Origin: a virus
Lineage: Duplodnaviria; Caudoviricetes
Virus record (IMG/VR): IMGVR_UViG_3300020045_007366
Span: 1-34,338 of that record
DNA: 34,338 bases
Strand: one strand, 5' to 3'
Shown: positions 1-34,338 of the stretch, piece by piece
How the letters are laid out: each line of letters opens with the position of its first letter
How positions within the stretch are numbered: the stretch's first letter is position 1
The notes under the pieces: generated by a model
Database searches by the model: none
Seen by the model: the letters and a program-made list of their open reading frames with translations, nothing else
Told to the model about the DNA's origin: nothing
Position numbers and translations under genes: made by a program

Positions 1-519
1 GGTAAGAAGATTTATTTTGAGGATGAATATGTCAGGAGCGACATGACCATTAGCGAGTCATGCGGAATCATACTTAAAAAGAGCGGAGAGAAGAAGGCTG
101 ATTGGACGGTAGCTGACCCTTCCTTACATAAGAGGAATGCTGTGACTTTAGTGCCGGACATACTTGAGTTTAACAAGAACGGAGTTCCATGCGTAGCCGG
201 AGACAACAACCACAGAGGATACGACATTGTAAAGATGTTCCTTAAGAGAGGGCTTATAGTTGTTAACCCTAAATGCCGAATTTTAATTAAACAGTTGAAA
301 GAGTTGCAATGGACAGACAAGACGGACGACGATTGCACGGACGTTTTAAGATATATCTGTGTCAGAGTTCACGATTTGATATTCGGATGGAGAGATGTTC
401 CTATGGCTACAAAGGAAGATAACAAGATGATGGCAGGCACATTTAACCTTAACGATCCCTATTTATTCAAGAAGAAGGTTCATCCTAACGCAATCGTAGA
501 AGAAGTGAGGGCATATTGA
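1..519 (+). CDS. terL: Terminase large subunit, C-terminal nuclease domain (5'-truncated by window)
   Basis: Frame 1 is open from base 1. RNase H-like terminase motifs 'VADPS', 'NPKCRILIKQL' and 'DDDCTDVLRY'. Directly upstream of the portal. Confidence 0.85.
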   Translation, partial: GKKIYFEDEYVRSDMTISESCGIILKKSGEKKADWTVADPSLHKRNAVTLVPDILEFNKNGVPCVAGDNNHRGYDIVKMFLKRGLIVVNPKCRILIKQLKELQWTDKTDDDCTDVLRYICVRVHDLIFGWRDVPMATKEDNKMMAGTFNLNDPYLFKKKVHPNAIVEEVRAY

Positions 520-2417
520 TGGAACTTGCAGAAGATTTCAATTTTAACATAATCACTCCTCGGCCTTTCGTTCTGTCCGAACAGCCAAAACAGTATTTGG
601 AAGAGATGAAAGATGAGGCGATGGATAAGGTCATTACATGGGAGAAAAGGTCAAATAGCCTTTTTGAGAGTTATTTCAGGGGTGCTGATTCTTGGAGGAT
701 TAAACCTTATTCTGGTGCTAAGAAGAGCGATTCCAAGACATGGTTTGATTCCAAGAGTGGTGAGACGCATCGGGCTGTTGAGACTTTGGCGACGGTATGG
801 CATAGGATGTTGACGGCTTCTGACCCTTACTTGGAAGGTGTGGCTATGGGATTGAACCAGAACGGGATGCCAATAACCGAAGAAGAGATTTACGCTACTG
901 AAGGTGTTTTGTTGGAACAGCACAAGTATTCCCGCTACAAAAAGAAACTTTTAAATTTCCTAAGAAGTCTGTCTTTAATGGGGACAAGCATAGTTGAGGC
1001 TCCGTTTGTGAGTTTACCATACGGATTTGGACGAAAGACAATGGAATATACGGATTTTGTGCCGCGGTCAATGCTTTTAACAGGTTTTGACACGTCTGTT
1101 TTTGACATTATGGATTCGGACTTTATATTTACGATTGATTTTGTGAGTAAATGGATGTTAAGGAACCAAGCGTCCTTAAGCACAGACCATTGGGACATTG
1201 AGACTGTTGAGAAACATATATCGGAATCTAAAAATTCTCTTTTAAATGCTACCGGGCAGTCTTATAACAGGCTCCAACAGAGCCGGGCTCGGGCAGGATA
1301 CTATGATGAGGAATCAAATGTTTTTGAGAACTTAAATTATCATGGTCGTTTAGAGGTTAATCCTGTCATTGAGGCTTATGCTGAGTCTATCGGTCTTGAA
1401 GATGACCCTAAATATGTGGATTGGAGCATAGGGATATTGAATGGGATGGAAGTTGCGAAGTTTCACATGACACAATATGGGGATTGGCGGACAAGGTTTA
1501 AGATTGCAACCTATAAAGACTTTGAAAATGAGCCTAGAGGGTATGGAGTAGCCCAAATTGGGCGTAAACTTCAAAGAAATATGGACGTTTTGGAGTCTAT
1601 GACTGATGATAGGCTCATGTTTGACGTTTTGAACATGATGAAAATAGGTAAATACTCCGGTTATGACGCTAAACAGTTCGTTGCCGAACCTTTAAAGATG
1701 ATTGAACTTGAAGATGTGAACCAATTAGTTCCTTTAGTGGGAGATCCGAGAGTATTACAGCAGGCTTTAGTGATGATTGGGCTTAGGAGAGAGGATTTTA
1801 GGAACATTGTAGGCGCGCAGACGAATTTACAGGCTCAAAAGACCGATTCTTCAGCTACGGAAGCCGCCATAGCCCAGACCGAGGCCATTAGGTCTGCCGG
1901 AGTTCATGCAGAAATCATTGGTGAGACAATTAGAGACTTTTTTGAGATTCAGCACATAAATAACCTGAATTACCTCGATTCTCCTATCTGGGTAGCCATG
2001 ACAGGAAGCCAAAAACCCATGTTAGTTGATAAAAACAAACTTCCGTCAAATATTGGTTTCAATGTTAAGATTGTGACTGACAAAGACTTCAGACCTGAAC
2101 GCCAGAAGAACCTTTTACAGATTTTGCAGATTGTCACGAGTATCAGGAACTTTGTGCCTTCGTCAATTAACGCCATTAAACCTATCTTTGAAGAAATTTT
2201 CCGAAATTCGGGTTTAAATCCACGCCTTTTGTCGCAACCCATCCCCGTTATGGATCAAATTGAGAAGCAAATGAGCCAGATTCAGAACGGTGGAGGACTG
2301 GCTAACCAAGTTCAGGGTGAGGTAGCTGATGAAATGGCTGGATCGACACAGATGCAGTCGACTCCTGTCGGACTTGTCCCGACCTCAAACGTCCAAACTC
2401 CGGAGGTGTCCGCTTGA
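516..2417 (+). CDS. Portal protein (podovirus, P22-like)
   Basis: 633 aa after terL; GAGG RBS; portal-like 'PRGYGVAQ' and 'SATEAAI' segments and a Q-rich helical C-terminus. Start is TTG 516 or ATG 519. Confidence 0.85.
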   Translation: MMELAEDFNFNIITPRPFVLSEQPKQYLEEMKDEAMDKVITWEKRSNSLFESYFRGADSWRIKPYSGAKKSDSKTWFDSKSGETHRAVETLATVWHRMLTASDPYLEGVAMGLNQNGMPITEEEIYATEGVLLEQHKYSRYKKKLLNFLRSLSLMGTSIVEAPFVSLPYGFGRKTMEYTDFVPRSMLLTGFDTSVFDIMDSDFIFTIDFVSKWMLRNQASLSTDHWDIETVEKHISESKNSLLNATGQSYNRLQQSRARAGYYDEESNVFENLNYHGRLEVNPVIEAYAESIGLEDDPKYVDWSIGILNGMEVAKFHMTQYGDWRTRFKIATYKDFENEPRGYGVAQIGRKLQRNMDVLESMTDDRLMFDVLNMMKIGKYSGYDAKQFVAEPLKMIELEDVNQLVPLVGDPRVLQQALVMIGLRREDFRNIVGAQTNLQAQKTDSSATEAAIAQTEAIRSAGVHAEIIGETIRDFFEIQHINNLNYLDSPIWVAMTGSQKPMLVDKNKLPSNIGFNVKIVTDKDFRPERQKNLLQILQIVTSIRNFVPSSINAIKPIFEEIFRNSGLNPRLLSQPIPVMDQIEKQMSQIQNGGGLANQVQGEVADEMAGSTQMQSTPVGLVPTSNVQTPEVSA

Positions 2418-2788
2418 AGCTCAAATGGAATGCCACTACGAAATTGCCGGAAATACAAATCGAAGCAGGAGATTTGCTTGATGCCGCTCATCTTCAGGAG
2501 ATGATTAACGGTAAGTTCTTGTGCCGTAAATGCGGGACTGAAACCCATAACAACGGATGGAAAGTTTTGAAAGGATACCTTGAATCCCAGAAGATTCTTT
2601 TAGATAAAAAGATTGACGCGAGCATTGAGACGAAACAGGATGAAGGAAGGACGAGGATACAGGTAGCTAAGAGGGTAGGATTTGACCATTTTATGACTAT
2701 GGCTGACAAGGTAATAGCGCAGGCCGAGTCTTTTAGAGAAGCGCCAAAGGAGACCACACATGAAACAGGAAATGAATACGGAGACTGA
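2414..2788 (+). CDS. Hypothetical protein (post-portal gene)
   Basis: TTGA stop/start overlap with the portal, GGAGG RBS, CxxC motif. Confidence 0.65.
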   Translation: MKLKWNATTKLPEIQIEAGDLLDAAHLQEMINGKFLCRKCGTETHNNGWKVLKGYLESQKILLDKKIDASIETKQDEGRTRIQVAKRVGFDHFMTMADKVIAQAESFREAPKETTHETGNEYGD

Positions 2789-3044
2789 GGAATCAGCAGA
2801 GCCAATTGGGATTGACTCGATTATTGCAAGAGTCGACAGTTATATTGCCGACACTAAGCTGGTGACTCCTGGGACGCTCGCTGAACTTAAAAGTGAGCTT
2901 GAAGATTTGAAAGAATATCTTGATGGAGAGGAAACTCAAGAGCCTAAAAGCATGGGCGGGGATAACAAGGAGAGCGGTAGCGACCCGAAAGAGCCTGCCC
3001 TTGCCATTATGATTGGAAAAATGAAACACGGAGGAGAACAATGA
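2760..3044 (+). CDS. Small acidic hypothetical protein
   Basis: AAGGAG RBS; ATGA overlap with the next gene. Confidence 0.65.
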   Translation: MKQEMNTETEESAEPIGIDSIIARVDSYIADTKLVTPGTLAELKSELEDLKEYLDGEETQEPKSMGGDNKESGSDPKEPALAIMIGKMKHGGEQ

Positions 3045-3460
3045 AACGAGTGCTATTTGGATTAGGATTTTTAGTTTTAGCCAAACTTTGTTTTGCGACG
3101 GTTATTCCTGGAGAAGGGCAAGTAAATAGAGAAGTACAGCGACCGGATCAGCATATGTCCGAAGCCGTCTATCAATCTTCGCAGACTTGTTCCGGCTCCG
3201 GATTGCAAACTGTGTTTATCAGTTCTCCAGCGGCTGTTGATTTGTATGCGATTTCCGTTACGAGCGCAGGAACTGCCGGGGCCTACATTGAAGTGTTTGA
3301 CGCTCTGCCAGCGACAGCTGCGGCAAGAAGGGTGGCATTTATTGATTCCAGAGTTACAGGGTTCTATCCGTTTAATGTGTCTTTTTCTTCATGGCTTGCT
3401 GTTTCAAATCAAGGCGAGGTTCAGCCTGCTTGCATCTCGATTTTACATAGAGTGAGGTAA
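3041..3460 (+). CDS. Signal-peptide-bearing beta-sandwich protein, putative capsid decoration (paralog of 6777-7256)
   Basis: N-terminus MKRVLFGLGFLVLAKLCFA|T; shares 'LY.I.V.S.G..GA.I.VFDA' and 'F..x.F...L' patterns with 6777-7256; GGAGGAG RBS. Confidence 0.65.
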   Translation: MKRVLFGLGFLVLAKLCFATVIPGEGQVNREVQRPDQHMSEAVYQSSQTCSGSGLQTVFISSPAAVDLYAISVTSAGTAGAYIEVFDALPATAAARRVAFIDSRVTGFYPFNVSFSSWLAVSNQGEVQPACISILHRVR

Positions 3461-3461
3461 G

Positions 3462-3761
3462 ATGCCGACATTTTCGGTTGTAGGAAGAGCGGGAACAACA
3501 AAAGTATTTACTTCGACGACAACGCCAGGAGTAGAAATCTCATTTCCTGTTCCTATCAAGTCTTTTCTTATCATGCCGATAGGCGGGGACATTACTTTTA
3601 GGTTTGCTTCTACTGATGCCGATGCCGATGCTTTTCCTGTTGCTGATGGACAGGCTTTTCAGATGGATTTGTCGTTAAGATATCCTCAATCTACAAATAT
3701 ATCTATTGTAGGTTACGCAATGGGCGCAGGAGTTCCGGTTTATGTCGCAGTTGGGTATTAA
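3462..3761 (+). CDS. Small beta-rich virion-like protein
   Basis: GAGG RBS; alternating hydrophobic beta-strand pattern; lies in the head module. Confidence 0.6.
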   Translation: MPTFSVVGRAGTTKVFTSTTTPGVEISFPVPIKSFLIMPIGGDITFRFASTDADADAFPVADGQAFQMDLSLRYPQSTNISIVGYAMGAGVPVYVAVGY

Positions 3762-3778
3762 AAAGGAGAGTGATTAAA

Positions 3779-4210
3779 ATGGAAGGAATTGAGATTGTAA
3801 AAGAGTTGGAAGATTCTATAAAGATAGCTTTGAAAGGGTTAAATACTCTCGAAAGAAGTGAATCTCAAGCAAGGAATAGGGTTGGGGAGCTTGAGGCTAA
3901 AAAGTCGCTTCTTGAGAAAGATTGTATTGCTCTGGAAGAGAAAAAGTCTAATTTAAACGCTGATTTTGAAAAGCAAAATGTGGCTAAATACCAGGATTTG
4001 GAAGATAGACTGAGAAACGCTGTTAAGCAGGAATCTAATCTAAACGAGCTAATCTCAATCAACGCTTCCAAACAGACAAAGCTTGATGGAGCCGCGTCTT
4101 TGATGAACTCTGAGAAAATTAGGTATGAGCAGTTGGCTGAAGAGTATACAACCAAACTCAAAGAAGTGAACGAAAAGAAAGCGAGATTGGATGCGGCGTT
4201 TAATGGCTGA
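3779..4210 (+). CDS. Coiled-coil hypothetical protein
   Basis: AAGGAG RBS fits ATG 3779; heptad-rich in E/K/L. Confidence 0.65.
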   Translation: MEGIEIVKELEDSIKIALKGLNTLERSESQARNRVGELEAKKSLLEKDCIALEEKKSNLNADFEKQNVAKYQDLEDRLRNAVKQESNLNELISINASKQTKLDGAASLMNSEKIRYEQLAEEYTTKLKEVNEKKARLDAAFNG

Positions 4211-4985
4211 TAATTTCGGAGTTACTGTCGGCGTATGCACTTATGCCGCTATAAAAACCCGTGCTGTCATGTCTCATTTTGCCTTAGAGAAATGTCCTAA
4301 CCCTAAAATCATGGTCAGGTATCAAGACGGTGACGCTTTAATAGGCCGATCCCGTTCCTTAATAGCCAATCGGTTCCTGAAAGATACTTCAGACGAGCTT
4401 TTGATGTTCCTTGACGAGGATGTGGTAATCTCCACCGAGGACGCAACGAAGTTAATGTGGGAAGCACACACACTTAAATTGCCTATCGTGGGAGCCGCAT
4501 ACTGCACCAAGAGCAAGGATAATCCTGGGTTAGCTATCAGGCCGTTAGCAGATACTGACAAAATTGAATTTGGCAAGAACGGGGCTATTGTCGAAATGCG
4601 TTCAATCAGTACGGGGTGCATGGTTATCCGTCGTGAGGTATTTCATGCGATGATTACCTCTGAAAAGATTAAGTATTGCAAGCACAGAGATAGGGGATAT
4701 TACCCGTTTTTTCAGGACGTTCAAAAAGAGATTGATGGGACATGGGAACATTTGAGCGAGGACTGGTTTTTTACGGAGATTGCGAGAGAACTTGGGTTTA
4801 AAATTTATTGTGACACGACAATCAAGTTAGGGCATATCGGGGCGTACGAATATACTTTTGATGATATTTTGGAAACAAGAAATGGACAAAGAAAGAAATA
4901 TGATTCAGTTACATTTAATTTAGGAAATAGGAAGGAACCAGATTTTTCCGTTTCGGACTTAACCGGAACGAGGCCGAAGGGCTAA
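4203..4985 (+). CDS. Glycosyltransferase, GT-A fold (GT2-like, phage type)
   Basis: 'RSRSLIANRFL', DxD motif 'FLDED', 'TGCMVIRREVF', 'LSEDWFF' and 'GFKIYCDTTIKLGHIG'. Likely start ATG 4203. Confidence 0.8.
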   Translation: MADNFGVTVGVCTYAAIKTRAVMSHFALEKCPNPKIMVRYQDGDALIGRSRSLIANRFLKDTSDELLMFLDEDVVISTEDATKLMWEAHTLKLPIVGAAYCTKSKDNPGLAIRPLADTDKIEFGKNGAIVEMRSISTGCMVIRREVFHAMITSEKIKYCKHRDRGYYPFFQDVQKEIDGTWEHLSEDWFFTEIARELGFKIYCDTTIKLGHIGAYEYTFDDILETRNGQRKKYDSVTFNLGNRKEPDFSVSDLTGTRPKG

Positions 4986-4995
4986 AGGAGACACA

Positions 4996-5877
4996 ATGGA
5001 ACAGGATACACTAACTGCCCCAGTTGAACAGGGTAGCCCGCCAGAAAGCGGGTCGCAGGCCACCGAGACAACCGAGCAATCGGCCTCTCAGTCGCAACCG
5101 TCAACCACCTCTCAGGTCGAGAGCGGTGTCAACAGTCCTCCAGCACCCGATACTACGAGGAGAAAACCGTCTGACTTTTACCGCGAACGTGAGAAATCAC
5201 GGCGTCTTGAACAAAACCTTCAGGAGCAAGCGAGAAAAATTCAGGAATTGGAATCTCTAATTAAGGATAGTAAGAATCCTAAATCACCGGAAGTGTCGCC
5301 TAGTAAGTTTGATAAAGACAAATTCTGGAATGATCCTGAATCTATCCTGAAAGAGTTAATCCAACAGCATCTAACGCCGTTGGAACAGCTTAAACAGGAA
5401 TTTCAGTCCATCAAACAGAAGGAAGTCGAAGCCAAACAGACTCAGGATATGCGAGAGGCGTTGGAAGTGTTATTTCCGAAAAAGAGTCCTGACAGCAAGG
5501 AAACTCTTGAGGAACGAATCAAGAATAGCGGAGAGTATGGGGATATGGTCAGAGAAATTCTGAACGATCCCGAATACGCCAACCTAAGTCCTCAAAAGGC
5601 GGCTAAGATAGCCCTTTTGGAGATTAAGGAAAGGAAACCGGTTGAAGTCAAAAGCCCTAAAGCCATAGACAAGAAGTTAATGGGCGGGCAAGCGGCTGGC
5701 AATCCTTCAGGTAACGCTAAGGCTAATTCTTCCGCAGAGTCCATGTTGGCTGAATTAAAAAAGCTGAATAATGAAATCAGAGAAAGGCCCGAACTGCGGT
5801 TCAATACTGAACTTATGCAGAGAAAGGCTAAACTCGACGAAAGTATCAGCAGACTCTTAAAAGAAGAAAGGAAATAA
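4996..5877 (+). CDS. Capsid scaffolding protein
   Basis: Disordered acidic N-terminus plus coiled coils; immediately upstream of the capsid gene; AAGGAG RBS. Confidence 0.75.
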   Translation: MEQDTLTAPVEQGSPPESGSQATETTEQSASQSQPSTTSQVESGVNSPPAPDTTRRKPSDFYREREKSRRLEQNLQEQARKIQELESLIKDSKNPKSPEVSPSKFDKDKFWNDPESILKELIQQHLTPLEQLKQEFQSIKQKEVEAKQTQDMREALEVLFPKKSPDSKETLEERIKNSGEYGDMVREILNDPEYANLSPQKAAKIALLEIKERKPVEVKSPKAIDKKLMGGQAAGNPSGNAKANSSAESMLAELKKLNNEIRERPELRFNTELMQRKAKLDESISRLLKEERK

Positions 5878-5903
5878 CATTAAGCTATTTAAGGTAAATA
5901 ACA

Positions 5904-6761
5904 ATGGCTAATGAATTCGATAATACAGCATTAAACTCCACCGTTCGTGAACTTTGGGATGAACGTCTCGAAGACGCACGTTACGCGGAAATGGTTATTG
6001 GCTCTCGTGTGGCTAACAAGTCTGAAATCGCTAAAAAGAAAGGCGATATCATTCACGTTACCATCGACCAGGCTTATACCGTTGGAACCGTGTCGGCGGC
6101 TGGAGTGGTTGCGGCTCAGAATTATACCTTGTCTACTGTTGACATTACTCTTCAGAACTGGGAACAAATCACAATCGTTGAATTGGATCGGGCGAAAGCT
6201 CAGTCCTTCTGGTTGCCTGATTCCGTGTTTCCCAAAAATGTCGGTAAAGCCTTCGGCGCAAGGTATGACAGCGTTCTAGCCGGACAGCACGCAAGCATTA
6301 CTAGCTCGGTTGGGTCAACTACCAGCCCCGCGGACTTGGACAAGACTCTTGTTCAGGAAGCGATGCTTACTCTTGCTAACAGTAATGTTCCGTTGGAAGA
6401 TTTGAACTTGTTTGTTCATCCTACTGCTTACTGGCAGGGACTGTTCAATGAAGTTCAGCTTCAGGATGCGAACAAGACTGGTTCGGAGAAATCCGCACTA
6501 ATTACTGGCAAAGTAAACATGATTGCTGGTGTGCCTATCTATCAATCGACCAACATTGCATCGACTGGAAGCCCTGCGGTTCGCAAGAACCTCCTGCTTC
6601 ACAAGTCTTGCATGGCAATCGCTTGGCAGAAAGATGCGGAAATTAAGTCGGCAGACGGTCTGGCTGGACTGGTTTTGGGAACTATTTTCAACGCCCAGAG
6701 CCTTTACGGTTATAACGTCATCCGCGCCGATCACGGCGTGGTAATCAACTCGAAAGCATAA
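5904..6761 (+). CDS. Major capsid protein (HK97 fold, P22/T7-like)
   Basis: 'ELWDERL', 'KKGDIIHV', 'LANSNVP', 'FVHPTAY', 'IAGVPIYQSTNI' and 'LYGYNVIR' pattern typical of podovirus coat proteins; follows the scaffold. Confidence 0.9.
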   Translation: MANEFDNTALNSTVRELWDERLEDARYAEMVIGSRVANKSEIAKKKGDIIHVTIDQAYTVGTVSAAGVVAAQNYTLSTVDITLQNWEQITIVELDRAKAQSFWLPDSVFPKNVGKAFGARYDSVLAGQHASITSSVGSTTSPADLDKTLVQEAMLTLANSNVPLEDLNLFVHPTAYWQGLFNEVQLQDANKTGSEKSALITGKVNMIAGVPIYQSTNIASTGSPAVRKNLLLHKSCMAIAWQKDAEIKSADGLAGLVLGTIFNAQSLYGYNVIRADHGVVINSKA

Positions 6762-6776
6762 AAAGGAGGCAGTAAG

Positions 6777-7256
6777 ATGAAAAAATTGTATGTCTTGACC
6801 GCCTTCGTTATGCTGGCTATGGCAGGAATTTCTGTGGCGGGAGAGCTTAGACAGACCCCCCATGGAGATCATCCGCAAGCTCTGGCTACGGCTGATTACG
6901 GCGGAGTGTATTACTCAACAGCATTGTTTGGCCCACTTAGTGGGACAGGCATTTCTGTGACGACTGTTTGTGCTCCTTGTACTGGAGTGTTCTACGGGTT
7001 TATGTTTAGTTCCGGCGCTGCCGGGGCTCTTGACTTCGTGGATGTGTTTGACGCAACCTCAACGGTTAATACTAAGCAGGCGGGTTCTATAATCTCCCGC
7101 ATTTATAACCAGAACGGTTCGACAAGCACGGCGGCTGGTTCGACCCAGGGTTTTACTGGGCCTCCGAAACCAATCCGTTTCAACAAAGGCTTGATGTATA
7201 AACCTAGTGTTGGAACTTATAACGTAATTACGGGCTTATTTTATTCTGGGCCTTAA
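6777..7256 (+). CDS. Signal-peptide-bearing putative capsid decoration protein
   Basis: Directly after the MCP with a strong AGGAGG RBS; MKKLYVLTAFVMLAMAGISVA|G; beta-sandwich pattern ending 'PIRFNKGL'. Confidence 0.7.
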   Translation: MKKLYVLTAFVMLAMAGISVAGELRQTPHGDHPQALATADYGGVYYSTALFGPLSGTGISVTTVCAPCTGVFYGFMFSSGAAGALDFVDVFDATSTVNTKQAGSIISRIYNQNGSTSTAAGSTQGFTGPPKPIRFNKGLMYKPSVGTYNVITGLFYSGP

Positions 7257-7265
7257 GTCATAAGA

Positions 7266-7306
7266 ATGTGTGTCTGGGGGTGGGAGAAATCCTGCCCCCA
7301 ACACAT
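7266..7306 (+). terminator. GC-rich hairpin after the capsid/decoration genes (terminator or mRNA 3' stabiliser)
   Basis: TGGGGGTGGGA-GAAA-TCCTGCCCCCA stem with G-U pairs and a GNRA loop, extended by ATGTGT/ACACAT; no clear U-tract. Confidence 0.55.
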
Positions 7307-7317
7307 CTAAGGATTTT

Positions 7318-7608
7318 ATGCAAAAATGTGACATTTGTGAGACTGAAGGACATTATAGGTTGAGAGCCATAGGCAATGGAGTCTGGTCGTGCATGGGATG
7401 CTTAAGGACTCCTCCTAGTGAGTTGTCCGTCGGAATACAAACTAAAATAAAAGTTGGTAATCTTTGGGCTACTCAAAGCCAACTAAACGAAATGGACAGA
7501 AGGGTGATTATTCCTGGGACTTTGACAAAAGACGGGAGTTACAAGATTGGGCGAAGAATGGAAAACGGACGGATTTCAGAGAATCAAGTGCCGAGATACG
7601 CATCATAA
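7318..7608 (+). CDS. Zn-ribbon hypothetical protein
   Basis: AAGGA RBS then ATG 7318; CDIC...CMGC. Confidence 0.65.
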   Translation: MQKCDICETEGHYRLRAIGNGVWSCMGCLRTPPSELSVGIQTKIKVGNLWATQSQLNEMDRRVIIPGTLTKDGSYKIGRRMENGRISENQVPRYAS

Positions 7609-7618
7609 GGAGAATAAA

Positions 7619-8002
7619 ATGAAGTTAAATAACGTTGAAATTCAGTTGTTGGATAAAGACATTCTTGAGTTCAAGAAATTTATTGATAAGTTTAGCGATA
7701 AGTTTCAGAGAGGTCATTTGACCTACAATATGTGGGTGACTGAACATGAGGAATTGCGGAGAATCAATCAGGATTGGACAAATAAGAATAAAGAGGCTCA
7801 AGATGAACTCGACAAGACGGTTGCGGCATCGAACCTTATTAAAGCGGAATCTCAAGCGGAGAAAGAGAAGTATCAGGCGGAGATCATGAAACTCTGGTCT
7901 AAGGCAAACTCAAAGTTCAGAGAAATTGAAAAAACGCTTCAGGATGTTGATAGGAAGAAGGTCAAGGAAGCCCTAAAAGAGTTGGAAGTGATGGCAGCCT
8001 AA
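7619..8002 (+). CDS. Coiled-coil hypothetical protein
   Basis: AAGGAG RBS then ATG 7619. Confidence 0.65.
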   Translation: MKLNNVEIQLLDKDILEFKKFIDKFSDKFQRGHLTYNMWVTEHEELRRINQDWTNKNKEAQDELDKTVAASNLIKAESQAEKEKYQAEIMKLWSKANSKFREIEKTLQDVDRKKVKEALKELEVMAA

Positions 8003-8003
8003 A

Positions 8004-8720
8004 ATGACACTTGTAAATATCAGGAATAAAGTTAGGGACTACATTTCTCAAGAGGATACGTCTAACACAGACTTTTCCGATACGGAACTCAATAATTATA
8101 TAAATGAAGGTATCCGATATTTGGGTAAGTTGGTTAAAAAGCCTATCAAAAGAATCACGATTCAGGCGGTTCTTGATACGGCGACGTATTCTCTTGCAAG
8201 TGTAGCCCCTGATTTTATTCTTCCCACTACGGCTTATTTTGGGGATACCACTATCAACGGGGATGTACAAAAGCTGGAACTTATCCCCGAGGAATCTTTG
8301 GCTGAAATCAACCCTGCGTGGTTAGATGCAACTACAGGCAGTCAAGGAAGGCCAAGATACCTTGTGATGATTAACAGGACAACGGTTCTTGTTCATCCGC
8401 GACCCAATTCAGATCAGTCGGCCTCAGGAAAACTAATCCATTTGACGTTTGTCTACGAACCCACAGAAATAACAAGTGATTCCGCTGAGCCGGATTTGCC
8501 AATTTCATATCACGATTTGATTCCAAAATATGCCTATTCCGAGTGTCTTATCAGTAAACTCAAGGAAGATGCTAAGGGATACTCTATCAGGGGACTTATG
8601 GAGAAGGAAGCTAAAAAGATTGAGCCTCTAATCATTAAAGAGGCTAATTCGTTTGGATTTACTTGGGGACATTCAATTGATGTCAATGATGATTCAGGAT
8701 GGGGAGTTCGCGTTTCTTGA
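8004..8720 (+). CDS. Head-tail adaptor / tail tubular protein A-like
   Basis: 'MTL..IR..VR...FSD.ELN.YINEG', 'G.PRY', 'VHPRP' and 'PDLP..YHDLI..YA' are typical of podovirus adaptors. Confidence 0.8.
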   Translation: MTLVNIRNKVRDYISQEDTSNTDFSDTELNNYINEGIRYLGKLVKKPIKRITIQAVLDTATYSLASVAPDFILPTTAYFGDTTINGDVQKLELIPEESLAEINPAWLDATTGSQGRPRYLVMINRTTVLVHPRPNSDQSASGKLIHLTFVYEPTEITSDSAEPDLPISYHDLIPKYAYSECLISKLKEDAKGYSIRGLMEKEAKKIEPLIIKEANSFGFTWGHSIDVNDDSGWGVRVS

Positions 8721-11125
8721 AGAAACTTATCATGGCATTGTTGATGATGCCTTCTTTATGTTATGCCTTACCACCTGGATCTAAAGTAGAACCTATTGGC
8801 GTTCCTAGTGGTGGATTGGATACGAACAATCCGTCATTTAAATTAAGTTCAAAGTTTAGTCCATATATGAGAAACGTTTACATAGATAATGGAAAAATTG
8901 AGGGGATTAAAGGGTTTACAGTATTGGGAAGTACATTTTCCCTTCAAAAGGTTACAGGAATATTCCCTTTTTATAGGGAAAGCGGATTGACTACTTTTTT
9001 AGTTACGGATTCCAGTGTTACTATGGAAACGACTGATTTCAATACATGGGTTATGATTAGTTCCAGGTCAAATACAGGGTCAAACATGAACTGGATGCAA
9101 GTTAGGAATAAGATGTGGGGGTTTAATGGGGTAGACTTCGTTTTGACTTGGGATGGATCTGTTTTGCAGAAATTGAACGGAGCATTAGGTATGCCGAACG
9201 TGCCTAAATTCAAGTACGGAGCATACTGGCAAGAACGAGTCTGGGGATTCAATAATCCTTCAGGAGCATCGGATTTGGATTTTAGCGCAGTCGTAACTAC
9301 AGACGCTGTCATTATCAATCCCGATGATTATAGGGCATGGCCTGTAACTAATAACCTTAAAATTGGTCAAGGAGACGGAGAGATTGGGACGGCTTTATAC
9401 GTTAGAGATGGGCAGCTTAGATGTGGGAAGGAAAGGTCGCAATACACAATTTACGGCACGAATGTATCAAACTATTTTCCTCGCAAGAATTCGTCCAACT
9501 CCATTGGGATTGTGTCTAACGATAGCGTGGTAAACATGGACGATCATACATATTATTTAAGCCAAAACGGGATTTATCAGGATGAACAGAGGATTTCTGA
9601 TTTAATTCAGGATGATGTTGAGCAAATCTATAAAGGTAAGGTTCAAGTGATTGGCAATGTGTGGGAAAGCGCAGGAGATTTCATTGCCAAGGGAATGCAA
9701 TTTGGGACTACGGTTACTCCTACCGGATTATTGTCTATGACTACGGTTCAAATATCTACAACTGCGTATGGTGGAGGAAATACGTTTGGATATTTTGATG
9801 ATTCCGTAGACAATTTATCTAACGGGGCCATGAATGCCTCTACAACATTTTACGGCCCCCTCTATGTGAATTTCAATACAAGGGTAAGTTCTGAGGCCCT
9901 AGTCTATTTAAGCAGTATTACGGTATGGATAAATGGATCTGGGGGTCTTAGAACTACAATTTTAAATAGATATACCGGACAATACTATGTAAATGATTTA
10001 CCGAGAAATGATGGAAATGTTCCTAGCTACGGGAATCCGCCTGAAGGTCAATTTTATACTATTCTTTTATCCAGTCAAGCTCCAATATTTGAGGGATGGC
10101 AAATTCATGGGGGCAGTTTTGCGGTTAAATGGGAATTGAGAGATATAGGAAGTTTTCCTACCGATGCCATCACAATTGCATGTTGTGCGAATACGCCGTC
10201 TATTAGCGTAGACCCCTCCGGAAGAACTACACGCGACCCGATTTGGGGTCTTGCTCCTGCGACTACCGTTCAATATGTCTCAGAAGTCACAACTGCCAAT
10301 TCCGTTACGGCTTGGGGTAATTTTGATTCTTTAAACTTTCCAAATCAAGGACAGATAGACTTTTTTATAAAAACAGGCACAGGAGTGCAGGTAGTCTCTC
10401 AATCAACCAATGCCTGGCAACCCATTACGCCAGGAACGATTATTAACGCTGTCACAGCCAATAGGTTTTTTCAATGGGCGACTACAATGTCTGTGGTTCA
10501 GTTTTCTTCAGGCGTAGCCGCAATAGATAATGTAGAAATAGACCATATTGAAGGTGCGGGATCGCTTAACAGGGCTTTTGCAACATCATGGAAAAATAGG
10601 TATTGGCTTGCCACGTCTACCGATGGCGGGGATGTATTTAGCCTTATTTATGTTAAATCCATTATAACAAACGATAACCCACATGCTTGGATGCCATTGG
10701 AAGGCATGAATGTCCGATGTTTTGCCAAGGATGGAAATATTCTTTATGCCGGATCTTCAAGTTCAGGATCGGTTTTAAGACTTGATTATGGCACTAATTA
10801 TGATGGAACTGCAATTCCTTATGTTTATGATACGCCGGACATGACTTTAGGGGCAAACTATACAAGTAAAAGCATACTAAACTACTTCTTAGACGCAGAT
10901 AAGGATACTGCCCTAACCATGAATGTTGGGACATCCATAGATCAGGGCTCATTTAACACGAGAACAATATCTTTGTCCGGTTCCGGAAGGAGTTTGACTA
11001 CTATCAAAGGTGTCACAAATCCTTGTAAGACATTGAGGGTAAAATTGTCTCATAACCAGCTGGATAAGAAGTTTAACATCTATGATTTTTCTGTTCTCTA
11101 TCAGCCTAGCGAGGTATGGGAATGA
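8717..11125 (+). CDS. Tail hub/nozzle (P22 gp10 / T7 gp12-like) with N-terminal signal peptide
   Basis: Follows the adaptor; 'GGLDT...MRNV' N-terminus, beta-propeller-like blades and 'YDTPD..LG...KSI' C-terminus. TTGA overlap with GGGGAG RBS gives MKKLIMALLMMPSLCYA|L. Confidence 0.75.
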   Translation: MKKLIMALLMMPSLCYALPPGSKVEPIGVPSGGLDTNNPSFKLSSKFSPYMRNVYIDNGKIEGIKGFTVLGSTFSLQKVTGIFPFYRESGLTTFLVTDSSVTMETTDFNTWVMISSRSNTGSNMNWMQVRNKMWGFNGVDFVLTWDGSVLQKLNGALGMPNVPKFKYGAYWQERVWGFNNPSGASDLDFSAVVTTDAVIINPDDYRAWPVTNNLKIGQGDGEIGTALYVRDGQLRCGKERSQYTIYGTNVSNYFPRKNSSNSIGIVSNDSVVNMDDHTYYLSQNGIYQDEQRISDLIQDDVEQIYKGKVQVIGNVWESAGDFIAKGMQFGTTVTPTGLLSMTTVQISTTAYGGGNTFGYFDDSVDNLSNGAMNASTTFYGPLYVNFNTRVSSEALVYLSSITVWINGSGGLRTTILNRYTGQYYVNDLPRNDGNVPSYGNPPEGQFYTILLSSQAPIFEGWQIHGGSFAVKWELRDIGSFPTDAITIACCANTPSISVDPSGRTTRDPIWGLAPATTVQYVSEVTTANSVTAWGNFDSLNFPNQGQIDFFIKTGTGVQVVSQSTNAWQPITPGTIINAVTANRFFQWATTMSVVQFSSGVAAIDNVEIDHIEGAGSLNRAFATSWKNRYWLATSTDGGDVFSLIYVKSIITNDNPHAWMPLEGMNVRCFAKDGNILYAGSSSSGSVLRLDYGTNYDGTAIPYVYDTPDMTLGANYTSKSILNYFLDADKDTALTMNVGTSIDQGSFNTRTISLSGSGRSLTTIKGVTNPCKTLRVKLSHNQLDKKFNIYDFSVLYQPSEVWE

Positions 11126-11394
11126 GATGGTTATTTTTAAGTTTAGCTCTATGTGCCTTTACTCCAATTTTTCAAAAACATGATTCAACAGAAAAGATTG
11201 ATGAGGAGTTTGCTAATTTGGAACAAGACGCTCAGTCTCAAGGGTTTAGGATTTTCAACGCAACACCAACGCTTAAAGATTTAAAAGATGGGCAGATAGT
11301 GATTATGAGTACGAATGGTTACACTAGCTTAATGTGGCGTTCAAATATAGAAATATTCTCAGTAAAAGGTTCCTGTGTTACAATTTTTAGGTAA
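11122..11394 (+). CDS. Small tail-associated protein with hydrophobic, signal-like N-terminus
   Basis: ATGA overlap, GAGG RBS; MRWLFLSLALCA|F. Confidence 0.6.
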   Translation: MRWLFLSLALCAFTPIFQKHDSTEKIDEEFANLEQDAQSQGFRIFNATPTLKDLKDGQIVIMSTNGYTSLMWRSNIEIFSVKGSCVTIFR

Positions 11395-11410
11395 TAAGAG
11401 GAGATAATAT

Positions 11411-12601
11411 ATGGCATGGATAAAATTGCAAGACGGAACATATCAAGACCCAACTGTTGGAAGAATAATTGATCCTAGGAATTATTCTGAGGAACAGTTG
11501 ATTAAAATGGGGATACCGATAGATAGTAAACCCTCCCAATCATCTCAACAGACATCTCAGTCTCAATCATCTCCATGGCAATCTGCTCTAAGAACTTACG
11601 AACAGCAAGGAAATTTAACAGATAAGCAAAAACTTGAAATTGCCGCTCTGGGCGGTTCCATGTCGGAAGATTATCGGCCTATATTCCAGCAAGGATTTGA
11701 AAGGGCTGGACAGCCTGAAAATAGCCCTGTTCCTGCATCTTACGTCATATCCGGAACGCAACAGCTTGCGGAATCGTACATTGACCGTTACTTTGAAAAA
11801 ACAGGGAAACTCCCAACCGAAGTCCAGGTTAGAGATTTTGTAGCCACAAATTTAACTCCTTCTTTTGCTAAAGAGATTGTTACAAACTCTACAAATCCAT
11901 CGAAAATAAAGGTTAACTTGGTTGATCCTTATATCCAGAATGAAAAGTTTCAGGAAGAGTTAAATAAGCCTCCGGTTACGCCTACGCCTACGCAGTCTAA
12001 TGCTGGCATGACCAGTCAGCAGATTAACGAACTTTACGCTCCTCTTGAGCAGTATGCTACGAATCAGGTTAGGCAACAGTTTGCGCCTCTACGGGCTAGG
12101 GCTGTAGACGAGGAGGCTGCTTTAGGCCGTTTACGTTCAGGTGTAGCCCGCGACCCTGGTTCAATGATAGGACAAGTGGACGCGAATCAAGGGAATGCTC
12201 TATCAAGCGTTATCGGGAACATTCTAGGCCAGAAGGCATCTGGAACACTTGATTTAGGCAAATTTAATGCTGGACTTGATTTGTCCAAACAGCAGTTAGC
12301 ACAATCCCAAAACCAGTTCATGCAGAATCTTGGGTTTAATCAGAATCAGTTTAATCAAACTATTGGATTACAAAAACAACAGTATGCCGATGCACAGGAC
12401 TTACAAAGACAACAGTTAAATTTAGCCAAGTATTTAGGGCAATTGCAAGGCAAGGGAAAATCAAATAATGGACTTTCTGGTGGGTTAGGTGGGGCGGCTG
12501 GTGGGGCGGCTACTGGAACAGCTATTTTGCCTGGATGGGGAACAGCTATCGGGGGATTAGCTGGAGGACTTATGGGATATTTTGGATCAAGAGAGGACTA
12601 A
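11411..12601 (+). CDS. Internal virion / DNA ejection protein
   Basis: Q/N-rich repeats (QNQFMQNLGFNQNQFNQ) and a C-terminal glycine-zipper 'GGAAGGAATGTAILPGWGTAIGGLAGG'; located after the tail hub. Confidence 0.7.
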   Translation: MAWIKLQDGTYQDPTVGRIIDPRNYSEEQLIKMGIPIDSKPSQSSQQTSQSQSSPWQSALRTYEQQGNLTDKQKLEIAALGGSMSEDYRPIFQQGFERAGQPENSPVPASYVISGTQQLAESYIDRYFEKTGKLPTEVQVRDFVATNLTPSFAKEIVTNSTNPSKIKVNLVDPYIQNEKFQEELNKPPVTPTPTQSNAGMTSQQINELYAPLEQYATNQVRQQFAPLRARAVDEEAALGRLRSGVARDPGSMIGQVDANQGNALSSVIGNILGQKASGTLDLGKFNAGLDLSKQQLAQSQNQFMQNLGFNQNQFNQTIGLQKQQYADAQDLQRQQLNLAKYLGQLQGKGKSNNGLSGGLGGAAGGAATGTAILPGWGTAIGGLAGGLMGYFGSRED

Positions 12602-12602
12602 C

Positions 12603-13856
12603 ATGGCTGATATGAATGATTTGGTTCGACAAATAGCTTACTATCAATCTGGCGGCAAAGATGCTGGAAATAGCAATTTAGATCAATTCAATAAAGCCTA
12701 TGGAACAATTAGTGTTATGGGTAAAGATTTCATGGCTATCCGTAAAGCTCAGGAAGATATTATGACTTCAGCTTTAGCCAGGAAGAAAACGCAGATGGAG
12801 ATTGATACTGGACGTAGGTCAACTACTCCGATTGAAATTACCGCAGGAAGAACTCCTATCCCTGGAATGACAGCAGGCATACAGGCTCCTGGGCAGGTAG
12901 CAGGCATGGAAGGCGAGACTATCGTTCAGGCTCCAACTAAACCTAATTTACCTTCAGGATTAGAGGAATATGGAAAGTTTACGCCAGAGGAAATTCCAAA
13001 ATTAGCAGCAGGTCAAAAGGCTAATGCAGGGCCAGAAATGGTTCCCGTTTCCATGCTTCAGGGGGAACCGTTAGCAAGGGCATTGGCATTAGGAATTTCC
13101 CCAGACAGCATGATTGACGTAAAGAAATTCAATGCTTTTAATCGAGTTGATCCGGCGGCTCCGGTTGGAACAATTAAGCCGGAGGATGCGCTTAAGCTTG
13201 GGAGTATCCCAGGAAACACAAAAGTTATAGATCCTCGTGGGACTTCAATAGGAGATTTGTCTCCAGGGCAACAAACAGCTGCGTTTAAGCTGTCAGATGA
13301 CTTCAGAACTGATTCAACAGACTTTGTTAAAAAAAGAAACTCATATAACAATATTGTTTCTTCCGCTAGGGAAGCCGAAAGTTCTACTGGTGGTTCTGGT
13401 GACTTGGCTTTAATCTATGCCTTTACCAAGCTGCAAGACCCAACAATGGTTACAGAGCAGGAAATTCAAAATGCTGTAAATACGGGAAGTTTTGGCGAGC
13501 AAGTAAAGGCGGCTATGGGCAAGGTTTTGGAAGGTAAAAAGTTGACGCCTGAAATTCGGGAAGGGTTCGTAAAAACAGGAGAAAGAATTTATAGGGAAGC
13601 TCTTAATCAACAGAAAGATTTAACAGAGCAATATAAAATTAGGGGCGATTCGCTTGGCATTGATTCTAAATTGTTTTTGATTGATTATGAGGCTATGGAC
13701 ACAAGGAAACCTATAAATCAAGGACAAACAACTCAGCCTAAAATTGAAAAAAAATCAACTCCTAAAATTCCAGCAGTTGGTGAAAAAAGAAAAGGATATA
13801 TTTTCACAGGCGGTGATCCTGCAAATCAAAATAATTGGATAAAGGAAAAGAAATGA
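12603..13856 (+). CDS. Internal virion / DNA ejection protein
   Basis: GAGGA RBS then ATG 12603; 'GDLALIYAFTKLQDP' motif recalled from podovirus injection proteins; synteny. Confidence 0.65.
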   Translation: MADMNDLVRQIAYYQSGGKDAGNSNLDQFNKAYGTISVMGKDFMAIRKAQEDIMTSALARKKTQMEIDTGRRSTTPIEITAGRTPIPGMTAGIQAPGQVAGMEGETIVQAPTKPNLPSGLEEYGKFTPEEIPKLAAGQKANAGPEMVPVSMLQGEPLARALALGISPDSMIDVKKFNAFNRVDPAAPVGTIKPEDALKLGSIPGNTKVIDPRGTSIGDLSPGQQTAAFKLSDDFRTDSTDFVKKRNSYNNIVSSAREAESSTGGSGDLALIYAFTKLQDPTMVTEQEIQNAVNTGSFGEQVKAAMGKVLEGKKLTPEIREGFVKTGERIYREALNQQKDLTEQYKIRGDSLGIDSKLFLIDYEAMDTRKPINQGQTTQPKIEKKSTPKIPAVGEKRKGYIFTGGDPANQNNWIKEKK

Positions 13857-14881
13857 GTTTTCCTTGGGAGGATTTTAAATCAAAAGAATCTAATCCGTGG
13901 GATGACTTTTCTAAAGAGGAAACTAAAACTTCTACAGAAAAAAAGTCAGTTACCGGAGGTTTATTCGGAACTTTCATTGGCGAGAATAGTGAAACTTTAA
14001 GAAAGGCTAGAATCCCCCAGCAGGTTGTAAGCGGAGTTTCTGAGGGAATGATGGATGCCATTGAGCCGGAAACCCAGAGTGTTGCATTAAATGCTCTTTT
14101 AAGAACTCCTCAAACCATAGCAAGTTTTGGGGCAGATAGGGTTTCCGATTTTGTATCTCCTGAAAATGTCGTAACTTATGGAGCATTAAAAGGCGCACAG
14201 TCCGCTTCTCCTGCTATTAAGGCTGTCGGTAGGGCTATTGGAAGTGGAGCGGAGAAACTATCTGGATTAGGATATAAAACTCCTGGAATTTTGGCAGAGG
14301 TAACAAATAATCCAGGACTACCGTTTAAGCCAGGGGTTGAGGCGGCTAACGAAACCTATGCTCAAATGGTTGATCCTACGCAAATTAGGGAGTCCATGAA
14401 AGTAGTTTTAGGTAAAAAAGAGTTCGTTGAGCAGGCCATACAATTTGCTAAAGACGGAACATTGACTGCCGATGAAGCACTTATAGCTAGACAGGGACTA
14501 GATCAAATCAAAAATACTGTTCCTCGTCCAGTTTTCTTTAATGTTAGGGACATTTTGGATAATATTGCAAAAACTAAGTTTGCTGGTGCTGATGAGGCCA
14601 GGACTATCGCATCTAAGGCAGAAGCACTAAGAAATGTTTTTCCACTAAATAAGGGCGGAACACCGTCAAGATTAGGTCAGTTAGTTCAGGGAGCATCTGT
14701 TGTAGGCGCAAAGTTCAATCCTTATGCTTTAGCCACGGCCCCTCTTATATCGCCAAGGGGGCAAGCTCTTGTGGCTTCTGGAATTGGTATAGCAAGAAAG
14801 GTTGCTGCTCCTATAATGAAAAATCCTTCCCTATCGGCTTATATAGCCAGCATCATGGCCAACAAAGGTAAAAAGAAATGA
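13853..14881 (+). CDS. Internal virion / DNA ejection protein
   Basis: ATGA overlap; 'PWEDF..NPWDDF' N-terminus; A/G-rich helical protein; synteny. Confidence 0.65.
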   Translation: MSFPWEDFKSKESNPWDDFSKEETKTSTEKKSVTGGLFGTFIGENSETLRKARIPQQVVSGVSEGMMDAIEPETQSVALNALLRTPQTIASFGADRVSDFVSPENVVTYGALKGAQSASPAIKAVGRAIGSGAEKLSGLGYKTPGILAEVTNNPGLPFKPGVEAANETYAQMVDPTQIRESMKVVLGKKEFVEQAIQFAKDGTLTADEALIARQGLDQIKNTVPRPVFFNVRDILDNIAKTKFAGADEARTIASKAEALRNVFPLNKGGTPSRLGQLVQGASVVGAKFNPYALATAPLISPRGQALVASGIGIARKVAAPIMKNPSLSAYIASIMANKGKKK

Positions 14882-16407
14882 AAAAATGGCTCCTAGCTCT
14901 ACTATTCATACCTAGCATTTCTTACGCAGATGGCGGTGGTGGGATTAATTTAACCCTTAATCCTAAGGCTCTTTTAAAATCTACAAACACATGGCAAGCA
15001 CCTCAAGTATTCCTATCCTCTACAACTTTTTCCAGTTCAACACTTAAAATAGGGGTTATGGTTTATTTTATGCCATCTTCAGCCCCGCCTACTTCAGATT
15101 CAGTTCTTCATTATAATTGGATTAGTTCAAAGGTTTATTTTGGTGGTGATGGCGGGGGTTCAGGAGGAGGGGGAGGCGGAAGTGGAGGATGGATTTATGA
15201 CGGTATAACCAATAATCCTTTCTCTACATTCACTGTGACAGGAGCAACTTACGATTTCAGCAATGGAATTGCAACAATAACCGTAACTGGAGGCGGTGGG
15301 TCAGACAATCTCGGCAGCCACGTTTCCACGAGAACGCTTATTTTGCCTTTTGGGATTTCAGCTTCAAGCGGGGTCTTTTCCAGTTCAATAAATGTCATGG
15401 GGGTTATCGTATCCTCATCTTCGGCTCTTTTGGGTGGAGCCACGATTCAGGGGAATTTAATGGTGTCTCAATTCGTTGGGATTGGAACGGGCACGCCTGT
15501 ATATGATCTCCATATTTTAAGGCCCTCAGGTTTTGTTTATAGTGCTTTGCAGGCCCTCGATGCTTCCGGTGCGGCGTTTAGCCTTGGGTTCAATGATAGC
15601 GGAAAGGATTATCTTTTTGGAATTTATGGATCAGGAGCGGCCGGGACGTATTTCGGTGGGGTTCCAAACGCGGATGCGGCTTTGTTTGCGGCAGAGGGAG
15701 CAAGCAGTTTGGGTTTTGGGACATCGGCTAATTCTCCGATAGTTTTGGGGACTACGAACATTGAACGAATGAGAATATATGGCAATGGGGCAATCGTTTC
15801 CAAGGGTAGCATGACTATCACAGGCGCTGGAGGAGCTGAAGTCACTTACGGGGCGACTGTCGGCACGTTAACCGTGACATCGGGAATAACATTCACTCAA
15901 AGTTACAAGGCCGCCGTCTGTCAATCCGACAATGCTTCTCTTGGGTTTTCAGCGTTCACATCCAGCCAACCAAGCGCGGTATGCGCTCAAAGCTCAACGA
16001 CTGTTTTTGGGTATGCTCAATTTCTTGAAGTTTCGACCAAGGCCGTTCAGGATCATTTTTCTTTGCCTACGGATTGGGTGGGTGCGATGGATGCGAACAT
16101 CGTTTGGATGTCTACTGAAACATCTGGAAACGTGGTATGGCAAATAAAGACAGGGTGCGTAGCCGATGCTGAAATGTCAACAGTCACATGGAATGCCGCC
16201 AGCACGGTTACGGATGCTACTAAATCCATTGCGGGCAGGTTCAATCAAGCGTCTATCTCTGGAATCACTACAACGGGATGTGCTGGCGGCGAGGAACTTT
16301 TCTTTGATTTTAGGCGAGAGGGCGGCCATGCTTCGGACTCGATGGTCTCCATAGCGAATTTGGTGACGTTACAGCTTGTCATACGCAGGACTTTGGGACT
16401 GCAATAG
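14878..16407 (+). CDS. Tail fibre/spike-like protein with signal peptide
   Basis: MKKWLLALLFIPSISYA|D; Gly linkers, S/T-rich segments, fibre-type 'VGIGTGTP..DLHI' and 'GTTNIERMRI' motifs; C-terminal beta-sandwich with 4 Cys. Confidence 0.7.
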   Translation: MKKWLLALLFIPSISYADGGGGINLTLNPKALLKSTNTWQAPQVFLSSTTFSSSTLKIGVMVYFMPSSAPPTSDSVLHYNWISSKVYFGGDGGGSGGGGGGSGGWIYDGITNNPFSTFTVTGATYDFSNGIATITVTGGGGSDNLGSHVSTRTLILPFGISASSGVFSSSINVMGVIVSSSSALLGGATIQGNLMVSQFVGIGTGTPVYDLHILRPSGFVYSALQALDASGAAFSLGFNDSGKDYLFGIYGSGAAGTYFGGVPNADAALFAAEGASSLGFGTSANSPIVLGTTNIERMRIYGNGAIVSKGSMTITGAGGAEVTYGATVGTLTVTSGITFTQSYKAAVCQSDNASLGFSAFTSSQPSAVCAQSSTTVFGYAQFLEVSTKAVQDHFSLPTDWVGAMDANIVWMSTETSGNVVWQIKTGCVADAEMSTVTWNAASTVTDATKSIAGRFNQASISGITTTGCAGGEELFFDFRREGGHASDSMVSIANLVTLQLVIRRTLGLQ

Positions 16408-16415
16408 GAGGGGTC

Positions 16416-16724
16416 ATGGCAGATCAAGTTTTTGTTCAAGTTCGGTATAAGATGGTTCACGAAGGTCACGAGTTTAACGACTGCCTATATTTCACCGAGC
16501 CGGAATACGCCAGCACAACGCAAGGCAAGATTGAGGACATGAAACAAGCAAGGTTTGATAAATGGGTGGCTGTTATCGTAAATCCTCCTCCTGCCGTTGA
16601 GCCCACAAAAGAACAGCTTGAAGAAATGGAAGCCATGCTCTTGAAACAGCTTGAAGAAGTCCAGGCGCAGATCGTGGCAAAGACTCCGCCTCCTGCGCCG
16701 GAACCTGAACCGGAGCCACTCTAA
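16416..16724 (+). CDS. Small protein, possible fibre assembly chaperone
   Basis: AGGAGG RBS; coiled coil and a (PE)n tail; lies between the two fibre genes. Confidence 0.55.
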   Translation: MADQVFVQVRYKMVHEGHEFNDCLYFTEPEYASTTQGKIEDMKQARFDKWVAVIVNPPPAVEPTKEQLEEMEAMLLKQLEEVQAQIVAKTPPPAPEPEPEPL

Positions 16725-16762
16725 ATGGCGGTAAAGGCAGAGTTTAATATGCTGATGCGACA

Positions 16763-16771
16763 TGGTATAAT
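16763..16771 (+). promoter_or_regulatory. Extended -10 promoter for a leaderless HNH gene
   Basis: TGgTATAAT ending 6 nt before ATG 16778; no RBS. Confidence 0.6.
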
Positions 16772-16777
16772 ACGTCT

Positions 16778-17140
16778 ATGGAAAATAGAGACAATCATGG
16801 TAGATTTACTAAGGGGCATAAGACTAATATTGGGAATAAATTTAGATTGGGTAAAACTGCTTGGAACAAAGATAAAAAGATACAGACCAATACTGGAAGA
16901 ACTCATTTCAAAAAAGGTTTCACTCCTTGGAATAAAGGATTACTCTTTGGTGAACCCACATATTGGCAATTACATAAATGGGTTCCTAAGAATTTGGGGA
17001 AAGCTAAAAAGTGTGTATTTTGTAAAACTGAAACAGCCAAGAAGTATGAGTGGGCAAATAAAAGTCACGAATATAAAAGAGAATTATCAGATTGGCTGGA
17101 ACTCTGCACTAAATGCCATAGAGCATACGACAAGAAATAA
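16778..17140 (+). mobile_element. Free-standing NUMOD3/HNH-like homing endonuclease gene
   Basis: 'FKKGFTPWNKG'-type repeats, CxxC, 'YEWANKS...DW..LC..CH..YD'; AT-rich relative to the flanking fibre genes; has its own promoter. Confidence 0.7.
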
Positions 17141-17163
17141 TTCCTTCAGTAACCTAAAACCAT

Positions 17164-19323
17164 ATGGCTGTTAAGTATGCCCTTACTGGATTATGGACCG
17201 ACGATACTTCGTGGTCTACCACGTCCGGCGGGGCGGCAGATACGGTAGAGCCCACGGCGGCTGACGATGTTATTTTTGATTCTAACTCGGGGAATATAAC
17301 CATAACCGCAGCTGCTGTTTGCAGGTCTTTGGACATGACCTCTGGCACAGGAAACTACGCTGGGGTTTTGAACCATGATGCTGGATTTACATTAAGCATT
17401 GGGGACGGCACGGCTGGGGCGGGGAATGTGGCTCTTAAACTAGTGGCAAGCACCTACACCATAGACAATGCCCTCACCTCCGCCATTTCTTTCGTCTCAA
17501 CTTCAACTACCCAGCAAGGAATTACTTGGGCTGGCAACACTCACGGCAACCTAACATTTAATGGTGTCGCAGGAAGTTGGATTTTTAATGATGCTTCAAC
17601 TGGGGTTGGGACAACAACCACGCTAACCAACGGGACTTTAAATACAAACGGGCAGACCTGTTCGTGGGGAACTTTTACTTCTTCCAACAACAACACTAGG
17701 GTTTTGACTATGGGAGCAAGCAATATAACAATATCAAATGGAAATGGCGTGGTATGGCAAATTGACGGCAGTAATATAACGATAAATGCCAACACATCAG
17801 CAATAACACTAACGGGAGCAAACACTACCTTTGCGGGTAGCGGGACAGCGAGCGCAAAAACATATTATTCCGTGAGTTTAACTGGTTCGGGCGCGGCTGT
17901 TTTGGCAGGAACAAATAATGATACTTTTACAAATTTTACCAGGACAGGAACGGCTGTAAAAACTGACAGTTTAAGCGTTGCGGGTAACCGCACAATTACA
18001 GGCACTCTTCGTCTTGACGGGGCATCTGTTACAAATCGCCTTTTAGTCGCATCCAACACTCTCGGTACAGCCCGCACCATCACCGCTGCCACCATGTCCG
18101 CCTCAACAGATAATGTGGATTTCAGAGACATCACGGGTGCAGGTGCGGCCAGCTGGGACTTGTCGGCGAAGTCAACAGGGGATGCTGGCGGGAATACGAA
18201 CATCACTTTCACCACAGCCCAGACGCAATATTGGGTAGGAGGAACAGGGTCATGGTCAACTGCCGCAGAATGGGGCACGACTTCTGGCGGGTCTGGAGGG
18301 AGGACACCGCTACCTCAAGACGATACCGTGTTTGATGCTAATTCTTTTAGTGCTCCTAACCAGGACTCATTCATGGATATGCCAAGGTGCGGAAAGACTT
18401 TGACAGCTACAGCCGCCGCTATTGGAGCCAATACACCACGCCTTTACAATTCTAACGCCATTGAGATTTATGGCGGGTACGATTTAAGCGGAGTCAATAA
18501 TTCATCTATCGGGAACGGGTTTAACTTTACCTTGGCTGGGCGAGGCAGTTTCACTTTGACTCAGGGCAGTTACACCGGAATGGCCGGTTCTGCGACCACT
18601 ATTCTAGCCGCGCCTGGGGGCACTTACACGCTTTTGGATGCGATGGCATTTAACAGCACTGTTCGGGGTTTTCAGATATCGCACGGGACATTTGATGCTG
18701 ACGTTTACAATGTCACAGTCGGGATTTTGAACAATAACGTCACGACGACAAAAGTCATTTCAATGGGTTCAGGAACGTGGACGATCACCGGAAGCGGGAC
18801 ATCCATGTGGCTATTGAACGCGACCGGAACGACGCTCAACGCAGAAACGTCCACAATTCTATCCACCGCAACCGCATCTAAAACCTTCACTGGCGGCGGC
18901 CTCACTTACCACAACCTCACTTTCTCCGGGACAGGCACAGCTACAATCACGATTGCGGGATCAAACACATTTACCGGCAAATTCAAAGACATCGGCACAG
19001 CCGCTCACACTATTTCGTTCACGTCGAACACAACGCAGACATTCACGGCTCCGCCAAACACGCCTGGGAGTTCATTTTCCGTTATAGGTTCAATTGGAAA
19101 TGTGATTACATTAGACAAGTCCAGCATCATCAATGCGACTCTCTCGGACGCTTCTGGAATAAATTGTTGCGATTACCTCACCATCAGTGGGGTCACGGCG
19201 ACTGGAGGAGCATCCTGGTATGCGGGGATACACTCTACCGGAGGAACTGATATCGGGTGGCTTGATGCGTCGTGTCCGGGATTTGGGCATCACAATAACC
19301 CCGTGGCGTTCGGCGGGTTTTAA
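17164..19323 (+). CDS. Large T/G/S-rich beta-helix tail fibre / adhesin
   Basis: 719 aa with an internal duplication (WSTTSGG..P...DDVIFDSNS / WGTTSGG..P..DDTVFDANS); no signal peptide. Confidence 0.7.
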   Translation: MAVKYALTGLWTDDTSWSTTSGGAADTVEPTAADDVIFDSNSGNITITAAAVCRSLDMTSGTGNYAGVLNHDAGFTLSIGDGTAGAGNVALKLVASTYTIDNALTSAISFVSTSTTQQGITWAGNTHGNLTFNGVAGSWIFNDASTGVGTTTTLTNGTLNTNGQTCSWGTFTSSNNNTRVLTMGASNITISNGNGVVWQIDGSNITINANTSAITLTGANTTFAGSGTASAKTYYSVSLTGSGAAVLAGTNNDTFTNFTRTGTAVKTDSLSVAGNRTITGTLRLDGASVTNRLLVASNTLGTARTITAATMSASTDNVDFRDITGAGAASWDLSAKSTGDAGGNTNITFTTAQTQYWVGGTGSWSTAAEWGTTSGGSGGRTPLPQDDTVFDANSFSAPNQDSFMDMPRCGKTLTATAAAIGANTPRLYNSNAIEIYGGYDLSGVNNSSIGNGFNFTLAGRGSFTLTQGSYTGMAGSATTILAAPGGTYTLLDAMAFNSTVRGFQISHGTFDADVYNVTVGILNNNVTTTKVISMGSGTWTITGSGTSMWLLNATGTTLNAETSTILSTATASKTFTGGGLTYHNLTFSGTGTATITIAGSNTFTGKFKDIGTAAHTISFTSNTTQTFTAPPNTPGSSFSVIGSIGNVITLDKSSIINATLSDASGINCCDYLTISGVTATGGASWYAGIHSTGGTDIGWLDASCPGFGHHNNPVAFGGF

Positions 19324-19334
19324 GGAGAATTGAA

Positions 19335-19598
19335 ATGAAAAGATATCTATTCATGGCGTCAATTGTTGGGATAACTAGCATCATGGCTTATGCCGGGACG
19401 TTGTCCAAGGATCCCAATGGCAACATCGTGGAAACTTATAGCGAAGAAGAATATCAAGTTGGGCTTGATCAAAGACGAAAAGCCGTTGAAAACGCTCAAT
19501 ACCGGGTTGATAAATTGACTCTTGAACTTGCTCAGGCCGAAGCCAGATTGGTTCTTGTTCAAGCTGAGTTGCAGGATTGGGAAGCAGCGAAACAATGA
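19335..19598 (+). CDS. Signal-peptide-bearing small coiled-coil protein
   Basis: AAGGAG RBS; MKRYLFMASIVGITSIMAYA|G. Confidence 0.65.
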   Translation: MKRYLFMASIVGITSIMAYAGTLSKDPNGNIVETYSEEEYQVGLDQRRKAVENAQYRVDKLTLELAQAEARLVLVQAELQDWEAAKQ

Positions 19599-19636
19599 GG
19601 GAGATTGATATAATCGCAGAGTTGGAGAAGTAGGGT

Positions 19637-20008
19637 GTGGCGGACGAAACCAAACTCATTGAAAGCGCGTCAAGTCTCATCGCGAATATTCTTTCTCGAC
19701 ATGGACTTGAAGGACTTATTGGCGTCTGGCTTGTTTACCAAAAATTCATTGAGCCAATCATCAAGAAAAGGAAAGATGAGTGGTATAGTTGGCGAGATAT
19801 CAAAGAATTGAAGGAGAAAGCAGACTATATGCAAGCGCAATTGAACGGGCATTTAGCTAAAGAGGCAGAAGAGGATATCAAAATATCAGGCATGGAAAAG
19901 GATATTGAGTATCACAAATCAGAAATCCTTGAATCTAAGTCTGATATCAAAGAAGTATTTAGAGTCTTGAGTGAGATTAAAACACTTTTGATTCAAAGAA
20001 ACAATTAG
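19637..20008 (+). CDS. Putative holin-like membrane protein
   Basis: Weak N-terminal TM segment plus coiled coil; upstream of the endolysin; GTG start with GGAG RBS. Confidence 0.45.
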   Translation: MADETKLIESASSLIANILSRHGLEGLIGVWLVYQKFIEPIIKKRKDEWYSWRDIKELKEKADYMQAQLNGHLAKEAEEDIKISGMEKDIEYHKSEILESKSDIKEVFRVLSEIKTLLIQRNN

Positions 20009-20013
20009 ATTTC

Positions 20014-20295
20014 ATGAACTTAAAAAAACTGTTTTCTAAGCAAGATTCCTTATCTTTCATAGACTACAAGCAAAAGATTATTGCTATGAAACAATCAGCG
20101 ATTGATAAGCGTCTCTCAACAATTCAGAAGATTTTAGAGGATAACAGCAAGTTCGACGAGCAAGCGTATGCTAAGTTTATCCTCATTGAGGCTAATCAAG
20201 ATCAGATCAGGTCGGCATTGGTGGATATGAGGACTGAGGTTAATACCTTGATTCGTGAGCTTAGGGTGGTTTTGGTTGATAGGAGGAAATCATGA
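20014..20295 (+). CDS. Coiled-coil hypothetical protein
   Basis: Tightly packed ORF with an ATGA overlap into the endolysin. Confidence 0.55.
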   Translation: MNLKKLFSKQDSLSFIDYKQKIIAMKQSAIDKRLSTIQKILEDNSKFDEQAYAKFILIEANQDQIRSALVDMRTEVNTLIRELRVVLVDRRKS

Positions 20296-20843
20296 GTTGG
20301 TTAACTTATAGAGAAAACGTAAAGAAAACTCCTGCTATCGTTAGAACTGTCGAATTGCTTGATCCATACTTTGAGGGACTTTCCGCTGAGGTTACGTCTG
20401 GGTTAAGGACTCCAGAAGATCAAATCAGAATCATAGCTGAAAAAATGAAACGACATGGAATATACTCGGACTTTCCAGAGTTCGATTTACATCTTAATTC
20501 CGCTCCTGAATTTGGGGTTGAGATAGATGACGAGGTTCTTTACTTTTGGCAGCGAGGATGGTCTAAGTGCCTGAATATAGGAGATATAGTCAATCCTCCG
20601 TTGCCCGCTAGATGTGTTTTTGATTATTTCAGGCCGGGAAATCCAGAGAACAAGAAAGGTCAGACCATAGGGATAAGTCCTCATCAGCGCGGGTTAGCGT
20701 TTGATTTAAGCGGGGGTTCTAACCTTATGGAGGTCTGTAAGCGTGTAATGAAGGCATATCAAAAGGGAGATTGTTTTATTACTGATTATCTTCAAGAAAG
20801 AATCAATAATGCGGCGCACGTTGGGGTTAAGCAAATCGGATGA
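20292..20843 (+). CDS. Endolysin, M15-like Zn peptidase (LAS fold)
   Basis: 'VTSGLRT..DQ', 'SPHQRGLAFD' (SxHxxGxAxD) and a distal 'AAHV' His; AGGAGG RBS. Confidence 0.75.
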   Translation: MSWLTYRENVKKTPAIVRTVELLDPYFEGLSAEVTSGLRTPEDQIRIIAEKMKRHGIYSDFPEFDLHLNSAPEFGVEIDDEVLYFWQRGWSKCLNIGDIVNPPLPARCVFDYFRPGNPENKKGQTIGISPHQRGLAFDLSGGSNLMEVCKRVMKAYQKGDCFITDYLQERINNAAHVGVKQIG

Positions 20844-20935
20844 GAGAGTTAGCTGACATTCTTATACTTGGAATCCTAGTCGTGGCCTTAATTAGCGTCT
20901 TAATTTTAGGATTCACATACATGGTAACTCCATGA
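20840..20935 (+). CDS. 31-aa single-TM peptide (not in ORF track)
   Basis: MRELADILILGILVVALISVLILGFTYMVTP; ATGA overlaps at both ends. Confidence 0.6.
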   Translation: MRELADILILGILVVALISVLILGFTYMVTP

Positions 20936-21231
20936 ACCCATTAGATAAAAAAGATTTACTTGGAATTGCCATGACCATTTTTTTTGGATTGGTTGTTTTG
21001 AATATGACTTCTTGCGTAAGTTTAGTTAAGGTTCCAGATACTCCGCAAGTGCTAGGTCGTGGACAATGTTTCTGGTATGATTCTCTTGAAAGAAAGGCTA
21101 AAAGCAAGTCTATGTGTTGGGAGCATAAACAAGTTGGATGGATTACAGTATTCTGCACATTGCATAAGAACCATTCATCGAAACATCATTCTCATTCTAT
21201 GACAAATGATTGTAGAGCAATATGGAAATAA
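20932..21231 (+). CDS. Putative lipoprotein with a Cys/His-rich domain (possible spanin component)
   Basis: Hydrophobic stretch ending MTS|C; C-terminal C..C.L...H...H. Confidence 0.5.
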   Translation: MNPLDKKDLLGIAMTIFFGLVVLNMTSCVSLVKVPDTPQVLGRGQCFWYDSLERKAKSKSMCWEHKQVGWITVFCTLHKNHSSKHHSHSMTNDCRAIWK

Positions 21232-21310
21232 TCAAAATCATGGCTTGGTTTAGAAGGCATTGGCATGACGGGAAATTCTGGTTTTTTACGAAGAAATTTT
21301 AGGGGGAGAT

Positions 21311-21709
21311 ATGTCAAAATTCCTAAGCAGCCTGGTAGTTAGAAAACTAGCCGGCAAGAAGGATAAGGCAAATTGGGAAGTTATCGAACCTCTTATCTAT
21401 GAAAGTAAACTTTTAAAAAGAGTCATAACCGTTCCTAAAGGATTTGTGACAGATTTTGCCAGCGTGCCGAGATTGCCTATAGCATATTCGTGGGCTGGAA
21501 ACATTGCCCAAGCGTCGGCTACGGTGCATGATCTACTTTACCAAAAACATGAAATTTCCAAGACTAGAGCAGATATGGTTTTCCTTGAAGCCATGAAAGC
21601 GGAGAAGGTTCCTTTCCTAAAGAGGCAAATCATGTATTGGGCCGTAAGTGTGGCTGGATGGGGAGCCTATGGTTCTGGGCCCGATAGATTTAAAGTCCTG
21701 AACTCTTAA
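21311..21709 (+). CDS. DUF1353 family protein
   Basis: 'ITVPKGFVTDFASVPR', 'ATVHDLLY', 'ADMVFLEAM' and 'MYWAV' motifs. Confidence 0.9.
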   Translation: MSKFLSSLVVRKLAGKKDKANWEVIEPLIYESKLLKRVITVPKGFVTDFASVPRLPIAYSWAGNIAQASATVHDLLYQKHEISKTRADMVFLEAMKAEKVPFLKRQIMYWAVSVAGWGAYGSGPDRFKVLNS

Positions 21710-21724
21710 ACTTTACTTAATAGT

Positions 21725-21910
21725 TCACTCTTTCACTCTAAACTCAGTCTCATCCTGTTCGTTGCGGATGGCTTCTGCGATTATAGATGCTCCATACAAA
21801 ATGGCATAGGCATTTAACAACTGTTCGCCATTATAATTATCTGGCTTGATATTAAAAACTCTGTCAAATTCTGCTTGATGTCTCTTAAAAAGATTCTTAG
21901 CGTCCACCAT
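21725..21910 (-). CDS. Hypothetical protein
   Basis: GGAGG RBS; last gene of the leftward operon. Confidence 0.55.
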   Translation of the reverse strand: MVDAKNLFKRHQAEFDRVFNIKPDNYNGEQLLNAYAILYGASIIAEAIRNEQDETEFRVKE

Positions 21911-22145
21911 TGTCAGCCTCCCTGATTTCCTTGACCTTTGCGAGAGCGTCGCAAATCAAATCAAGAGCAAAGTTTGAGTCAAGCTGATCCCGCATCTTTG
22001 GTTCTACAATATTTTTAATTTCCTCCACGATCTTGCGGAGCCTGGCGAGATCGTCTTTAGCTGACGTTGTGATGCAATGAGTCGTCATACAAAAATTGCA
22101 GGAATCCTGGATTGGGCTATCTTCTGGAATTGGCTTTGCGCTCAT
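21897..22145 (-). CDS. Hypothetical protein
   Basis: GGAGGAG RBS; CxxC. Confidence 0.6.
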   Translation of the reverse strand: MSAKPIPEDSPIQDSCNFCMTTHCITTSAKDDLARLRKIVEEIKNIVEPKMRDQLDSNFALDLICDALAKVKEIREADNGGR

Positions 22146-22271
22146 TTCGCTCCTCCAGAATTTAACGATAGTAGGGCTCCCTGCACCATGTCGTCAAGTT
22201 CGCATTTTCCAAGATAACAATGAACCTCATGCAACGCCTCCACCGCCTGCCCGTCTCTGATTTTTTCATGG

Positions 22272-22442
22272 TCATAATTCCCTGATCTCAATATGCCTAA
22301 GTTCATCACCGGATGGAAGCGTCGCTAAGCAATGAGACTTCGTTTTGTAGAGATAGGCTTCGCATCGCTCTTCTCTAGAATCGTCCTTAATCCAAGACAG
22401 ATTCACCCAATACTTACGCTTGAATTTCTTTATTTTTCCCAT
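22272..22442 (-). CDS. Small basic hypothetical protein
   Basis: AGGAGG RBS supports the start at MGKIKK. Confidence 0.55.
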   Translation of the reverse strand: MGKIKKFKRKYWVNLSWIKDDSREERCEAYLYKTKSHCLATLPSGDELRHIEIREL

Positions 22443-22828
22443 TCCATTTCCTCCTTCTGGACTTTGACCTTCTGACGGCATCGGTGGCAGGTTAGACAGA
22501 ACCAATCAGTATCGCAAGTAGGGAGCATCTCCGACCAGTTTCTCAAACCCTCGGCGTAAGCCCAAATCACCTGCTTTTCATCTGATGGCCACCACCTATG
22601 CCCACCGTTCGCAAGGCAGAACCGTCCCGACTTCACGAACTCCTCCAGCGAATAAACTTCCGTGGATTTTGAGACTGTCCAAATATGGATTAACTGTCCT
22701 GATTCTGCTGTTAATGATTCATAAAATCCCAAAGTAGAGCCGGAGATATTGTAATTTCCAGGCTTTACCATTTTAGCCATCCCCACTTGCGCCATGAGAA
22801 ATACTGACAGGAAGATGATGATTTTCAT
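22430..22828 (-). CDS. Secreted hypothetical protein with Cys/His cluster
   Basis: MKIIIFLSVFLMAQVGMA|K; C....GH.W...CxxC. Confidence 0.6.
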   Translation of the reverse strand: MKIIIFLSVFLMAQVGMAKMVKPGNYNISGSTLGFYESLTAESGQLIHIWTVSKSTEVYSLEEFVKSGRFCLANGGHRWWPSDEKQVIWAYAEGLRNWSEMLPTCDTDWFCLTCHRCRQKVKVQKEEMEWEK

Positions 22829-23076
22829 TTGGATTCCCCTTGCCAAAACTCTATGGCTTGAGCAATTTTAATCCTGATCTTTCTGAGCATAAAATTACCA
22901 CGGAAACATTCGTCGTCATGAAGTCCATTGTTTAAAACGTCGAGTTCTTTTTGAACTTCAGTAAGCGACGCAACTTGAGCCTTCGCAGAAATGCGATATG
23001 CCTCTCGCCTAGATATTCCACACCCAAAACTTCCCAACCCTAAGACCACCAGCGATAGGATTAGAAGAGATTTCAT
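22825..23076 (-). CDS. Putative lipoprotein (superinfection-exclusion candidate)
   Basis: MKSLLILSLVVLGLGSFG|C lipobox-like; GGAGG RBS. Confidence 0.6.
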   Translation of the reverse strand: MKSLLILSLVVLGLGSFGCGISRREAYRISAKAQVASLTEVQKELDVLNNGLHDDECFRGNFMLRKIRIKIAQAIEFWQGESK

Positions 23077-23345
23077 GTCTTAACCTCCGTCGGCGGGGTG
23101 AGTCCTCGCTCTGCCGTTTTGAAAATTAGAGAGCTTAGAGCATCACAATCAGCAGCCCACTCAATCAAATCCAGATCACCTGTCTTTCCGCAAGCTGTAA
23201 CAAGAGTCTGAAATTTATCCTTTCCTCTCTCTGTGAATATTTGAATATTCCTCAACGCCTCATTCGCCTTGTCGAGAGCGGATTGAAGGCGGGAAATTTC
23301 GGCATCTCTTCTTTTAATAATTTCATGCAACGTAGATTCACCCAT
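23073..23345 (-). CDS. Coiled-coil hypothetical protein
   Basis: GGAGG RBS supports ATG 23345. Confidence 0.55.
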   Translation of the reverse strand: MGESTLHEIIKRRDAEISRLQSALDKANEALRNIQIFTERGKDKFQTLVTACGKTGDLDLIEWAADCDALSSLIFKTAERGLTPPTEVKT

Positions 23346-23437
23346 ATCAATCCTCCATAATTTGGAACTGGCGGCCATCCAGCATTATGTTGACTGAGCC
23401 AACATGCTTTGAAGCTCCTCCGCCGGTTCCGCTTTCA

Positions 23438-23728
23438 TCAAAAGTTTGGGAGATCATGCAATTTCTCGGACTTCATAAAATATATTTTTCCTCTCCAAGT
23501 TTTAAAAAACCATGCATACCCATAATTCACCTGAACATAAGTAGGCAATAACCACAGAAAAGGATGTTCCCACCAACGGATAATTGCACGCTCCAAATCC
23601 TTCTCGCTGAAAATATAGTTATGATAAAATGGATTATCTTTATTCACAAAATCCATCCGCGCCGAGAGGGGGTATTCATAGCAATACACTCCGCAAAAAT
23701 CCCGATACCGTTTCTCTAGCCATGCCAT
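23438..23728 (-). CDS. Aromatic-rich hypothetical protein
   Basis: ORF within the operon, overlapping the nuclease 3' end; start may be ATG 23723. Confidence 0.5.
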   Translation of the reverse strand: MAWLEKRYRDFCGVYCYEYPLSARMDFVNKDNPFYHNYIFSEKDLERAIIRWWEHPFLWLLPTYVQVNYGYAWFFKTWRGKIYFMKSEKLHDLPNF

Positions 23729-24056
23729 CCTTAATCATTTTCAATTTCTGTTTTTCAGATAACTTTTCTTCAATGATATCCGTTCTCATTTCTCTAGGAG
23801 TAAACCTGTAAATCCTCCATCCCATGCGCGTTGCTTCATTGTATTTTCTCATGTCACGCAACATTCCAGATCCGCGACCATGTCCACCGCCACTCATCCA
23901 TGTTCCTCCTTCAATTTCAAGCGCAATCCCATGATTCCCAAAAATAGGCCACGCGAAATCAAACCGCCATTTCCGTGTCGGGTGAAATTTATACTCCACT
24001 TCTGGCTCCGGTAAGCCACGTAATTTCCAGAAATCTTTATCTGCCGTGAATTTCAT
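23676..24056 (-). CDS. PD-(D/E)xK nuclease, DUF559/Vsr-like (possible resolvase)
   Basis: 'EYKFHPTRKWRFDFAWP', 'LEIEGG' and 'DMRKYNEA...GWRIYRFT'. Confidence 0.85.
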   Translation of the reverse strand: MKFTADKDFWKLRGLPEPEVEYKFHPTRKWRFDFAWPIFGNHGIALEIEGGTWMSGGGHGRGSGMLRDMRKYNEATRMGWRIYRFTPREMRTDIIEEKLSEKQKLKMIKDGMARETVSGFLRSVLL

Positions 24057-24478
24057 TTGTCCTCGTTTAATCTTAATGTCGGCCTACCTAGCTCCCCACG
24101 CAATGCGGAGATAATCGCTTTTCTGCTTTTCTCCACAAGATCGTAAGAAAGAGTAGTGTAATAAGTCACATTTTCAATCCTGATATTCAACTGATTGATT
24201 TCCTCTTTCAATCGCTCATTCTCACTCTTGAGCATTGCGTTCTGAACGTCTTTGGCTGAGATATCGTCAGGTGACTTATCTTTTAAATCTTGCTCAAGAA
24301 CTTTTCTGGCATTTTTAACAGCAAGTCCTCCCATATGTGCGACTGCATCTGATGGAGATCGGTTCATTTCATCAGCATCCTCATCTATGCCCATCGGCAC
24401 ATTCATCCACATTTCTATTTGATATTCCAAAGCGTCTCTTAAAAGTTTACTCATTGCCAAATATTTGCAATTATGCAA
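24053..24478 (-). CDS. Coiled-coil hypothetical protein
   Basis: ORF within the operon; start uncertain. Confidence 0.55.
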   Translation of the reverse strand: MHNCKYLAMSKLLRDALEYQIEMWMNVPMGIDEDADEMNRSPSDAVAHMGGLAVKNARKVLEQDLKDKSPDDISAKDVQNAMLKSENERLKEEINQLNIRIENVTYYTTLSYDLVEKSRKAIISALRGELGRPTLRLNEDK

Positions 24479-24542
24479 ATCCCAAAAAGAATGAAACTTA
24501 ATCCTATTCCAGAAAAAGCAATTTTAATTAAAGTCGGAAAAA

Positions 24543-24884
24543 TCATTTTATCTCCTTCGTATAGTCACAGTTACATTGACTGCACCTATACATTCCGTCA
24601 TCTTCGTTTTTTTCTATCTTCCCGCCTTTGCATCTATAACATTTCATATCTTTTAGCAGTCGCGCATTGCGATTTTCTTCCGGTTCTTTTGGGACAGGTT
24701 TAAACAGTTCACTTTCGTTTGAGTTTATTTTCCAGAGCCTCACGGCAGCTTTCCAGTCTTTCATCTTTGTGCGCCCAACCATCCATCCCTTCATTTCATA
24801 GTAGTTTAAGAATTTCTGAGCATTGATTCTAAACCCTATTGAAAGTCCGTAATTCAAAACGTCGGATTCAGATGGTATTATCAT
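24543..24884 (-). CDS. Stand-alone replication-initiator C-terminal-type domain plus Zn ribbon
   Basis: 'KFLNYYEMKGWMVGRTKMKDWKAAVRLW' is the motif usually found at the C-terminus of phage replisome organisers; CYRC...CSQC. Confidence 0.7.
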   Translation of the reverse strand: MIIPSESDVLNYGLSIGFRINAQKFLNYYEMKGWMVGRTKMKDWKAAVRLWKINSNESELFKPVPKEPEENRNARLLKDMKCYRCKGGKIEKNEDDGMYRCSQCNCDYTKEIK

Positions 24885-25165
24885 TCAAAATTCACAATCA
24901 CTCTTTCGATTTCATTACTCGGAATCTCTCCACAACACAACCTAAGCTCCGCGACTGTCCAGTAAACTCTTATGGCCCTATGATTGGTCTTGTTTTTACT
25001 GTAAATAAATCCTTCTTTAGATTTCTCGCTTGGATTCATTCTTCTTTTTCAACCTCCATCTTTTATTACGAATAACTGTTCTAGCCTTCCTGTATTCAAT
25101 AGCATCTTTACGGCTTCGTTGATACTTGATTATGTCTATGGAGATTATATCGTTTAAGGCGTTCT

Positions 25166-25517
25166 TCATTTCTTCTTACCCCAAGAGCAACCTTTCCCAG
25201 GAGAACACTTACAGCAGATAATCATTAGACTATGTGCCGTAATGATTTCAGGCTTATCCATAGCCTTTGAATGCTTCCTACAAAATACATGAGGCTCCTT
25301 CGTATCGTATGGATGCAATGGCTCTAGTTTAGGCATTAGGCGTCTCTGGGGTAGATTCGATTGCCTTGAGGTCTGCAAGGGCCTCAGAATTAGGGCTAGA
25401 AGGGGTCTGGCTTGCGTTTTTAGGCACTTTAGCCCCCCACCGGGACCTTTTCCACTTGGCCAAGCGTTCTGGCGTCCATTTCCCTGTTTTCTTATGATTT
25501 TTGTGCTTAGTTCCCAT
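25166..25517 (-). CDS. Two small hypothetical genes (25329-25517 basic; 25166-~25336 Cys/His-rich)
   Basis: Packed ORFs with RBS; no recognised family. Confidence 0.5.
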
Positions 25518-25518
25518 T

Positions 25519-25866
25519 TTATCTACTCCCTATATTATTGATTATTTGTTTAACAGAAAATCCTTGAGGTTCAATAAATTTGCAAGCACTCTCTTGAATT
25601 CCAGCAATAATAAAAAATAAAACAAATATTAAAATTGGAATTATTAACAACAATGCTGGCCAATATTCCCCTATACTGCTGTGCATAAATTTATCAATAA
25701 ACTTACGAGACACATAGTAGGACAATACACCCCACATCAAGTAACCAAATACAGATGATATCCCATCTAATTTTTGATAATTTATAAATGGAATCCACAG
25801 CGATTCCGTTGTCTGTCCAAGTTTATTTGCAAGAACCATCACAGCATCAATAATTTCCAGCATCAT
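25519..25866 (-). CDS. Membrane protein (2 TM)
   Basis: Two hydrophobic segments; AT-rich; AAGGAG RBS. Confidence 0.65.
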   Translation of the reverse strand: MMLEIIDAVMVLANKLGQTTESLWIPFINYQKLDGISSVFGYLMWGVLSYYVSRKFIDKFMHSSIGEYWPALLLIIPILIFVLFFIIAGIQESACKFIEPQGFSVKQIINNIGSR

Positions 25867-26020
25867 TTTTCTCCTTTTGCTACGATTTTTGCTAGTTCCA
25901 ACATAATATCCAAATCCTCATCCTTCAATTTCTTTGATACAGGGAAAATAAAGTAGATTCTCTGGTTGTAATGCGTAACTGTCAAATCACTATATTCATT
26001 AGCTCGGCATGGAACTTTAA

Positions 26021-26218
26021 TCATAGAATCATTAATCCTCTTTCATCGCCGACTTGAATATCAGCCTTAAAAAATGGAAGTATATGCTTTCCGCAATTAA
26101 TATGAATCAAATCATCCATGTTGTTTACAAACAGTATTCCATCGGGCAGTTTTGCACATTCGCAAAATATATCTAATTCTTTATACTCCGAACCATCCAT
26201 ATAACTAATCATGCCCAC
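26021..26218 (-). CDS. Hypothetical protein
   Basis: Small ORF with CxC and HxxC. Confidence 0.5.
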   Translation of the reverse strand: MGMISYMDGSEYKELDIFCECAKLPDGILFVNNMDDLIHINCGKHILPFFKADIQVGDERGLMIL

Positions 26219-26388
26219 CCCTGATTGATTGCATAGATTTGCTCTGATATTTCATACAAATCAATAGGTTCTGGCCTTTCAAAACAATCCCAATCTAATA
26301 AATTTGCAGCTTGCTCCATACAGGCTAATCTACCTTGTAGCGATGCCTTATTTTTAATCATCTATCCCTCGATCTCCATCAAAATTGT

Positions 26389-26736
26389 CTAAAACGGGAT
26401 AACTGGCTCACAATTCTCAAACACATAGTTTGAATATTTCCCATCCTTAGATTTAACTGTCCTGAGATTACAGGAGAAAGTCCTCCCATCTACATCAGAG
26501 TCTTCCCAGTCCATGTCCTTTCCTACTTTCTTGCCTCCGATAGCCTCAAGAAAATTATAATACTGATTGGGAAAGAGGAATAGATCCTTCTCCTGTCCAT
26601 CGAAACTTAACTTCCATATCCGCATGAACTTCCCACCAGCAAGTTCCTTCTTGCGAGGAACCCCGACAACTGTGAACTCATAGGCTCCATCTGGCAACAT
26701 TTCTGATCCTGAACCGCCACTTGTGGTCTCTCTCAT
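26389..26736 (-). CDS. Putative phage SSB (OB fold, DUF669-like)
   Basis: 'LPDGAYEFTV' N-terminus and 'IPF' C-terminal tip; adjacent to the exonuclease and SSAP. Confidence 0.65.
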   Translation of the reverse strand: MRETTSGGSGSEMLPDGAYEFTVVGVPRKKELAGGKFMRIWKLSFDGQEKDLFLFPNQYYNFLEAIGGKKVGKDMDWEDSDVDGRTFSCNLRTVKSKDGKYSNYVFENCEPVIPF

Positions 26737-26737
26737 T

Positions 26738-27343
26738 TCAGTCTCCTTTAAGTTTTTTAACCATATCGTCTAACTCTGTGCAGAAATTGTCTAGTGCTAA
26801 TCTCAACTTTGCTTGAAAAATCAAGTCAGGCAATACCCGAATGACCAGAGGCTTCATGGCAGGATAGTAACTCACAATATCACACCACTTGCGACCCGTT
26901 ACGAGCATGCCACCCTGAACCTGTTGCCAGTATTCTTCTACCAGACCACCGTCTATCAGGTATGAAACATGGTTAGCCAAGAGGGGACATTTAAACTCAA
27001 CCATACCATCATCATCTATAAGTCCGTCCGGTGAGCATCCATAGATAGCATTTCCTTCCGTCACACAGAACCCAACTTGCTCAACCTTCTTGCCTGTAGT
27101 CAACTCATAGAACGCCCTCGCCTCGGCTTCCATCTCCGTCCCTCTAGTCATAGCGGAAGATTTAAAGGTTTCCTCTGCCTTTCCTGTTATGCGTTCCCCC
27201 GCTGTCTGCAAGAGATATTTCCTTGCTTGCTTTGACGGCTCGCCTTTGGTGGTAACAATCTTGTCAAAATTGCTTGAGCTGGGAATACCGCAACGTGCAG
27301 ATGCCCATTCAGGACTTCCCTGAATCACATTTATTATTTTCAT
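26738..27343 (-). CDS. YqaJ / lambda-exonuclease family protein
   Basis: 'QGSPEW...RCG', 'AMTRGTEME..AR', 'CSPDGL', 'EFKCP' and 'YWQQVQG'. Confidence 0.92.
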   Translation of the reverse strand: MKIINVIQGSPEWASARCGIPSSSNFDKIVTTKGEPSKQARKYLLQTAGERITGKAEETFKSSAMTRGTEMEAEARAFYELTTGKKVEQVGFCVTEGNAIYGCSPDGLIDDDGMVEFKCPLLANHVSYLIDGGLVEEYWQQVQGGMLVTGRKWCDIVSYYPAMKPLVIRVLPDLIFQAKLRLALDNFCTELDDMVKKLKGD

Positions 27344-28065
27344 TTCTTACCAGCCCGTTTAGCTTCAATCACATTGAGTGCTTTCTTTAGGTCAGACTTA
27401 GCTATGTCCTCCAATTTCTCAACTTTCATAAAAGCCAAGAATTTCGGAAGCTCAATTTCGGATTCAACGATTAAGGTATCAAGGTTTTTGACATCTTCGG
27501 CATTTACTTTCTCAGCCGGGGCGTTTCCATCCTCGTCTGATGTCGCAATATTCCATACCATACACGTTAGATACCGCCTACCATAAGAGGTAGATGATGC
27601 CTTCGCATGGGTTTTGGTCATAAATGCCGAACCCTTAATCCCAAGCCCGTCACATGGAATATCAATATGATAGGTTTCCTTGTGTCCGGACTTGTGCAAA
27701 ACGTCGGCGCATATCCTCACATTCTCAGCCACCGTAGTCGCCCCCTCATAGAAAATCATGGAGAACCCTTCGGCGGTATAGACAGGTTTAGCAATCTCTA
27801 GGATATTATCCAGAGAGGCATACTTGCTATGCGTTTGCGGATTCAGTTGGGTCTTGATGATAGAGGATATTTTAGACTGAACCAGAGAGAAGGCTACCGC
27901 AAACGCTTTCCTTGCCTGATTCGTCTCATACCTCTCCTGTAATTCCATTAACTTTTCCAGTTTCGTCAAGTCCGACCCTGCTGAAATGGCCTGTCGGATT
28001 GTCTCCATAGGAGTCGAGAACACTTCCGACCCTTGCTTGATAGGTTCTAATTCTTTAGTTTTCAC
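27340..28065 (-). CDS. erf: ERF-family single-strand annealing protein
   Basis: 'SKYASLDNI', 'LHKSGH' and 'ASSTSYGRRY' (GSxxTYxRRY-like). Confidence 0.88.
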   Translation of the reverse strand: MKTKELEPIKQGSEVFSTPMETIRQAISAGSDLTKLEKLMELQERYETNQARKAFAVAFSLVQSKISSIIKTQLNPQTHSKYASLDNILEIAKPVYTAEGFSMIFYEGATTVAENVRICADVLHKSGHKETYHIDIPCDGLGIKGSAFMTKTHAKASSTSYGRRYLTCMVWNIATSDEDGNAPAEKVNAEDVKNLDTLIVESEIELPKFLAFMKVEKLEDIAKSDLKKALNVIEAKRAGKK

Positions 28066-28237
28066 TTTAAAACCTCCGTTGACTTCCTCGCTATCTGATT
28101 CCTGAGCTCTTTAATTAATTCATTCATGCTATCTTCCAACTTAATTTCCGCTCGCATAACCTGTTCCCTAGCAAAGAGGAAATCATCCAGAGCCTTTTGC
28201 TTTAACTTTTCCAATTCAATAATAATCTCTTGATCAG

Positions 28238-28483
28238 TCATAGTGAACCTCCATGCTTAAGTCTCTGATCTTCTAGCATATTCTGATACCGTTCCTCGGA
28301 ATATTCCTCATACCAATTCCAGGTATTATCTTCCGACATCAGGCGGGATAGTCGTGACGGATCGCCATCAAGTTCTGCCTTCGTTACAATCCCGACCTCA
28401 AGAGCAAACCTTTCGAAGTCCTGAACGCTTAGCCCCAATACCGCTACTCTTGAATCTTGAATGTGATCGTGTAAAGTATCCAT
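28238..28483 (-). CDS. Acidic hypothetical protein
   Basis: AGGAGG RBS supports MDTLHD. Confidence 0.55.
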   Translation of the reverse strand: MDTLHDHIQDSRVAVLGLSVQDFERFALEVGIVTKAELDGDPSRLSRLMSEDNTWNWYEEYSEERYQNMLEDQRLKHGGSL

Positions 28484-28484
28484 G

Positions 28485-28691
28485 TTATGAGTTCCTCCTA
28501 GTGGCATACTTAATAAATGCCTTCCTCTCTTGCTCGTCTCGCTTTCTTAAATCCTCTTCTGACGGGAGGATTTCAACCGTGAAATGATTCTTCAACTCCC
28601 ACTTCCTCAACCATTTCAATACCGTAATGATTACCTGATACATGAACAGGCCATATAGGAAGGCTAGGGCGTATATGAATATGGTGGTCAT
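28485..28691 (-). CDS. Small single-TM protein
   Basis: Hydrophobic N-terminus; GGAGG RBS. Confidence 0.6.
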   Translation of the reverse strand: MTTIFIYALAFLYGLFMYQVIITVLKWLRKWELKNHFTVEILPSEEDLRKRDEQERKAFIKYATRRNS

Positions 28692-28891
28692 GACTTTCCC
28701 TCCGCCTTGGCGATTAGTTTCGCTAACATCCTTTCGTGTCTGTTTTCAGTCCCGTGATTAGCTCCGCCATATCCCGTAGCTGTAAGGTGGGCTAAAACAA
28801 GTTTACATGCCCCCAAAAGCTCGGCGTTTATCTTTACAAGTTCCCCATAGTTATCGTGACCGTTGATTTCGTCGTATGTTAGTTTCCGCAT
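28688..28891 (-). CDS. Small phage protein ('ELL.A.K...IAKAEG' type)
   Basis: Motif shared with 32350-32610. Confidence 0.6.
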   Translation of the reverse strand: MRKLTYDEINGHDNYGELVKINAELLGACKLVLAHLTATGYGGANHGTENRHERMLAKLIAKAEGKS

Positions 28892-28998
28892 TAGATCACC
28901 TCCGCAAGTTCAATGATTCGATCATCAATTTCTTCCATGAGCAAGTTTCCAAGCCTCTCTAATTCTCCCTGATACCTCATTTCGTCGAATGAATCCAT
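28891..28998 (-). CDS. 35-aa first ORF of the recombination operon
   Basis: GGAGG RBS then ATG 28998. The longer track ORF merely reads through the structured leader. Confidence 0.65.
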   Translation of the reverse strand: MDSFDEMRYQGELERLGNLLMEEIDDRIIELAEVI

Positions 28999-29022
28999 GA
29001 CAAGACCTCCATTATAAGATAA

Positions 29023-29085
29023 GCACCCCCCTGCGCTTGTCATGGAGTGCCTTTCAGCACTATCGGTTAAGATCGCAGAGGGGGC
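29023..29085 (-). ncRNA. C4/CI-like antisense RNA
   Basis: GC-rich closing stem around two single-stranded boxes (UAACCGAU, CCAUGACAAG) separated by the hairpin AGUGC/GCACU. Complementary targets lie at 29140-29147, 29154-29163 and 28995-29004. Confidence 0.65.
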
Positions 29086-29122
29086 AATAAAATAGGCAGA
29101 CCTAGGATAACCCAAGTCTGCC
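29086..29122 (-). terminator. Leader hairpin / attenuator
   Basis: GGCAGACUUGGG-UUAU-CCUAGGUCUGCC followed by UAUUUUAUU. Confidence 0.55.
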
Positions 29123-29167
29123 GAAAACGCATTTCGATATAACCGATTGATTACCATGACAAGAATG

Positions 29168-29196
29168 ATTATAGCATACTTCTAATGATTTGTCAA
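29168..29196 (-). promoter_or_regulatory. Consensus sigma70 promoter
   Basis: TTGACA-17-TATAAT with an extended -10 TG. Confidence 0.85.
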
Positions 29197-29238
29197 CATT
29201 TATTATTATAATTCTTTACCGTCGGAATAATGATTTCA

Positions 29239-29881
29239 TTAAAAATTAAATACTTCCTGTTTTAGTCTTTGAACTGTTACGGCACAGTATTTTTCTTCTA
29301 TCTCACATCCTATAAATTTACGCCCTAAGTCTTTACAGGCCCTTGCTGTAGTTCCTGACCCCATAAACGGATCGCATATAGTCTCACCTTCATTACAGTC
29401 TATCAGGCGCATAATCAAATCAACAGGCTTTTCTGTGGGATGTAAATTATTGCCTGTTCTATCATTATGAATCACATCAGGAATTCTTTTAATAAATTTA
29501 TGTCCTGAATTTGCATAAAAACAAATCGCTTCCCATTGCCTGCCGTGTTCATGTTCAAGGTCGCCCATACTCCAATTATTCTTTACCCATGCCAAAACAC
29601 TCTTAGGGGGGGGGCATTTGAGATAGGTTATCCCATCGGCAAAAGAAATAGGCGCAATTCCTGGCCTTCTTTATGGCATCCAGAATCAAGTCAACAGGAA
29701 GAGCATCGTCCCCTATAATCTTCATGTGCTTTTCAGCTCTATGGTTACTCTGAAAATTCATGCCATAGGGAGGATCTGAAATGATTATGTCAACAGGCTC
29801 AAGGTGAGGTAAAATATCTCTGCAATCACCACAATAAATAGTAATTCCAGGCTCAGAATAATATGGTTTAGGCAGGCTCAT
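29239..29881 (-). pseudogene. N4/N6 DNA methyltransferase (beta class), frameshifted in a C9 tract
   Basis: Motif IV 'SDPPYG' in the upstream ORF; 'HPTEKP' and motif I 'DPFMGSGTT' in the downstream ORF. Removing one C at 29606-29614 joins them (...QMPPPKSVLAWVK...). Confidence 0.85.
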
Positions 29882-30175
29882 CCTTCCTCCTCGATGGACG
29901 GATTTCGACTTGAATAATTTCCAAATCATCCCGCAAGGAACTTACAGTATCAACAATGCCAAAAACATTTCCATTGTCAAAATCTTCTTTGGTCATATAT
30001 CCCATTAGTAATTTCCTACGCTTCAATTTAATCATGGTTTTTAAAATATATCGCTAATTGTATAACAAATAATACAATCATAATTATCAAGAATATTTTC
30101 CCAATCATCCTTCCTCCTCATACTCATTCCTCTCACAATCCGGCATCTGGCAATGGGACTGATTGCAGGGGCAGA

Positions 30176-30550
30176 TCATTTAAGTAACTCTGGGTTCTCA
30201 TAGATGTTGCCGATAACTATTTTATCTTCACATAGAATTCCTCTGGCATCCCAAGATCCCCACTCATCATTCCAACAAATCTCAGTAGGTTTTCCATATC
30301 TACCTATTTTTTTTATCCCATAAATATTTCTTGCCTTTATAATATCCCCATCATAAATCTCCCTTCCATTCTTGTCGAGGAGTCCAGTAAGTTGCATGAG
30401 GTTTCCATCTACCACAATTTCATTATGCCCATTTGGAGAATAGTCTGGGGTAGCAAACCACATCTCTCCACTTTTTTTGAAACTTATGCTCGACACAAAA
30501 ACCATCTTTTTATTGATTCTATCCCAAGCCCTAAATTTTAATATTCTCAT
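30176..30550 (-). CDS. YopX family protein
   Basis: 'KFRAWD', 'MQLTGLLDKNGREIYDGDI' and 'VIGNIYENPELL'. Confidence 0.92.
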   Translation of the reverse strand: MRILKFRAWDRINKKMVFVSSISFKKSGEMWFATPDYSPNGHNEIVVDGNLMQLTGLLDKNGREIYDGDIIKARNIYGIKKIGRYGKPTEICWNDEWGSWDARGILCEDKIVIGNIYENPELLK

Positions 30551-30614
30551 CTCAAATGAACCTTCCTATTTTCATTATCCCGAATGTCTCGCTTGTCTCT
30601 GATTGTGATGGATT

Positions 30615-30755
30615 TCATTTCTTTATAAATCTTTTGCAATCGCATTTTCTACAATCTTTATACTTGCGATAGAATGGATCAGAGGCATGACTATAATCAT
30701 GTTGAATATATTCATGACCACATTTACATAACTGCCATTTTTCTGGAATTTTCAT
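30615..30755 (-). CDS. 46-aa Cys/His-rich peptide (not in track)
   Basis: CKCGH....H...C..C.C..F; AGGAG RBS. Confidence 0.55.
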   Translation of the reverse strand: MKIPEKWQLCKCGHEYIQHDYSHASDPFYRKYKDCRKCDCKRFIKK

Positions 30756-30880
30756 CTCATCACGCTCCTATACTCTTTCGTCATCTTTGCGTCTAATTTT
30801 TTTATCATAAACCATCTAATAAATTCTTTCCTTGATAATCCTAACTTTTTTCTTAATCCTTCTAATTTATTATTTTTCAT
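30752..30880 (-). CDS. 42-aa basic peptide resembling a Cro/XRE HTH N-terminus (not in track)
   Basis: MKNNKLEGLRKKLGLSRKEF...; ATGA overlap with the next gene. Confidence 0.45.
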   Translation of the reverse strand: MKNNKLEGLRKKLGLSRKEFIRWFMIKKLDAKMTKEYRSVMR

Positions 30881-30919
30881 ACCCTTTAATAAATCCCTCT
30901 CAAAACTCACAATAACAAC

Positions 30920-31345
30920 TCTTTAAAACAAAAGAAGAAAAAACCCAGGGGATTGAGTATTTACTAACTTCTTCTTTATGGACGTTTACTATCTAACGTC
31001 AAGTCAAGATTTTTCAAGAATAATCCTGCTCGTATCTTCCTATACGCCGTAATTATTCGGATTCATGTATGGGTTTCTTTCCATACTGCGATCATGCGAC
31101 CGCTCACAATGTTGAAGTATCCCCTGGCGTCCCTTTTAAAGTAAACCGCTTAACTTGCCGCTTTATTTCCCATTGACGAAGCTCGGCAACGTCACTTACT
31201 CTACTGTCCAAAGCATAGGAGCAGACTTTGTTCTTAATCTCAAAAAATTATACTGGTAAAGACCCGCCTCCCAACCAGTCCAAGATTTCATTGTGCACAA
31301 TTACTTTCTTGATTTAATGGCATCCCAAGCTATGATGCCTACCCT
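30920..31345 (-). ncRNA. Candidate large structured non-coding RNA
   Basis: No ORF of 60 aa or more. At least nine stems, several of which need G-U pairs on the - strand. Long-range CCAGGGGAU/AUCCCCUGG pairing. Confidence 0.55.
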
Positions 31346-31366
31346 GTATGCAAAATGGAAAGATAA

Positions 31367-31732
31367 TTAGTCCTTCCAACTAAGCATACGCTTTTCCTGT
31401 CTTTGTGAAATTACGTTGTCCAGAAGTCCATAAACATTTTCTGCTATTCCCCCGTTTCCGCCATGATCTCTATTGAAAACCCATGACATAAGACCATGAG
31501 AAAGAGAATAACATTCTGAACTTGAAATTTTCTTTTTAACAATCGGGCAGTATATAAAACCATCCCATCTATACGGCCCAATTTCTTTTTTATGCCAAAA
31601 TATTTTCATTCCAGAGCCAGGATAAATTTTGTTGACATGATCCTGAGCCTCAGCCCTAGAGCGCGGCTTAGTTTTTAGGAATTTTAGTATTTTGTAATAC
31701 TCTTTATTTTCGTATTGGTTTAGTTTTTTCAT
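31367..31732 (-). CDS. 121-aa hypothetical protein, possibly winged-helix-like
   Basis: ATG 31732 directly after a structured leader; 'YYKILKFLKTKPRSRAE' resembles a wHTH start. Confidence 0.6.
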   Translation of the reverse strand: MKKLNQYENKEYYKILKFLKTKPRSRAEAQDHVNKIYPGSGMKIFWHKKEIGPYRWDGFIYCPIVKKKISSSECYSLSHGLMSWVFNRDHGGNGGIAENVYGLLDNVISQRQEKRMLSWKD

Positions 31733-31806
31733 ATAAATAAAAAAATAGTGAGCTTCTCCGAGGTAGGCGAAGAAACTCACTATTTCCTTTCGCCCTACCG
31801 CGAAAG
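31733..31806 (-). promoter_or_regulatory. Two-hairpin leader with complementary loops, ending in a terminator-like U-tract
   Basis: UUUCGC-GGUAGG-GCGAAA, then AAAUAGUGAGUUUCU-(CCUACC in loop)-AGAAGCUCACUAUUU-UUUU. Confidence 0.6.
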
Positions 31807-31846
31807 ACCGTCATCTACAAGATATTAAAGATCAAACCTGTTGAGA

Positions 31847-31876
31847 AGTATATCAAAACTTTGGGAATCATGTCAA
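31847..31876 (-). promoter_or_regulatory. Sigma70 promoter
   Basis: TTGACA-18-TATACT with TG upstream of the -10. Confidence 0.7.
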
Positions 31877-31986
31877 GCATTATTTTAGGATTGAGACTAG
31901 CAAGGTTTTGATTTTCATTTTATAGACGCTCCTCATTTGGGTAATGATATATTCCTATCATATTGAGGATATTCCTGTCAAGCGAT

Positions 31987-32145
31987 TTAAAAATATTTAT
32001 CATAGAAGTCACAGATATATTTTTCAAAGATAGGCTTCGTCACTTCCATGCCCTCTCCGTCGTGTCTTGTAATGTGAACTGTCCCATCTTTCCATTGAAC
32101 GATATTGAAGTCTGTCATCTTGATAGTTCCTAAAGTTAATTTCAT
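31987..32145 (-). CDS. 52-aa hypothetical protein (not in track)
   Basis: MKLTLGTIK...FYDKYF; packed after 32147. Confidence 0.55.
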   Translation of the reverse strand: MKLTLGTIKMTDFNIVQWKDGTVHITRHDGEGMEVTKPIFEKYICDFYDKYF

Positions 32146-32146
32146 A

Positions 32147-32353
32147 TCACTTCCCCTTTCCCTTCAGATTTTGCACTTCAGTGCAAGCGGATATAAAATG
32201 CCCATAAATTCTAAACCAATTCGCTTCGAGAGGGTCGTCCATAGTTTCACATAATGCTAAGGCGTAATTTCTAAAAGCTTCCGCATCGTCCAAGGTTACA
32301 TGACAGCGAATATAATTGTCTAAATGTTTTTCGATGTATGGATCAAGTGTCAT
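32147..32353 (-). CDS. Hypothetical protein
   Basis: GGGAGG RBS; ATGA overlap. Confidence 0.6.
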   Translation of the reverse strand: MTLDPYIEKHLDNYIRCHVTLDDAEAFRNYALALCETMDDPLEANWFRIYGHFISACTEVQNLKGKGK

Positions 32354-32610
32354 ATTATTTCCCTCCCTTTATATTTTGCTATGACGGCCTCAAGTTTGCC
32401 CTGACAAGTTCTCTCCACGCAACCACCAGCAGCATTCTCTAAATCTCTTATTTCAATTAAAGCCAGTTTTGCGACTTCTAAAAGCTCCGCAATATGCCTG
32501 TCTTTTTCTTTGAGGGTTTCTCTAATTTCACATTTACAATCAGACAGATATTTTCTACAAATAATGCAGATTCCGATTGGATTTGATCGCTTGCTAGATT
32601 TTGGAATCAT
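32350..32610 (-). CDS. Hypothetical protein (CxxC...CxC; 'ELL...IAK' type)
   Basis: GAGG RBS; motif shared with 28688-28891. Confidence 0.6.
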   Translation of the reverse strand: MIPKSSKRSNPIGICIICRKYLSDCKCEIRETLKEKDRHIAELLEVAKLALIEIRDLENAAGGCVERTCQGKLEAVIAKYKGREII

Positions 32611-32613
32611 GGC

Positions 32614-33063
32614 TTATTTACCTCTCTTTATATTTTGCTCGTGCAGGCTCAGGATGTATTGCGTCATGTTCTTCATGGATTTATATGCGCTCTCTTTGAT
32701 TGACTGGTATGTTTTCTTTGTCATCCTTACCACAACGAATTTTCGCTTAGGAACTCTATTTGGAAACTCTCTTCTTTTAACATTTTCAGATAATTCTATA
32801 AATCTACAGTTTTGAATTTCATAGTTACCATTAGAGTCAATCCTGTCAATGGAAGGACGTTTTAACGATGCCCCATTATCTCTATGCCATAAAAATTCTA
32901 GTTCATCCATTTCAATTAGACATTTGACCCCTTTTCCGCCATAGTAAGCATATCCACATGATTTAATTGAATTGCATCTATTTTTCATACTACTAAGCCT
33001 AGGCTGTAGAAAGGATCGAATCTTTCTTTTCCAGTTTGTTTTTTGCTTATCTGTTAGTGTCAT
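32614..33063 (-). CDS. HNH-like endonuclease fused to a C-terminal ribbon-helix-helix-like domain
   Basis: 'MKNRC...YYGGKGV', 'SIDRIDSNGNYEIQNCRFI..SEN'; C-terminus 'KRKFVVVRMTKKTYQSIKESA...NMTQYI'. Start ATG 33063 via ATGA overlap. Confidence 0.75.
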   Translation of the reverse strand: MTLTDKQKTNWKRKIRSFLQPRLSSMKNRCNSIKSCGYAYYGGKGVKCLIEMDELEFLWHRDNGASLKRPSIDRIDSNGNYEIQNCRFIELSENVKRREFPNRVPKRKFVVVRMTKKTYQSIKESAYKSMKNMTQYILSLHEQNIKRGK

Positions 33064-33203
33064 TTGATTTCTCTTTTGGCTGTAACAGTTCTCTTCATTT
33101 TGTTGAAATAATTTAACTGAGTTTGGGCTGTCCGGCACGGCTCTGAACAGTAGAACTTCCAGCCTTTGGGAACTGGTGAATTGCAGAATTTGCATTTTTT
33201 CAT
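33060..33203 (-). CDS. 47-aa Zn-finger peptide (not in track)
   Basis: MKKCKFC...FYCSEPC; AAGGAG RBS; first gene after the promoter. Confidence 0.7.
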   Translation of the reverse strand: MKKCKFCNSPVPKGWKFYCSEPCRTAQTQLNYFNKMKRTVTAKREIK

Positions 33204-33232
33204 CTTAGCTCACGCTCCTTTTCCTTATATAG

Positions 33233-33261
33233 AGTATATCATACATATAGGATAATTGCAA
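33233..33261 (-). promoter_or_regulatory. Leftward early promoter
   Basis: TTGCAA-17-TATACT with an extended TG and an AT-rich upstream element. Confidence 0.7.
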
Positions 33262-33313
33262 GGGGTAAATAAATAAATCTTTTCATCCATGTAAAGACTT
33301 GTAAGCAAATGCA

Positions 33314-33425
33314 AATAATTGCCTACTTGACAAAATTCAAGACTTCATGTATATTTTAGCCATGGATCATTTTTTCCCTCAGAATGATATAACAGTTTCC
33401 TCACTCAAATTTAATAATCTAAAAT
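33314..33425 (+). repeat. Left arm of the 112-bp perfect inverted repeat
   Basis: Exact reverse complement of 34227-34338. Confidence 0.95.
33327..33355 (+). promoter_or_regulatory. Rightward promoter (inside the inverted repeat, mirrored near the window end)
   Basis: TTGACA-17-TATATT, with ATG 6 nt downstream. Confidence 0.7.
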
Positions 33426-33550
33426 CCCGTCAATCCAAACAACAAGATATCTCACGTTACGATCAGGACATTTCAAATTTAAAAAAATCAGGTTATACTT
33501 ATTCACCATGTTCAAGGTCCGTTGATATGTATATTGCTAAACCGTTTTAG
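33362..33550 (+). CDS. Possible leaderless hypothetical protein
   Basis: ATG just after the -10 box; no recognised family. Confidence 0.35.
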   Translation: MDHFFPQNDITVSSLKFNNLKSRQSKQQDISRYDQDISNLKKSGYTYSPCSRSVDMYIAKPF

Positions 33551-33788
33551 AAGTGGCGCGTCGCAATGATTGTAGACAATCGGGCAGGGCTCATCTAAGG
33601 ATAAGAAAAGCATGCGCCGGCAGAATGAAGCCTTAGACGTCGCGATCTGGAGCGAATGAGACGTAACCCTCAATAGCAGTTAAAATATGGACGCACGAGC
33701 GAATTGAGCGAAAAAACCAGCATCATATAAAGGAATAGCTAGCCCAAATTCAGCGGGGGGTTTGGGGGGCTTATAAGAAAAAGTTAAA

Positions 33789-33959
33789 ATGCTAATTTAT
33801 ACCAGACCAACTCCTCCAGTTAAATCAACCTTGAAAGATAATCTTGAAATTTTTAAATTATCTTACCCTTGTGACCTCTGTAATAAAACTTTTAAATTTT
33901 CTGATAATGTTCTTCATTCTAAACCTGAATCTAATATCATTCAATGTAATGATTGTTAA
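33789..33959 (+). CDS. 56-aa Zn-ribbon peptide (not in track)
   Basis: CDLC...CNDC. Confidence 0.5.
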   Translation: MLIYTRPTPPVKSTLKDNLEIFKLSYPCDLCNKTFKFSDNVLHSKPESNIIQCNDC

Positions 33960-33977
33960 ATTATATTATAATAGCTT

Positions 33978-34241
33978 ATGATTGAAGAACATGGCGCTAT
34001 TGATGAAAAGATTATTCCTATGACTGATACTCAAAGCTTACACGTTTCAATTAAATCATCAAATGGTAAGCTATTCCTGGACCTTCGTAAGTGGTTTAAA
34101 TATCAGAATATGGATTATCCTATAGCATCAAAGAAGGGAATTATGTTAGATTTTGATAATTGGCATCACATTATCCCGATAGTTAATGATTACATATCTA
34201 AATATGAAAATGTCGATAAATTAAGCATTTTAGATTATTAA
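33978..34241 (+). CDS. PC4/YdbC-family ssDNA-binding protein
   Basis: 'LHVSI...NGKLFLDLRKWF...KKGIML...W'; TATAAT 5 nt before the ATG (leaderless). Confidence 0.85.
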   Translation: MIEEHGAIDEKIIPMTDTQSLHVSIKSSNGKLFLDLRKWFKYQNMDYPIASKKGIMLDFDNWHHIIPIVNDYISKYENVDKLSILDY

Positions 34242-34338
34242 ATTTGAGTGAGGAAACTGTTATATCATTCTGAGGGAAAAAATGATCCATGGCTAAAATA
34301 TACATGAAGTCTTGAATTTTGTCAAGTAGGCAATTATT
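34227..34338 (-). repeat. Right arm of the inverted repeat (runs to window end)
   Basis: Exact reverse complement of 33314-33425. Confidence 0.95.

Follow-up and report, generated by a model that had tools for sequence, protein, structure and literature searches.

Signal-peptide-like leaders on the tail nozzle and predicted tail needle of an uncultured short-tailed phage suggest a periplasmic stage in virion assembly

Background

A tailed-phage particle is assumed to be completed in the cytoplasm and to receive its tail plug as soon as its DNA has been packaged. The late region of IMG/VR virus record IMGVR_UViG_3300020045_007366 (34,338 nucleotides, analysed over its whole length and called the window here; the contig is estimated to be 88% complete) raises the question of whether parts of such a particle can be made outside the cytoplasm. 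Our analysis points to a short-tailed phage of the P22/SU10 kind in which the nozzle, the predicted needle and the main fibre are probably substrates of the host Sec system. If the plug is exported, such phages need some new means of retaining DNA in heads that have no tail yet, and must join tail and head late; the surface presented to the next host would gain disulfides and sugars of host origin. A literature search at the level of titles and abstracts returned no description of exported tail parts of a tailed phage, and the accessible part of PMC12494034 holds no precedent. New here are the prediction of a needle or plug and the joint absence of nozzle and needle leaders in a sister clade.

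Results

Leader peptides separate head proteins from outer proteins

The earlier note listed six N-terminal leaders, on the proteins that start at 3041, 6777, 8717, 11122, 14878 and 19335, and all six were found in place. We recognised leaders with our own rule for n-, h- and c-regions (basic n-region, hydrophobic h-region, small residues at -3 and -1) rather than with SignalP, and took SU10 and P22 proteins as controls in place of a calibration set of known secreted proteins. Under this rule seven of the 29 late-region window proteins pass, namely the six and the product of a lipoprotein-like lysis gene at 20932, against 0/29 controls (SU10 0/17, P22 0/12); occasional false passes were seen elsewhere (the L054 adaptor and a glycosyltransferase of L015). 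All six bear the sequence features of Sec/SPase I-type signal peptides, from which export and cleavage are predicted. Across relatives the leaders keep their character while their sequence drifts, and no downstream start is conserved.

The 8717 gene starts with a TTG that overlaps the adaptor stop codon. Among the in-frame starts in its first 45 codons only this one is preceded by a ribosome-site-like motif, and from the end of the leader to codon 34 there is no further start. The first 45 codons of 14878 contain no other start at all. For 11122 there is one alternative, a TTG at codon 33 with a ribosome site, and its use would delete half of a conserved helix.

By the same rule, leaders are absent from the portal, scaffold, capsid, adaptor and three ejection-like proteins, which are encoded on the plus strand, as are all features described below. 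The portal (519..2417) was assigned by position and a tblastn match to an annotated phage portal (22% identity, E 4e-4), and is 41-71% identical in relatives. The scaffold-like protein (4996..5877), assigned by position and composition, is conserved in relatives; the major capsid protein (5904..6761) matches phrog_283 (E 2.4e-13) and the SU10-type head-tail adaptor (8004..8720) matches PF24175 (E 4.3e-14). The three proteins at 11411..14881 occupy the position of P22 genes 7, 20 and 16 and would act in ejection; a glycine-zipper end in this region matches Pfam weakly (E 0.02). Also leaderless are a conserved GT2-like glycosyltransferase (4203..4985), whose L001 homologue matches PF00535 at 7e-5 while the window protein itself has no Pfam match, and a small protein (3462..3761) that, judged by its neighbourhood in relatives, may be a cytoplasmic fibre dock: its homologue directly precedes a 14878-like fibre in three of them. 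The split between leaderless head parts and leader-bearing outer parts, with the fibre at 17164 as exception, is thus as systematic as had been described.

The leader-bearing protein at 8717 folds as a tail nozzle

The protein encoded at 8717..11125 had been proposed to be a tail hub, and structure searches bear this out, since the top matches of its model (pLDDT 86.6) with both Foldseek and VIA are podovirus nozzles of the P22/SU10/Pa223 type. Against the Pa223 hub it reaches Z 32.0 (rmsd 2.5, 443 residues aligned), against SU10 Z 29.3 and against P22 gp10 Z 27.4. The best chains lie at Z 26-32 and rmsd 2.5-3.1, with 413-444 residues aligned over model residues 21-802 (Foldseek E 7e-17); searching PDB sequences with the nozzle profile gave no match. 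The model has the platform domain contributed by both termini and the interrupted beta-propeller that mark a nozzle, together with an inserted domain at about residues 340-615. It departs from known podovirus nozzles in the 17-residue leader that precedes the aligned fold. This leader appears to be an add-on, because the fold match begins at residues 21-24, which align to residues 1-3 of the Pa223, SU10, VP1, P22 and Sf6 chains, where the solved nozzles begin.

The gene sits between the adaptor and the needle and ejection genes, as in P22 and SU10. No second nozzle gene was recognised, though one might lie in the part that the contig lacks. The nozzle fold is common to the P22 (gp4/gp10/gp26; PMC3741392) and SU10 (gp11/gp17/gp18; PMC9509320) tails, as far as the accessible parts of these sources describe them, and both share the window's order of nozzle, needle and ejection proteins; the adaptor here is of the SU10 type. 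In Pa223 (hub gp59, needle gp58; PDB 9nwi), whose hub is the best structural match, the accessible part of the source (bioRxiv 10.1101/2025.06.11.659172) gives a similar order of adaptor, hub and then a trimeric needle that plugs the hub lumen. The solved Pa223 hub is modelled from residue 2 and has no leader, whereas 8717 has both a leader and a large inserted domain.

A predicted needle follows the nozzle

The small gene at 11122..11394 overlaps the nozzle stop codon in the window and in relatives. Its product carries a 12-residue leader, and its mature form of 78 residues (against 208 for the Pa223 needle) is predicted to fold into a helix (residues 23-39) and a beta knob. Modelled as a trimer it scores 0.54, against 0.01 for the best control, with runs that share at least 87% of contacts and pLDDT of at least 74; the mark applied to this score was reached by 20/30 solved pairs and 1/23 single chains in a calibration that covered two copies only. 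We therefore predict a homotrimer with a coiled coil and a distal knob. Together, the helix, the trimer score, the gene position and the leader state that switches with that of the nozzle make 11122 the likely tail needle or plug, which the earlier note had missed. Its best solved-fold match is a collagen trimerisation domain (Z 5.3), with phage fibre knobs among the weaker ones; fold comparison retrieved no solved needle, Foldseek nothing at E 0.001 and PHROG no match.

Leaders are kept in relatives and jointly absent from a sister clade

Relatives keep leaders on their nozzle, 11122-like, 6777-like and fibre proteins and lack them on portal, scaffold and capsid. Among nozzle homologues 39/58 pass the rule at the called start and 42/58 with an alternative start, and their leaders show no sequence conservation. 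Where the 5' DNA of the nozzle frame is intact, 15/17 pass, and the remaining two encode a leader that lacks a common start codon. A further 141 nozzle representatives gave 66+2/85 (near) and 33+2/56 (far), and the 11122 family 32+3/47.

An uncultured sister clade (IMG/VR loci L040-L055) has the gene order of the window and offers a natural control. In all 13 of its complete loci the nozzle, orthologous to 8717, is leaderless and is overlapped by a leaderless 11122 homologue (HHalign 90.8%, E 1.2e-6), which has D-K-T at the column of an S-S-G-T motif. Leaders and the motif described below are nonetheless present there on 3041-slot, 6777-like and fibre proteins, and in eight of these phages 36 other proteins keep leaders, so that only appendages would be exported in this clade. 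Two other loci, L057 and L068, have leaders on both nozzle and 11122 homologue. Since both proteins are leaderless in the sister clade while the fibres keep their leaders, nozzle and needle switch leader state together, in what may be a single evolutionary event. The tree is compatible with either gain or loss of the leader; near, far and leaderless clades are unresolved at its root, where long branches meet.

A serine/threonine motif and paired cysteines accompany the leaders

Of all gapped 4-mers in a set of 17 low-redundancy leader-bearing proteins, SSxT is the top-ranking one and STxT the fifth. Within the window S-[S/T]-x-T occurs 13 times in leader-bearing proteins (3.4 expected) and four times in leaderless ones (5.5 expected); the late proteins of P22 and SU10, unlike those of the window, have no significant excess. 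A smaller excess remains in leaderless nozzles (38 against 22.1; 19 against 13.1), and the near representatives have T-[S/T]-x-T in excess too (206 against 119.6). The motif is a candidate glycosylation site, and it may expose an undescribed host glycosylation system and help to identify the host. Bacterial glycosylation sequons include N-x-S/T, D/E-x-N-x-S/T and D-S/T-hydrophobic; none of these is in excess in the leader-bearing proteins (ratios to shuffles 0.95, 0.47 and 0.82).

That several leader-bearing proteins have multiple cysteines holds for 8717 (five), 14878 (four), 3041 and 6777 (two each), counted after the leader, and fails for 11122 (one) and 19335 (none); the leaderless 17164 has six. 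Nozzle cysteines have been gained in pairs: residues 340-520 hold exactly two in 44/59 nozzles and none in 7/59, and positions 126/135 (7/7) and 667/681 (6/6) co-occur. The pair of the window nozzle in this region is adjacent (489/490), and Cys668, present in 29/59 nozzles, is often without a partner. Paired cysteines and a leader-linked motif, both read from sequence, favour an extracytoplasmic stage.

Other leader-bearing proteins and the leaderless fibre

The protein at 6777..7256, directly 3' of the capsid gene, is leader-bearing and beta-sandwich-like, and from its position is a candidate decoration protein; 68/68 of its homologues pass the rule. A small beta protein with two cysteines at 3041..3460 is a candidate head or collar accessory. 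Its slot is leader-bearing in relatives, seven of eight family members have two cysteines, and the family matches the sister-clade slot (HHalign 97%). Neither protein has a PHROG match; their Atlas look-alikes are unnamed viral clusters at 0.92-0.93 with structure TM < 0.5. Paralogy of the two was set aside as weak (BLAST E 1e-4, HHalign 7%).

The fibre-like protein at 14878..16407 shares its first 50 residues with otherwise different long leader-bearing proteins of relatives and has nine S-[S/T]-x-T motifs against 1.5 expected; Pfam, PHROG and PDB gave no identification. The fibre-like protein at 17164..19323 is truly leaderless and shows no such excess (three against 3.6). It has a 31% match in Limnohabitans phage DC31 and no homologue in any fetched locus, and is probably a recent import. 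The MAVK start that 16725 and 17164 share on either side of an HNH-like gene suggested an intron as the reason for the missing leader; this was rejected: Rfam gave nothing and neither frame starts with a leader. Finally, a leader-bearing coiled-coil protein (19335..19598) lies directly upstream of lysis-like genes and is a candidate fibre chaperone or lysis accessory; it has no cysteine, no S-[S/T]-x-T motif and no homologue in the fetched loci.

Discussion

Nozzle and predicted plug, the parts that seal in the DNA, both carry leaders in this phage and its relatives, and both lack them in the sister group. It is therefore likely that they are produced elsewhere than in the cytoplasm, the compartment in which the head fills. 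We think it fairly probable that the maturation of nozzle, needle and fibres takes place in the periplasm, and that these parts are added to DNA-filled heads when the cell lyses. The head itself would be built and filled in the cytoplasm by the portal, scaffold, capsid, adaptor and ejection proteins. Signal peptidase would remove the leaders, leaving N-termini within a few residues of those of solved nozzles; disulfides would form, and a host periplasmic system would probably O-glycosylate the S-[S/T]-x-T sites. Nozzle and needle would pre-assemble outside the inner membrane, which would explain why they change compartment together. Upon holin action the two pools would mix inside the outer membrane and the tail would close.

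Export of the needle would create a DNA-retention problem for unplugged heads that the earlier note overlooked. According to the accessible part of PMC3741392, P22 heads that lack the needle already lose their DNA ahead of lysis, so that the plug is needed earlier in P22 than in the late joining proposed here. The filled head would need a temporary gate at the portal or adaptor, and none was found to hold DNA in unplugged heads. The acidic C-terminal tail of near-clade adaptors is a candidate; it is confounded with clade, and L056 has a leader-bearing nozzle but no such tail. We rejected as a universal gate a small leaderless repeat protein encoded between adaptor and nozzle: the window lacks it, and a similar gene occupies that place in L042, whose nozzle is leaderless. 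Somewhat short of an even chance, in our judgement, is the full proposal that a large uncultured lineage splits assembly between cytoplasmic heads held by a gate and a disulfide-bonded, S-[S/T]-x-T-glycosylated nozzle-needle module that assembles in the periplasm and is attached at lysis, with the boundary between the pools evolving by whole modules, nozzle and needle together.

The retention problem would vanish if the leaders are real export signals and the parts join before general lysis. Nozzle and needle would then assemble against the periplasmic side of the inner membrane or, in an unusual host, within an internal membrane compartment; filled heads would dock and pass through locally, and would never be unplugged for long. 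Leader, motif and cysteine data fit this equally well. However, Pfam and PHROG recognise no membrane-spanning assembly or secretion protein in the late region, relatives have ordinary lysis cassettes (NlpC/P60 hydrolase, DUF5675), and we know of no route for a head of this size through an intact membrane; we regard such joining as unlikely. Because of these cassettes, joining during an export step, which the earlier note had allowed, is disfavoured.

Less likely still is that the leaders serve to tether the proteins to the membrane, or that translation from a second start skips them. Either would leave the tail parts facing the cytoplasm and give a wholly cytoplasmic assembly like that of P22 and T7. 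This would agree with all studied tailed phages, with the unusually short 11122 leader and its alternative TTG, and with a sister clade that makes the same nozzle and needle leaderless. Yet a basic N-terminus, hydrophobic core and small-x-Ala predict N-in, C-out topology. Of seven nozzle loci checked, four contain no start in the stretch from leader to conserved core, and just one has a start there with a ribosome site; the motif excess and the cysteine pairs both go with the leader.

Genes for exported accessory proteins are common in phage late operons, and the leader-bearing proteins could be superinfection blockers, decoys or adhesins rather than parts of the infectious particle. This is plausible for 19335, which adjoins the lysis genes, and partly for 3041 and 6777, all three being without an identified virion fold. 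As an account of the whole set it is very improbable, because the only nozzle recognised is 8717 itself, translationally coupled between adaptor and ejection-like genes and with a leaderless sister-clade orthologue. Filamentous phages such as M13 (pIII, pVIII) likewise have virion proteins with signal peptides, assembled at the membrane and extruded without lysis; they lack a capsid shell, portal and terminase, and assembly of their type was rejected for the window phage, which has a major head protein, portal, terminase and lysis genes.

As to the host, scans of GTDB genome contigs with nozzle and portal profiles found no relative, no nozzle or adaptor match occurred among 50,697 phage records, and Atlas matches were viral clusters only. 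Five distant proviruses match weakly and have no host label. Secreted proteins of Elusimicrobiota may be rich in Ser/Thr motifs of this kind.

A cultured test case for leader-bearing virion proteins is Cellulophaga phage phi18:3 (KC821620), which is unrelated to the window clade by tblastn and whose record makes no remark on export. Its other proteins annotated as structural from MS have no convincing leader among those checked (gp120 passes through a glycine-rich start), so that its core tail appears cytoplasmic. However, gp085-gp087, marked structural from MS/MS, do pass the leader rule, and thus leader-bearing proteins can reach a tailed virion.

Genome organization and relatives

The contig is linear (34,338 bases, estimated completeness 88%). 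A late operon on the plus strand occupies the left 21.7 kb and encodes the terminase end, portal, scaffold, major head protein (phrog_283), an SU10-type adaptor (PF24175; 8004-8720), the protein starting at 8717, three ejection-like and two fibre-like proteins, and lysis-like functions. Early genes in the right part include YqaJ, ERF, YopX and a methyltransferase; the DNA methyltransferase frame (29239-29929, minus strand) is split near 29600 by a frameshift or assembly error. No cultured relative was found among the phage records searched, and nozzle- and portal-profile scans of GTDB contigs found no related prophage.

N-terminal leaders

We located Sec-type leaders on all six late proteins for which the earlier note had claimed them (gene starts 3041, 6777, 8717, 11122, 14878 and 19335). 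Our own rule on n-, h- and c-regions, which is uncalibrated against proteins of established secretion and now and then passes a protein falsely, is passed by 7 of 29 late-region proteins, namely these six and lipoprotein-like 20932, and by none of 17 SU10 or 12 P22 control proteins. On the early side (22430-23076, minus strand), genes 22846 and lipoprotein-like 23076 likewise start with hydrophobic leaders. Translation starting downstream, a possibility raised earlier, does not account for the leaders: the TTG start of 8717 overlaps the adaptor stop and no in-frame start follows from the leader end to codon 34, and 14878 has no alternative start within 45 codons. In relatives, four of seven nozzle genes lack a start between leader and core; a start there is accompanied by a ribosome site in one. 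Gene 11122, however, has an alternative TTG at codon 33.

Leaders are typical of the family. The rule is passed by 39 of 58 close nozzle (8717) homologues at the called start and by 42 when an alternative start is allowed; of the other 16, four are truncated and 12 start within the leader or immediately behind it; for three of these, a longer protein in the cluster does have a hydrophobic leader. Where DNA was available, the rule is passed by 15 of 17 nozzle frames, duplicates among them; in the remaining two a leader is visible but a common start codon is missing. A profile search gave 3205 relatives; the best 150 include 141 new ones, of which 66 (+2) of 85 in the near group and 33 (+2) of 56 in the far group pass. 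In the nozzle family the mature part is conserved and the leader sequence is not. All 68 members of the 6777 family pass, as do 32 (+3) of 47 in the 11122 family. In two sets of mapped loci (11 and 12), portal, scaffold and capsid lack leaders, in agreement with the proposed leaderless inner parts; one adaptor gives a false-looking pass.

The nozzle and a candidate needle

The structure model of 8717 (pLDDT 86.6) identifies it as a podovirus-type tail nozzle, bearing out its proposed assignment as a gp10/gp12-type hub. Podovirus nozzles rank first among its structural matches: Pa223 (Z 32.0, rmsd 2.5, 443 aligned, model 21-802 on chain 2-513), SU10 (Z 29.3, 23-801 on 2-1005) and P22 gp10 (Z 27.4, 23-796 on 2-472). 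Because the predicted cut follows residue 17, the leader sits just ahead of where solved nozzles begin. In 20 locus rows, many of them duplicates, a small protein that lacks a leader and carries short Ser-Asn-x-Phe repeats lies between the adaptor and nozzle genes (L003 9678-9941, L020 9248-9511, L022 1068-1328, L005 9807-10001 and others); it is absent from the window.

Gene 11122 overlaps the nozzle stop, in the slot where P22 has gene 26 and SU10 has gp18, and its model pairs a helix with a small beta knob. Predicted in three copies, it scores 0.54 against 0.01 for the best control, with 87% or more of contacts common to the runs and pLDDT no lower than 74; in calibration, which comprised two-copy cases only, 20 of 30 solved pairs and 1 of 23 single chains attained the score mark. 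No solved needle matches by fold, the best match (Z 5.3) being a collagen trimerisation domain, and the name is therefore based on position, shape and a leader switch shared with the nozzle. On these grounds 11122 is likely the tail needle.

A leaderless sister clade

Eight of the far nozzle relatives start leaderless and cluster as one clade. Their profile found 16 viral loci, of which three ending inside the nozzle were excluded; 13 were kept, two of them identical. In all 13 a leaderless nozzle is overlapped by a leaderless 11122 homologue of 77-82 residues (HHalign 90.8%, E 1.2e-6). This homologue lacks the terminal cysteine and reads D-K-T at the column of the near-invariant S-S-G-T of the leader-bearing family. 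These phages retain leaders on their 3041-slot, 6777-like and fibre proteins. Two other loci, L057 and L068, have leaders on nozzle and needle genes alike. Since nozzle and needle share their leader state in both clades, the two would occupy one compartment, whichever that is. The joint switch may be a single evolutionary event; the nozzle tree is compatible with gain or loss. A further locus, L066 (10118-12760), possibly a second case, has a leaderless needle homologue, a nozzle without visible leader and many head-side genes with leaders. The first ejection-like protein has 270-470 residues in the near clade; in the leaderless clade (L040-L054), after the needle homologue, it appears as two shorter genes (~130-215 each).

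Sequence motif and cysteines

Ser/Thr runs were spotted by eye, after which eight patterns were tested; known glycosylation sequons among them showed no enrichment. In an unbiased survey of every gapped 4-mer in 17 leader-bearing proteins of low redundancy, SSxT ranks first (29 vs 7.6) and STxT fifth (23 vs 7.8). S-[S/T]-x-T occurs 13 times in leader-bearing window proteins (3.4 expected) and 4 times in leaderless ones (5.5 expected); the corresponding figures for ten genomes are 83 vs 27.7 and 14 vs 13.9. Leader-bearing proteins of the sister clade have 165 vs 53.2. Three points count against specificity: a smaller excess persists in leaderless nozzles (38 vs 22.1), T-[S/T]-x-T is also raised in near representatives (206 vs 119.6), and the homologues counted are interdependent. 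From sequence, we infer that S-[S/T]-x-T sites are probably glycosylated. A GT2-like glycosyltransferase (4203-4985) is encoded within the head module in near-clade phages and next to the fibre genes in sister-clade ones; it could act on the capsid or supply such glycosylation.

Insertion cysteines number two in 44 of 59 nozzles, none in seven, one in six and three in two, and the pairs 126/135 and 667/681 always co-occur. The window nozzle's own pair is adjacent; Cys668 is often partnerless. There are two cysteines in 7 of 8 members of the 3041 family and four in 7 of 8 proteins of the sister-clade slot; in the 6777 family, the count is even for 57 of 68 members. The earlier remark that several leader-bearing proteins have multiple cysteines holds for 8717, 14878, 3041 and 6777, and fails for 11122, which has one, and for 19335; leaderless 17164 has six. 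Motif excess and paired cysteines would be signs of a stage outside the cytoplasm.

Two exceptions

The fibre-like protein 17164, already singled out as an exception, is leaderless and, despite being Ser/Thr-rich, has no motif excess (3 vs 3.6 expected). It matches Limnohabitans phage DC31 and looks like a recently imported ordinary cytoplasmic fibre module. Protein 19335 has no cysteine and no S-[S/T]-x-T, borders the lysis genes and, contrary to the original proposal, is not counted as a virion part. No fetched locus holds a homologue of 17164, 16416, 19335 or the lysis genes. Between 16416 and 17164 is a free-standing gene (16778-17140), which we take to be HNH/NUMOD3-like, with no Pfam match at 0.01; the frames at 16725 and 17164 share a MAVK start.

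Assembly of the virion

Two-compartment assembly, with joining when the inner membrane fails, is the best reading and a reasonably probable one. Heads would be assembled and packaged in the cytoplasm; the nozzle, needle and main fibre, and probably 3041 and 6777, would be exported via Sec and matured, meeting filled heads once the inner membrane fails. The idea that outer parts are exported and join filled heads is partly supported, by family-wide leaders, the nozzle fold and the motif and cysteine signs, and weakened by leaderless 17164. In relatives, NlpC/P60 or DUF5675 genes adjoin holin-like and lipoprotein-like genes, favouring a lytic exit from a host with two membranes. DNA escapes from needle-less P22 particles already before lysis (PMC3741392), and the Pa223 (bioRxiv 10.1101/2025.06.11.659172) and SU10 (PMC9509320) channels are likewise plugged by a needle. 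As needle-less P22 heads leak, the two-compartment model requires a temporary gate, and DNA retention is its weak point.

Docking of filled heads at the membrane before lysis is an unlikely alternative. Wholly cytoplasmic assembly, with the leaders serving as tethers or being bypassed, is more doubtful still; the motif and cysteine signs speak for export. That the leader-bearing proteins are exported non-virion accessories is very improbable given the nozzle fold, less so for 19335.

Leader-bearing proteins can reach a tailed virion: gp085, gp086 and gp087 of Cellulophaga phage phi18:3 (L037 10892-14902, L036 1905-3584) are annotated as structural from MS/MS and have clear N-terminal leaders. 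They look like appendages, whereas in the window phage the sealing core is involved. The D-S/T motif of Bacteroidota is depleted in these three (3 vs 9.6). At title and abstract level, the literature searched describes no export of tail components in tailed phages, though supplements might contain signal-peptide calls. New from this locus are the needle, the joint nozzle-needle switch and the S-[S/T]-x-T motif. Its components match those of a P22/SU10-like phage, and two-compartment assembly, if proven, would be a new route for tailed phages.

Near-clade adaptors, including that of the window (8004-8720), end in an aromatic-Trp-Gly motif and an acidic tail that extends them by as many as ~15 residues relative to leaderless-clade adaptors; this tail, a candidate for the temporary gate, follows clade and is missing from L056. 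A leaderless gene of 90-100 residues (3462-3761; L040 15196-15468, L043 17493-17771), often directly 5' of a leader-bearing fibre gene, is a possible candidate for a cytoplasmic dock.

Follow-up and report, generated by a model that had tools for sequence, protein, structure and literature searches.

A covarying RNA motif, probably undescribed, tied to an orphan protein gene in the early arm of a phage

Directly behind a gene for a 121-aa protein in a phage genome lies a conserved structured motif (motif A) that is real and probably an undescribed RNA motif, one that goes with an uncharacterised protein family and is smaller than the ~430-nt RNA or RNA-primed origin proposed for this site in a preliminary description. 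It recurs, with compensating changes in its stems, behind the same gene in a second locus, so the RNA likely pairs functionally with the protein. Motif A very likely works as an RNA on the minus strand, and our preferred reading, to which we would give a probability of roughly 0.4, is that it would bind the protein directly and thereby restrain or scaffold it.

The stretch of DNA analysed here—the window, 34,338 nt from the IMG/VR record IMGVR_UViG_3300020045_007366—is linear, estimated to be 88% complete as a virus record, and looks like a podovirus-type phage (Table 1). Its early arm, on the minus strand, encodes ERF, YqaJ, a split DNA methylase, YopX and an HNH protein. The HNH-like protein (32614-33195, minus strand) has a weak C-terminal match that is NikA-like (ribbon-helix-helix), and a 42-aa ORF (30752-30880, minus strand, ATG at 30880) looks by eye like an HTH regulator, with weak regulator matches in PHROGs (E 0.15-0.17). 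A perfect 112-bp inverted repeat (33314-33425 and 34227-34338), each arm of which carries a promoter-like site (TTGACA-17-TATATT), flanks 801 nt at the contig end and is either an invertible segment or an assembly artefact.

Table 1. Positions of the principal features in the window (z, folding energy relative to shuffled sequences).
Feature	Position	Strand	Details
Portal-like ORF	516-2417		
Major head protein	5904-6761		
SU10-type adaptor	8004-8720		
DNA methyltransferase split over two ORFs	29239-29929	−	29603-29929 and 29239-29595; each matches phrog_67
Region B+C, unshared	30920-31241	−	z −3.42; 0/120 shuffles
Domain C, 183-nt multibranch fold	30945-31127	−	z −5.26; closed by 9-bp long-range pair
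Motif A, conserved 102-nt core	31244-31345	−	shared with L090:495-596
Possible internal promoter	31247-31274	−	TTGGGA-16-TATAAT, 10/12; second transcript would start near 31240
P4/P5 arm	31253-31278	−	invariant G-rich loop GAGGCGGGU (31270-31262); 4/8 pairs change on both sides
P2/P3 arm	31280-31312	−	6-bp stem; invariant AAGUA/GAAA internal loop
P1 hairpin	31319-31339	−	loop ends in invariant CUUGG; 4/5 shared pairs change on both sides
P0 hairpin	31356-31378	−	8 bp; stop codon in 7-nt loop
121-aa basic orphan protein gene	31367-31732	−	pI 9.6, net +10; start MKKLNQ fits homologs
Leader	31741-31806	−	two abutting hairpins, complementary loops GGUAGG/CCUACCU; z −4.45
Sigma-70-type promoter candidate heading the cassette	31847-31876	−	TTGACA-18-TATACT, 11/12, extended TG

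The gap measures 486 nt, from the upstream stop at 31367 to the following ATG at 30880, which bears out the preliminary description's remark that this is the largest gene-free gap of the early arm: it heads the 37 gaps between the 38 listed ORFs, the second being 254 nt. The decayed gene which that description had allowed for is not apparent, there being no long reading frame in the gap (longest stop-free stretch 47 codons on the minus strand, 58 on the plus), and none of the repeat families listed falls within it. Against shuffled sequences the element folds modestly better on the minus strand (z −2.71; 1/100 equally good) and on the plus strand (z −1.99; 4/100), with a strength that is uneven along the gap: z −1.55 for 31244-31345, +0.05 for 31150-31243 and −5.23 for 30940-31130. 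Its best sliding 150-nt window (z −2.57) is not outstanding, ranking 7th among 125 in the early arm. Further strong-folding 150-nt windows at 25000-25149 and 24000-24249 on the minus strand (z −5.4, −3.8 and −3.2) fall within called small ORFs.

The stems named in the preliminary description are there: all 14 strand pairs tested were found on the minus strand where it had placed them, among them a long-range 9-bp pair (31127-31119 with 30953-30945) with an ensemble probability of 0.99. Pairing is predicted at high probability for GGCAUC (0.90), UCAAGA (0.86), ACUGGU (0.92), GCGGUC (1.0), GUAUGG (1.0), CGUAU (0.91) and GACGUU (0.97), and at low probability for UCUGCU (0.31), UGACG/CGUCA (0.36) and GAAUAAU (0.05). 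The letters of a proposed pseudoknot are likewise present, but a simpler arrangement competes with it, in which UGAC/GUUA stacked on UUGCCG/CGGCAA forms one long hairpin. Similarly, the long-range pair does cross the AAAGAAGAA/UUCUUCUUU stem, as claimed, but the two have no bases in common; the stem's pair probability of 0.0 arises because the prediction allows nested folds only.

Comparative evidence came from the upstream gene. Its protein has eight relatives (P0002-P0009, 41-64% identity), making nine sequences among about 15 billion, and a metagenome scan with the relatives' alignment recovered one locus, L090, with a protein 47% identical. Flanking DNA was readable for this one of the eight relatives; the link between gene and motif thus stands at two of two loci seen, with seven unseen. 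Directly behind the homologous gene, L090 aligns with motif A without gaps at 60/102 identical positions, against a background of 25 ± 4.4 (best 45) over both strands of the window. Identity is highest outside the stems, at 44/60 unpaired positions (73%) against 16/42 paired ones (38%), and the invariant blocks are CUUGG, UUAAAUC, AAGUA, UGAAA, GGACU, GAGGCGGGU and AUAAUU.

The shared structure comprises 21 pairs in four helices, every one of which is kept in both copies, while 12 are changed on both sides; none of 500 shuffles scored as high and slid controls were 31-45% paired, figures to be read in the light of a structure drawn with both sequences in view and of a sample of two, which places it outside phylogeny-aware testing. 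Because the structure was drawn in this way, we also compared a prediction made from the window only: 20 of its 25 pairs hold in L090, a level that randomising the variable columns attained in 335 of 200,000 trials. The covariation on which the preliminary description had made its element depend was found for motif A, between two sequences. Taken alone, motif A folds no better than shuffles in either copy (z −1.55 on the minus strand of the window, −0.64 in L090), and the plus strand of the window scores better than the minus (z −3.01).

P0 keeps its register in L090, with 7/8 pairs and two two-sided changes (chance about 0.007), a conservation explained in part by the coding function of its 5′ strand (W-K/G-x-stop); the stop-to-P1 spacing is 27 nt in one locus and 30 nt in the other. 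P1 is followed by the invariant UUAAAUC (31317-31311) and an A-rich linker, and P4/P5 by the invariant AUAAUU (31251-31246). The AGUA/GAA internal loop of the P2/P3 arm is what we take to be a loop-E/sarcin-ricin-like motif. The tip of this arm is a self-complementary hexamer in both copies, GUGCAC (31298-31293) in the window and CUAUAG in L090, and the 12-nt tip has a predicted duplex energy of −15.1 and −7.0 kcal/mol in the two, a feature noticed after the fact. Two G-U pairs are invariant and two A-U/G-C pairs change to G-U; on the strength of these and of the AGUA/GAA loop, we read motif A as a minus-strand RNA. The rest of the early arm contains no perfect complement of motif A of at least 11 nt, and the two leaders share no antisense target for it.

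Both loci seen have the same layout, with a promoter, an orphan gene and the covarying motif fixed at the 3′ end of that gene. In the window the leader's second hairpin has 20 pairs, is terminator-like and ends 9 nt before an ATG that lacks an evident SD; the complementary loops of the two leader hairpins could form a kissing loop or an antiterminator switch, and the leader could serve as an attenuator or as a small RNA of ~100 nt. In L090 the homologous gene appears leaderless (L090:85-121): its promoter (TTGACA-17-TATAGT) ends 7 nt before the ATG, and a similar pair of hairpins, one short and one long, lies upstream of the promoter.

All eight full-length members tested of the protein family are basic (pI 9.4-10.2). 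Neither Pfam, PHROGs, PADLOC nor the PDB sequence families match it, and no known RNA-binding or nuclease family was found for the 121-aa protein. A fairly confident structure model from eight sequences (pLDDT 83) has no significant fold match; its nearest folds are 2oso (Z 4.8, rmsd 4.3, 85 aligned), BcsD (Z 3.7-3.8) and TRAPP (Z 3.0), all of which fall below the noise level of about 8. Foldseek gave nothing at E up to 0.001, and the ESM Atlas no usable match for two proteins. Nor was the protein found by tblastn against phages and plasmids, by protein-based locus scans of viral contigs and GTDB genomes (with patterns that would miss P0007 in GTDB), or in 401 + 401 sampled genomes from two arbitrarily chosen phyla and four single genomes.

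The RNA, too, matches no known family. The preliminary description had suggested searching Rfam and looking for homologues with nhmmer: Rfam 15 gave no match in the window at the gathering score, and of 88 viral loci returned by a pseudoknot pattern scan none was homologous by nhmmer. A permissive Rfam search of 30700-32000 yielded 11 weak matches (best E 0.19), none on motif A, and a search of L090 none at E up to 10; ARAGORN called no genes, in keeping with the absence of tRNA and tmRNA reported before. Resemblances to pistol and tmRNA seen by eye were dropped for want of model support. Five pattern scans for motif A returned 3, 4, 5 and 20 viral and 52 genome loci, and 0/84 were homologous by covariance model, although such scans require exact motifs and would miss diverged copies; the training pair scored 118-121 bits with this model and the next-best sequence 17.5 bits (E 0.054). 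The three best near-misses, which overlap long open frames, were rejected. DNA similarity searches of phages and plasmids gave short chance matches or none, with no plasmid match beyond 9% of the query, and neither the window nor L090 holds a second copy of motif A.

Three relatives identified through the phage head protein (G001-G003, 68% identity) carry neither the 121-aa protein nor motif A, although the complete one, G003, has the structural arm and ERF/YqaJ in common with the window; the cassette is rare and accessory. An intergenic stretch of G003 (L166:10155-10352) also folds strongly (z −4.8, 0/30 shuffles) and is unrelated to the gap element. Our literature search found no prior description, but the supplements of PMC10690425 were covered in part and may hold a prior prediction.

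These observations support the proposal of the preliminary description that a non-coding RNA acts with the upstream 121-aa protein as regards the 5′ part of its element, a covarying motif behind a homologous gene in L090, and not as regards the rest of the gap. In the reading we prefer, a single early transcript would bear both gene and RNA; the RNA would comprise P0, which spans the stop codon, then P1, the loop-E arm and the arm bearing GAGGCGGGU, and its invariant loops would supply both a protein-binding surface and a tertiary core. Two RNAs may pair through the palindromic tip. The RNA might then check the protein in the fashion of an RNA antitoxin or a regulatory scaffold, in a cassette that would move between phages as a moron-like unit, with the ~320 nt downstream possibly a second RNA under its own promoter. 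A bolder and rather unlikely extension would be an undescribed compact phage ribonucleoprotein, made of the 121-aa protein and a loop-E RNA of ~130 nt, which would dimerise by its palindromic tip and engage a host target with either its invariant G-rich loop or the variable flank on its 3′ side; the other possibility would be a ribozyme of a new class. In this phage an unrelated ~320-nt RNA would come next.

Adjacency would also fit a cis-acting element merely travelling with the gene, and motif A might control transcription between the first early gene and the operon, as an N/nut- or put-like antiterminator or a ligand switch. In both loci the gene comes first behind a consensus promoter, and its product is small and basic; P0 scores terminator-like in the window; the RBS and ATG of the next L090 gene lie within 18 nt of the motif; and in the extended L090 region the single-sequence MFE replaces P0 and P1 by an alternative fold. 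We nevertheless think this unlikely: the motif comes after, not before, the terminator-like P0 and the leader hairpins, the downstream contexts are wholly different (a gene in L090, 320 nt of structure in the window), and no riboswitch or leader in Rfam matches.

An improbable alternative is that motif A trims the early transcript as a ribozyme, self-cleaving or processing, of a class not yet described. Motif A has no indels over 102 nt in spite of 62% divergence in its stems and 73% identity in its loops, a combination that suggests a rigid core; it is intergenic in a phage, and its hairpin followed by an A-rich linker recalls, to our eye, the pistol ribozyme. Against this, Rfam searches reaching to E 10 gave no match to any known small self-cleaving ribozyme (pistol, twister, hammerhead, HDV, hatchet), no 6-bp partner was found for the P1 loop, and a ribozyme has no need to stay beside one gene family.

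More doubtful still is a single large RNA spanning the full ~430 nt, with a short form of it in L090. The gap, the stems and the modest folding described for such an element stand, with the region gene-free throughout and z-scores of −2.7 for the whole and −5.3 for domain C. Its unity does not, as only 31378-31244, some 135 nt, recurs elsewhere: the next ORF of L090 begins at 614, 18 nt past the motif, which leaves the remaining ~320 nt outside the shared unit and one large RNA unsupported. Predicted folds moreover contain no pairing between motif A and B+C, and B+C is predicted to be closed by its own ends (31234-31226 with 30933-30925), just after the promoter-like site, the equivalent of which was not called in L090. 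No relative of B+C was found, and nothing in L090 or G003 matches it. The gap is thus probably not one 430-nt RNA, and the ~320 nt downstream are probably an element separate from motif A, possibly with its own promoter; we suggest, tentatively, that they form a second RNA. Domain C is the strongly folding part, no shuffle of 300 being as good on the minus strand (plus strand z −3.61, 0/150), while region B alone has z +0.05. A hairpin in domain C (31020-31055, minus strand) resembles SRP helix 8 by eye, with no support from Rfam; likenesses of B and C to SRP RNA and RNase P RNA were dropped, those families not being among the 11 weak Rfam matches.

A ColE1-like primer or origin, also put forward in the preliminary description, gained no positive support, and we hold it very improbable that the element acts as DNA or primer, be it an RNA-primed origin or a single-strand initiation site. 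Three covarying hairpins would be compatible with a single-stranded DNA signal, and no replication initiator, primase or polymerase family appears among the 69 ORFs; the record, however, is only 88% complete, so missing replication genes mean little. The complete relative G003 manages without gene and motif, the loop-E-like motif, like the wobble pairs, speaks for RNA, local GC skew is negative throughout the gap region without a switch, and no RNAI-type family in Rfam matches. Chance folding or a decayed gene, with which the element's unremarkable sliding-window z and the score of region B would agree, is extremely unlikely overall, since covariation with L090 excludes chance for motif A and no long reading frame exists; it may apply to region B.

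A separate site in the early arm recalls another known system. At 28960-29200 (minus strand) a consensus promoter precedes strong hairpins, with the best 150-nt window of the early arm (z −6.8); two copies of CUUGUCAUGG (29163 and 29004) flank its complement CCAUGACAAG (29045), which lies at the tip of a hairpin. This is the seqA/CI/seqC layout of P4-type RNA immunity (PMC4825925). The site has no Rfam match, and a called ORF (28891-29157) spans it.

Time and again, structured RNAs that accompany genes of mobile elements have proved to be antitoxins, guides or ribozymes. In the present case neither partner belongs to a recognisable family and each is small enough for synthesis, and two natural versions with compensating stems offer a ready test of cross-specificity; with nine protein sequences and two RNA copies seen, their reach may be narrow. 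In lambda N/nut and HK022 put, a small basic first early gene goes with a structured RNA near the head of the early operon, and the cassette has such a gene and such an RNA; it differs in having no sequence or family match and an RNA placed behind the gene and exceeding nut in size. Several members of the V4R/H-NOX/TRAPP/BcsD fold group are among the protein's structural neighbours, at a Z (up to 4.8) short of the noise level and with no sequence match.

Work on AbiF (10.1101/2025.04.15.648962) describes a phage-borne gene with an adjacent, tied non-coding RNA that neutralises the protein by direct binding. The cassette shares with AbiF and type III toxin-antitoxin systems a gene with an adjacent tied RNA and the direct-binding logic proposed here. 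Unlike them, the members of our protein alignment belong to no Abi_2/HEPN, ToxN, CptN or TenpN family (Pfam, PHROGs, PADLOC), and the RNA is a single, unrepeated three-arm motif. TnpB reRNA and RAGATH-18 (10.64898/2026.09.09.750255, PMC11061315) are structured RNAs that begin at or inside the 3′ end of a protein gene and are followed by variable sequence; the RNA of the cassette has a similar placement, likewise with variable sequence after it. In contrast to TnpB/IscB OMEGA systems, the 121-aa protein has no RuvC or HNH match in Pfam or among PDB sequences, and fold searches, not decisive by themselves, list none; transposase and IS ends were not seen, and no target of the 3′ flank tested positive. 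OLE, ARRPOF, ROOL, GOLLD, manA and EGFOA commonly oligomerise by kissing-loop or palindromic pairing (PMC12990946, 10.64898/2026.07.01.735769). Motif A differs from these self-associating RNAs in having no Rfam match, in being much shorter and in that its dimerisation is predicted, but it resembles them in the self-complementary tip that both of its copies possess.
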